The notes under the pieces: generated by a model
Told to the model about the DNA's origin: nothing
The model's input: only the letters and a program-made list of their open reading frames with translations
Databases searched by the model: none
From: Mizuhopecten yessoensis
Lineage: Eukaryota
Assembly (NCBI RefSeq): GCF_002113885.1
Contig: NW_018404512.1
Coordinates: 1,133,642 to 1,197,641 of the forward strand
Direction of reading: 5' to 3'
Length of the DNA stretch: 64,000 nucleotides
Position numbers and translations under genes: made by a program
Part shown: one piece after another, positions 1-64,000 of the stretch
Numbering within the stretch: position 1 is the first letter of the stretch
Layout of the letters: the number at the start of each line of letters is the position of its first letter

Positions 1-101
1 TTTTCCATTAGCTAACAAATTTTCCGTTTATATGTAATGTCTAAGTATAAGAAAGCATCTGCCGTAATTTAACATGTACCTTCATTTATTATATTTTTCA
101 G

Positions 102-3100
102 ACTGACGCTTCCCAGTATACCGTTTTGGAAAGTGGCAGTATTAACGTGACGGTCAGACTGACAATTCCAATCGACTGTATGTATCTAGCAGCATCTACT
201 CCTGCTGAGTACGTATCGCTTTGACCTTTTTGTTCTTTTAATTTTGTTGTTGTTTTCTTTTACATCTCATTATATTGGCTATGTTGATTTATAAAGGGAT
301 TCACTAAAAATCCATTTTATTGTAGTATATAAACGACATGGCACAGAATAATCATTCCTCTCTACATAACAACCAACGGTGTAAGAGATCTAACGACACC
401 CCAAAGTACAACGGGGGCATCAGCATCTGACAATGCAAAACTCTAGTAGAAGGAGATAACGCTAATCGCTTCGTATAATCATGGTGTGGTATAACGTAGG
501 CAAATTCTTTTCCAATAACTTATATATGATCATCATTGATCGTTGATGCTTAGTACGCAGAACTACTTACATTAACTATCATGTGTAAAGGAATTTATCA
601 TTTCCATACCCGATATCGATATAGTGTATATATGATTCATTTGTAATAGATACATGATCAAAGTTTTTTTTTATTAATGAAAGAAATGTTAAACATCAAA
701 GTTTGCCAGCAAGGGCAATTTTTAGCTATTTTTAAATCCAAATGAATCAAACTTCTCCATGTCTTCATCAACCTCTATAGTTTGAAAGTATTAGAACAAA
801 AAACTGATCTTCTGTCCCATTACAACATCTGTCATTTCCACTCAACTGTTGAAGACGTTTAACTTAGTTACACAAACAAATCTGAAATTTTGTGTTTGTG
901 GTTCACTTTCTTATTTGAACAATTTCCTCCTTAAATCTAGACACAGCGTTCTGATATTTAGCTTGTAGACACTTTGGATGGAGTGCTTAAAATAATTCTG
1001 GTATATTAACATTTACTTACTTTCAAGGTCACAGGTTTCAAATATATTAAAAAACACAACAAAAACTGTTGCTAAAGATCCAGAAGGTTTAGATCGATGA
1101 TACTTGTATATATTATGTAGACCAGCAGTGTAAATCTTTGTCTGGTATATTGTGTTCTTTTCAAAGGTTAACTTCTGGCATTGGGCAAAGTGAATAATGG
1201 GTAAACATGACATATCCCTCCTTTTGTTCCTTAGGGCCGAGGCTCATGACATCGATAGAGTGCTATTAAGTAATTTAAGTACTTGGGTTATAACTTGGAC
1301 GCGGTTGCTATCCCCTTCAAAAAGCAATATATAAGTATGCGTGTTCGGCATGAAGAAAGTTACGTAAGTATGTTACATAGATAAGAACTGGAACGTCGCT
1401 CTGCCCCTGCCACTTGAGGCATAGATTTTAATCATTATATGGAAATGATTGAGATCCTAACCCTATAACTATATATCCAAACACAAGAATCTCATTCAGA
1501 ATTCCTATTATGAAATATCCTTGGGACCAGAGAGAGGGAGACCAAATTGGGAAATGTTTGCAAAACAATTACTACCTTTAAGCAGAATGTTGTGCAATGA
1601 TTCCTTATATGCCTATCCTTTATCACCGTCTGTTTATTTCCTTCAGTTAAATAAGTTGTTGCTATTTATATATACGATTGGAATAAGAGGAAAGTTTATT
1701 TTTAAAATAGGTTCTTGCAATGACCAAACATAATAAAATAACATTTTTTCCAGAATTGCAAAGGCCGTGAAAGATGATTGTACTCTTTCGATTCGTGTAA
1801 GAGCGCCAACTTATTATGAAGATGGTCACCTCAGGTGTACAGTAAGTGGAGTAACAGACGAGTCTGTGACCTTTACGAATGCAGGCTGCGGGATAGTGTT
1901 TCCCTTTAATGACTGGAATATACCCAGAACCTTACAAGTATTTGGATCAGCTGATAATACCGTCAGCAAAATGGACAGCAGAACAATAAATATCCGTTTT
2001 AGTGCAGACCTCGGCGTCAGCAACACAGCATGGAGCTTTGCAACTAAGCCAGACATCCAGGTAGCTATGGCTATATGTTAAGTTTGCTTCATTTATAAAT
2101 AAAAGCAAGTCGTTAAATGTTTAGTTTCTATATGGGAAACATTTTATATTTCATAAGACATGATTAACTAGGGCATTGAAGATTACATTTTCGAAAGTGT
2201 GCTAAGAATATATCGATTTCTTTTTCACTTTATAATGATGTAATATTAAAAGTTTTGGATTGTTTTTTTATCCGATTGACATTTATGTTCCAGTCGTTTC
2301 AGTAACATAGCACGATATTTTATTTCTATTGTTGAACTAAATATGGTATAAGAAATACTTCGTAATACAACAACGATCTCTATCTTATAACAGAAACACA
2401 ACTGCTGGGAGAACACTCTTCAAAATAAAATTAATTAAAAATATTATGTAATATAAACGGGTTTTTTATGACAACTTTCTCTATTTAGTTACTCCCATCG
2501 ATCGATTCTAAACCAAACTGTATTGTTTTAATACATTCTCTACTTATATTTATTTGAAATAAACTGATATTCCTTTTAATTGAGTTTCATTTAATTAAAT
2601 AATTGTTCGTGCCTCCCCGTAATTCATAATTTGACGTAATGTATTAACTACAAAATGTAATGCGTCTACCTTTCAGCTGCTATGGAATTCCATAATAAAT
2701 GCTTGAATCTGATCAGTCGCTGGCTGTACGAACACTCATAAACAATTTCCTATTGATATGTTTCATAATCTCCTAAGATAGTTTGCAAATGAAAAAGCGG
2801 AACACTAGTTTATTAGCTTGTTTTATTTTAGGAATTTTAAGAACAGGAAACATTCTACTTAAGACATTAATGTACCGTATTATGAATTTTGTAAAATGGC
2901 AGGGTTTTCGATAAATTATAAGCAGAAAAGTAGCACAAATAGGATACTTTTCTATATTCTTCATATAAATGGAGTTGCGATATTTATTGAACAATATATT
3001 TCGTTTAAGGTTGTCGTTGAAGACCGGGATATTCTCATAGCATCGAAATCATGCGAGGTCTGGACTGATCCTCATTTATGGACCCTGGATAGATGGTACA

Positions 3101-6100
3101 CATTCTTAGATATTTAACACGATATTTATCAATATACTTACCAGTAAAAACAAAAATGTAGGTATGATTGGTATGATTAAAACTGTACTTTGCCAAAAAT
3201 AAATGTCAAATAGAATCGGACATTCATCATTTTATCATTTTATCCACTCTGTAAAATCAAATGAGGTTATGTATAAAATATTCTAAAACTGTGTGTATGG
3301 AAAATATGGAAAACCACAAAGTGGCCCAAATCCTGCACCTAATGGCATAAGAATCTCAGTCGATGAGCAAACTCTTTGGACTAACATTTGATTCGAAACT
3401 CTCCTGTATTTCACATATAAAGCATCTGAATGATAAGAGTTCAAAGGCGCAAAAAATTCTGCTAGTCCTCTCATACACTGATGCTGATGGAGATCGTAAA
3501 AGCTTATGCGACTTTATTGATCAGTTGTCCGATAAAACTCGATTTTGGTTCATCAGTCTTAGACGGTCAACAGTTCTTATCTGCAGATGTTGAATCCAAT
3601 CCATAACCAAAACTGTGTCTGGCACGTTTGCTCTTTTCGAACATCACCACTGAAAAGCCAAAAGGTGTGAGCGAATGAACCATCACTTTACGACCGAAGG
3701 TGAAAACTAGCTTTACAATTTGCTGCCAAACTCCAGTCAAATATCCTGCCTTTTAGTCAGTCTCAAATCCTAATTTTCTGAACATATTCGCGCAAAATCA
3801 AAAACTCGTCATACCATACCGGATATTACACCATGCACTATACAAAAAACAGATGTTAGTTTGCATTGCATGACCGGGCAAAATCGTGGGCACTGCCCGA
3901 AGAACACGAATCCTCTTTTCAGGAGTGAATTTTGATGTTTCTTGCTAATACACAGCTTTACACTGATGGTTTTACCAGACGGTGCATCTATTTTCTCTGC
4001 GAAAGCGTCTGCCATCGGTTTGGCCCTTGACGTTATCGATGAACAACGCGTTTTAAAAGGCAATCCTCTGTTCTGACTCGCTATCGGTCATTGAAATTCT
4101 GCATTTACGAAATTCAAAATCACTTTTATACAACCCTGTCCATTTTGTATCTTAACGAAATGCAAAGAAATTCTTCAATGGATTCCGAGCCATGTCGGAG
4201 TAAATGGTAAGAGAAATTTTAACATAGCAGCTAAAAATACAAATACCTCCCAGCAAGTCAATATCACAAACATATTAAAACCCATTATACGATCGGTCAA
4301 TCAAAGTGAATGACAGCAACGATGTTCTGCCTAGTCGGGGAAACTGCAAAGAGGAGTATGTCTTCTCGTCGCGCCGTACTGGTCATACTTATCTAACTGA
4401 TGCTTTAATAGAATGTTCAGATTTTAGATGCATTCGTGATAAATACTTCAATGTCACGGACATCAAGACCCTATTCACCTTCGTAAACATTATCCTTGGC
4501 ATCATTTAGCTATATAAAAAAACATTGATCTGTTCTAAAAACCGTGATTCCGTTAACCTACATGACTCTTATTACAGCATTTACTCATATCTCTTTATTA
4601 TTCAAACTCTTCACGATATCTTCATCTAAAGTTTTTATATGTTACCCCCGTGGCACTATTTTAACTTTCTAAACCTATCCAGGTGCTGATTGTATGAGAT
4701 ATGCGATGTTTCCCTATAATTTTAGTTTTGATTCCTGGAATGGTTGCCCTAAATGACCAAAATTGTCGATGGGCCGTTAAACTGAAACAAACCAACAAGC
4801 AATTAGATACATGAACTACAAAAAAAAAAACTAGTCCTGTACCTCAACATTTTAATGATAGATATTGGAATAACATTTATTCAAATCAAAGGATATACGC
4901 AGATAGAATTTTAGACGTGAATATCCTAAACTGCCCTGTGGATTGTAGTATAAACTTCGGAATCACATTTTGTTATATTTCAATTGATAATTATGTATGG
5001 ATTTGAGATTATTTGGTCCCAAATTCCATCGAAATGCAAAAAATTAAACTGATTTTTTAAATCGGTGTTTTTTTAAATTTGAAGAATTCCCTGATTAAAT
5101 TATGAGAATATCTATTAAAGTATCAGGTTAAAATTTGCAGTATTTTATGAAAATTCAATACTGAGATAGTTTTATGCATAAATGTATTATTATGTTACGA
5201 TGGGTTACGAAAATGAGTTTTCTTCGCCATTCATCGGTCATGCAATGCCTGAAAAGGAAATATTATAATACCAACTAATATCACAATGTTATACCCAGGC
5301 CACGATATGCAGTACTATACTAAAGATAGTGCTTTAGTTTAAGGTATTTTATTTAAACACTAGACAGTTATATATGGATACAACTTTTCCAAATAGATCG
5401 GCCCCTGGGCATATGTTTTTATTTGGTGAGGGCCGCCATGGTTGAGGGGTCCTGGACTCAACTCTCATCACCCCCTCTCCCCCATTCCTCACATCTTACC
5501 TCGCCAACGATAAGAATGTTTCCTACGCAGAACTCTGCTTTCACCAATCTTGTTTACATGTGTTGATTGGAAGGACATTTTTTAAACTGAGGTTACGATA
5601 AAGTATATTTATTATTAGTGTAAGGTATACCATTTTAAAATAGTGTATGGTATACCATTTAATATTTAGTGTATGGTATATCATTTTGTAATTAGTGTAT
5701 GATATGCCATTTCATACTCAGTGTTGGTAAACGACTTGATGTTAACGTATCACGGACTTTATGGCAGTACTGTTTTACTTAAGTACATAGAAAACATATA
5801 TCTTAAACTCATTGTACATATTATGAGGAAGATTTCTATTTTGTTTTAACGTTGAATTCTATCTATAATCTATAAATGTGACAGTTTCCTTTAACACTTT
5901 CAATAGTGCGTCACTATAAGTTACGATTATGAAAATTCTGCAACATGAGTGTTATATAAATGACATGCAATGGAAAACGATTGGTTTTCTGTTAATGATA
6001 TATTTTTTAAACTTTCATACTTTCGTAACTACTGAGAAGTAATCATAATATTCATTGGATCTGTATGCATAGTTTTAAGAAATAAACAACCTGTCTTAAC

Positions 6101-9100
6101 TATACATATAAATCGACTTTTTCAAATCCAATTCTGAATATAACAATATAATAAAAAGTGTTATGTATTTCCATTGCAATTTCAGGTACATATCATTTCA
6201 AAAGTTGGGGGAGTTTATTCTGTTCAAGCATGAAACGCTACCTATACGGGTAAGTGTTATTGACATCTAACTAAACACAGCTTCATAGCGTATCAAATTG
6301 TCATTGTCATTTATAAACACACTTCTCTGTAAAAGAGTTGCAGGAATGAAATCATCTAATTGTATGATAATACATATTTTATCTTATTGTACATAGAAGT
6401 CAGTTATTGACAAAAAAAAACTTTCAATGATGATTTATGAAGGGCGTTACAGACTCTTCTACTTTAGACCGATACCTCGACCTTCCTATTGTGACTTACA
6501 ATATAACTGACATGAACGGCTTACTAATAACCAGTACGATAAGCATGTCGATTCTGTTTTCTCGACTGTTAATATTTCTTTTCTTAATAGCAACTTCTTC
6601 CAAAATATTTAGTAATTTTACACCGGATATATCACAATTGCTGTAATAGATGCTGACTGATGGCTGACAGATTTACAATACAATGTTTGGGAAAATGTTG
6701 CTTGAAGGAAACTGTGGGCAATATTTTGTTATAGTCGCCAACACAATCGCAACCTGAAATTGCATTGCAATGTCTTGCGGTTTCCTTGTTACTACTGGTT
6801 CTCTATTTCTTTTTGCTTACGTACATTTAACATCGCTTTGCTTTCATCAAAATTCACATGGCGCGTAATTTCGATATTTTTCTCTAGATTCATCAATATT
6901 GAGATAAAATTCGCCAGTTGTTCTGTTTATAATAATTCAAATACTTTGGTCTTCATGGTTTATGGAAGCAGTCTTTAAAAATCTTTCTTGATTTTTAATT
7001 TATGTTCGTTGTAAGAATCGCTTAATATTGAACTTCACACTTTCTCATATCGGACCCTACGGAAATTAGTGTGGGCATACACAAAGACAACATTTAATTA
7101 AATCTTTTAAGCATGAATTCTGTACCTAAATAATCTTCTTTTGGTATATTTTGTCATGATTGGTATTGCACATTGAAAATCAACCATTTATGCATTCAAA
7201 CCGTCTTTGTTCCTAATTCAAATAATGAAGGTATAATTTACATTGTACTTCCAGATACACGCCGTCTTTGACTTGTGTTCAGGTACACGAGGGACATGCA
7301 CATGTGGCATTGCAGTCAGGAACCAGGATGCTGTTTTCATTATCAACTTGTGCCGAAATAGGGTTGGTTCACCCTTGATAAGTGGTTCATCAAATACCAA
7401 CAGATACATAGAGATGAGAGCCTGTGACGACACGCACATGACAGTCACCTCCAGTGGTTCTAAATACTCGGTAAACAACGATCATATTATACATTTTTAA
7501 AAAGTTTTGTATATCTACTAAATTTACATTTGCGGCTCTCAAACACACCGAAAATCAAATAGCAGAAACGACGAATCAAATCAAAATATCTATATCGATT
7601 TACTTAAGAATATATTTTAATTTTCACAGGTAACACTTCCATCCGGAACTTTGATTACTATTGAAGCAATATTTGGCAGTAACCCATTTATTCGTACCTT
7701 CATCCTCACACCTTCTCTCGTGGACTGGAAATCATCATCCGGATTATGCGGAATTTTGGATGGAATATGGAAGAATGATATGAGAAAAAGAGATGGCACG
7801 CCCACATTTGATTACGAGGGATTTGCACAGGATTGGAGGTACTTGCATATACAATTATACGTAACGAATAACCATTGAATAGTTTTTAGTGTATCACTAT
7901 TAATGCTATTAATTTGTAATATATCTAATCTATATAACATCATGTCTGATTGGATTATATTAGTCACAGGGAAATAAACATCACTTTCTCCTTACGCGCT
8001 CGATTTTCCCTATCATATTTCCCTTGTTAGGAACATCTATAAAATAATGAGCAAGATATCACACCTTAGTTCCAAAGACTGCAACAGACGATAACAACGC
8101 TGCAGAAAAGTTTACACCAACACTCTTTATTGTCCTATCTCGGTACAGAAACCTAAACACCAACACTCTTTATTGTTCTACATCGGTGTGATAAAAAAAG
8201 TTATAGTCCTTGCTCAAAGGGGAAACAAATACGTATTTCACGAAGGCGTCACCCTTTCGAAACATGGCTAAAAGAACCGTGTTCATCTATGACAAGGGCA
8301 TGAAGTAATCAAATTATATAAATTCAAATATTGTATAAGGTGCATTACTATGTAGAACATATCAATGTTAAATGTCGTTTTGAAACGTGTGAATTATATT
8401 TTTATATTTCAGGCTTAATACTGCTTTGGATGGAAACTCACTCTTTGCTGTATCGGAGCCACTTACAGTCATTCCGTTACCGCCATTACAGTACTGTAAA
8501 TGTCCAGTTGAATCCAACAATCCGCCGACTTTCAGTTCCCAAATTCTGTGTAACATAACTTCAACCATAACGGCATGTACTAAACGAACTAGCTCAGTAG
8601 GATATGTTCAGGTATGCGACAAAGCTCTTGGCCATGCTAATCGATACCGAAGATCTACAGATGAAGAAGACTATGATATTGCTAAATTTGACGTTATCCT
8701 TGATGAAAATTATTCAAACGTGGTCGAGGTATTTACTGTGTACAATTTTTTCTCTGATTGTTTTGACATCAACCGTAAAGATACTTTTTTTTATTACATA
8801 TGCTGTCTATAGAACGAAACAGCTGTATGACGCAGTGTGATTCAGTTTGATTCTATTACAAAAACGATCAATCGATATTTATAAGTTAACAATTATGAAA
8901 TGTTCAGGGTATGAATTTAAATTGTTGTATGTAGATTATCTTAAAACAGCAACATAATTCTGACTAAAATGTCGCATTTTGTACTACAGATGATCTGATA
9001 AAGCCCGACATTTTATCTTATGTTTGGTGTTGTTAGATTATATAGCAAGATCTGATAAAGCCCGACATTTCGTCTTATGTTTGGTGTTGTTAGATTATAT

Positions 9101-12100
9101 AGCATGATCTGTACATAAATAGGAATATACTAGTGATTGTCCGTCAAAATTGTATAGGAAATCATACCATTAAACTTTTAAAGTTCATTTTGGCAATTGG
9201 AAACCAATCTTTTTCTACTTTAATCATTCTTTTCTAATTTTGATATTTGGATTATCAATATGTTTAAGAATCACACATGGCAAAATGGCTGGACGGAAGC
9301 TCTAGCGAACCAGTCCTGCCGGGAAGCAATGAATGATGATCCGATGTTGAATAAATGTAAAGAAGTTTTGCCAGTGATGAATGATGCTATCGACGAAGGA
9401 ATGCACAATTGCATTAATGATATCAAAGTATGTGCATTCGTATTTTAAATTAATCTTGGCTGACAACAACAATTCATTCATTTTTGTTCATTCTGATTCG
9501 AAATATTATTTTTTTAATTAAAAAAAAACACGAAAATTTATCTATATATATGAATGACAAGTTTAACTACTAAGGAACAAACAAACAAAAATATCCAGAA
9601 CGTTGTTTCGTTCGAGAAAGCAGACACAACAATATGCTAAACCGCAGTGTTGTCTTTTTTCATTCTTAATTCAGATTTCCGGCGGTACTGGGTTTTTGAA
9701 AGACACGGTAGAGTCAGTAAAAAGTAGCTGTCTTATTAAAGCCAGTCGTTTCGAAAACCTTACAACAGAAGGATCTGAAAATGACGACGGTGCGACTTTT
9801 CTGGACGAGTTATTGGAGTTAAGTTGTCCAAACAATTGTTCTGAAAACGGAAATTGTACCAATGGTATGTAAAATCTTAGCGTTATAGAAATCAGCAGAA
9901 TAAATCTCATTTATGTAGCCTCTCGTATGTATGAAATTATCTGATATATGAAACATCTAACATATGTGACATTTTCTGATGTATGTAAAATTGTATATAT
10001 TTGACACTCTGTGATATATTTGACATCTTACATTTGTGACACTTTCTGCTGTCTTTGACTTCTTACAAATGTGACATTATCTGATGTATGTACAATTTTA
10101 TATATTTGCCACTACATTGTATCTGATGTATGCGACATCTTATATCTATGACATTATCTGATGTGTGTAGCATCATAAATAAACGATAATATTTGATATA
10201 TGTGACATCATATATAAACGACAATATTTCATATGCGACATAATTTGATAAATGTAAAATGTTATTTATGTTATATATATAATATCTAATATATGGCATA
10301 TTATCATATACATGTGCAATTGTAACATTATCTGATGTTTGTTAACTTTATATAATCAAAATGTATTCAAGATATAAACCCACTATTTCTGATAAAAAAT
10401 CTGATACACAGTTAATACCGTTTATCAGCTAGACATGTCTTTATCTTATATACTTAACTCATGTTTTAATGTTTATTTCGACAAATTCATGTTGTTACAT
10501 ACGTTATTCTATGTCACTGATAAAAAGAAGAAACATGCGATGCGCATTATTGCTCTTTCCTAAAATACATTTTTTTAGGAAATTGTGTATGCTACACTGG
10601 TTTCTATGGAGAAGAGTGTGCTCTGGAGCGTGACACAATTCCTGAAATATTGCACGGAGGAATGACTTGTTCTACTGACAAAAAGTCATGCACAAATTTT
10701 GTAATTTCTGGAAGTAACTTTCTGGATATCAATTTGACTTGCCAAGCTAGATTGATCAAGGTAGATTTTTTAAGTATCACGCTATTCTATTGATTGTGAA
10801 CAGTATACATGTCCACTTTCAATTCATTGAAACTATATCGTCTAGCAATATGACTGCATGCGACTTCATTAAAATGATGAAAGAAAGAAACAGATTTGTA
10901 TTTTCTTGTGGTTTTCAATGCATGAAAATAAAGTAGAGTAAAGTAAAGTTTTGCGATAGCATTGAAAATACATGCAAAGGGTTTTAAAGTACACTTGTGT
11001 ACATTGTATTTGTGTTTCATTTACTCGATATTTATTGAAACAAATATGATTGTTTTAATACTTTATTGATTGAATGTTACAGTTTACAATACCATTTCTG
11101 TTACTCTCATATACATTGTTGTACACACCATATCTGGCACTGTAGACGCTTATCATTCCTATGGAGCTAGGTTCGGGAATTTCATGGTTTCTTTGCCTTT
11201 GATTTCTACTTTGTTGGCGTTTTGTCCGTGACGAATATGACTTTCGAGCCTTGTGTGTCGACGTCATGCTCTTCTATATTTTACTTTTGTTTTACAGTTC
11301 TGCTCACTTTTCACAGTTATAAATTACAAAATTGTGTTCAAACAGGTGTATATGAACCGATGGGAATTACTTGGTGCACCCATTCTATTTCCTGCAAGAT
11401 ATCTGAATGGTATCAACTGTGTGTGTATCATCCCGGACTCTGTCCGGAGACGGCGGGCAGCTGATGAAATTTTTGGAGAAGGATACTTAATAAGTATTTC
11501 GAATGACGGAATCAACTTTAGCAAGGAGACGACCGTTGTTACCTACGACTCAACTTGTTACGAATGTGACGCAACTAACAGATCTTGTACTAAACTGGTT
11601 AGTATATTATCATAAAGTTGGCTCAATTCGAAAACTGAACAATTACTGCATAAAAGCATACATAATTTTATGTTCGTGATAATTGTAATATAAGAAAGTT
11701 CACAAATCTTGATTTTAAGTTAAAGTAAATGGCAACAATAAAATTGTACCAGAATAATACAATTGTCCAGATCACATTTCTTTTTCTTCTAACTGTCAAT
11801 ATGTTGTATACAAAAATGCAGATAGGATCTTGACGAATCTGTGGTGTCTTTAGGACAGGAGTCCACTGGGAGTTTTATCTATGAAAACAGCATAATTAAT
11901 AGTTGATTGCCAGTGACGACGTTGTCATTGTAATCATGTTTTTAGTTCCGCTTAAAAAGGATAATCTAAGGGAAAAGTGAAAAAATTGTGTTGCTTGCAT
12001 ACTCATGGAATTCATTAAGAAAACGCTAATAATTAAATGATGCGGTTGTTAGTTTTTGTTTTGGATCGCCAGTGCTTAAGAATATTGTTCCTATTTATTT

Positions 12101-13008
12101 CTTCATTTAAATAATACGTTGATCCAATTATGGTATGCAGGAATCATGTGATTCAACAGCAACTTTGACGACAATTCCTTCAGATTCCGAAAGAGGAACT
12201 GGAACTATTCAACCCTCTTCAAAAAAAGGTAAAAAAAAAATACGTATTTAAACCCATCATCAAAACGCTTACAGTAATATTTTTCGCTTATATAAACATG
12301 ACAAAGTGACCAGAACATTACGATTACTGAAAAGAATGGACGTAAATTATCTGATATAATGATATATTTGTAGCAAACGTCATTTTATGTGCTAGCGCCA
12401 ATACAAAAATCAACTTCAAAGCGATAAAGATACCTCAACATGGCAGCTTTCATTTAAAGATTATGTTATACGTTATCAAATTCATACTCTTGTTTCATTG
12501 TTGTTTTAATTGTAGAAGATGGCTTACCTTTGGGAGCAGTTATAGGAGGTACAGCTGTTGTGCTCGTCTTAATTTTAGCAATTACAGCATCACTGTTGTG
12601 CTGGGATATTTCGAAGAGCAAGAAGTATGTATTTGATTTCTGCTGAGTCCTCTTTATTTAATTAATGCAATTATAATACATAATTTTTAAGGAGAAAGAT
12701 AAAATATCAACTACCGCCCCTTCCTCAAACAGACGCCAATAGCGTTTGCACTCCACCGTTGATGTGCTATTCGAGCGTCTGCTCGTTAACATCGTTTTAG
12801 AAATGCGTCTTTTTTACAGTTGAACTACTTATTTACGAGTTACTACTGCTCGACAATATTAAGCTGGTTTTTGTCACTTTTCAGGAGCAAGATATGCATG
12901 TCCAACGCAGATATGACTGAATGTCCGGGCAGGGAGCGATACAAAGCGGAGTCAGATGATCTGCCAAGCCGACCAACCTCTACCAGAGGAATCAAATTAG
13001 CTTGGTGA
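102..13008 (+). CDS. Type I membrane VWD- and EGF-domain protein (VWDE-like), 5'-partial; 14 exons in window, ~802 aa
   Basis: Exons 102-208, 1754-2060, 3010-3095, 6186-6249, 7255-7470, 7630-7838, 8413-8728, 9269-9427, 9675-9864, 10579-10760, 11346-11597, 12141-12228, 12516-12624, 12885-13008. All junctions are GT-AG with consistent phases (2409 nt, one frame, ends in TGA). VWD motifs: SCEVWTDPHLWTLDRWYISFQKLGEFILFK...TCTCGIAVR...GLCGILDG. EGF: CPNNCSENGNCTNGNCVCYTGFYGEEC. TM: LPLGAVIGGTAVVLVLILAITASLLCW. Short tail ending KLAW*. Confidence 0.9.
1754..2060 (+). CDS. VWDE-like gene exon (pre-VWD beta-rich region)
   Basis: ttccag acceptor and cag|gtagct donor; matches ORF 1767-2081; in frame with exon 102-208. 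Confidence 0.85.
3010..7838 (+). CDS. VWD domain exons (3010-3095, 6186-6249, 7255-7470, 7630-7838)
   Basis: Spliced translation carries the DPH, GEFILFK, CTCGIAVR and SGLCG..DG...ND hallmarks of a von Willebrand factor type D domain. Confidence 0.9.
3300..4800 (+). mobile_element. Decayed RNase H-containing non-LTR retrotransposon (I/Nimb-like), 5'-truncated, intronic
   Basis: RT C-terminal remnant KLFGLTFDSKLSCISHIKHL...DGDRKSL; RNase H remnants ASIFSAKASAIGLAL, SDSLS, QWIPSHVGVNG; 3' end ...gatgggccgttaaactgaaacaaaccaac; many frameshifts. Confidence 0.8.
5603..5725. repeat. Short ~27-bp degenerate tandem repeat (attagtgtatggtataccatttt), 4-5 copies
   Basis: Direct reading. Confidence 0.6.
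8992..9111. repeat. ~57-bp direct tandem duplication in intron
   Basis: gatctgataaagcccgacattt..tcttatgtttggtgttgttagattatatagca occurs twice. Confidence 0.8.
9675..11597 (+). CDS. EGF plus juxtamembrane Cys/IPT-like module exons (9675-9864, 10579-10760, 11346-11597)
   Basis: CPNNCSENGNCTNG|NCVCYTGFYGEEC EGF split by a phase-1 intron, followed by FVISGSNF..LTC and ISISNDGINFS...YDSTCYEC. Confidence 0.85.
9930..10345. repeat. Degenerate ~21-bp minisatellite (gacattatctgatgtatgt)
   Basis: Recurring gacattatctgat/tatgtgacat units. Confidence 0.6.
12516..13008 (+). CDS. TM exon (12516-12624) and cytoplasmic-tail exon (12885-13008) of VWDE-like gene
   Basis: Hydrophobic run followed by SKSKK stop-transfer; phase-2 junction into SKICMSNADM...KLAW*. 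Confidence 0.85.
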
Positions 13009-15329
13009 CGACAAAGTTCATTGCAATTGAAATTGACTACGGGAATAATAACATTTTCTAGCCTCACGCTACTAAATATTTCACTGTGTTTTATTGCTCA
13101 GCTTTTGAGTTAATAGCTTTAATATTGAAGTTCAAAACTAGTGACACTTGTCTTCATTCATAAATGCATACATGCCAAAGGCTGAAAATGCATTTTATGC
13201 AGATTTATTGGCATATGCAAGTTTAACAGCCGTCAGTTATTGACCACTGGAAGTTTACTAGCCAAACTGTGGAATTGGAACGGAAACACAATCTGATGAT
13301 TTACCCATTTGTATTTCTTTTCCAATTGAATACATATAGATTTCATTCAGTAAAAACATTAACAGCTAAATATTTAATTTACTGGTTGGCAACAGGACAT
13401 TTTTTAGGTACATGTAGGGATTGCCTAGATTTGCCTATTTAGTTATGTGAGTCCTCGATACGATACAGATACTTTATTATTGGGGGGAAATACATGCAGG
13501 GATATTATACCCAAGTAATCTAGGGCGACTTGATATTGTTTTCACTGTTTCTTTCTAACTATGTTTGAGCTCATCTGTATTTTGATAAATACTACAATTG
13601 GAAATACGTATTAAGAACAAACTTAAGGACCAGTGAAGTGCCGATTTCTATAATTACTTTGTATCTACTCCAAAGTGACTTTTTTTTGTTTAGAAGCAAA
13701 TTAAGTGTCGGTATACAATAATTCTTATTGTGTATTTCTATTTAGCTTTTTATATAAATCTTATGTATCTTTCAATCAAACCATCAAATTTAAGGACATG
13801 TTTAAGACACATTGCATGATTCATAGAACTTTGTTCATAATTATCTGTATATGACGCTTTATAATTCTTGTTTCATTATTCATGATTTCTGCATCATTTG
13901 CTTTTTGATATTGTTACAGGAATTACTATATATATCACACAGACTATTCCCCCCCTTGTTATCATATTTATCGTTGTCGTGTATATGTTATGAAATATAT
14001 TTTTATAAGTTTGATAACCGCATTGAGACTAATCGAGCCAATTGCTCGTCTTACAGAGTCGACATGACTATATATTGTTTTTAACTTGGTAAGAAAACAA
14101 TTTATGGTTTGTTGTTTAACAAAGTCAAAAGCTTGAATTTTTGTTCATGATTAAATCAATCATTCACATTTTTTTTTTTTTTGATCTTTTTTTTTTAAGA
14201 AATAAAATTCCTTTTGATTTTTAGGATGGTTCTGCCAGATTGAAGACATACAGAAGCTATTTTTTTATATATATATTGGAAATGTAATCCATCTACGAAA
14301 TTAAATAAAAATCCATTTGCAGTACATGAACATGTAACGATACAAAAAGTACATTTCTGCATAAATAGGAAACAACTTCAAAAAGCAAGTTTTTAATTTT
14401 ACATGTATGTACATGTATAACAATAAAAATATAAAAAAAACTTTTATCTCCCTTACATAACGTAATACTCATAGCATAAGTATTAATAGTATTTTCCAGA
14501 GATACTTACACAATTTGGGAAATAAAAATAACAACAATACTACATTGTGCTCTGGGTTAACTGGACTGTGTCTTGTCCAATGAAGTGGGAGGTCGAATGC
14601 TTTATTGAATGGAACTTATAGACAAAATATTAAGGAAATATCTCAAATAGAACATTTAAGAATCAGAGCACACTAATTATATTAGTATGAATCATGTAAC
14701 ATCTTAAGACACCCATACACCTTATTTTTATGAAACATTGTCATGCGCTATCAGATGTTAGATATGTTATTATTATTATTGATTCCTAACAGGATAAAAA
14801 AAATCCCGAATTTCTTGCCCATTATAATATGTTCATACATTATCCTTTCCGTAAAAATAACCCCATTATCAACGACATTGACACTGAAAAACGAGCTTGT
14901 GCAAATTAAACTACGAAAGTAAATGAAGACATAAAGACCCTATTTAAAGATATAATCAAAACCTACTGTGACTGCAGGAATCAAACCCATGTTTATAAGC
15001 AAATCGTAGTTCAAAAACTCTAGCCCAAAAATCAAGTTTATTGACCTCATCAGTTTTATTTCAATATGTTAAAACAGGTAAAATTAATCCCACGTTAGTC
15101 TCCATGTAACTTCATCCTACGTAACGTGGTCGACAATAAATAAATTTGAACACTTCAAGATAAAACTGTGATACACGTATTTTAATCACATTTTACTGTT
15201 TCATCTTGTTAAACTTTGTGCATTTCAATTTAAATCCATCGACTTAAATAACGTATAAACATTGGGTTCATAAAACGCGAGCTGATTTGTATTGAATACA
15301 TTTTATAGTCAGAAACACAGAACTCCCGC

Positions 15330-18300
15330 AGACCTTATATAAGCCATTGTCGAGACACCAGGAAGAAGGGTCAGAAACAATCTGAAGTAGGGAATACCTA
15401 TATTTACCAGCCAATCCACAGGTAACTGGGTCTTTGCCAAGGTCTTATCAACTGCGTTCCACGAATCAGTACTAAGATAATTACTGAGTATGGGTAGTTT
15501 AAATGAAAGAAGTTATGTGTATACCACCTGCAATGTATTAAGCTATTTAAACTTATTATTCTAAATACTGTTTAATTGGTTTTAGATATGACTGTATTAA
15601 AACCTGCTGTCGGCAGTTGAATTATCTTGTTTGTACTATTTTCTTGCACATTGTAACCTAGGAGCAAATCGATTAACTTTGTTTGTGTGCGATACTTTTG
15701 GTTACGTTTCTGGTGCTGACGCCTTTTACGTGGTTCCCTGTGCCAGAAGTCAACTGCTGTATCATCATCTGCCTCAAAATATGTTTTATCGGCGTGTAAA
15801 ATATGATCTTGCAATTTTAAAAACCTTCAGGCAGTTCTAAACTATAAAAACAATATATACAGATCGTACCTGATTTTACTGCGAAAACAAGTTATGAAAC
15901 ATTTGAATGTTTTAGTACGTGGCTGGCAATACACTGTATAATTGGACAGGTGTATGTTATGTCCTTCTCCTGTCTGAAGTTTGTTAAAGTTAAGAGCAGA
16001 TTAACAAAACAGCGCCATAAACACCAAATTAAACCGGAATCTCGGAGTCGAAGCAAAGGGATTATAGAGCTACCCAACGACATCATAACACCCCTCCACG
16101 AAAAAGGCTACCTCTGTTCATCTTAGCTGGTACGAATACGTGTCTCTTGACATACATACCCAGCAAAACATATTTCCGAATAATAAAATCATGCAATTCA
16201 TCAGTAGCGTCCATGATTGTAATGGGCAACATTAACACTAATGGATTTGTTCCACGACGTAGTAAAGCTATAGGTATATTGCCGGTCGATTTATACTCAT
16301 ACAAATAAATAATGTATGAATAGTGTTACAAACATATTACTTTTAATTTCATAATTATTAAATTTCCTGTAATAGGAAATGATATTCCAATCTCCTCTGC
16401 TAATACGTTTTACACATCACCATTGATTCACAAGGTCCTTTTCTAAGTATTGGGAATATCCTGTGGCGTCTTGTTGAATACGGGTTTCCATTTGTTGAAG
16501 ACTTAGTCATTGTGTCTGAATATGTATTTGGAGAACTGCGCAATGTCTTTGATGGGTATTCGGAAAGATTGTAATAAAACAAGCGAGATTAGCTAGCATT
16601 TCGCCTTTGACAAAAATATGAGATGTGTAGGTAGGATTGTTTGATTTTCGAACAAACCTCAGTTCAAGAAAGTGTGTCTTGATATGTAGGATTCTTCACC
16701 GAAACTCTGTGACGTGGTCGTAAAGTGTATTTTTGGTAAGCTCTCCGGTATGAAAGGTGCCCTCTATTATCTTTGGAAGCAAGGCTATTATTGGTCAAAA
16801 AACCTCTGGTCAGCGAGATGCACTCTTCAGCAGCGGGTTACAAGGCTTATTCCTTTGGTAACCACTCAGTGACAGAATTGACAACACCAAAACGTAGAGT
16901 TAACTAAGTCTGTTTAATAAGTTTTTGCATTCATTAGAATATATATATGTACATTACGAACTAATATGGCACTATAGAAGTCTCTAATGGAGTACACTCT
17001 CCTCATAGTCTAAAACAACTGACTATCACAATAACAGACCATATATGAGTACTTTGTTCCGTTCCTAGTTCCATATATGTTTTAACAATATATATAAAAG
17101 CTTTAAATAATAATAGGGAAATATCCATAATCACAATGTCTTAGATCATAAAAAGAAACTCTTTGTGTATGGCGTTTGATTCTCGATACATAAGTATGCC
17201 ATAGATAACATGAATACTGACTAGTACATGTGATAATATGAACATTGACTGGTAAAACTTAAATAACATAGATAATGACCAAAACCGGGAAAATTTCAAC
17301 AACCCTTTGCCCCTTCTAACTTAATGCTGTATATAAGACACTCTTCTTGAGCCAGTGAAAAGATACATAATTATTAACTCCTCTTACTTATGATATAATT
17401 GATACACAATGCAATTTACAACCTACAGTATTGGTCAACATTCAAAACTTGCTCTCTGTGCTGAATAAGGGGAGGAGGGTTGATTTTTATGAAGATTTTG
17501 AAGTCTTTTCAAAATAAGTATTTTCTTTTCTTCGTTTTGTTGAATTATGGGTTCCCCAAAGGAATATTATTAAATGAAAACATTTTGTTGTCCAAACAAT
17601 CGTATATAAATATACTTTTAATTATATGACGTCGCTAGACGCCTACATCGCTAGTATCTAGGAAAGGTAGGGACTGAGTTACGGCTGAACTAGGTTAGCG
17701 GTTCTGAGATCGAAGAACACGACTTACCTCTACAACAGCCAGAGTGTAACTGACGATGGGGCAGTGAATATTCACGTGAAGCTTCTTCGAGCACCGGACA
17801 TGCGCAGAACACGCTACCGTAGCAGAACACACTGCATGAAGTTTACAAGATTCGCGGTGCCTAAAATGGCCCGTAATACGATTAACAGAACATTACTAAG
17901 TTAATCTATATAATTATTACATAGCGAGAAGAATACCGAGCAGTAAACGTAATCTCGATATCAAGTCCTATAAAACTTACAATCTTGCAAACTCCTCTAA
18001 GCAAATCCGGCGAGTAAATGTAAACAAACAGTGGTTACGTTTACTCCAAGCTACAATAATTGAACATATTTAAAACTGATAGTTAACTTACATTCTCTAA
18101 CAATGAACAACTATACACTCACATATTCCTAAACCTCGTTTCGTTACAACTCCCTTAGCTTTGCATTATAGATAGTATTTAGATCGCCAGTCACTCCATG
18201 TCCAGCTGGACTTATTTTGTATTGCCATGATTAATGTTAATCACATTAAAACATTAAAACAGTCGTGACTATATATATAGACAGGCTAAACCAGTCGAAT

Positions 18301-18700
18301 TAGCGCCACATCCAAAACAGCGTTATGAAGTCTCGACCCTACAGTGTGGTTCGAACGTGGTAAACATCCAGTTGTTTCTTCATAGTAAAATAAGGTCTTC
18401 GACAGAAACACTGTTTCGGGTTGGACTTTTGTAATGAAGATATCAATGACAACATTACCATCTCTTTTGAGGAGTGAACAAAAAAATACATTAGTATGAC
18501 CCATGCCGGACTTGACTATATCTGAAGTATATCGAAGACTAATCACTTGTATACCATGTTTTCGCAAGATGATCATTTAGGATCACTACTGGCTGAGAAA
18601 ACTGTTTTGATGCCAGCTACAAAATGATAAATCAATATTCTCTACAAATCAAATGATGATTGGGCCAATACGAGCTTTGAGCTCATTTCCCGGCCATCCG
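15330..18700 (-). pseudogene. Highly decayed coding remnant, possibly glycosyltransferase family 92-like
   Basis: Collinear minus-strand fragments TVFSA..HGIQVISL..FFCSLL, EVCSKI...FYYNLSEYPSKTL, KYVLLG...VFVP and DSWNAVDKTLAKTQLPVDW, with many stops and frameshifts. Family assignment is by eye only. Confidence 0.3.
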
Positions 18701-18779
18701 GATCAAGGTAAATCGTAACGAAGTCAATTATCTATTTGGATGCCCTACCAGTTCTACAGAGCCTTCGTAAAAAATGAGG

Positions 18780-19270
18780 ATTTTTTTAAATTTGAAAATA
18801 AAAATTATTATAATTAAATTATTAGATAAAACTTCATCCAAATGTAACATTACGTTTTGCTGGGTTTCCGGACATATGGGAATAGCTGGTAACGAAAAAG
18901 CAGATCGTGCCGCCAAAGCCCTTTTTTTGCAACTCGTTGATTTTAAACTTTATTTTACAGATTTTTAAACTCTAATAACAAAAAATGTTAGGTGTCAGCG
19001 CCAAGAAAATTTGTATTCAATATTAATATTTGAATATCATAGACGACAAAAAAGACTCTATTTAACCGCAAATAGGTGCATGACATGCCTTAGGTATGGA
19101 GAAATGCACGTAGCCGAGGTTGTCCTGTTCCGTCTCTGACTGGTTCACTCCTGCATGTCATTACCTTACATGTATCTATTGACACACGAAGGCTAGCATC
19201 CATGTCATTTAACGAATATTTTACAATGAAACACATGTAATCAGATTAAGTTGACATTAGGCCAACAGAC
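18780..19270 (+). mobile_element. LINE RNase H fragment (I/Nimb-like)
   Basis: ITFCWVSGHMGIAGNEKADRAAK is the conserved RNase H C-terminal motif, followed by an EVVLFRL..GHS-like remnant. Confidence 0.75.
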
Positions 19271-19772
19271 AGTAATTCAAGCTTTTAATACAGAACGTGG
19301 TATGTAACATGTATGTTTACGTCCCTTTTATTGTGTTTTGTATATACTTTTTACCATCTTATAATATAAAATATGTATTGAACATTAGCAAATGAAGAAA
19401 TATACGGTATTATGAAATACAGCAAAAAGGTCAAAAAGTAAATAGAACTCCCCAGCTCCATTGCGAATGTGTTTCCAAGCTAGGTATTTGCGAGAATACG
19501 TATCTATGAAATGTACAGTAATAACTGCTTTTACTTTGCAAAAAATAATATTAATTGACTATTTGCAGTATCTTAAAATTTCCTATCGGTATCTGACGAA
19601 TGCAAAATGTACATCGTGTGATGTTAAAAGTGTATAATTAAATATATCAATACTGTATACAAAAATGTTGTATTGCCGCTATGACTAAGTATATACCTAA
19701 GTCACGTGACGTAATAACGGTAAAATTAAGTGTATTATAGTTTTTACAAGTTTGCTGCAGTTATTTGTTCAG

Positions 19773-20001
19773 ATTTGTTAATGTCTTAGAACGCAAAATG
19801 TTTGTCATTTTCGTGTTGGGTTTAATATCTTTTAGCCTTTACATTACTACATCCATAAAACCAACGAGAACAGAGAAAAAGACAGACATAGAAGGATTGT
19901 GTATGCAAAGGCAACATCATATGACCTTCCTGCCAGAAGCGAGAACATTTAGACCGGATAATATCGATCCGATTACTTTCTGCCCAATTACCTGAGCTAA
20001 G
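19773..20001 (+). other. Possible orphan exon encoding a type II membrane anchor plus stem
   Basis: ttcag acceptor, RKMFVIFVLGLISFSLYITT hydrophobic anchor, aag|gtacga donor-like site, in-frame TGA just before it; no partner exons found. Confidence 0.25.
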
Positions 20002-20509
20002 GTACGAAATAATTATGTTGTAGTAAAATTTGTACAGAAGCTTTTCGTACTGAACCTGCTGCTGTAAAATTATAGTGTAGCAACCCATAATGATATATCT
20101 TTATAGTCTTGATAGCATGCTCTACGGGGGAAAACAACACAAAAAATGGATAAGATTATAATCTGATATTCGATAAATGAATATTGAACAAAGGTTTCAA
20201 ACTGCTCAAAATAACATCAATTATGAAACCTATAAACCTAGCGAAGGGGAAAATGACGTTGTTCAACATAAAGAGAACAAGCTTTTCTGTATTCATACTC
20301 AACTAATCAACGATAACTCCAAATAAATACACAATTACACATAAACTCTGTCAATACACAAGGACATTTATTGACGTTACCCACGTAGTTAAGATGATCC
20401 CTTTCTGTAATAATAGAAAAAGGTAAATATAGACAGGTGGTTTTAAGGCACGAAAAAATAGAAAAAAGTCTGGTTTCAAAAAGTGATGTATAGGTTAATT
20501 TACATATAA

Positions 20510-21320
20510 ATCTAATACTGAAAAAGTAACCTGAGACATTGTGAGGGGTATCACTATTTGATACTGGAAAAGTAACCGGTGACATTGTGAGGGATGCCAG
20601 TCTAAGATGCTTGAAACGAAACATGAGACATGGTGAGGGATGCCATTATTAGATACTAGAAACGTAACCTCAGACATGGTGAGGGGTGCAACTATAAGAT
20701 ACAGGAAACGTTGACTGAAACATTGCGAGGGGTTCCACTTTTATATACTGGAAACGTAACATAAAACATAGCGAGGGGTTCCACTATTATATACTGGAAA
20801 CGTAACATAAAACATAGCGAGGGGTTCCACTATTATATACTGGAAACGTAACATAAAACATAGTGAGGGGTTCTTCTTTTATATACTGGAAACGTAACAT
20901 AAAACATAGCGAGGGGTTCCACTTTTATATACTGGAAACGTAACATAAAACGAGGCTACGTTTCCAGTGCTGACCTCACCATGTCTCAGGATATGTTTCC
21001 AGTATCTTATAATGGCACCCCTTGCAATGTATCAGGTTGCATTTTTCTGTATCTTATAGTGGCATCCCTTAAAATATCTCAGGTTACGTTTCCAGTATCT
21101 ATTAATGGGACCTCTAACCATGTCTCAGGTTGGTTTCCATCATCTTAGACTGGCATCCCTAACAAAGTCTGAAGTTAATGTTTGAGTATTTAATAGTAGC
21201 AGGGTATGCCATTATTAGATACTGGAAACATAACCTGAGACATGGTGAGGGATGCCACAATAAGATACTGGAAATCTAAGTTGAGACTTTATGAGGGGTG
21301 CTTTGATTAGATATAGGAAC
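20510..21320. repeat. ~40-bp minisatellite with an internal inverted block
   Basis: Unit atactggaaacgtaac(ctgagacatggt/ataaaacatagc)gagggg.. is forward at 20510-20955, reverse-complement at ~20957-21200 (gtttccagtatc, ccatgtctcagg) and forward again at ~21201-21320. Confidence 0.85.
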
Positions 21321-23179
21321 TTAAACATTGGTTATATCTAACTTCCCCTTTAATTGGTTTGGCGTTTACTCATTTTCCCCTTTTCCCCCGCATTCTTTTG
21401 TTTGATAACACGTTTTAGTTTGCCCTCTTGTATTGATAGAATGGTGTGTTTTGTTTTCATTTTTTATCCATGATGACTCGGCTACAAGCTATTGGAAACA
21501 CTTTTACAGACATTCTTATTTTATTCATTGCCCCAATAAAGGTTTTATTTTCATATTGTAAACACTTTCAAACATGCAATTAGAAAAAAAAGATAAAGCT
21601 AAACGTTTCGAAAAGAGAAAAGATAATAAATTGGACACATTTAATGAGTTAGTTTTCTTCAGCAACATTAAGGATGTTTATTTCAATATAGATGGCGTAT
21701 GTTCAATAATTTTACATTTACAATGCCTGATACGACTGATCAACTAATAAGACTTACACTGGAGTGACTAAATGTTTGCATTATTATTTCACATTGACTG
21801 TTTTAATTATGTACTTTATAGCGTATGAAGCGTTAAGCCAACCATTGCACCCACTGAGTATAATTTTATTTCTCCTTTGTTATTGCATTGTTAACAGTAT
21901 TAGAAATGCATAGGAATTCGCTTCCATTGTTTGCGATGACGTTGTTTACGAGGACACATATGTTTTTTGCTAATTTGATTATAATGCACTTTCAATAGAT
22001 GTAATGAGACACAATTTGCTATTTCTAACTCGCTCTTCCGTTGTAAGTGTAAATGTATAACAGTTCAAAAACGATACTTTAAATGTATAGGCAAAATTAC
22101 AATGAATTTACATTATATTCAAATACCAATCTCGTATGATTTTAATAATATCAGACATTGAAAGGGAGTTTAGATAATGCGCTCCAAAAATAAGTTTAAA
22201 ATATAGCTATGACCCTTTACCAAGGTCGTAATGGTGCAACTGTGTCAAAATCTTTAACCCAATTCTTCTTAAAAGCCAATAGTTCAATACTCAATATTTA
22301 GAAAATAGCATACCAAAACGGATAAGAACTTCATTTTAATAAATGACCGTCATTCTTCGATTCATAACTAACTTAAGGATGAGGACATCTAATTATTATT
22401 TTTGTTTTCTTCACACAGCTTATTGCAATATGTTGTATATCGTCGCAACTTGTATTTAGACAAGACAACTTGTTTGCCATCTTTAATCCTAAGATAAATG
22501 TCTTTTATATTTCTAGCACAAGGCATAACCGTGTAGATATTAAATAGTCATTTTTGTCGGATAAGAACCTTTAAAAAAGAATGTGGTAAACACAACAGTA
22601 CATGGAATTGTGCCAGGCAGCAACGTCAAATAACTTCAGCTCTGTTTCATATATCAAGAAAGGATCACAATACTTGACATAATCTATTAACCAGGTATTG
22701 TTCTGTTTACAAAGTGTATTGTTGTCTCTGTACTGTTATCTGTTAACTGTTGCCAAAACATTAAAGGTCCAAGCGCTGCTTTGTTCTACTTTGTTTGGCA
22801 TGGTTTAAACTTCCGGGTACATGTTGTTACGTACCACGCTGTTGCTAAAAATTGTCTGTAGCTAGATAACTCTTTAATTAGACAGAAAGAGGATATACAT
22901 TTTACGCCTGGTTGGTTTTTTGTAAACATACAAATTGATGAAAAACAAGAAACCAGTAATATTTACCAAATGCAAAGCGAATTTTAAGCATAACATGGAT
23001 TTTTGTATCAAATCACACCCTAGCCACATGCTTTATTAACTTTAATAAACTAACTAATAATGCCAGGTAAAATCAGTTTTATAGATAGGTTTTACACAAG
23101 TCTGTCCAATAATAAACAGAAACATGCTTATATACAAAGAGAAACAGAAACACAATAATTTCATCCTAGTGAAGTTTAT

Positions 23180-23595
23180 TTGACGTCATGAGTGAACATA
23201 CAAAGGTCGTGACCTACCTGTATAAAAATGATGTCATGAATGAGAATACATAATTATGACGTCATGGCCTACCTATACAATAATGATGTCATGAATGAAA
23301 ATACAGAATTATGATGTCATGACCTACATATATAATAATGATGTCACGAATGAGATAACAGAATTATGAAGTCATGACCTACCTATATAATAATGATGTC
23401 ATGAATGAGAATACAGAATTATGACGTCATGACCTACATATGTAATAATGATGTCATGAATGAGAGTACAGAATTATGACGTCATGACCTACCTATATAA
23501 TAATGATGTCATGAATGAGAATACAGAATTATGACGTCATGACCTACCTATATAATAATGATGTAATGAATGTGAATACAGAATTATGATGCTAT
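23180..23595. repeat. 55-bp tandem repeat, ~7 copies
   Basis: atgaatgagaatacagaattatgacgtcatgacctacctatataataatgatgtc starts at 23401, 23456 and 23511. Confidence 0.9.
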
Positions 23596-24779
23596 AACAA
23601 AATTGATACCGGTGACATTTTTTTCTCGTTCATAGGCATTACAAAAAAAAACAAAAAACATTTAATCATTATAAAAAAATATCCGGCGAATTAGGTTAGG
23701 AATAAATTAGCCATATAATCAATTAAGCATCAAAAACTATGCAAACTCAAATCCCTGAAAAATACCCATAGCCATTTACCAGAAATGCCATATTTGCATT
23801 TCGTGTACGGCCTGGTGATAGTGGAAAATTTCAGAAAAGTACGGTGACGTCAATGCGACATCATTTAGAAAAAAAGGATAGCATTTCCATTGTCCTCATG
23901 AAGTATTACCTGGTACATTGGTGCACTCGCTGAATGCGTTGACCATGAGGGGATTTATAGTTCCCGGTCACTTGTCTTAACCCTGTGTAGTCTCTTTAAG
24001 TAAACACAATAATAAAGTGTATATTTCATTGCCTTTTTAAAACTGTTCAATTCAAAATTTCCAAGTATTTCGTGTTGTTCAGAAATGTATCTTGCAACAA
24101 ACTCTTTTATGATATTATTTATTTAAACATAATAACAATAAATATTCATTTGTGCGGAACTGATAAATTGATAATGTTAACGCTACATTAGCGTATATTC
24201 TGTAATTTTTTACCCTTTGTCACAATGACATGTATGTATATTAGACGCATTATGCGTTTCTTAAATCTTCTAAAATGCAGCATGAGAATGTATGCATTGC
24301 ATGATATTTAGCCAACTTTTTATTTTCCAATACACGTGTGACATATTTTGTTGTAAGCCTGTGTGATATCACATACCAATATATCTGTGATATGTATTAC
24401 GTAGTTTTGTTATTGGATACAGGATGCAAGAGTGTGTTGTTGTTTTGTTTTTGGTTTTAAAGATAATACAATGTTTTATTACCTGTGATATGTTACTTAA
24501 TTTCTTATGTATGTACGTGTATGTCATATCCATGTTGTAAATATTGTACATTTTATGTCGACCACATGTGAGACGAGTCATTGACTCAATGTGTTATCGA
24601 ATTTAAATAAAGTCTATTATTATTATTATTATTTAATTCGGCAACCTTTTTCTACTTTAACAAATCGAACAAAGAAGTAAAATTAAGTTTAGACTAGATC
24701 ATTATCTAGTACGTATATCAGTGTAATTTAACATGATCATAATCAGGGCGATACGGGACACCCGACACAGTGTTACTCG

Positions 24780-25625
24780 TGTTACATGTCAATGCTCTGT
24801 TGTTATTGACATTACAAGACAATACGCCATTGTTACTAGCATTATGCCACGGATTCCATTGCTCTTATCATACCATGACAATCTTACGTTGTAACTAGCG
24901 TAGCAGGAGATGTTTCGTTGGTTCATGCGTATAAACGAATGTTTGATTGTTACAAGCGTAATAATAGAAAATCCAATCATAACTACATATAGCGTCATAA
25001 TAATAGAATATCAAACAAATGTTTTTTTGTTACTAAAATAACAAAAGAATATGTCTGTGTTACTAACATAACAAAAGAATGTTTTATTGTTAATAGCATG
25101 ACAATAAAATGTTTCATCGCTACTAGCATAACACAAAAATGAATCATTGTTACTAGCGTTATAAAAGAATACTTCTTTGTTACTAACATAACAAAATTTT
25201 ATTTCATTGTTACTAATATAACAAAAGCATGTTTCATTGTTATTAGCATAGCAAAAGAATGTTTCATTGTTTCTAGCACAACCAAAGAATTTTGCATTGT
25301 TACTAGCATCACAAAAAAATGTTCCATTATTACTATTATAACAGATAATGTTTCATTATTACTAGCATAACAATAGCATGGTTCATTGTTACTAGCATAA
25401 CATTGGATCTGTCATTATAACTAGGATACAAAATAATGTTTCATTGTTTCTAGCATACTAGCATAATGTTTCAATTTCACTAGCATAACACTAGATAAGT
25501 TCATTGTAAATAAGATAACGATAGATCGGTACATTTTTACTTTAATAACAATAAAATGTTTCATTTTCACTAACATAACAATAAAACGGTTCATTGTGAC
25601 TTGCATAACAATGAATTGCGTCATT
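24780..25625. repeat. Degenerate 30-bp minisatellite (tactagcataacaaaagaatgtttcattgt)
   Basis: 30-nt periodicity is clearest at 25030-25470; it explains the repetitive minus-strand ORFs there. Confidence 0.85.
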
Positions 25626-26031
25626 AATAAATATAAAACAGCATGGTCAAAGAAAAATAACAGCAAGTATCTACTGTAATAAACGGCGTCGTATCAGAGG
25701 ATGAGGAATGTTCTCTCGCAAAGTAACGTAGTTACTAACATGAGTCGGCAATGACAGAAGGTACATGTACTTTGGTAATGAACAATTGAAGTATTTTGTT
25801 ATAATTATATTTATAGTATATAAAATTGTTTCCAGTAGATAAGAGTACGAACATTTCGCGGGAATCTCTAGCTAACTTGACTGCCATTGTAATTAGAGTA
25901 GAACAAACGCATTGTTCTGAATTATAATTCTAACTGATTAGTTGGAATCACCAGTGACCTACTTCCATTGATATGTTACCTGGAACAGTTTGTCTCACGT
26001 GGAAATTTTACCAAGGACAATAAGAACACGT
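25545..26031 (+). repeat. ~490-bp direct repeat, copy 1 (left of YR retrotransposon)
   Basis: Aligns end to end with 30209-30701 (cagcaagtatctactgtaataaacggcgtcgtatcaga...agaacacgt). Confidence 0.9.
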
Positions 26032-27661
26032 CAATGCATCATTCATGGGTATATTATCGTTCACTTAGTTGAGTTAAACAGATTGATACTACTGATTTTG
26101 TATGACGTAAATTGCCCTCGCTTTATTGACAACGATATGATGAAGTAAGCGGCCCGTCCTAAAAAGGTCAAGGTTGAACTAATATGATCACGCCGTCGGG
26201 TCGGGAACAAGTGTCCTACACCTGTGTACACACATGGTTTGGTTTGACGCGGTTGGCGAAGGTAGCAATTATCGTGAAGTCAGTAATCTGTGGTCGATAT
26301 TTTGATTTGTACGTAGCAAAACAATTTCAAGAGAGATATCTTAGTATACAGGAGATTGATATTGAATTCTAAGTGCAGATCGCTCACATCAAGCACACCT
26401 CAGTCTGACCCTACATTATTTATTCGTGTTTCATTCTGTAATTTGATGATTGAAATGCCAGAATGTTTAATTCTGATCCTTTTATATAGATGTGTGGTAG
26501 CCCACTTCAATGATATATCTAACTTAGCATCCACATATATATGTTAATTTATATTTAGTCAATAATTTTGAAATTATAAACTCTAAGACGACAGCTGATC
26601 TGTCATGTGGGTCAGTAAATATTCAGGGCATGTATTTAATTGCTATTTTCTAATTGAATCAATCTCAAAACCCCCATGCGTATAATATTATACTATATTG
26701 TACAGTAAATATTGTTCAATATAAACCCATAACAAAACTTGTTTAATGGCACATATTTGTATTGTTAAGATGTATATTTATTTGTCGGTAACATATAATT
26801 ATGATAAAATAAATAAATATACAACATTTGATACAGAATGCCTTTTCCCGACGTCTAGCTGCTGTTAGAAATGCCAAAAAGGAAGCAACCTAGAACAGAA
26901 ACGAGGGCTGCGAAGCGTAGGGCACAACAGGACGAGCAGGAGGCTGAGCCGGAGGTTCAGGAGCTGGTCCCTGAGCAGGATGAAGAGCAGGAAGTGCCAA
27001 CTGATTCATCAGGTGATAAGGCTGACGTAATTACCCCAGTAGTCAGTGTGTACTCAAAGCTGGGTGAAAATGTCTATGAGGGTACCCGAACAAAATTATA
27101 ATTGAAAGGATATATGTGAACCTTGTGACTTTATAAAAAGGGGGCCCGAAGCACTTTCAGCAGCATAACCTAGCCTTTTCCTCACGCAGGCATAGCTCTC
27201 AATTTCCATACCCAGGTAGCAATCACGAAATGCCCTTCAAAAGTACAAGAGAGAGGGGACGTGGGCATAGATATATGGGCAGGGATATATTGGCGCTGGC
27301 GGCCACACCCATCAAAACTGAAAACTTAATAACTTGTCTAAGCCAGTACCCAAGAATGTTTGAAGCAAATGAATTGTTGAATTGGTTTTATCATGGATTC
27401 CGTTTCCATTATTTAGGCCCCAGACATCCAACAGAGTGTTCAAATTTAGTTTCAGTTTCTGAGAACCTTGCAGTTGCAAGAGAAAAGATCTCGAAGGAAG
27501 TCGGTTTGGGTAGGATTTTAGGCCCATTTGAAGTAAGACCTATTTCAACACTTAGGACATCCCCTGTTCCTTAACCTGATAACACATGGAGGCTTATCAT
27601 ACACCTGGTTTTCCCTTTCAATAGTAGTGTTAATGATTTTATTGAAGAAGAATATAGCATA

Positions 27662-28108
27662 GTGAAGTATTCCAAATGTTATGACATCATTGAAATGATA
27701 ACCAAGCTTGGTAAGGGAACACTTCTTGTAAAAATAGACATAAAGTCAGCCTTTAGATCACTTCCAATAAATCCAGGTGATTTTGATCTGCTAGGATTCA
27801 AGTTTGAGGACAACAACCATATTGACAAATGTCTCCCTATGGGCTGTTCAGTTTCGTGCAACCTATTTCAAAATAAATCAACGTTTCTGCATTTGGTAGT
27901 GGAGAACAGTGTAGGCTTTTCTAGTTTGCATCATTACCTTGATGACTTTCTCTTCTGTGGGGAAAGGGGTGCAAATAAGTGTCGACAACTGTTCGTGTGC
28001 TTTCAGGACATATGGTTGGAGTTGGGGTTTCCATTAGCACAGGAAAAATGGTTGGTCCAGTCACTTGCCTCGTTTTTCTTAGATATGAAATTCTTATTGT
28101 TGAAATGA
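27662..28108 (+). pseudogene. Reverse transcriptase core of the YR retrotransposon
   Basis: ORF with DIKSAFR, LPMG and YLDD motifs. Confidence 0.9.
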
Positions 28109-28877
28109 TTATCAGAGTACCACCCGAGGAAATGTTAGAGCTAAAACAAAGGCTTTTGACCCTGCTACATTCACAGAAAATCACTAGGTCTAAGTTAGAA
28201 TCCAAAATGGGGTATCTCAGTTTCTTTTGTAAAGCCGTTGTATCAGACAGAGCATTCTTACGAATGACCTATGTGACAGCAAAGTTTCATCACATTCGTA
28301 TGTCGCAGATAATGAAGGAGGATATTACCATGTAGCTGACTTTTTTGTCAGAATTTAATGGTAAAGCCTTCATCCATTCATCTGCATGGCAGGACAACGA
28401 CACACTTAGTCTTTTCACAGATAGTTCAGGTTCTGATGATTTGGGCTGGTGGGCATATTTTGCTAGCAGCTGGGTATTTTACCAATAGCCTGGAAATTGG
28501 GAAGGTAAACCAATCCTTGGTAGCCGGAGTCTCTTGGAGTTTATTCCCATATTACTTTCGCTGCTGTATTGGGGACCTCGACTGGCCAATACAAGAGTAA
28601 AGTTTCGGGTTAATAACTTAGCTTTGGTCTCAATACTTATCACTCAAACATCTCGATCCCTAGCAATCATGGTCTTGGTTAGATATTTCGCTTTGCTTAT
28701 CATGAAACACAATATCCAGTTCAAGACAGCATGTTAGGGGTGTTGACAATGACATTGCAGACTCTATTTCTCGCAAACAGTGGAAGCGACACCTGAACCT
28801 AGCACCAAGGACATCAGAGTTCCCAGCGGCGATTCCACAAGAATTTCACTCTCTGATCTTAATGCTGAGTCGACCAA

Positions 28878-29720
28878 TTGTTAGAATTACCAGTGGCCAA
28901 AACTAAAACCTTCACATATGAAACTGCTTTGCGAGAGTTTGAACGATTTTGTGCTTCGGGAAATCTAGATAATACATGGCCTCCACCTATGAACCATGTT
29001 GTTCAGTTCGTAGCTTACCTTTCACTACAAAACAAGTCCCCATCTACAGTAAGATCCTATTTATCGGGGATTGGGTTTAAATGCAACCTGTTGGGAAGTG
29101 ATGACCCAACACTTTCATTTCTTGTTAGCAAGATGGTAGAAGGTATGCGTAGATCGAATTCTCGTAAAGATTACCGTTTACCCATTTCCGTCAATCTCTT
29201 GATAGAGGATAGTGCACTCTCTCCACGTTATATGCTCATCTATATATGCAGCAAAGTTTTGCATATGTTTTAGCATTTGTTGGTTTCCTTAGGGTGGGTG
29301 AGTTGACCTTGACACACACAATGTCTGCACAACACATCGTACAGTATGGGGCCATAGCTTTGGATATTCCTGGAAATAGACCTCTTCTAAATATCCGTTA
29401 TTCCAAACTGGCCAGACTGGAAAAGGCGTAACCATAGCAATCTCCAAATTAGAAGGGAATCTTTGCCATGTTAAACACTACATGTATGTACCACATTTCG
29501 AGGTATTCGAGCGAAACACCAGGGCCCTTTACTCTGTCATTATAGGGGATCTCCATTAACCCGATAACAATTTGGGGCAGTTCTACGTAAATCCCCGAAA
29601 TATCTTGGAGTAGAGGCAAAATGTTACAAATCTCATTCTTTTATAATTGACTATGCCACTGTCCTTCCGAGGCTGGGGTCCATGGAACTGAGTTAGAAGC
29701 AATTGGTAGGAGGTCTGCCG
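28878..29720 (+). pseudogene. Tyrosine recombinase of the YR retrotransposon (frameshifted)
   Basis: Core-binding region FVAYLSLQNKSPSTVRSYLSGI; catalytic R in GFLRVGE; degenerate HSF..AT box. Confidence 0.85.
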
Positions 29721-30208
29721 CTGGTGTCCCTCCTCCGACCCACGCCTGTGTGGGGGATGTGACAGTGTGCGGCAATCTTTACTTTTGCCTCTTCAGGCAT
29801 TAATGATATCTAGGACATTTCAGGTTGTGATTTGTGGATTCAAGATATGAAATACAAGGTTGGATGATATATTGATTATGTACACTAATGGTAAATTGAA
29901 ATTGATAATGAACAAATTCATTTTTATTCAGTATATTGAATGTTTAATGATGACTGAACGTTGAATTCAGAACTAATGAATACAATGATGAATGTGTTAT
30001 GAGATCTTAAATTCTGACTGAACTGAACATTCAGAATTTATCAAAAATGTTGAATGTTATATGAGTTGTTGGGTATACTCTGTTGGCGCCCAAATATTGG
30101 AATTAAATTAGAATAAAATAAAATTCAAAGCCGTGTCCTATATTAGCCAAACGATAGGAATTATAAATAAATTATTATAGAGAAAATTCTGTTGTTTATC
30201 TTTTCATC

Positions 30209-30701
30209 AATAACAATAAATGTTTCCTTTTCATTAAAATAACAATAACATGGTTCATTGTGACTTGCATAACAATAAATTGTGTCAGTGTTTTAATATA
30301 AAATAGCATTACTGCATTCAAAGGAAAATAACAGCAAGTATCTACTGTAATAAACGGCGTCGTATCAGATGATGAGGAATGTTCTCTAGTGTTACAAGGT
30401 TACGTAGTTACTAACATGAGTTGGCAATGACAGCAGGTACTTTGGTAATGAACAATTGAAGTATTTTGTTATAATTCTATTTATAGTATATATAATTGTT
30501 TCCAGTAGATAAGAGTACGAACATTTCGCGGGATTCTCTACCTTACTTGACTTCCATTGTAATTAGAGTAGAACAAACGCATTGTTCTGAATTATAATTC
30601 TAACTGATTAGTTGGAATCACCAGTTACCTACTTCCATTGATATGTTACCTGGAACAGTTTGTCCTGCATGGAAATCTTACCAAGAACAATTAGAACACG
30701 T
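30209..30701 (+). repeat. ~490-bp direct repeat, copy 2 (right of YR retrotransposon)
   Basis: Aligns with 25545-26031 with scattered substitutions and small indels. Confidence 0.9.
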
Positions 30702-32383
30702 GTTGTACTTAACGGCCAATCATACACAACAAGGAAGTCAAGGACCGGGCACTTATCACCTGGATGTATACATATATTTCTAAGTGAATGGGATGTCAGC
30801 GATCTCTTTGTCATTAAAACAGTAAGAAATACAATCCATTGAGCAGATTTGATTGTGTCGTTCAAGAAGGACTGAATCAATTAATTCAATTGAATGTATG
30901 TTTTCGATATAGATGATATAGTGGTTGTTTCTTCTACCATTGATTTTAGCGTTATTCTTAACAACTCTTTTGTTTTGTTTAATTGTACTTAAATGCCCAG
31001 ATTGAATATGTAGGTAAGAACAAAGATTTTGTAGAACAAAAGAAGAACATACTTGTGTTGCATTTCATAGACTTGAAAGTTCCATATTTATAGATGATTA
31101 GCTATGCTAGTACAATGGCCGGTATATGCCCTTATACAGAACCTATCTACTTCACAAATTTAACATTTCATTACTTTTGCATTTTAGCGTAAACATGCTT
31201 ATTTCCGTTTATCATAATGACCCCATGGTTATGATACCTACTACAGTAAGGATGCATTCCATTAATGGATCAAGCTTCATGTGAATGCAAAACCTTGAGT
31301 TTATTATTCAGGAAGAATTTTTCTTTTTATCGAGATATCACAGGTGAAGCTATTTGAAAACTGACAATTAAGATAAATAAATGCATAGCATGGTATAAAC
31401 ATAGCATGGTATGATATTTTAATACTGAACATATAGTGAATACAATGGTTGAATATCATGATAAATTAAATTTATTTTATATTGTCTTATTCTCCGTTTC
31501 TCACTGTTGTCATTTCGCATTATGTTTTGCTTCGATTTCGTTAGGCTATGTTTTGTTGTTAATAATATTTTCTGTCGACGATGAAGATTTTTTACATCTT
31601 TTTACGGCAATTCTATTAAATATTTCGTTTCGGAATACTTTAGACATGTTCATTCTATAAATAGTTATGCAAATAAATTGAAGTAGAGTATAGCAGTTTC
31701 ATGTCTTTAACCTTATGAATGCTTTCGTCTTATTATTTCCATCATGGACAGATGACCCATGCCTTCCTACGCCGTACCAAGCTATAGACCACCCATATGT
31801 TGTCACCCCTTAACTATAAAGCGCAGTGTGATTCTAGCTTAGTGGTGAAATGGTATCGTTCAACTTCCGTCGCCGGTGTAACTTTACCCACAACTGCAAT
31901 GATTTAAATGCATGCGGAACGGGGTGTCCTTCATGGATGGACGACGGTAAAAACATTTTTTATTTAACACAAATCGAATGGGGGACATTAAATAACGTTA
32001 AAGCAAATAAAATAGCAGTAATTAACCTAACATACGAGTCCGTACACGACCAATCAGTACGGGTTTACGCCCGGCTTCAAAAGAAGGTCGGTTAAGTTAA
32101 ATAATGGAAACAGAATTAAACATATCAAATTAACTCTTTAAGTGGGACTAGATCCATATCGGATACAGGAGCATCCTTCTATTTGTCATGTAGGAGGAGT
32201 GCGATTTGGGGTTATGATGGGCGCGGTATACATGTGTATATCTATGATAAGTGTGAAAAGAAAATCAGTTATATATTTTAGGTTAACTTATTGAATTTCA
32301 GAGTTTCCAAATGATGTAGAGACAGCAGAAATAAAGATGTGTATACGTTCTATGTTTGCATCGTGCCAACTGACTTGGATTAT

Positions 32384-32811
32384 GGGCGGATTGGTCGAGT
32401 GGTTAACACTCCGGCCTTCCACGCAGGCGGCCGGGGTTCGAAAAAGAGAAAGTGTTTTTCTCCTGCCAACACAACTCCAACAACCCAGGTGAGGTATCCA
32501 TTGGTGTGGGGTGGATGTTACGGTTTCTGTGCTGTAGCATTCAAGTGAGGTGGCACTATAAAGAAGCACGGCCCCATTACAAAACAGAACACAATACATC
32601 TCCAGCACACACACAGGTATATATACACACATAGGGAGATATGAGCCAGGTGACATAGGTTTAGAGTTAGGGCCTAATAAGGCAGCTCCTGCGAATTTCT
32701 CAAAACATGTATTGATAACTGCATATGTTCATTTTATTAACTGTATAACCATGTACTCTAAAGTGCTTTAGAGTGGCTTATGTTAGTTAGATAGGGCGCT
32801 ATATTAATAAT
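32384..32811 (+). mobile_element. tRNA-derived SINE inserted within a D8C exon
   Basis: Pol III A box (tggtcgagtgg) and B box (ggttcga); central caagtgaggtggcactataaag resembles the MetaSINE core domain; L2/CR1-type tail aaagtgctttagag...gcgctatattaataat. Confidence 0.85.
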
Positions 32812-33584
32812 ATACGGATGAAAAACTGCAATACGTTTTATGTTTCCGAATTGCAGCAGGCATCGACGTGTCCATCAGCGTACATGTATTGTTTTGGTAA
32901 ATATGTATTACATATAGTATACATTGTCATATCTAAGAGTGATATAATAGTAATAATAATAGTATACAACATTTTATGGTGCCCTATTTGATTTGAAAAG
33001 TTACTCGAAGGCGATTTACAATACATGGATATTAGTATTCCTACATTGCCAGTTATATATTTAGTCGTCAAAAAGGCATACCAATCAGCAGTATACATAG
33101 AATATGATACATGTCTATCCTACGCATCCAAATAGGTTTTAATTACAACGTGTCTTTTGCATGTATCATATTTCCATTTCATAAGTTAAGTTAAAAATAA
33201 CTAGACGTAGTTTATAAGTAAATCTTCCCTGTGGTTGCGTAAAAAAGAAATGTTAAAAAAATGGTAAAATTTGAATTGTGTAAATTCGTTTGAAAAACAG
33301 ATTTCGAATAAGTAAAACTTTTTTTGTCAATATCATGCATATATTTTTGTAACAGGTACTATTTCGGTATATACTGAAATAACTGATTACTTAACAGTTG
33401 TAGATGTCGAAAAGCATTGATAATTACATATTGATTTTATCTGAATAAATCATGGTCGTTTTTTTGTCCATTGTAACGTCTTCTTTTTCTGTTAGCAGAG
33501 TACAGTTTGCTAGTTTGAAATGTCTTTCGTATAGCACCGTTTTTTCTTCTCACATAATACCGTCATAATTCGCTGCTCTAAAGA

Positions 33585-33700
33585 CCTGTTGACTGCCCAA
33601 ATTATCGCCTGCGTAATTTAATTCTCCTTGACTGCCCATATTATAGCCTGTGTAATTCAGTACCCCTTGACTGCCTTTAATACCGCCTGTGTAATTAAGC
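33585..33700. repeat. 39-bp tandem repeat, 3 copies
   Basis: ttgactgcc....at.gcctg.gtaatt x3. Confidence 0.7.
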
Positions 33701-33981
33701 GTTGTTCGTTTGGCTGTAGCATCGTCTGTCATTTGCCTACTGTAACACCCCCTATGTAATTTATTTTGAACATCTCCAGCAAGGATAGAATTATGCTCGT
33801 CATTGTTATTTGAGGGTGACAAATTTAAAGCTAATGATAGACATATGATTCCCCCCTCCCCCCCCCNTAACATGAATCATTACTTTGATTTATGTTGGAT
33901 TAAGATAATGCAAATCCATAACACCTTGCTTGGTCCGGATCTGTAACATATAGAGTTTGATACATATACGTATTCTAACCC

Positions 33982-36770
33982 TAACAGTAGATATGTACAC
34001 TAAACATTAGATATGTACACTAAACAATAGATATGTACACTTAACAGTAGATATGTACACTAAACAATAGATATGTACACTAAACAGTAGATATGTAACC
34101 AAAAAGGTAAATATGTACACTTAACAGTAAATATGTACACTAAACAGTAAATATGCACACTAAACAGTAGATGTGTACATTGAACAGTAGATATGTACAC
34201 TAAACATTAGATATGAACACTTAACAGTAGATATGTACACTAAACAGTAAATATGTACACTAAACAGTAAATATGTACACTAAACAGTAGATATGCACAC
34301 TAAACAGTAGATGTGTACATTGAACAGTAGATATGTACAATAAACATTATATATGTACGCTAAACAATAGATATGTACACTAAACAGTAAATATGTACAC
34401 TAAACAGTAAATATGTACACTAAACAGTAGATATGCACACTAAACAGTAGATGTGTACACAAAACGGTAAATATGTACACTGAACAGTAAATATGTTCAC
34501 TAAACAGTAAATATGTACACTAAATAGTAGATATGCACACTAAACAGTAGATGTGTACATTGAATAGTAGATATTTACACTAAACATTATACAAGTGTAT
34601 ATGTACGCTAAACAGTAGATACTAGATATATACATTAAACAGTATATGTATACTAAACAGTAGATATGTACACTAAACAGTGTAGATATATACACTAAAT
34701 AATAGATATCTACACTAAACAGTAGATATGTACACAAAACGGTAAATATGTTCACTAAACAGTAAATATATACACTAAACAGTAAATATGTACACAAAAC
34801 AGTAGATATGCACACTAAACAGTAGATGTGTAAATTGAACTGTAGATATGTACGCTAAACATTAGATATGTACACTTAACAGTAGATACTAGATATATAC
34901 ACTAAACAGTAGTTATATACACTAAACAGTAGATACTAGATATATACACTAAACAGTAGATGTATACACTAAATAGTAGATATGTACACTAAACAGTAGA
35001 TATATCCACTAAACAGTAGATATATACTCTTAACAGTAGATATATACACAACACAGTAGATATGTACACTAAACAGCTGATTTGTAAACTAACCAGTAGA
35101 CATGTGAACTAAACAGTAGATATGTGCACTAAACATTTTATATACACACCAAACAGTAGATATATCCACCAAACAGTAAATATAAACACCAAACAGTAGA
35201 TATGTACACTAAACAGTAGATTTGTAAACTAACCTGTAGATATGTGAACTAAACAGTAGATATGTACACTAAACAGTAGATATGTACACTAAACAGTAGA
35301 TATGTACAAAAAACAGTAGATACAAAGATGTATACACACCAACCAGTAGATATACACACCAAACAGTAGATAAATACACCAAACAGTAAAAATACACACC
35401 AAACAGTAGATATATACACCAAACAGTAGATATATACACCAAACAGTAGATATATACATCAAACAGTAGATATGTACACTAAACAGTGGATATGTACACT
35501 AAACAGTATATATGTACACTTAACAGTAGATATATACACCAAACAGTAGATATATACACCAAACAGTTAATATGTACACTAAACAGTAGATATGTACACT
35601 TAACAGTAGATATATACCCCAAACAGTAGATATATACACCAAACAGTAGATATGTACACTAAAAAGTAGATACAAGGTGTATACACACCAAGCAGTAGAT
35701 ATGCACAACAAACAGTAGATATATACACCAAACAGTATATATATACACCAAACAGTAGATATGTACACTAAACAGTAGATATGTACACTTAACAGTAGAT
35801 ATATACACCAAACAGTAGATATATACACCAAACAGTAGATATCTACACTAAACAGTAAATATGTACACTTAACAGTAGATATATACACCAAACAGTAGAT
35901 ATATACATCAAACAGTAGATATGTACACTAAACAGTAGATATGTACACTTAACAGTAGATATATACACCAAACAGTAGATATGCCAAACAGACAGTAGAT
36001 ATGTACACTTAACAGTAGATATATACACCAAACAGTAGATATACACACCAAACAGTAGATATACACACCAAACAGTAGATATATACACCAAACAGTATAT
36101 ATATACACCAAACAGTAGATATGTACACTAAACAGTAGATATACACACCAAACAGTAGATATACACACCAAACAGTAGATATATACACCAAACAGTAGAT
36201 ATATACACCAAACAGTAGATATGTACACTAAACAGTAGATAAAGGATGTATACACACCAAGCAGTAGATATACACACCAAACAGTAGATATACACACCAA
36301 ACAGTAGATATGTACACTAAACAGTAGATATGTACACTAAACAGTAGATATGTACACTTAACAGTAGATGTATACACCAAACAGTATGTATATACACCAA
36401 ACAGTAGATATGTACACTAAACAGTAGATACAGTGTTTGTACACTTAACAGTAGATATGTACACTAAACAGTAGATATGTACACTAAATAGTAGATTTGT
36501 AAACTAACAGTAGATTCGTGAACTAAACAGTAGATATACACATTAAACAGTAGATATACACACCAAACATTAGATATATATACCAAATAGTAGATATGAA
36601 CACTAAACAGTAGCTTTGTAAACTTAACAGTATATATGTGAACTTAAGAGTAGATATACACACTAAAGAGTAGATATACACACTAAACAGTAGATATATA
36701 TACACTTAACCATAGACATATACACTTAACAGCAGATATGAACAGTAGATATGTGAACTGAACAGTAACT
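33982..36770. repeat. 20-bp satellite (taaacagtagatatgtacac), ~135-140 copies
   Basis: Continuous 20-nt period; variant caaacagtagatatatacac dominates after ~35150; produces spurious VYISTV/YCL ORFs. Confidence 0.97.
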
Positions 36771-39434
36771 TGAAAGCGTGCAGCCAATACATGTAAATAA
36801 GTTTTGCAATAAAACTCATCTAACAGGAAATTGTTGGAACTAAAAAAATGCTTCCGGGTAGCTAGAAAGAATGTTTTATCGGATTTTACATTATTAAGAC
36901 CGCATGCTCTAATCTGCAGGAAAATACGGTCGGGACCTTCTCGAGTGAGAAGGGTATGCGACTGTCTTGGTATGAGCTCGGGAGCCTCTATAGCACTTCA
37001 AAATGTAATATGAAACTGAAACGACATGTGTGAAAATTGAAATGTATGAAAAGCAACATTAACTAATAGTTTACCGCATTTTTTATAAACATCTGTAGCA
37101 TTATTTCAATATAACATTTGATTTGCCACTTCATTGCCAAACGAATGAGTCAATTAAGTTTTATATTTTAATTACAGTTTGAACATAAATGATATCGCCC
37201 TATAATTGAAGACTTCCTATTACGAAAATTCTGATTTTTTGGTGAAAAAATAAATTGTGAAATTTATTGTATTGTAATACATGTAGGTGTTTGTCATAGA
37301 AAAATATCAGCGTGTGAAACGAAGCGTAACTTCGAAATAGTTTCCAGGAAGTGTTATTAACATTTGAATATATTTCTCAACCGAACGTCACAATTCATTT
37401 TTATATCTGATACAAGTCCAATTGAAATATGGAGCGTACATTGTTTGTTTGAAATCAGTTAGAATAAACGTGTACATCTATGTTACAAATTATTGTTTCT
37501 GCTAGAACGGGGTTTTATTACCAGGTCTTGACATTGGCTACAGATAATATTTGAGTCAATCAATCATATTATGTATGATCTGTACCTTACGTGGACTTGC
37601 GTACATGTACAATAAAAATGGCTGGTTTAAAACTAGTAATGATCTTCATCAGACAAAATCGGTAAGTATAGGAAACACAACGAATGCACGAAATAACATA
37701 TACAGGAATAATATCTACATGCTTTACACACGCTTAGATACTAAATACAACGATCACTTCAGCGGTCCTTGTATGGATACCATCAATAAAACAATGCAAT
37801 GTCACGATATAACACAACACCAACGCACATCAATCAGCCAGCATGCATGAATGTTTTCTTGGAGAAGTCTTAGGAGGCGGAAGGCTGTGATTTGTCGTCG
37901 TCTTTATTTTTCAGTTGTGGCTTCTAACATCTAGTTTGCAATGCTACATGTAGCAAGGTCCACAAATCCACTTTCGCTGCATTTCATCTCCAACAGTGTT
38001 TATGACATTTGTATTCATTTACCTCGTGCTGTTGTTTTGTTCCCAATCTAAACACATATCTGCTTAGGTGGCGCTGATTTTGTATACTGTTCTCTGAAGC
38101 CCGTTAACATGAGATTCCGCTCAAACACCTATTCTTGTGTCCTTGCAAAGACTCGGATGCTTACTGATTGCAATTTATGTTGACATGTTAAGTTGGCTTG
38201 CCACTCTGAACTGACGCCATCAACTCTTAGCAAACTGAATGAAATATTGCCACATGGTTCACAAAATCTTGCTTTTGTCGAATGTTACCAAGGCGTATAT
38301 GAGCCGTCGAAGCATAACACCTGTGGATAACTGGAGGCAGATCAGCCCTCTACGACAATGCCTGGAGGAGAAGATGTTTAACTAAGATATTGATAACCAT
38401 CGGTTACTCCAGTCGATGTACCCTGCCCACTGGTTAAGTGGGTTATATCACACGCATACTTTTGAGAGATCTGCTATATTTTTACAATACAAAAAGCTTC
38501 GTAGCCGTATATAGAAAACATGTAAATACACCATAGTGTCATCCAATGACAAGCTCAAATTTCGTAACAAACAAAAAACAATAAGAAGACATTGTGCACG
38601 CTATTATATTGGAGGTATATAAAGGTAAATGTATTTCGAAAAGCAAGTATTTCTACTTCACATATTAGCATCTGTCATTGTGGCTTGAGTCGAATTAAAG
38701 AAATGATGCTCGTAACCAATGATTCATGGCACGGTGGCCAGGTTTTGATGTTGGCAGACTTTGACGTTCCCGAAATATCTTGGTATTTGTAACAGTACAA
38801 CATTGTATAGCGTATCCCCTATCGCGAGAAGACGAACGGCACGTACATTATACCATCTTTAATAAAATGTCTTAGCTTTCTATATGTGTTGCTTTGGAAA
38901 CGCAACACGGTAAAAATAGTCTTGTACTACCAATCCTTATATCTTCAATTAGCTTCGTACAATTCCGAGTCATAAGCGACCTCATAAGTATACTGGGTTC
39001 TTTTTGTCCCGCCTCTCCGTCTGTTTGAACAGTTCTTCAAATTGAGGGAGTCTATTCCATCAATCAATATCAGAATTATCATCTTAGCTTCGAACAATTT
39101 CAAGTTATATAATTATTCCGCCGCTTCGCGAAGCGGTGTTATAATGTTTTTATACCAAATTTCTATCTGTATGAACAGTTGTTGCCAGATAAATCTAAAC
39201 GTAGTTCGGACAGATTTCTCAGTAAAACTTTAAACAAGTATGTTTATTTCTTCCTAAACATCCCATACTGACATATATAGGGTGAGTTGGATATTGATTG
39301 TTGATGATTGCCAGATCATGCAGAAGCTGTAAAGGGAACGAAACATTTGTGACGTACTGATATAAATTGAAATGTCTGTTTAAATAATATGTTGAGCAAG
39401 ACAACGTAGAAATCAATCATTTCCTAATGATAAT

Positions 39435-40120
39435 CCAATAATGTAACCTTTACAATTTGTGGTAAATATATAATCACTCTATTTTGTTATATAAATTGTG
39501 TTTTTAAGATCTTTGCCTGACTTACGAAGAGTTCCGGATGGGTTATAAACGATCGCGAGGTCACGTAGCAACTGTATACGAAGATAGCATGTGTGATGCT
39601 TTGGTCCGTGAGAAGTGGTACCGGTTTATCGGGGAGGCTGGTGGTGACATGACTACCGACATAGAAAGTCTGATGACGTGCAGCTCTGGTACCTACTATT
39701 CTCTCTGGATAGATGGTCAATACTTCCTGATTACTGTTCATCTTCACATACAATTTGAATATATGTTTTTATAAAGACTATCGTCAATGTCATAGTTTTA
39801 CCTTACACCATGAGGTCTTATTAAAATTTAACCAATTGTACCTGGCATTCATATAACTTTTCAATGTAATGTTTAATATTAAATGCCATTTATGTTACGA
39901 CACATAATTTATTTAATAAGGCTGGATACTGGTAATCTATCCTTTATAATACATTTGCATGTATTGGAAACTTAATGCATTATATATTTATTTTGTTTAC
40001 ATAAATCTATCAATTCGAAACAAATTCAAAGAACTGCTTTTATATATATATGCGACAAACTTCTTTAAGAATATTTCATATTAACACATTGATATAAACA
40101 CTAGATACCATTGGAATTGA
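39435..40120 (+). pseudogene. Duplicated segment carrying a copy of gene B D8C exon (39509-39715) with flanking intron
   Basis: 207-nt exon DLCLTYEEF...WYRFIGEAGGDM...LWIDG, near-identical to 50461-50667; intronic similarity runs from ~39435 (=50385) to ~40120 (=51035). Confidence 0.85.
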
Positions 40121-43100
40121 TTTTATATTTTTTTTAGAAACATACAATATGCAGCATTATGTATATGTTGTTGATAATACTAAGTTGTTTACAACAGGTC
40201 AGTATAATATCACCAACAAAAACTGTACAAACTCACCATTCCCTACTACAACAAGGAGGACGTCACTGGTATGGACAAAAGATACTGGCACGACATCTCG
40301 GACACAACACACAACTACAAATACTCCAACTCGACCAACCACTGCTGATGGGCAACCAACTCCGCTACCGACAATGTCGACATTTATTGGGAGGATACAA
40401 ACAACTTCGGAACAACCTACTGGAGACTCTGTATCTGGTTAGTTAATATCACCTTGTTGGTTTAACTTGATGATGTTAACATTAACAACGTGTGACACGT
40501 GCAATATACTTTCTACAAAACAAAATTCTAGATTTGTATATGTGTTGCTGTAGAAACGTGACACGGTAAAAGAGGTAAGGAAGGGTTACGCTGTTTATCA
40601 ATGTATCTTCTATCTTCGTACAATTTCGAGTCATAGGATATTACTCCCGCTCCGTGAATTACATGTATACTGCTTTGTTCCGTCTGTCAATCAAACCCTT
40701 TGCGGTCGTTTTTCCCCCAACAAATTTTGGTTTTTAATAAGAATATTTGCCTTAGACAAAATAAGAACATGCTTGGAAAAACGTGATAATATATATATAT
40801 ATGTCATTGAAATTTCAAAGGTATGTCTGAATTAAAACAAGTTCGGAACATTCGAATATGGGTATGATCGGTCAAAATTCACTGTCGTTGTTACTAGAAA
40901 TATTCTTTCACAAATATGATATTAACGTTCCTTGTTATCACTATATCGGTCGTATTTCCTGACAGAGTTTTACAAACTTTACATATATTTTTCCTAGACA
41001 ATGTTCTTGACACTTTCAAACATGCACATGATCGTCGGTCAAAGGTCAAGGTCATGTCGTTAAAGGGATCAACAGATAATAGATGGAATGTACATTGGAA
41101 TGGGGCATGCTACTTATTTCCTTTCTCTAGTTTAATCATTTAACACTTACTAAATTACATATTATCATATTATTTCACACATACGATGTTATGTGTGTAA
41201 ATTTGGATTTCTGTTTATGAGTAAATATTAGTTGTTAAATATTTTCAGGTGTTGGAATACACAGAATGATTATAGAAAACGATTAAAATGTATACCTCAC
41301 TCCTGTTGTTGTGGCGGTAGTGTGGCTTTGTATACTAGTGTTGACAATCGTCTTTCTTACCAGGTAAGTTGACCTGTAATGCCAATTACACCTCCTGAAG
41401 ATAGTGGTAAATGCAATTATCTATCGAACACATCCGTAATTTGAAACGAATATAAATCGCTTTGTTTGAATCTGCAGAAATTGGTACATCATGTTTGCTT
41501 TACTGTCTAGACCAAATGACAAACCAAGTTATTTGAAATAAAGATTAACGTCTATAGTGTAGTGTATTATTAAAGAAATATAATATGTATCTACTAAAGA
41601 CTTCGTTCAATGTTCTATAGATGAAGTAGTTAAATACATCATGTAATGTATTGAAGGTGAAATATAGAGTATGCATAGGAAAGACTTGTTTATACTGCAT
41701 CATAGGAGAAAAAAAGCTGTATCTAATTAATTGTTTATTTATTGTATTATTGGAATTCTATTTTATATTTAGTATACAAAGTAAAAAGAATTTATCATCC
41801 CTACTCTGTACGGCCTAGGCCTCTTTTTTGCGAGTAGTATTGTTTCTATATTTGCCAATGGCTAAAAACATAAATAAAAAGGTTTATTTTGAAGCGAGCA
41901 TTTTCGTGCACACTCTTACCATCCAACTCGGATTTATCAAAAATATTTACATTTTCCGTTCTTCTTTTTTCCCGGATATGTCCCTGCCTTCAAACCCAAA
42001 TGGAGGTCCAGGATGTACCAAGTGCAGTAAAGGTTTGTGTATGGACATATTGTATAAACTACGTGTACTCTTTATATAATGCGCAATTACATTTGTATAT
42101 GCTGTTTTACTATCTGTGATTATGTATTTCTTAGCATACATATACTATATCTGTATTATGTGTATAAAACGCAATATGTATATATCCTTTACTACTTGTA
42201 TATTGTTTTATTACATCCTTGTTGTACGAATACTTGCTGCAACCAGGAAAACTCAAATATGGCGTCATTTTATAAATCACTTTGATATTTACGTTGTACA
42301 GTGTTTTGAATGTATGTCGATAAACAATTCATTCCTCACTCAGGTGTTTCTTTCGCCTAGGACAAGTCACTTTTGGCTTTGTGCGATGGTTTGTTGTCCG
42401 TCGTCGTGCGTCGTCTGTTGTCCGTGTATCCTCGACACTCTAGGGGTAAGCTAACTTTACTCTCTCTCCAACCCTAGACTGTGTCTAAAACTAAAAGCTT
42501 GCGGGTAGCTATGTCATTGGTCTAAGTTACAAATATCCTGACCAATCGCTAGGCTTGTATCTGTATTTTAAGGATTACATAAGAGAGACACCTTACTTCA
42601 AAGCCTGTCTATTTTACCTTTACGCGGCCAAAGATTATTTTGATTTACATCCAATGATCAAGCTAGTCTTACCGTCTCATCCACAACGTGACTTACATCA
42701 AGCCTTTGACTTTGTCCTGTAGTATTCCAGGGTTGCAGAGAACGTAAGTGAGCGTACTCCCTAGATATCAAGGGTGTTGTCCGTAGTGTGTATGTTAACA
42801 ATGACCTTTTTAAGTCTTTTCAAAACAACACATCACATACAATTGTGCGTAGGGAAGCCATTACATGGTAACCTCCCTCCAGAGGTCCGACAGTGAGGCT
42901 AAAAGAAGTGAAACTGGTTAACATTATAAAACCCGTCTAGTTCAGTCCCGGGTCTCACAATTAAATACTCTTCTTTATGGAGGGAAAGTGCTTTGTCAAA
43001 AATGATGAATTTTATTACCCTGGGTCATCCATACTCAAATATCTGTCTCCAGTTTATGTAAAATGATGTGTGACACTATATTCCGTATTATAAAATACAA

Positions 43101-44024
43101 GGTTTTGCATCATACCTGATGTATCTTAGACACATTTAAATGAAAATAATACCCCTTAATTTATGAAGCAAACACAAAAGTTTAGCTCAAAACAATGTTC
43201 TGAACCAAAAAATATTGTCAGTGACTGATCACTATGTTATAGGTTACAAATCGGTCAGATCATACAGTATCGAATCATATATCATCTGTGTTTTAGAATT
43301 AACACAGTTAAAACGATTGTCCATGTGAACGAAATAGGTAATGTTTTTTTTTATATATTATGCAAACATTTGACCAATAAATGTATTTATATTCATAGAC
43401 ATGCTATTTCCATTTGTACATTATATGGTACATGTAACAAAGGTGTTACGTCATTGTTTTCCTGTGTTTATATGACGATTTAATAACGAACGTCTTTTAT
43501 CAAATTATTACATCAATCTCTCGCCTAGTGTACGGTTAAACAACAAATGAACTTTGACATTATGATAACTACGACATAACCTAAGCATATACTAGTATCC
43601 AATCAGCATCGAAAAGGGGATCTTTCGTATTGTTGTTACATAAACCAATCATACTAATTATTGTGTTTCATTGCAACATGGAACATTCTGACCTACTCAT
43701 GTTGTAGATGATTTGGAAAGATAGAATATAATTGATTCATATTCATGGACGTATGGTGGTTAATGCATAAACAAAATGTTTTTTTTCTTGTCAAGAAATG
43801 AATGATAAACTTTCAAATTAACTTTATTTATATTCAACATTTTCAGATCTTCGTGATATACGCTGACCTCTTTTACATACTAAGGAGACACGGAATGTAT
43901 TAACATATTCTCGATAACCTGTTTTTGTAAAAATATATCGAAATTCTAAATTCTGGATAATATGAAAGGTTAAATTCAACGACATTTTGAGGGACTATTT
44001 ACACGCATCATGACGGGTTATTGA

Positions 44025-45720
44025 GAGACAATATGACAGGTTAGTTTTAGACGATATTACGAATAGTTTAATGACTACTGGGGGAGCTACTTTCTGACAA
44101 TATGATGTTTTACTTATAGACAATTTAGCCAGTTACGAACAAACATTATGACGGGTGCTTAATTAATAATATTGCTGGTAATTTATGGACAATATGACAG
44201 GTTACTTATGAACAATATCAACTTTACTTGAATCTATCCAAATAGAGGCTGCTCGAATAATTACAGGACTGCGTAAAGGAACCTCACACTATAAACTTTA
44301 CTGTGAACTTGGTTGGGAGACCTTGCTGCAAGACGAAAAAACACAGACTTATTCTTCTATACAAAAATCTTACAGGAACTGCAACCACTTATTTAACTGA
44401 ATTAATTGAACCCTTTTTCAACAATATGAACTCATACCTATTGAGAAATGAAAGAATCTTTACAATTCCTGTGTGCAGAACAAATACTTATGCCAAAAGC
44501 TTTATTTCGCCTTCACTTAAATATTATAATGACCTGACTAACATCACATCACTATACCAGTTTAAACAACTTTTAAGAAGAGCTGTAAGTGACATCATGT
44601 TACAAGACACAAGTAGAAACTTTACCTTTGTCAACGCAGGTGATAGCAAATACAACATCATACTCTGCCAACTTAACCTTAGTAACCCAAGTAACCTTAA
44701 TTTTGATCTACACAGAGATCATCTTCTTGAATCACCAACGAGTACCTGTGGTGATGCCCATAACACAGTACATCATTTATTTTTTTTCTCATTAGTAACA
44801 AGTATGATGAACCACGTAAAACCCTTAAGGATAACTTATTTGATGTTAATCACAATCACTACACTCTGGATGTACTTATATCTGGCTGTGGTGATTATGA
44901 TGAACAAACCAATGTAAATATATTTGATTGTACTGCCGAGTATGTCACAGCTACACATAGATTTCCACATTTATAATACATTATATATTTCTGATTTGAT
45001 ATTATGTCTCTTAAATATAAAAACCATCAGTTACGACTGTGCTTCTACAAACTAAACATTGTGTGTCATCATCACCCTTTCCTTTTCCTATGACCGCCTT
45101 TTCCCCCTTTGATCTGATAGGCATATATTTTGTTTGTTTTGTATGCTAAGTATCATTCATCCTAATTATAGCATAGTGTTGTTTTATGTGATAGAATTAT
45201 TAGTAAGTAAGGACAATCTCATAATGGTGGACCAATTCAAAACCTGAGTTTGCATCTTTCTGTTTACTCAATTTTGTCATTCATATAGTAAAAACAAATT
45301 ATAAAAAGATTGGAAAATCCTTGATTTACCTACTTATTAACAAATGGCTACAAAATATTGATTTGAATCAACCAACACTTCAAAGTCTGCCAAATTCTTT
45401 CTTTCTTAATTATCTTTACTATGAAAGTCAGAATGCAGTATCCATGACTGGCCCCAAAACTCATGGGTGAATGACCAGTGGCTGATAAGCCAATATGGAC
45501 ATGTTTGGTCTGTATCCCATGAGTGGAGGGAATCCTGTCATGGATGTTAGATTCGAGGCTCTAAAAAATTATAATTTTGGAAAACATAGTGAATACACTA
45601 TTTCATATATTATAACAACTCTTAAATGTTGTCCTTACTTCCAAACTCATATCTCATATTTAAACATTTTATGTTTCATACTTAAAATAATAAACTTTGA
45701 AATTTCAAAATAACAACATA

Positions 45721-45766
<46 letters not shown>

Positions 45767-46090
45767 CTCATTGTTACCTCTAGGAGAGAACTAATATAGG
45801 CTATGCCTATCGTTTTTCTAAATGAAACACTATGACAGATTGTTTATGGACAATATGACGGGTACTTAAGAGACAATATGACGGGTACTTAAGAGACAGT
45901 ATCACGGGTAATTCTCGGACAATATGACGGGTAACATACGGATAGTGTTTAAGGTAAATTACAGCCAATATCACGGATAACGGATACTATTACTGACAAG
46001 ACAGTGTTTATGTTGTAACTGGTTACTCAGCAATAATAGATGGGTTACAAACGGAAGGTATGACAGATTGTTAAGAGACAATAAGGCAGG
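44025..46090. repeat. ~22-bp minisatellite (gacaatatgacgggttacttat) split by an insertion
   Basis: Array at ~44025-44220 resumes at ~45826-46090. Confidence 0.75.
44221..44990 (+). mobile_element. 3' fragment of a CR1/L2-group LINE
   Basis: LESIQIEAARIITGLRKGTSHYKLYCELGWETL..RRKKHRLILLYK, with a C-terminal C.CG...HLFF remnant; frameshifted. Confidence 0.8.
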
Positions 46091-46816
46091 ATATGTTTTA
46101 TAGGAATAATTGTTAAAATGAGCTAGTCTGGAAAAGAGTTATGTATTATACATGTACATAATACATCTTTACCTTCTGTGTTACTGTAAAAAAGTGACAG
46201 AGGTATGAATGTCAGTTAGAAATAGTTCCATATTACAAATACACTTAATGTATTTTCAAAAACAAGAAACGATGGTGTTCTCAACAGTTAATACAAAAGA
46301 TCAACCACATGTAAGTGACGTCAGATTTGTTTTGATGTACAGAAACCATTATAAATACAATACCAAGAAGATATTACTTCCCTGTTCTCTTCTAAGTATT
46401 CGACCTGCGTGAGTTAGTCTTACTACTGCCAATACACCGTTATTATTCACACAAGTGTTCCCATGCACAATAGCACCTGTACTATATCTATGTGCTTACA
46501 TTATACATAATGAACCAGTATTAAGTTAAGGTCAATTAAAGCTTTACAAACTAACCGGGGCACCACAATCAGATAGAATGACACAATGGCAATTTAAAAC
46601 AGTAGAATATTTTCAGATGATTTTATTTAGTTCCAAACAAAAGTTAGCGATTGTTTCTAGCAACACAAAGTGACAAGAAGTCCCAGAAGGTATACATAAG
46701 AAGGAAGTAAAACATTTTGTGCTGGACATTACATGTCCACCGTAAGATGACATGATGTTGGGACAAGCGATCTAACTAGTTAACAATAGTATTGAGACGG
46801 GCTAACTTTTGACAAG

Positions 46817-49800
46817 ATGGCGCTGATTCCTGTGATGCTATTTCTATGTTACGTTAACTGTGTTACCACAGGTGAGAAAATAATTTGTTATTATTTGATT
46901 GTAACTTCCATTTTGGATATTCCGATATAGCAGAATACATGTTAATATCATAGTACTATTTATTTATCATTGTATTTACTGTAATACAACAACTCCATTA
47001 TAACGATACAGCAGGGACTCTACATATTTGTTGAAAGGTTGTCATCTTGTTTATCACATTAACACTAACATGGCACTTTACCCTGAAAGTTCTATTTATT
47101 TCAAACCTGTCTTGAAGATATGTCAATTTATACAAAATCGATTGTGTTCGTTTTGAAATTTATCAAATACTTTGTTTTATAATTGTGTCAATGTTAAAAG
47201 CTGCATATAACTATAATGTCATTTCATTCAAAATGTTTAAATATGTAACAATTAAATACTCACTTTTGATAGACAAAATGACAAAGTTGGTCACCATGTA
47301 CGTTATAAATGTGAGTGACCGTGTACGTTATAGATATGCGTGACCATATATGTTATAGTTGAGGGTGACCATGTATGTTACAGATGTGGTTGACTGTGTA
47401 TGTTATAGATATGGGTGACCAGATATGTTATAGTTGAGGGTTCCATGTATGTTACAGATGTGGTTGACTGGGTATGTTATAGATATGGGTGACCATATAT
47501 GTTATAGTTGAGGGGGACCATGTATGTTACAGATGTGGTTGACTGGGTATGTTATAGATATGGGTGACCATATATGTTATAGTTGAGGGGGACCATGTAT
47601 GTTACAGATGTGGTTGACTGGGTATGTTATAGATATGGGTGACCATATATGTTATAGTTGAGGGGGACCATGTATGTTACAGATGTGGTTGACTGGGTAT
47701 GTTATAGATATGGGTGACCATATATGTTATAGTTGAGGGGGACCATGTATGTTACAGATGTGGTTGACTGGGTATGTTATAGATATGGGTGACCATATAT
47801 GTTATAGTTGAGGGGGACCATGTATGTTACAGATGTGGTTGACTGGGTATGTTATAGATATGGGTGACCATATATGTTATAGTTGAGGGGGACCATGTAT
47901 GTTACAGATGTGGTTGACTGGGTATGTTATAGATATGGGTGACCATATATGTTATAGTTGAGGGGGACCATGTATGTTACAGATGTGGTTGACTGGGTAT
48001 GTTATAGATATGGGTGACCATATATGTTATAGTTGAGGGGGACCATGTATGTTACAGATGTGGTTGACTGGGTATGTTATAGATATGGGTGACCATATAT
48101 GTTATAGTTGAGGGGGACCATGTATGTTACAGATGTGGTTGACTGGGTATGTTATAGATATGGGTGACCATATATGTTATAGTTGAGGGGGACCATGTAT
48201 GTTACAGATGTGGTTGACTGGGTATGTTATAGATATGGGTGACCATATATGTTATAGTTGAGGGGGACCATGTATGTTACAGATGTGGTTGACTGGGTAT
48301 GTTATAGATATGGGTGACCATATATGTTATAGTTGAGGGGGACCATGTATGTTACAGATGTGGTTGACTGGGTATGTTATAGATATGGGTGACCATATAT
48401 GTTATAGTTGAGGGGGACCATGTATGTTACAGATGTGGTTGACTGGGTATGTTATAGATATGGGTGACCATATATGTTATAGTTGAGGGGGACCATGTAT
48501 GTTACAGATGTGGTTGACTGGGTATGTTATAGATATGGGTGACCATATATGTTATAGTTGAGGGGGACCATGTATGTTACAGATGTGGTTGACTGGGTAT
48601 GTTATAGATATGGGTGACCATATATGTTATAGTTGAGGGGGACCATGTATGTTACAGATGTGGTTGACTGGGTATGTTATAGATATGGGTGACCATATAT
48701 GTTATAGTTGAGGGGGACCATGTATGTTACAGATGTGGTTGACTGGGTATGTTATAGATATGGGTGACCATATATGTTATAGTTGAGGGGGACCATGTAT
48801 GTTACAGATGTGGTTGACTGGGTATGTTATAGATATGGGTGACCATATATGTTATAGTTGAGGGGGACCATGTATGTTACAGATGTGGTTGACTGGGTAT
48901 GTTATAGATATGGGTGACCATATATGTTATAGTTGAGGGGGACCATGTATGTTACAGATGTGGTTGACTGGGTATGTTATAGATATGGGTGACCATATAT
49001 GTTATAGTTGAGGGTCCCATGTATGTTACAGATGTGGTTGACTGTGTATGTTATAGATATGGGTGACCATATATGTTATAGTTGAGGGGGACTATGTATG
49101 TTACAGATGTGGTTGACTGGGTATGTTATAGATATGGGTGACCATATATGTTATAGTTGAGGGTCCCATGTATGTTACAGATGTGGTTGACTGTGTATGT
49201 TATAGATATGGGTGACCATATATGTTATAGTTGAGGGGGACTATGTATGTTACAGATGTGGTTGACTGGGTATGTTATAGATATGGGTGACCATATATGT
49301 TATAGTTGAGGGTCCCATGTATGTTACAGATGTGGTTGACTGTGTATGTTATAGATATGGGTGACCATATATGTTATAGTTGAGGGGGACCATGTATGTT
49401 ACAGATGTGGTTGACTGGGTATGTTATAGATATGGGTGACCATATATGTTATAGTTGAGGGTCCCATGTATGTTACAGATGTGGTTGACTGTGTATGTTA
49501 TAGATATGGGTGACCATATATGTTATAGTTGAGGGGGACTATGTATGTTACAGATGTGGTTGACTGGGTATGTTATAGATATGGGTGACCATATATGTTA
49601 TAGTTGAGGGTCCCATGTATGTTACAGATGTGGTTGACTGTGTATGTTATAGATATGGGTGACCATATATGTTATAGTTGAGGGGGACTATGTATGTTAC
49701 AGATGTGGTTGACTGGGTATGTTATAGATATGGGTGACCATATATGTTATAGTTGAGGGTCCCATGTATGTTACAGATGTGGTTGACTGTGTATGTTATA

Positions 49801-52800
49801 GATATGGGTGACCATATATGTTATAGTTGAGGGGGACCATGTATGTTACAGATGTGGTTGACTGTGTATGTTATAGATATGGGTGACCATGTACATTATA
49901 GATTTTGGTAAACATATGTATTATCGATATAGGTTGCAATGTAAGATGTTGATGTGACAGAGGGATAATGATTAATTTGCTTGTTTTCTTGTCCTCTATG
50001 ATGATATAATAGTTTTTTCGTTCTTTTTCCAGACACTGCGTTAGAATGTTTCATTTTTTATAAACGTTTCTTTCCAGGTTAATTATCAACACAGATCAGA
50101 CAGATTGTTTAGTAAAGTTTGAAAAAAGGAACATCACATTTTACCCTGAGATCATTGTCTGACTTCTGATGTGTTACACACGGTTTGTAAGCGATAATGC
50201 CAGGCCTAGCAGAAATTATGTAGGGAAAATGTGTATGATGAAAGAATATGTGACGCTCATAAAAAAGTTAAAGTTTGTGTGATGTACCAAACGTTTATAC
50301 CATAGGTCAAGGATCCATTATGATTATAGTTTCCAGGAAACCATAAGCTCTTGAAATTTATTTCTATACGATAAAAAATGCTTCTAATAATGTAACATTA
50401 CCAAGTTGTGTTAAATACATAATCACTCTATTTTTTATTATATTAATTGTGCTTTTTAAGATCCTTGCCTGACCTACGAAGAGTTCCAGGTGGATTATAA
50501 ACGATCGCCAGGTCACGTAGCAACTGTATACGAAGATAGCCTGTGTGATGTGTTGGTCCGTGAGAAGTGGTACCGGTTTGTGGGGGAGGCTGGTGGTGAC
50601 ATGACTAACGACAGAGAAAGTCTGATGACAAACAGCTGTGGTACCGTCTATCCTCTCTGGATGGATGGTCAGTGCTTTCTGATATACACGTTTGTTTATA
50701 AATATAAACATACCTTTGAAGACCATGATCAAAGTCATATATTTACCTAACAACGTGAGGTCTCAATAGTGCTCTACAACATTTACATGGCATTCATATA
50801 ATCTTTCATGATAATGTCTTATTTTAAATGCCATTTATGTTAAGACACGTAATAAATAGGTCCGGGTACTGTGACTCTTTCCTGTATAATTTCAATGCAT
50901 TATATATTTAATTTGATTTCATTAATCTACCAATTTAAAATAAAGTCAAAGAACTGGTTTTATGTTATTTATGCGACGAACTTGTTTAATTCATTAGAAG
51001 ACATTGATCATTACAACAGATGTCAATGGAATGAATTTACTCTAATTTAAGTTAACGGATTAAATATGTATATTTTCAAATATATCCACAAAGGATTTTG
51101 TTTTAAATATTCTCCAGGTGAGATTCCTGAAGTTGCTGAAGGGATCGTTGACAGAAAAGTTTGCTTAAAGTCAATTTTCTCGTCGTGCCACAAGTCATTC
51201 ACAATCCAGGTTAAGAACTGCTGTTCATACAGAGTGTACTACCTCCACAGTGCGAACATGTGTCCGTCCTCTTACTGTGTTAGTAAGTACCATTTTCAGA
51301 TACACTTATAGATGTATTGGAAATAAACAAAACATGAATGAAAAATCGTCGGTTGAAATAAACAAAACAAATTTCAATGGCTGTTTAATTCATTAGAAGA
51401 CATTGATCATTACAACAGATGTTTAAGTTTTAATGTTTTTTATTTAAGTTTTTCATAATAAGTTTTTAATGTTTTTCATTTAAGTGAGGCAGTGGAAAAT
51501 GTCTTTGATATAACCAAATTACTTTGTAGATGAAGGGTTAGCCATTCTGGTTAAATTGTCAAGGTTAACAACCCGCCTCTTGTATAATCTGTCTGAATTA
51601 TCATAACATTTTATTAACTTTGCAATACAAGAGACAATAATATATACGTTGTGAATGATACAAAGGACCTATGCTTTGTAGTAAAACGTGAGCCTCGTGA
51701 CCGACACAATCTTTTCTATATATATGCTATTCATTTTGGTCTAATAAGGAACAGGAGAATAAATATGAAAATTGCATACTCCTATTATTTTGATAATTCA
51801 TGATACTGTCGTACTGCCATGGTGATGGCTCGAGTGATATTGACCAATTAACATATATCCTAAGGATTCCACTAAAAACCTTCAGGTCCCAGTCTTGTTC
51901 CTCCTGTCGACTGCCCCGGTCCATCTACGAACTCTACTACACGTGCCTCAACTACGACTGAGACAACTACATCTGGGGATACTACTACCGGTATATCTAC
52001 GAAGGAGACGAAAACTACCACGCAAACAACTTCGGCAAAAACAGGTACTAGTGAGTAAGAGCTTGCCATTTTTGTGTAGAATCTGATATAGTATATGTGT
52101 ATTGATGATTTCCGTAAAATGCGGACATACCGGTTTATAAAGTGATAGCAATAAATAGGTATTCTTCATAATTAAAACCGACACTTTGAGGACAATTTGT
52201 TTAAATCTTTCAAAGTAAATTCACAAATCACAATTGTTTGTTTTTTGAATAAATCAAAGTAGAACAATTTATTAAGTTTTAACATTGGATATTTATTTAG
52301 AACGTCTTCCATAAATGGTGTTTTTTTTTCATTTTGGAGTATTAAAGTGACACAAACATTTTTAACTCAATTGCCACAATAATATACATCAATGTCATCA
52401 TTTACGTTCAGTACTTAACACTAACACTTAGGTCACCTGTAGTTGGTATTTCTTGATATATTCTATTGTAATAACAATTTGAAATCAAGAACCCATTTAA
52501 ATATCCTTTATTTTTCGCAAAAGGTTTTAGTTTAGCAAGTGTGTTTTGGAGTTGTCTTAAGTTCAAGTACATATTTTCTTTTGATTTTGATGACATCTCA
52601 ATTACTAGCTTTAATAACTCCTGTTAAAGTTGTATGTACATGTATATAACTCCTTACAATAACTTTCATTCACACTAAAGAAATATCAACGATAACCTTT
52701 ATAGAATGAATAACAATAACATTATACCAATTGTTTCAGATGAAGTGACAGCACCAGCATCAGAAAGAAGCTCAGACCCAGTAATCTTTGTGCTAGCAGT

Positions 52801-53592
52801 AGTATGCGTTGTGCTTCCAGTGTTGTTTTTCGGGTAAGTTGTAATCATATAATTTCTATGGTTATATAAAGTGATTTTTATTGTCTTTCAACTTCTTGAT
52901 TAATGTATGAGTGTCAGGGTGCGTTTTTTTGGTGTTTTTTAAGACTAAGGCGTACCATATGATTCCTTTGCAATATGTATATGTTTTCCTTTATTCCTAA
53001 TAACTCAAGTGATATGTATCAATAAGATTAGGTTGACGATGGCAATTATCAGTTTTATCAAAAAGGAATAAACCTGAAAAAAAAAGTAAATCAATTTACA
53101 AATGACCTTACTTTCAGGATTGCATTCGCCCTGTACATGAGGTGTAGGAGAGAAAAGGGTCTACCCGAATCCTGTCATGTGGGGAACGACGCAACAACGC
53201 ATCATTCCAGGGACATGAACAGTGCTTTCACCGAAAACTCTCACTACGAACAACTTCAGTCAAAAATCCAATCAGACGGCGAGTATCAAGATATAAACGG
53301 TTCTTTAGTAAATCACCACTCATGGACTAATCCAACGACTGTAGTTCACAACACGTATCAAATCTCTGAAAAACAAAGACAGGAGAACTGTATAGAAGGT
53401 CCGTATTATGTGCTGAATCCAAGTAAAGTGCAATCACACCAATCTCCCTACGAGGATTTGAAGTTGCAAACAAGCTCCAATCCGTACGACATTTTATCAC
53501 AAACTGCTGCTGATTCGAATAAAACGTCAAATGTGGCGTTAAAGGAAGCAGACGCCAACCCCTACACTGAAATACAACAGTGTACGGAATAG
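46817..53592 (+). CDS. Gene B: type I membrane receptor, D8C (uromodulin/GP2/OIT3-like) domain + mucin stalk + TM + Tyr-motif-rich tail; 386 aa
   Basis: Exons 46817-46871 (signal MALIPVMLFLCYVNCVTT), 50461-50667, 51118-51282, 51886-52050, 52740-52833, 53118-53592; GT-AG, phases 1,1,1,1,2; 1161 nt open. D8C motifs DPC, CD..WYRF.G.AG, CGT.YPLWMDG, RKVC, IQVKNC, YYL..C.SYC. Confidence 0.9.
47290..49900. repeat. 75-bp (3 x 25-bp) satellite, ~34 copies, in intron 1 of gene B
   Basis: Unit gaccatatatgttatagttgagggg-gaccatgtatgttacagatgtggtt-gactgggtatgttatagatatgggt; apparently identical copies ~47490-49010. Confidence 0.97.
50461..51282 (+). CDS. Gene B D8C-domain exons (50461-50667, 51118-51282)
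   Basis: Match ORFs 50490-50750 and 51066-51311 between splice sites. Confidence 0.9.
53118..53592 (+). CDS. Gene B terminal exon: end of TM and cytoplasmic tail with multiple YxxL/I motifs
   Basis: ORF 53137-53592 contains YEQL, YQDI, YYVL, YEDL, YDIL, YTEI. Confidence 0.9.
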
Positions 53593-54538
53593 CCGAATTT
53601 AATCTGCGTACGCAGGAAACACATCAAAAATCTCCAACTCAGATAATTTCTATTCTGTTTCTTGTAAAATAGAAAAAGTGCACTTGATTCGCGATAACCC
53701 ATAATGAATGAATGAACTATATGAAAATGTAAAAAGACCATCTTGGTTGAATTGCACACTTAAGGATAATAATTATAAACGTTTCAGTGCCTGATTTCAT
53801 CATAGTTGGTAAATTGTCTAATATAGGATATACGATCACTGACTCTGTCTGTTATAAAAATGATTTCTCATTCATGTTTGGTAAGATGTTTTACACCATC
53901 AGCCATAAAACATTGCTACAAAAGCATACAAATTATAACAAAAGGATGGTAATGTGCGATTTACGGGATCTAATGAATTGTGTAACTGGCTTTCGTACAA
54001 AGGAGAAATAGACCTAGCCTGATGTCCAGTCCCCTTCTTTGGCTGTAACCCTGTTGCAGCTGAAATATGTTCTTGACAATTTGTCACGTGATTAAGGTTT
54101 TTACAGGCACATTTGTTTTCTTGACCTCCAGTTGATTAAAGCTTACTGAGCTGTATCGTATGTTAAGTTGTTTTTTCATTAATTTATTTGAATGTTGATA
54201 CGATTTATATCAGCAATTCTATTATGCATATGTATTCTGTAAATAGTTTTTGGGAGTGATTATTTTTATTTCACTACTGAAATTATACCTTAACAAATTA
54301 AGACATACACAGAAACTTTTGAAAAAATAAAAGAGACAATGTGTTCGGGAAGTGTATTCGTCTTGTGCTTAATTGACAACACTCGGCTTGTCAATATGGG
54401 TCGAATCCATGTAAGTTTTTAAATTGAGATCCGGAGTAGTTAAAACGAAACCAATAATGAGCATAATAAAAAATCGCGATATTCAAATCTCATATGAAAT
54501 AGAACATTTCCCTGAGATCATAGCGACCATAAAACCTA

Positions 54539-55132
54539 CCGTCAATGTACCCAAAACGGGACACTTGTAGGAAAACGGCCATTCAATGCAAAGAAGTACT
54601 TTTATGTATACAGTTTTCGTTTGATAATACTTTTCTGACAATTAAACTGTAATAAGCTTAATAGGCCGCTGAATACCGTTACTTGGACAATTTAAAGGTA
54701 AGAATAATAACCAAAACAAGACTTTCCTTATTTACGTGCCGTGCGACGCTAATTAATTGGATATCATTTTCAAAAGTCTATTTTATCAAAACTAATGCGA
54801 GTTTTGAGAAATCAGAACCTGTGTTGACTCTAGCATGTTTCAAATATGCATATTTTCTGCCGATATTGATCATTTATCCCCAATTATTCGATAAAATACA
54901 GGAAGTGTCCCTTTCACGGTACAGTAACACCGGTTCAAGGGCCTACGTAACTCTGATGGTATTTCGCGTTCTTTTTATAGACCCACGCGCCCGAAATTAC
55001 AAATTGTGATAGAAATGAACATTGGATAGGATCTATTTATGAAAAATGAACAAACATTTTCTGAACTGAAATTATGGTGAAAAGAACATTAATATTTATC
55101 TAAAAAGTGTCCCGATTTGGGTACAGTGACGT
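54539..55132. mobile_element. MITE with ~28-bp TIRs and TA target duplication (Tc1/mariner-pogo type)
   Basis: Left TA-ccgtcaatgtacccaaaacgggacactt; right aagtgtcccgatttgggtacagtgacgt-TA; no transposase ORF. Confidence 0.85.
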
Positions 55133-55512
55133 TATCCAAACTCTTCGCCACCCTGCACCTCTAGGAATTTATATATATTTTACCCTTGTTTGTACGATAT
55201 ATCATTGCTAGGCCTTATCAATAGCTATAATTAGTATTTGAGTCAAATATGCATAGCATTCCTGACGTGTTGTTTTAAATAGACATAAACAAGTTAAACA
55301 TACCTGGTTAAATTGGTACAAAAAGTGTTATATAATCCAATAGGGAATAAAAAAAATATGAAAAAAAAATATGAAAAACACTAGTTAAACGGGTTAGCCG
55401 AATATGTTTGGTGAGGTGAGATTTTTACTGCCAAAACTGTAATTTATCTGTTCGAAACTGTTTTTCGAAAAAAAAGAGTTAAACAACACTGTTTTGATTA
55501 TACAATTTTAGT

Positions 55513-55585
55513 GGGGCCAGTCTGGAATTCGATCCTTTGGCATTTGATTGTATATTATCACTCTAACCAGTTAAACTACCGGGTC
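55513..55585 (-). mobile_element. Degenerate tRNA-like SINE head
   Basis: Minus strand reads cccggtagtttaactggttagagtg...ggatcgaattccagactggccc (A- and B-box-like). Confidence 0.5.
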
Positions 55586-55586
55586 A

Positions 55587-55761
55587 ACGGATGTGTCCTG
55601 GCCAAACTTTTATTACAGATATAGCCAGACGGATGTGTCCTGGCCAAACGTTTTATTACAGATATAGCCAGACGGATGTGTCCTGACCAAACATTTTATT
55701 ACAGATATAGCCAGACGGATGTGTCCTGACCAAACGTTTTATTACAGATATAGCCAGACGG
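55587..55761. repeat. 43-bp tandem repeat, 4 copies
   Basis: acggatgtgtcctg.ccaaac.ttttattacagatatagccag at 55587, 55629, 55672, 55715. Confidence 0.9.
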
Positions 55762-56679
55762 GAGTTAAGGGAGACACATTGTAACAACAACAGTGCAGTG
55801 GGACATGTGCCCTTAAGTCAGATTTTTAATTGAAATACAGACAAGTTGTCAACAAGTCAGATGTGATATATTCTCATTAAATAGGCGAGATATTGCCACT
55901 TTTTCGATAATTTCTGATTCATTTTTTTTTTAAATCGATATGATCTTGTCAATATGTACTTACGGGAAAATGCAATTTCAATTATGGTCATAATCTTGTT
56001 AATCCATAGACCAAGTTGATTAAAATATTACACAGATTTACGCCATTCTGCTGTGAGTATAAGACTCTTTCATATGTACCGGAGGTGGATAGAGAGTTCC
56101 TTCCGAGGGGATCATAAATTGGAGTAAAACCTGAGGCTTTGCCGAGGGTTTTACATTGTACCCCAATTATGATCCCCGGGCGGTTTAAAAACAAAAATAG
56201 CAGTAGAAATGAATTTCCCATACTCCAAACAGCAATTTCACTGCATACATCTCATTTAGTGCGCAGAGAAATATAGTTCCTAGTTGAAAATAGAAAACGA
56301 ATTGCGTTTTTGTTTTCAAATTCTTAATTCATGACTGATCTTGTAATTAATTAAAAAATATAAATGAAATTATAGATACCATTGATAAATACAAAGCCGG
56401 GCGAATATTGCATGTCCACCGAAGTTGTTCCCCTTAGTTTTTGTTATTGCTTTGCAATGTGATTAACCCATGTAAGATAGACTCAGCAAGCATGGTTATC
56501 CTGTATGACCAGCGTTATCTTATGAGAGAATAATGTATACTATAAACCTCGGTAGACCGTAGCATCGTGCAACGTGTAACGCTGTATGTTTTTCAATTTG
56601 CTTATAAAAGCATACGAATCTCCTCTCCATTTTCATATCATAAAGTTATAACGCGAACAAGACATAACAGGCATTTACA

Positions 56680-57390
56680 TAAGACAGGGTTGTACCATAC
56701 GAGTGGTTAAATAAAGAAAATGTTCCGGTATTTGTAGTCAGGCAGCTGATGGTATAGGATGCGAGTGTGATTAAACAAAAAGGGTTGCTAATATATTAAC
56801 ATTATATAGGGTCTGTTCTGGGATACGAGAGTTGTCAGATAAAAGGCGTGTTTTAAGATATTGACGTTGTTTAAGGTATGGTCTGGTATACGAGAGTGTT
56901 TAGAGAAAGGGAGATATTAGGATATTAACATTATATCGGGTATGGAAAAGGGTACGAGCGTGATTAGACAAAGGAAAAAAATAAGTTATTGACTTTACGT
57001 AGGGTATGGTCTGCGATACGGGAGTTGTCAGACAAAGTAATGTATGGGGATATTAACATCCTGTAGGGTATGGTCTGGGATACGTGAGTTGTCAGACAAA
57101 GTAATGTTTTGGGATATTAACATCCTGTAGGGTATGGTCGTGGATACGAGAGTGTTTAGAGGAAGGAATGTAATAAAATATTAGCATTATATAGGGTTTG
57201 GTCTGGGATATAAGAGTTGTAAGACAAAAGGAATAAGATATTAACGTTATGTAGGGTATTGTTAAGATTTGGATAAGATAAAGAAAACGTGAGAGCTTAA
57301 ACAGCCTTTAAAAGATAAAATATTGTATGAAATACGAGAGAGGTTGAACAACAACATATACTAGATATAAGGGTATGTTATGTGATGAGA
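56680..57390. repeat. Degenerate ~62-bp tandem repeat, ~11 copies
   Basis: tattaacattatatagggtatggtctgggatacgagagttgtcagacaaag recurs. Confidence 0.8.
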
Positions 57391-58581
57391 TATGTATTCA
57401 GAAAAGTGATATTGCACTGCATGGCGGAGTAACCCTATACCTATAGCACCGTACACAGTTGATGCCACCTGTGTATTCGCCTTATGAATCTATATTTACA
57501 TTTCTATATGAAACTTCCTTCCTTGAATTTTCACGTAATTTCATAAAGCAGCAGCGTATTAAGCATAAGTACAGTTAAAACAAAGTGTACATTTAATGTA
57601 TCGATAACCGACACGCACATGCTACTTTGTATTAATCTAGAATAACTTGATTCTGGTTTTTTCACTTCTCAATTTAAATAAGTATGTTCAACTTTTCGTA
57701 TAATGAAACTTATTATGAAAGAAAGATCTAAAGGAACAAATCCGTGCATCAATTATTACTCATTTTCATTACTCATTTGTCATTTTCCTGTTATAGTACA
57801 CCTTCAATTGATTTAATTAATTAAAACGGACAGGGTACGGACGCATACATTCAGGGTACTGATCACATATAACAATTGATGAAACAAAATGTTAACAATA
57901 GAACATATGTATACAGTGTGCCCGGTCTTTGTAACGACTGGCATGCATTACATAAACTGTATGTAGTAAAGTTATCAAACGAAAGACAAAATATATTTTA
58001 AATAATAAAAGTAGCGTAGCCGTGGTAAAGTTTATCATTTAGTAGCACCAATATAGGGAGCATATGTGTGTAGGTCATTTATCTTTTTGGATCTACGTTA
58101 ACAATGTCTACCCCTTTACCCAATCACGTGACCAGGAACAAGTGGTAATATCTAGTGTTCATATTTTCGACCGAGCAGGTGAGATAGAAAATAATCTATA
58201 CCAAACGGTTTTTACGCCAGAACAATGTCAAATGCAATAACAAATCACAACGATGGGAGCTAAAGAACAAATGGAGCGCACCCCATTGATTCACCATAAT
58301 GTCTTACATTTGCATGTGAAGAATGTTCATGAAAATTACAAGTGCGTGCCATTATCGACTGTTTACAGACACTGCTATTATAAAGGCCATGTTTAGAAGG
58401 CAGTATCAATTGTGCATTCATGTTACACCCCGGAATGTCAAAACCAATGGGTGTATTGACAGCAAATTGGTAGGATTCCAAATCAGACGTAAACCAAATG
58501 AGTAACAGATAGGTTTTAAATCTCACATAGACATGTAGTCGTGTAGACGTGTACGTGGATATTTAAACAAACGAGGAAGGC

Positions 58582-60863
58582 ATGGCAGTATTGATTCCTG
58601 TACTTACCCTTTGCCTTGTCATCGCTGGTAGTGTGGCAACAGGTAAGATCTACTTTTCTTCAAAGTATGATGACAAAGATACGCCGTCTAGATAATTCCA
58701 AGTACAGGTAAATCACCTCAAGTCATTATACATGTAGTAGTCAGTATACACCTATACTTATTTATCATTGGTGATGCTTATACTTTTCAGTGCAACATAT
58801 AAACTACCATTGGTTTTACTAGCTATATCTTCATTTCAATGGAGATCTGTAAACAGTAACCATAGATTTTATTTGCATGATTTAATATATCTTGTAACTG
58901 TGACCAATCAGAACGGTAATCTCTATCAATTGCTTTCCTAACCTTAATGTTTGCAGTTTTACTTGGATATCACATGTACTTGGTTGTTCTGGTACACATT
59001 TGTTCTATTCATTACTATAGCTTATTTAATAAGACATTTGATAACAGTATCGATAATCTGAACAGTTAATAGCAGAAATAGGTAGAATTAATTTGAAAAC
59101 ACTTCAAAATGGTACCATCCGCGTTTCACGGCGCAATTTCAAGAACTTGGTGTTTAATATTCCGCTACTTATTTCCGCACTTTTTAAACACTTTCACTTT
59201 TTGTCGTTGTCCTTCAAAATACAATTAATAAAAAAAAATTAAAAAAAAAAAATCTCGTTCTATTCATACTGCATACCTATGGCAAAATATACTTATATTT
59301 AAACCTTGCTTCGGACTTGTCAAAAAATCGAAATTCTACCATACTCGTTAAGTGTATATAGTATCCAACAGAATACCATTTAATATCTTATATAAATTAT
59401 TTATAATATTCGTCTAATGATTTGATGCTTCCGTATCTAGTCTAAAAAAGAGTTATGGTCATAATGAAATCCTATTTGAAAAAATATGCATTGGAATTAT
59501 TATTTTTAGTTAAACCCTGGATGATGATATCAAAAGGTGTTGCATGCGTGCAAAACGATATGAAAGAACATATGTATATTTTCTTATAAAAAATAACCTA
59601 GAATTATTCCATAACAAAAATATTTATATTTATCCTAGATCCCTGTTTGACATACGAAGATTTCACAGCCGACTCAACACGATCGCCTAGCTACGTAGAA
59701 TCTGTGTACGACAACAAGAATTGTGACGTAACCCTCACTGAGAAATGGTACAGATTGGTAGGGGACGCGGGGACTGACCTGACTAATGACAGTAGTGTTT
59801 TAGTTTCTGGTGGATGTGGAACATCATATCAGCTCTGGATGAATGGTGAGTAATCTTCACAGATAAAACTTCAAATTATTGAATTTACAATAGAAGAAAA
59901 AACTTAAAACACTAATGCATATCACCAGACATATAGAACCAGATTGATAGAACCACAGTAGTACTACCAGATCCAAAACTTTTTGTGAAGTTGAATAGAC
60001 AGCCAAATAGAGATCTACGGAGCACAAATCAGGTAGAGATCGCTGCTTAAAACCTTCAAATTATGATTTTTGATTCATATATATATATATTTACAAACCA
60101 TCTACACATTATCTTTTCCACAATTGTACCTTGTTGATCAACCATGAAGCATCGTCCTGATCAACTTTTGCGAGGTACAAACGTTGATTAATTCTATACC
60201 CAAAAATGTGGCATACAAAGTTTATCTTATAAAAGTCCCCAATAATACACATTTGAAAATCAAAATTTACAATGCAAAAGTGTAGTACAGTACACTTGTT
60301 TAAGTATCAAAAGTGTAACATATGAATGTGTCCCATAGACAATGTTTGAACAGAAAAGTATTAGAAAGTGTCCGGCCGACATCGGCCATCGAAGTAAAAT
60401 GCTTTATGTATATTATAAATTTGCGTTAATCATCCACAGGTTATACAGGAAGTGTGCGTATTTTTTCGGAAATTTATTGCATGAACAAATAGCTTTATGT
60501 TTTTTCTTTCTAAACGTTTTACATACGATATGCAAGATATCGTTAGATTTTAATGATCTCGTTATTTGTTTAACATTAATAAATTGCCGGGTTTTTTCAT
60601 TATAAAAATCGAACATGGAATGTGTTATCTATACAACTACATGTATGTTACGTAATGCACATGTACCCTTCGTTCCTTTACAGGCTCTGTACCAGATGTT
60701 TCAGATGAAGTTGTGGATAGACAAATATGCATGAGGTCACCCTTCTCAATCTGCCACAGTTCTTTCACCGTCCAAGTGAAAAATTGTTGCTCTTTTCGGG
60801 TTTATCATCTCAAGAGTGCAACTAATTGTCCACAATCCTACTGCGTCAGTGAGTTACTTCAAT

Positions 60864-60898
<35 letters not shown>

Positions 60899-63012
60899 TA
60901 GCATGGTAATTTAATCCTTTAATGACTTAAAGTGTTATGCTAGAATATACTATACGCTAGGATCATGTCAACACATTTAACCAGAAATTTGAAAATAACT
61001 CAGTTAAGGATTTAAACTATAATGTATGATTTGTCATCATTATAAAACTGAATATAATGACACATAAACATATATCTTGACGAGACTCTATAATTGTTTA
61101 GGTCCCAGTTCTGTTCCTTCGGTCGGCTGCCCTACCACTACGAGTACCACGGCTGGAACAACAACTACAGCTGAGGATACTACTACCAGTGTTTCTACCA
61201 CGACAGCAACCACCACACAAACAGCTGCGGCCAAAACAATAAACGGTTAGTAAGAGTTTGTTATTGTAACTAAATTGTGTCTTGCGTTTTTGTACCAAAA
61301 TATATTCCTTTAATTCCCTTCCCCCACTTCTGTTCAGCAGGAGTTTAGTTATATTGGATTTTCTTTGATTAACATAAGAAACTTTGCAATATTTGTTTTT
61401 AAATTTACTTGTGGAGTTACTACTCATTTCATATGTCCCCTGTACAATTGAAGACAAAATGAGCTGCAATTTAATGTTGGTTATTACTGTACGCCACAGG
61501 CTGTCGCTAGGCTACCTTCACAATTTCAGCAGTGTCGTCAATATAGTGTTGCATAAGAAAGAGAGAACTAAAACACTAGCTATGGACCATAAAAACAAAA
61601 ATGTAGTTTCATTGTTATACGCCTTCAGTTAGAAGAATACACTTCCATCTAAGTGTTGTGCCTTTAGTGGTATGTGCTTTCTGTGTTATATACTTGCATT
61701 GTTAGAATAATGAACTGTCTTGAGTGTTCTTTGCTGTCCATTTAAACAGATTGAACAATTTTAGTGTTTTGTGTTGTCCGTGTAAACAGATTGAACAATT
61801 TTAGTGTTTTGTGTTGTCCGTGTAAACAGATCGAACAATTTTAGTGTTTTGTGTTGTCCGTGTAAACAGATTGAACAATTTAAGTGTTTTGTGTTGTCCA
61901 TTTAAACAGATTGAACAATTTTAGTGTTTTGTGTTGTCCTTGTAAACAGATTCAACAATTTTAGTGTTTTGTGCTGTCCATGTAAACAGATTCAACAATT
62001 TTAGTGTTTTGTGTTGTCCATGTAAACAGATTCAACAATTTTAGTGTTTTGTGTTGTCCGTGTAAACAGATTCAACAATTTTAGTGTTTTGTGTTGCCCG
62101 TGTAAACAGATTCAACAATTTTCGTGTTTTGTGTTGTCCATGTAAACAGATTGAACAATTTTCGTGTTTTGTGTTGTCCGTGTAAACAGATTGAACAATT
62201 TTAGTGTTTTGTGTTGTCCGTGTAAACAGATCGAGCAATTTTAGTGTTTTGTGCTGTCCGTGCAAGCATTTTAACAACGTCATTGTTTTGCGCTGTCCGT
62301 GCTAACAGATTGAACAACCTTCAGTGTTAACTGTTTGAACGGCCCTCAATGCTCGCTTAATTACCATTGGTTTCACACTTTATGGGCAGAACTATTTTTC
62401 TAACTTGTATTTACATTTCTCTTCAGGCGACAAGCATGTGACGATAGTGAACACCGTTAGCACTGAGATCATCATAACTGTAGTTGTCCTGTTAGTGGTC
62501 ATCACAGTGATACTCATAGGGTAAGATATGCTTTAATCATAATTTTCCAAATTATGGCTCAGTAGGTTTTCTTTTTCTCCTTGGAAACGTGCTATATATA
62601 TTGACAGAGATATGCTTACCATCATTGATTGGCAAGAACAAAACAGTTATTTTATCATAATTATTATTAACGACAAAAAGAATTTCGGTATAAATAAATG
62701 TATCAGTACTAGAAAGAAACAGCCGTTAAAATGTCATCTGCAGGCTTATTATATAGGAGCATTCCTAGAAACGTGTCTTGACAACAATAAATGACTGTTT
62801 GGCCCATACTTATGGTTACCATCATTCTTTGCAGAACTGCCATATGTAAATATAACAAGTGCAGCAAAGTGGACGCCGAGAGACGGTTGGCAAATAGTAA
62901 TCCTGTTCAGTTCTTTCCACAAAATGGCTACATGGAAATCTGCGACCAGGCTCAAGTGGTGGAGAAGGGCGGGTTCAATAACAGTGCGCCTGCCAACACC
63001 CGCCACATGTAG
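58582..63012 (+). CDS. Gene C: type I membrane receptor, D8C domain + mucin stalk + TM + short tail; 282 aa
   Basis: Exons 58582-58642 (signal MAVLIPVLTLCLVIAGSVAT), 59639-59845, 60684-60848, 61102-61245, 62427-62520, 62835-63012; 849 nt open; the D8C and TM exon sizes (207, 165, 94) and all phases are identical to gene B. Confidence 0.9.
59639..60848 (+). CDS. Gene C D8C-domain exons (59639-59845, 60684-60848)
   Basis: DPCLTYEDF...CDVTLTEKWYRLVGDAG...CGTSYQLWMNG|SVPDVSDEVVDRQIC...VQVKNCCSFRVYHL...CPQSYCV. Confidence 0.9.
61735..62340. repeat. 40-bp minisatellite, ~15 copies, in intron 4 of gene C
   Basis: tgtaaacagattgaacaattttagtgttttgtgttgtccg in tandem. Confidence 0.95.
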
Positions 63013-64000
63013 TACTACAAATATATCATGGCAGCAAAGATGCACTCTCTTTCTAGAGGAGTACATACATGTATCAAACAAGTGTCATGAGAAGTGTCAC
63101 AAACATGTTTTGTGTATATAATTTGTCGTTCCATAAATCATTGCTTTGAAAATTGTTCTGTTTAAAACCAATTTTGTACAGTACATGTATGTTATTAGAA
63201 ATTACTTTTTGAGGAGGATGATTATAATTTACATATCCTTACTTAAATATATTAAAATACAAGTATTAACAACGTTATGGTCAGATGACTTCCCACTGAT
63301 ATAAATGTAAACATCTGAAAGATAATGTTTAATCTGACATAAGGCTAAATGCATCAGAATTTTTGTTTTGTTGATTCTTAATTTGACCAACTTTACAACT
63401 AGTGTATTTCGTTTGTTTCCTCAGTAGAAGGCTATACCGCTACACCAAATAAATGTTTAGTATAAGGTTTTGTAACCATTTCATTTTTTTTATTAAAGTT
63501 TAATCAAGTTTACTACATGTATCCATTGGATTCTTAATTTGACATCGAAACAGTATTACATTCCTCGAAAAGGTTTTACCGAATTCTGAGAGGGACCATA
63601 AATTGATGATCTTCATTGATAATCTCGTTTCGACGTTGCGGCGTTGTCGTTGTCAATTCTCGCCTTTATATCTGATTTTGATTTTATAAGGTTGATACTT
63701 ACCAATAACAGCATTTCCATGTTTAAAATGCAAGATGTATTCATATTTAGTATGCGGAAAATGCGACGTGCCTTACTGTAACGGAACATTAACGATCATG
63801 AAATTACAGTTAATCATTATTATAAAGATTGAAAGTGAAAGCGCTCATTTTCAGCCCACGAGAGGAATGTTATATTATGAAAGTGTCAAATATGTCTTTT
63901 ATTTCATTTTCTGGAGGATAAAGATATGCATGGTTTTTTTTCTCGATATTAAAGGATTAAACGTCATTAATAACACCATAAAACGTAATAAAGGTTAACT

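Follow-up and report, generated by a model that had tools for sequence, protein, structure and literature searches.

Mucin-stalked D10C membrane proteins in a tandem gene cluster of the scallop Mizuhopecten yessoensis

Genes and decayed copies at the locus

The window analysed here is a stretch of 64,000 nucleotides from scaffold C1185 of Mizuhopecten yessoensis, and all positions are counted from its first letter. It contains two intact genes, C and D, and two decayed copies, A and B, all on the forward strand.

Gene C (46817–53592) is LOC110445796, and its product is XP_021346261.1 (P0180, 384 residues), which is matched exactly by each of its six exons. Exon 1 (46817–46877) carries the start codon and the signal peptide, corresponds exactly to residues 1–18 of P0180, and ends at a phase-1 donor. 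Exon 2 (50461–50667) and exon 3 (51118–51282) encode the N-terminal and C-terminal halves of a D10C (D8C) domain, as defined by the match to the protein. The protein match and composition mark exon 4 (51886–52044) as a Thr/Ser/Pro-rich stalk. Exon 5 (52740–52833) encodes a juxtamembrane stretch and the transmembrane (TM) helix, on the basis of the protein match, hydrophobicity and RNA contigs, and exon 6 (53118–53592; protein match and RNA contigs) encodes a cytoplasmic tail of about 155 residues followed by the stop codon. The 3' UTR extends to about 54150. Intron 1 holds about 35 copies of a 75-bp satellite (47293–49901, no strand assigned), and the DNA of the 5' flank aligns colinearly with that of the P0013 gene, located on C5516, which carries a paralogous cluster.

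Gene D (58582–63012) encodes XP_021346265.1 (P0007, 282 residues), and follows the same plan, with no mismatches in an exon-by-exon comparison to the protein. Its exons comprise the start codon and signal peptide (58582–58642), the N-terminal half of D10C (59639–59845), the C-terminal half (60684–60848, also supported by Pfam), a stalk that is Thr-rich by composition (61102–61245), a TM helix identified by hydrophobicity (62427–62520), and a tail of 58 residues with a single YxxI motif, ending at the stop codon (62835–63012). This tail is 49% identical to that of a relative in Ylistrum balloti.

The initial annotation, made from the DNA alone, had described two intact six-exon genes with matching exon phases, and the RefSeq proteins confirm this, the phases being 1,1,1,1,2 in both. 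Every intron is GT..AG. Each protein has one N-terminal hydrophobic segment and one strongly hydrophobic segment close to the C-terminus, and the stalks, of around 60 residues, are 54–57% Ser/Thr/Pro with 21–22 Thr. Genes C and D thus encode type I membrane glycoproteins, consisting of a cleavable signal peptide, an N-terminal D10C domain, a stalk of the O-glycosylation type, a TM helix and a tail, which is the layout originally proposed. Whether the family was undescribed had been left to a search. Both genes are in fact already entered in RefSeq and UniProt, under the automatic names 'oncoprotein-induced transcript 3 protein-like' and 'Uromodulin', and a literature search found no paper on either.

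For gene C the evidence from RNA is uneven along the gene. Exons 4, 5 and 6 are joined at GT..AG sites in contigs of exactly matching sequence, from three runs in three studies. The contigs that map to the D10C exons carry variants of the C5516 paralogue and not those of gene C, and neither the gene's own exons 2 and 3 nor the joint between exons 3 and 4 was seen among the RNA contigs searched. In the single run examined at the level of raw reads, no read fell on gene C. The connection of exons 2 and 3 to exon 4 is therefore taken from two sets of gene models, RefSeq and the original annotation. The model of gene C could be partly an artefact, in which the stalk, TM helix and tail are transcribed while the P0004-like D10C exons are either not transcribed or part of a different transcript, so that the locus makes no protein combining D10C with an ITAM-like tail. 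The paralogue variants in every contig on exons 2 and 3, the lack of a contig bridging exons 3 and 4, and the start of RefSeq isoform X2 within exon 2 would all fit this. We nevertheless consider it very unlikely. The reading frame is open over six exons of compatible phase with good splice sites, two annotation pipelines arrive at the same model, and the paralogue LOC110464735 has the same architecture of D10C plus tail. Logan contigs lose rarer variants, and the absence of a contig is correspondingly weak evidence.

Upstream of gene C, a single pseudogene had been reported where there are two decayed copies. Locus A (31752–32916) was recognised by tblastn with the exons of genes C and D and by reading in three frames. 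Its exon A (about 31752–31945) holds a stop and frameshifts, and in its exon B about 425 bp have been inserted, separating 32277–32384 from 32809–32916. It resembles a divergent D10C gene (L014) lying 10 kb upstream of the window. In locus B (39509–42030) four exons survive, namely exon A and those for a linker, the TM helix and the tail. Exon A (39509–39715) encodes the first half of D10C, with a protein sequence 79% identical to that of gene C exon 2. The Thr-rich linker exon (40198–40437), of the P0004 type, comes immediately next, the second D10C exon having been lost to a deletion: colinearity with C5516 is interrupted at 40123/40140, where the paralogue has about 600 bp. The TM exon (41249–41363, the end being approximate) contains an in-frame TAA at 41284–41286, and the short tail exon (41959–42030, both ends approximate) is again of the P0004 type.

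The D10C domain

To our knowledge, studies of D10C have been confined to the ZP-module proteins of vertebrates (UMOD, GP2 and OIT3) and to zebrafish omcins, where it presents glycan to bacterial adhesins. The assignment of the scallop domain to this family, as first proposed, is upheld by profile search, sequence comparison and structure prediction. The Pfam family D8C_UMOD (PF23283) matches P0007 (gene D) with 34.0 bits and P0112 (gene C) with 36.6 bits, above the curated cut-off of 27 bits, which single exons alone do not reach. A phmmer search against the PDB finds UMOD (E 3.8e-11) and GP2 (E 4.6e-10) over residues 18–151. AlphaFold2 generates a confident model (pLDDT 93.9), which Foldseek superimposes on GP2 (7p6r_A, TM 0.85/0.83, rmsd 1.6 Å) and on UMOD (7pfp, TM 0.85). 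No other fold is matched by this model, the next having an E value of about 1 (none below 0.9).

The domain differs from its vertebrate homologues in several details. Vertebrate D10C has ten cysteines forming five disulfides, C1–C8, C2–C9, C3–C6, C4–C10 and C5–C7 (PMC8930769). Alignment in this numbering shows that the scallop domain keeps eight of the ten, lacking Cys3 and Cys7, and that the scallop proteins have two extra cysteines, one following Cys8 and one where the stalk begins. Directly behind the signal peptide lies D-P-C, aligned to Cys1 of D10C (C63 of GP2), and since the mature protein begins at this cysteine there is no β-hairpin. The FimH-binding sequons, N275 of UMOD and N65 of GP2, are absent from both genes; gene D has His at the position of N275, and Leu-Thr-Tyr where GP2 has Q-N-Y-T. 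The only sequon that gene D keeps is W-[ML]-N-G-[ST], aligned to UMOD N232 and GP2 N122, and the D10C of gene C contains no N-glycan sequon at all. In some paralogues there is an N-F-T sequon five residues past Cys1. The idea that this is a decoy domain of the FimH-binding type is thus not supported, with the hairpin and both sequons missing. The stated absence of a ZP module is correct: none was matched in P0007, P0112, P0156 or P0004, using a search that does detect it in the coral relatives P0015 and P0005.

Paralogues and the exchange of exons

The genome of M. yessoensis contains at least 20 D10C loci. Together with the two pseudogenes and the paralogous cluster on C5516, this supports the birth-and-death turnover that had been suggested for the family. 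Proteins combining D10C with a TM helix and no ZP module are also found in mussels, oysters, Solemya and amphioxus, and the layout is thus not lineage-specific, contrary to what had been inferred.

In genes C and D each module occupies its own exon or exons, with phase-1 introns between modules, and paralogues have thus swapped modules as cassettes. Per-exon identities, dS values and DNA colinearity were used to follow this exchange. Gene C is a mosaic, with a P0013-type 5' end and signal peptide, a P0004-type D10C, and a stalk, TM helix and tail of the LOC110464735 type. Its D10C is 93–97% identical to that of P0004, while the tails are unrelated. Gene D shares its type of D10C with LOC110464735 (80–89% identity over the D10C exons) but has an unrelated short tail (29%). 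On C5516, the neighbour of LOC110464735 has an ectodomain 87–95% identical to it but a short tail of the D type. The C5516 cluster shows that closely related ectodomains occur with alternative tails in clustered genes, and that ectodomain and tail exons have been exchanged between genes, leaving near-identical ectodomains with different tails.

The initial annotation had also proposed dN/dS on the D10C exons as a check. When this was done, pairwise tests gave values of 0.08–0.28, which indicate purifying and not diversifying selection. Such constraint would suit a conserved endogenous partner, and raises the alternative that D10C associates with itself, homophilically or laterally, to serve adhesion between cells or between cell and matrix (for example in tissue cohesion, or in larval or byssal attachment) and not recognition of microbes. 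Tandem arrays of two to four D10C domains on stalks occur among the relatives, and in sheets of human UMOD the domain makes lattice contacts from filament to filament, as the titles of PDB entries 9NU1–9NU3 indicate (see also bioRxiv 10.1101/2025.05.09.653020). However, rapid turnover that leaves pseudogenes is seen more typically in families that face the environment, and we regard this alternative as quite unlikely.

Cytoplasmic tails and possible functions

The tail of gene C contains six YxxL/I motifs, including the pair YEDL-x8-YDIL, and also an overlapping S-x-Y-x-x-L motif, which is ITIM-like. Six of its nine tyrosines lie within Y-x-x-[LI], although L and I together make up 9.7% of the residues (binomial p = 5e-5). 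The pair has the spacing of an ITAM (YxxL/I-x6-8-YxxL/I), which arises in 0.8% of composition-preserving shuffles of the tail. The spacing is absent from gene D. The pair is kept in LOC110464735, the only paralogue to retain the tail motifs, which is 65–75% identical and gives a dN/dS of 0.41 for the tail exon. The classical acidic preface, D/E-x-x-Y, is lacking from both ITAM-like pairs, the first tyrosine of gene C being preceded by H-Q-S-P. A word-based search of limited reach found this type of tail in two genes genome-wide, both from the one species, and these motifs are missing from about 36 further relatives that have a TM helix and tail. The tyrosine-bearing tails initially described are therefore present in both proteins but rich in motifs only in gene C, and the description of the family as wired for signalling fits gene C, one of two such genes in the genome, and not gene D or the remaining relatives.

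On the basis of these observations we hypothesise, with roughly even confidence, that these mucin-stalked D10C membrane proteins have a role in surface recognition or adhesion, and that the product of gene C signals through its tail. That they act as receptors is something we infer only, from their sequences. The D10C domain would be displayed at the tip of the stalk, as a binding or a bound surface for a putative ligand, and would not replicate the site at which the vertebrate decoys offer glycan to FimH. Engagement or clustering of the gene C protein may be relayed through phosphorylation of tail tyrosines, the candidate motifs being YEDL-x8-YDIL, the overlapping S-x-Y-x-x-L and four further YxxL/I. 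These could recruit SH2 proteins, such as a kinase of the Syk type, and/or drive YxxPhi-dependent endocytosis. A precedent is provided by CgIgR of oyster, a bivalve hemocyte receptor in which ITAM-Syk signalling through recruitment of CgSyk has been shown experimentally (PMC6994640). Gene D, with its one YxxI motif, would be a weakly signalling or non-signalling partner. The most likely role would be recognition or adhesion at the surface of hemocytes or epithelia.

The same tails can be read without signalling. YxxPhi is the consensus for AP-2 sorting, and the motifs of gene C can equally be sorting signals. The proteins might then be epithelial glycoproteins, mucin-like and tethered to the membrane, that serve as a barrier or decoy and form part of the glycocalyx or are shed in the manner of UMOD/GP2 or MUC1, with the tyrosine motifs used only for sorting, apical delivery or endocytic recycling. 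The mucin-like stalks, the short motif-free tails of most relatives, and the sequon of gene D equivalent to UMOD N232 and GP2 N122 are all consistent with this, and the homologous vertebrate domain acts within secreted or GPI-anchored decoys (PMC8930769). It is a reading that we take seriously but think rather unlikely, given that the decoy elements (the hairpin groove, N275 and N65) are missing and gene C carries no N-glycan sequon in its D10C, that six conserved YxxL/I motifs, one pair of them ITAM-spaced, exceed what sorting needs, and that no SEA or other autoproteolytic or cleavage module was matched by Pfam in the scallop proteins searched (including P0007 and P0112).

Returning to the signalling hypothesis, a more specific form of it would be a paired-receptor system built on the D10C fold, in which one ITAM/ITIM-like tail cassette has been shuffled onto two different D10C lineages, each also occurring with a short motif-poor tail in a neighbouring or paralogous gene, and the signalling and decoy versions share a ligand. 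This is speculative, and we consider it unlikely. If true, it would represent an independent, non-Ig origin of activating/decoy receptor logic, and the first case of signalling by a domain otherwise known solely in antibacterial decoys that are secreted.

The D10C fold is found here with neither ZP module nor hairpin. It is borne on a membrane-anchored mucin stalk, in a cluster of rapid turnover and cassette swapping, and two genes combine it with an ITAM-like tail. Should the tail prove to signal, the scallop proteins would be a non-Ig family of immune or adhesion receptors in a commercially important bivalve, and a hint at the role of D10C before its recruitment into ZP filaments. If it does not, the ZP-less D10C proteins with a TM helix, from bivalves and amphioxus, still form a branch of the UMOD/GP2 family that has yet to be studied.

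It is useful to compare these proteins with known systems. The decoy module of UMOD and GP2 (PDB 7P6R, 7PFP; PF23283) has the same fold and clear sequence homology. Unlike UMOD and GP2, the scallop proteins have no EGF domains, ZP module or GPI-anchor/propeptide, and instead have a TM helix and cytoplasmic tail. The zebrafish omcins (omc1-15; PMC11415648) likewise form a lineage-specific tandem D10C cluster with a variable number of repeats, as do the scallop relatives, with one to four. However, omcins retain EGF IV and the ZP module, with a predicted GPI anchor, whereas the scallop genes encode a mucin stalk, TM helix and variable tails. With membrane-tethered mucins of the MUC1 type the scallop proteins have only the Ser/Thr/Pro-rich stalk in common, and they lack the SEA module. 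CgIgR (PMC6994640) is, like the product of gene C, a bivalve type I membrane protein with YxxL/I ... YxxL/I in its own tail, but its ectodomain consists of five Ig domains and its ITAM has the acidic preface, whereas gene C has D10C, no preface, and signalling that is only predicted. Finally, CD300, TIM, SIRP and PILR resemble the scallop family in having neighbouring genes with near-identical ectodomains and alternative tails, and a single N-terminal domain on an O-glycosylated stalk. The scallop proteins lack both an Ig V domain and a charged TM residue through which an adaptor could pair, and have no homology to these receptors. The TIM/CD300-like topology that had been noted is thus a good description of the mucin-like stalk, TM helix and cytoplasmic tail, as a likeness in layout and not in ancestry.

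Gene models and decayed copies

A tblastn search with conserved pieces identifies four D8C-like loci (also termed D10C, as here) in the window (G000:C1185:1133642-1197641; a single N, at 33867), which comes from an assembly of 988 Mb with a GC content of 34%, assigned by exact protein matches to the Yesso scallop, Mizuhopecten yessoensis. All four are on the + strand. Gene C (46817-53592, +) and gene D (58582-63012, +) each have six exons, with introns that are GT..AG throughout and in phases 1,1,1,1,2. Whole-protein analyses were run on the database proteins P0007, P0112 and P0180, which match the window exon by exon. P0007 is gene D (282 aa; XP_021346265.1 / OWF53924.1, named 'oncoprotein-induced transcript 3 protein-like'; UniProt A0A210QYW7, named 'Uromodulin'). 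P0180 (384 aa) is gene C (XP_021346261.1 / OWF53923.1, LOC110445796 isoform X1), and P0112 is isoform X2. The exon-by-exon match and the shared phases show that the initial annotation was right in describing two intact genes of the same layout. It counted one pseudogene, but there are two dead copies.

The first of these, locus A (31752-32916, +), is badly decayed: it has a stop and frameshifts, and an insertion of about 425 bp interrupts the second D10C exon. Some 10 kb upstream of the window there is a more divergent two-exon D10C gene (L014, G000:C1185:1123069-1124074), and locus A appears to be a decayed copy of the same kind. The second, locus B (39509-42030, +), has lost its second D10C exon and has a TAA within the TM exon. 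It is colinear, at 77–81% DNA identity, with the gene for the two-D10C protein P0004 on scaffold C5516, relative to which about 600 bp including the second D10C exon is absent.

Three tandem arrays are present. Between loci A and B (33983-36744), a 20-bp satellite is repeated about 136 times; most of gene C intron 1 is taken up by 2.6 kb of a 75-bp satellite (about 35 copies with 97% matches; 47293-49901); and gene D intron 4 contains about 15 copies of a 40-bp minisatellite (61723-62317). A decayed DIRS-like retrotransposon is present at 27662-29273 (+), in a G+C-richer stretch at 26–30 kb; its RVT_1 reverse-transcriptase fragment scores 38.9 bits, and the tyrosine-recombinase N-terminal SAM-like domain after it 24.9 bits. 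A 204-aa ORF lies at 44303-44917 (+), between loci B and C. It had no match in a Pfam search; on visual inspection it is reminiscent of the C-terminal portion of an ORF from a non-LTR or Penelope-type retroelement.

Domain structure and transcripts

Pfam searches of single exons gave one sub-threshold match only. With the whole proteins, both genes pass the D8C_UMOD cut-off of 27 bits (gene D 34.0, gene C 36.6). In a phmmer search of PDB sequences, gene D residues 18–151 align to uromodulin at E 3.8e-11 and to the GP2 decoy module at E 4.6e-10. The AlphaFold2 model, which covers residues 21–150 and was generated from a family alignment of 96 sequences, has a mean pLDDT of 93.9. Foldseek matches this model to GP2 (7P6R; TM 0.85/0.83, rmsd 1.6 Å) and to UMOD (7PFP; TM 0.85), the best match after these having an E of about 1. 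Sequence and predicted fold thus agree in assigning the domain to D8C, as originally proposed. It is followed by a stalk exon with 54–57% Ser/Thr/Pro and 21–22 Thr, and towards the C-terminus both proteins have a single, strongly hydrophobic helix. Pfam matches to RIFIN, TMEM154 and Stevor were discarded, being below cut-off and located on the low-complexity stalk and TM.

RNA bears out the splicing of the stalk, TM and tail exons of gene C. Contigs from three runs in three studies connect its exons 4, 5 and 6 at the expected junctions (52044>52740 and 52833>53118) with no mismatches, and extend over some 560 nt of 3' UTR. The variants in contigs that align to exons 2 and 3 are precisely those of the P0004 gene on C5516, and therefore gene C's own D10C exons and its exon 3-4 joint were not observed in RNA. 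Two annotation pipelines, together with an open, phase-compatible frame, are the basis for this link. In the loose ends of the exon 2-3 contigs, a linker of the B type is connected to D10C exons of the C type, which raised the possibility that loci B and C form one multi-D10C gene. This reading was rejected, because these ends match the P0004 gene exactly and the contigs carry its variants. The single raw-read RNA run examined, X20, contained no reads on gene C.

A separate stalk-like transcript contig (depth 150–460, runs X4 and X5) matches the gene C stalk exon at 51960-52046 with 4 mismatches. Its further 134 nt, starting 'PSVVNDEETT', are absent from the reference assembly. The contig could derive from an unassembled or presence/absence family member, or from a further splice joint.

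Family distribution and exchange of exon cassettes

An exon 2 profile retrieved 156 proteins at E up to 0.001 from 1.84 billion representatives. The nearest relatives are proteins of the pectinids Pecten maximus, Argopecten irradians and Ylistrum balloti, with one to four D10C repeats on Thr-rich linkers and a TM helix. ZP-less D10C proteins with a TM are also found in Mytilus, Ostrea, Crassostrea, Solemya and Branchiostoma, and cnidarian relatives retain ZP or EGF arrays. In one Ylistrum balloti protein (P0003, XP_060080901.1), a TM helix and tail lie in the middle of the sequence, and after them comes another unit with its own signal peptide, D10C, stalk, TM and tail; two adjacent family genes seem to have been fused in this RefSeq model.

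D10C loci number at least 20 in the scallop genome, spread over about 10 scaffolds. The cluster on C5516 is paralogous to that in the window, with 74–84% DNA identity, introns included, and a per-exon comparison of the two reveals a mosaic. The D10C exons of gene C are of the P0004 type (93–97% protein identity, dS 0.09–0.21), and its stalk, TM and tail are of the type of LOC110464735, the C5516 gene with an ITAM-like tail (75–85%, dS 0.05–0.29). The D10C of gene D is 80–89% identical to that of LOC110464735, whereas the tails of these two are 29% identical. On C5516 (G000:C5516:242493-256500; L012, L013), LOC110464735, which combines a D-type D10C with the ITAM-like tail, lies directly upstream of a short-tailed gene, whose ectodomain is 87–95% identical to its own and whose tail is D-type. 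This pair mirrors the C-then-D order of the window.

These observations support the birth-and-death turnover suggested initially, and cassette exchange likewise. Coarse pairwise comparisons give dN/dS values of 0.08–0.28 (D10C exons), 0.41 (tail exon) and about 0.5–1.5 (stalk); at this level there is no support for positive selection on D10C. It is secure that genes C and D encode type I membrane, mucin-stalked D10C proteins built from exchangeable exon cassettes.

Tails, possible function and comparison with known systems

The tail of gene C is about 155 aa long, with six of its nine Tyr within Y-x-x-[LI]. Its L+I content is only 9.7%, making this an excess (binomial p 5e-5). A YEDL-x8-YDIL pair has canonical ITAM spacing, produced by 0.8% of shuffles, and S-P-Y-E-D-L also matches the ITIM pattern. 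A six-frame search of the whole genome, together with word-based searches of 5.8 billion proteins, located this tail in a single other gene, LOC110464735, where the motifs are conserved; the word-based searches found none outside M. yessoensis, which argues only weakly for its absence there. ITAM-like patterns are limited, among about 36 TM-tailed relatives, to these two M. yessoensis genes. The tail of gene D has 58 aa and a single YxxI motif, and is 49% identical to that of a Ylistrum balloti relative. The proposal of a tail wired for signalling would suit gene C, with its ITAM-spaced pair; gene D would signal weakly or not at all.

The most likely role for the family would be in surface recognition or adhesion. 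By analogy with oyster CgIgR, an ITAM receptor that recruits Syk (PMC6994640), we hypothesise that gene C and LOC110464735 are candidates for signalling or internalisation via phosphotyrosine motifs, and that the short-tailed genes may act as their partners. Two rivals are serious: a barrier or decoy role without signalling, and homophilic adhesion.

The scallop domain was aligned to that of UMOD and GP2 using the numbering of the GP2/UMOD structure paper (PMC8930769). The mature scallop protein begins at the D-P-C of D10C Cys1, directly after the signal peptide, and thus lacks the β-hairpin, which rules out, in that form, the hairpin/D10C groove where the FimH-binding glycan sits. Gene D has His at the position of UMOD N275, and GP2 N65 has no counterpart. 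The sole sequon kept in gene D corresponds to UMOD N232 / GP2 N122; the idea that this 'WMNGS' sequon is the FimH-glycan site, at N275 or N65, was therefore rejected. In gene C, the D10C lacks sequons altogether. The scallop D10C also lacks Cys3 and Cys7, and has an extra Cys after Cys8. The vertebrate 'FimH decoy' mechanism cannot simply carry over to the scallop proteins, because they lack its structural determinants.

That the family is undescribed holds, as far as the searched library goes, for the literature only. It yielded no paper on invertebrate D8C-TM proteins and none containing the gene accession numbers, and its 30 papers with the phrase 'D8C domain' all deal with vertebrate UMOD, GP2 or LZP; but the genes, and their D8C similarity, are already on record in RefSeq and UniProt under automatic names. 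The absence of a ZP module, as initially claimed, is confirmed by Pfam, which finds none in the scallop proteins and does detect ZP in coral relatives in the same search. Among described systems, the nearest parallel is found in the omcin cluster of zebrafish, whose members, unlike the scallop proteins, retain the ZP module (PMC11415648).

Follow-up and report, generated by a model that had tools for sequence, protein, structure and literature searches.

Oyster CgIgR is an ITAM receptor that co-precipitates with CgSyk and for which ERK activation has been reported, and it provides a bivalve precedent for an ITAM-Syk axis (PMC6994640). The scallop gene described here (hereafter gene B) resembles it in that its product, a predicted type I membrane receptor, likewise comes from a bivalve and has a cytoplasmic YxxL/I pair; CgIgR, however, has a head of five Ig domains and one ITAM, whereas gene B has a D8C head and six motifs, and the two tails are unrelated, since an exhaustive search found no homolog of the gene B tail outside Mizuhopecten yessoensis. 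The engulfment receptors of the Drosophila Draper/CED-1/MEGF10 type carry several tyrosine motifs in their tails, including an ITAM-like pair that is read by the tandem-SH2 kinase Shark. Gene B would share with them the layout of an invertebrate type I receptor whose multi-tyrosine-motif tail contains an ITAM-like pair, albeit with no sequence homology: Draper has an EMI/EGF-repeat head and an NPxY for PTB adaptors, whereas the recurring context in gene B is N/S/G-P-Y, with the Pro adjacent to the Tyr.

Vertebrate immunity relies centrally on tyrosine-motif (ITAM/ITIM) receptors and on paired receptors, both of which have been documented in few invertebrates. In the vertebrate paired receptors (KIR, LILR/PIR, SIRP, PILR, Siglec), clustered genes place near-identical heads on either a long tail with tyrosine motifs or a short tail, and exchange or homogenisation of the heads postdates the divergence of the tails; the scallop family to which gene B belongs is alike in both respects. 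The vertebrate heads are Ig or lectin domains, whereas those of the scallop are D8C domains, the short-tailed scallop members have no charged TM residue, the long scallop tail mixes ITAM- and ITIM-pattern sites, and the scallop heads are under purifying selection.

To our knowledge, D8C has so far been known from the secreted or GPI-anchored proteins uromodulin, GP2 and OIT3 (LZP). The scallop protein has the same domain with its eight conserved cysteines, but it lacks the EGF domain, the ZP module and the GPI-type end of these proteins; its D8C head leads instead into a mucin stalk, which is followed by a TM helix and a tail of the signalling type. Although UniRef names it “Oncoprotein-induced transcript 3 protein” (OIT3), the predicted product is a D8C-domain protein and not an ortholog of OIT3 or UMOD, because the ZP module is absent. 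A literature search returned no paper naming the locus or its accession numbers, none on a transmembrane D8C receptor in invertebrates, and nothing specific on Syk or ITAMs in scallops.

The window that we analysed is a stretch of 64,000 nucleotides (C1185:1133642-1197641) with a GC content of ~34% and interrupted reading frames, which mark it as eukaryotic. Positions 53118-53592 of this window are the last exon of M. yessoensis LOC110445796 (gene B), which RefSeq lists as “uncharacterized protein”. In a HMMER search the translation of this exon matched entry P0001 at 100%, and the members of that cluster, XP_021346263/XP_021346261 (P0003), are M. yessoensis proteins. The full-length gene B protein corresponds to database entry P0003 (384 aa), which we mapped to the window exon by exon with tblastn, the exon lengths being summed only. 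The resulting model has six exons on the forward strand, with GT-AG at every junction, fitting phases and a total of 1152 nt, i.e., 384 codons. Exon 1 (46817-46871) begins with the ATG start codon, encodes the signal peptide (aa 1-18, over which tblastn with P0003 gives 100% identity) and ends in phase 1 at a gtgag donor. The first and second halves of the D8C domain (Pfam D8C_UMOD on P0003) are encoded by exon 2 (50461-50667) and exon 3 (51118-51282), respectively, and a Thr/Ser-rich, mucin-like stalk (P0003 residues ~144-196) by exon 4 (51886-52044). Exon 5 (52740-52833) covers the juxtamembrane segment and the greater part of the TM helix and ends in phase 2 (gg followed by the donor gtaagt). 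Exon 6 (53118-53592), which matches both P0001 and P0003 at 100%, is read in the forward frame 53119-53589 and supplies the hydrophobic end of the TM helix, a juxtamembrane stretch rich in Arg, Lys and Cys, and a tail of 150 polar residues with six YxxL/I motifs, closed by a TAG stop at 53590-53592. The last intron splits the TM helix (gtaagt directly after 52833, ag directly before 53118) at canonical, in-phase sites, which together with the public gene model (P0003/XP_021346261) uphold the joining of the last exon to the TM exon.

The D8C_UMOD match covers P0003 residues 74-141 (E=4.1e-9, 37 bits against a gathering cut-off of 27), and the nine family members aligned all have the same eight cysteines (47, 78, 103, 111, 122, 123, 136 and 141). 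Beyond D8C, no Pfam domain scored above its cut-off in P0003, and the stalk and TM helix come straight after D8C. The exon of the neighbouring gene C that is homologous to gene B exon 3 gave, when searched alone, a weak, sub-threshold D8C match in Pfam, to profile positions 44-87. An AlphaFold2 model computed from P0003 and a shallow alignment of the nine family sequences (mean pLDDT 40) is confident only for the TM helix (residues 209-239) and is informative neither for the D8C fold nor for disorder of the tail. A cytoplasmic orientation of the tail is given by the N-terminal signal peptide, the D8C domain and Thr-rich stalk on the outside, the TM helix, and the Arg/Lys residues immediately after that helix. 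These features are best explained if gene B encodes a 384-aa type I membrane protein with a signal peptide, a single D8C domain, a Thr-rich stalk of the O-glycosylation type, one TM helix and a 150-aa tail. The tail is polar and acidic (mean hydropathy -1.13, net charge -8, S/T/N/Q 37%) and is probably disordered. In the family alignment, a Cys right after the TM helix (window 53140-53150) is common to gene B, its paralog, gene C, the related P0008 and an Argopecten irradians relative, and this juxtamembrane Cys is a candidate palmitoylation site.

Translation of the forward frame confirmed every tyrosine motif quoted in the initial annotation at its position. From the membrane towards the C-terminus, and as located by translation and regular expression, these are SHYEQL (Tyr at 53245), GEYQDI (Tyr at 53284), GPYYVL (YYVL at 53404-53415), SPYEDL (Tyr at 53449), NPYDIL (Tyr at 53485) and, most C-terminal, NPYTEI (YTEI at 53563-53574). 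The ITAM core pattern YxxL/I-x6-8-YxxL/I occurs in the predicted cytoplasmic tail as YEDL-x8-YDIL (53449-53496), and a second pair, YEQL-x9-YQDI, lies at 53245-53295. Two of the motifs, SHYEQL and SPYEDL, match the ITIM pattern (S/I/V/L)xYxx(I/V/L), as had been claimed, and at least two such sites arise in composition-preserving shuffles with p=0.026.

How far the tail departs from chance was assessed with 200,000 such shuffles of its 150 cytoplasmic residues. YxxL/I holds six of the eight tail tyrosines (p=5e-6 for at least six), at least one x6-8 pair has p=0.009 and at least three x6-12 pairs p=1e-5. Proline precedes tyrosine unusually often (p=1e-4 for at least four Pro-Tyr in the tail), with Pro at -1 in 4 of the 6 motifs (p=7e-5), and Asp or Glu fills 6 of the 12 positions at +1/+2, against a background of 13% (p=0.0025), while basic residues are absent there. 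The earlier description of a “canonically spaced ITAM” stands insofar as YEDL-x8-YDIL exists; the spacing itself is unremarkable and weak evidence, because random placement of six motifs in 150 aa gives at least one pair of neighbours spaced x6-8 in 40% of cases. The non-random features are thus the density of motifs and an extended consensus, [G/S/N]-P-Y-[D/E]-x-[L/I], and not ITAM spacing as such. Three positions before the first ITAM tyrosine, where the classical D/E-x-x-Y calls for an acidic residue, there is Gln (-3 of the SPYEDL Tyr), and the Pfam ITAM model PF02189, a short model of low power, gave no match to the tail exon at E<=1. Gene B would therefore resemble the ITAM/ITIM receptors with partial membership only, as its tail has the core pattern and neither the upstream acidic residue nor a match to the Pfam model.

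All six motifs also fit YxxPhi, the clathrin-adaptor sorting signal, and among vertebrate D8C proteins GP2 has a role in the uptake of bacteria. Both points favour an endocytic or scavenger receptor whose tyrosines would take D8C-bound cargo inward without phosphotyrosine signalling. We consider this quite unlikely, since a single sorting signal would not be expected to show the acidic enrichment and lack of basic residues at +1/+2 or the recurrent Pro at -1, nor to come in six copies, 36-146 residues from the membrane and with conserved inter-motif spacing. Src-type and Syk-type SH2 domains prefer pY-acidic-x-I/L, and the same flanking residues (acidic and never basic at +1/+2, Pro at -1) make the motifs a seemingly better fit to SH2/Src-type pY-acidic-acidic-I/L sites than to AP-2 sorting sites. 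Sorting and signalling roles are not mutually exclusive, however: ITAM, ITIM and sorting signal are inseparable by sequence, and some of the sites may double as AP-2 signals.

Relatives of the tail are few. Among 1.84 billion representative proteins searched with HMMER, two were found at E<=0.001, namely gene B itself and P0002/P0005 (LOC110464735), from C5516 of the same species, and a search of the 988-Mb assembly with the tail agreed in finding only this C5516 paralog. A word-based search with the whole protein recovered family members with other tails in Argopecten irradians and Pecten maximus; the gene B tail itself was absent from the proteins of both species, though other family members of both are in the database. 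The paralogous tail (C5516:245533-245946, or L007 4533-4946) keeps all six motif tyrosines and four of the five spacings (9, 11, 8 and 22), including the x8 of YEDL-YDIL and the x9 of the membrane-proximal pair, and the 36-residue spacer is shortened to 19 by a 17-residue deletion. GPYYVL lies within the longest block identical in both paralogs. At the last motif the paralog keeps Tyr and Ile, and its stop codon follows directly, five codons before the position of the stop in gene B. The first motif reads YEQM in the paralog; YxxM is the type of pattern bound by PI3K p85 SH2 domains. The conservation of motifs and spacing against a divergent background, which the initial annotation had proposed as a check, therefore holds in one same-species paralog (75% identity) and finds no counterpart in a protein of another species.

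Over 134 aligned codons, the tails of gene B and P0005 have 75% amino acid identity, with dN=0.117, dS=0.286 and dN/dS=0.41. Substitutions are depleted around the tyrosines, affecting 3 of 36 positions in the Y-2..Y+3 windows vs. 28 of 91 elsewhere (one-sided Fisher p=0.005), although with only the core positions Tyr and +3 counted, conservation is no longer significantly in excess (p=0.16). The three indels between the two tails all lie outside the motif windows. Overall, this points to moderate constraint concentrated on the motifs. A dN/dS of this size, taken as only moderate constraint, could also belong to a tail without a specific function, either a young, lineage-specific, low-complexity tail in a fast-turnover cluster or part of a silent or decaying gene. 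The restriction of the tail to a single species would fit such a case, as would a neighbour (gene A) with no detectable second D8C exon and a nucleotide identity of the tail coding sequence (86.6%) equal to that of the 3' flank (86.3%; flanking introns, 79.5%). We nevertheless hold it to be very improbable, since both paralogs have kept an unbroken tail reading frame at dS 0.29, the motifs are far denser than chance would give, substitutions and indels avoid the motif windows, and all six exons have canonical splice sites.

As to the gene family, the genome contains at least 17 relatives of the first D8C exon, which form clusters on C1185 and C5516. In the window, gene B lies between gene A (39.5-42.0 kb) and gene C (58.6-63.0 kb), and a more distantly related fragment is found at 31.8-32.9 kb. 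Within this family gene B is a mosaic, in which the head exons come from a short-tailed member, and the stalk, TM helix and tail from a second lineage, that of the paralog. The D8C domain of gene B shares 96.8% identity with the second D8C of P0004 (two D8C domains and a 13-residue tail, conserved also in A. irradians), whereas its identity to the P0005 D8C is 59%; past the head, gene B and P0005 share 82% identity over stalk and TM and, as given above, three quarters of the tail residues. The P0005 D8C is in turn 90.4% identical to that of its neighbour P0008 and 82% identical to that of gene C, both of which have tails of ~55 residues unrelated to the long tail. In blastn comparisons, the window runs collinear with the P0004 locus from 47286 to 51719 (C5516:303-313 kb; homology to L009 stops at 51719), a 75-bp intronic array included, and from 51717 onward, through gene C, the window is collinear with the P0005-P0008 segment (P0005 locus, C5516:241-251 kb; homology to L007 starts at 51717, 91% over 355 bp). 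Because the collinearity switches there from one locus to the other, we place a recombination breakpoint at 51717-51719, in intron 3, with P0004-like sequence upstream and P0005-like sequence downstream.

Synonymous divergence orders these events. Heads are separated by a dS of 0.16 (gene B vs. P0004) and 0.13 (P0005 vs. P0008), with gene B vs. P0005 saturated, while the tails and the duplicated segment lie at 0.29-0.32 (0.29 for the gene B and P0005 tails, 0.32 for gene C vs. P0008). The lower dS of the heads implies that, once the segment had duplicated, the long-tail module was joined to, or homogenised with, each of two old head types. Since the gene B head matches that of short-tailed P0004 (97%) and the P0005 head that of short-tailed P0008 (90%), the family combines matching heads with different tails in the manner of vertebrate paired receptors; the genes are clustered, with near-identical ectodomains, different TM segments and unrelated tails, a layout like that of paired receptors. 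The heads are under purifying selection (pairwise dN/dS 0.09-0.25), values that rule out diversifying selection in pairwise comparison. We tentatively raise the possibility of a scallop lineage-specific paired-receptor system built on D8C heads, in which the tail module was recombined onto two ancient head types, each near-identical to a short-tailed twin by recent exon exchange.

The tails of gene B and gene C were also compared as possible homologs: MAFFT pairs NSHYEQL with NGYMEI, but tblastn and blastp show no similarity, and the homology is unproven. The gene C tail (last exon, window 62716-63009) has a single YMEI site, which is kept in P0008; it is not conserved across scallops, as a Pecten maximus relative reads YLDA there.

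Repeats and gene fragments surround these genes. The 75-bp array in gene B intron 1 (47293-49901) comprises 35 tandem copies with 97% matches and a strong bias of G over C (GC skew 0.58), and the P0004 locus has a similar array (~80% identity) in the corresponding place (L009 7076-9727), so that it can be regarded as an intronic minisatellite retained across the duplication. A second array, of 15 copies of 40 bp, lies in a gene C intron (window 61723-62317) and is common to the P0008 locus (L008 3719-4742; ~82% identity). Gene A (window 39508-42027) follows the order of the 3' half of P0004, with a first D8C exon, a stalk, a TM exon and a short-tail exon; tblastn found no counterpart of the second D8C exon in gene A, which may be truncated or decaying. 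A retroelement-like ORF of 204 aa is located between gene A and gene B (44303-44917). The more distant D8C-like gene fragment at 31827-32916 resembles both D8C exons weakly in tblastn and is followed by a satellite of 136 copies of 20 bp (33983-36744).

The pairing of long and short tails bears on the sign of a possible signal. Of the two members of a vertebrate receptor pair, the inhibitory one has the long tail, and a gene B product that is mainly inhibitory would be a special case of phosphotyrosine signalling with its sign fixed: SHYEQL and SPYEDL would recruit an SHP-2-type phosphatase, and the short-tailed twins would be decoys or activators. The heads matched to short-tailed genes, the two sites that fit (S/I/V/L)xYxx(I/V/L) and an SHP-2-like gene in the genome (C4099:1728-1744 kb, minus strand, with N-SH2, C-SH2 and the start of the PTP domain in order) all favour this idea. 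Yet only two of the six motifs fit the ITIM pattern, weakly above chance at the shuffle value given above, and the paralog keeps SPYEDL while reading SHYEQM at the other site, outside the pattern. A canonical ITAM-pattern pair is also present in the tail, and the short-tailed P0004, P0007 and P0008 have no Lys, Arg, Asp or Glu in the TM segment, i.e., no charged residue for an ITAM adaptor, which makes these twins unlike adaptor-coupled activating partners. A mainly inhibitory receptor is thus, in our assessment, unlikely.

Further candidate partners for a phosphorylated tail are encoded in the genome, including a Csk-like gene at C1165 and a Src-type SH2 kinase at C5443. The strongest tandem SH2 matches were considered as Syk and proved to be Csk (C1165), SHP-2 (C4099), RasGAP (C2940) and PLC-gamma (C2762), leaving only C5455. 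There, at C5455:171-204 kb and on one strand, lies an SH2-SH2-tyrosine-kinase candidate of the Syk/ZAP-70/Shark type, of which the first SH2 matches ZAP-70 N-SH2 with E=2e-7 and the second is weak (E=0.014); its SH2-like exons are at L018 6275-6478 and L020 667-951 and its tyrosine-kinase exon at L021 8634-9023 (within C5455:165001-205000). In the Csk-like gene (L010, C1165:5716001-5726000), an SH3 exon is followed by two full SH2 exons 2.2 kb apart and then by kinase exons; the two SH2 exons may be alternatives that exclude each other in splicing, or they may form a true tandem.

On balance, and with somewhat better than even confidence, we explain gene B as a mosaic gene for a D8C receptor whose tail would serve as a multi-site phosphotyrosine docking scaffold. 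Ligand-driven clustering of the D8C head would lead Src-family kinases to phosphorylate the tail tyrosines, the phosphorylated tail would offer several docking sites for SH2 proteins, and either a Syk/Shark-type tandem-SH2 kinase would dock on YEDL-x8-YDIL, or an SHP-2-type phosphatase on the two sites of ITIM pattern, or both. We infer this docking role because the specificities of SH2 domains and kinases are established. The initial annotation had proposed a phosphotyrosine signalling receptor, and this remains the best, and a plausible, reading of the tail, which is predicted to be cytoplasmic and has non-random motifs that are kept in its only relative; its affinity to classical ITAMs is looser than first described, given the missing acidic residue at -3 and the lack of a Pfam ITAM match. 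What we add most strongly to that annotation is the mapped mosaic together with the paired structure of the family.

The locus offers a clean example of exon shuffling, with an intronic breakpoint mapped to ~3 bp and one tail coupled to different heads. If gene B signals as proposed, it would be a concrete case of D8C as the sensing head of a signalling receptor. On the tentative paired-receptor view, D8C would be a genuine recognition head at the surface of invertebrate cells, acting upstream of Syk/SHP-type signalling and independent of the Ig and lectin heads of vertebrates. Such a receptor would be relevant to the innate balance of activation, inhibition and pathogen decoys, and to the biology of shellfish disease.
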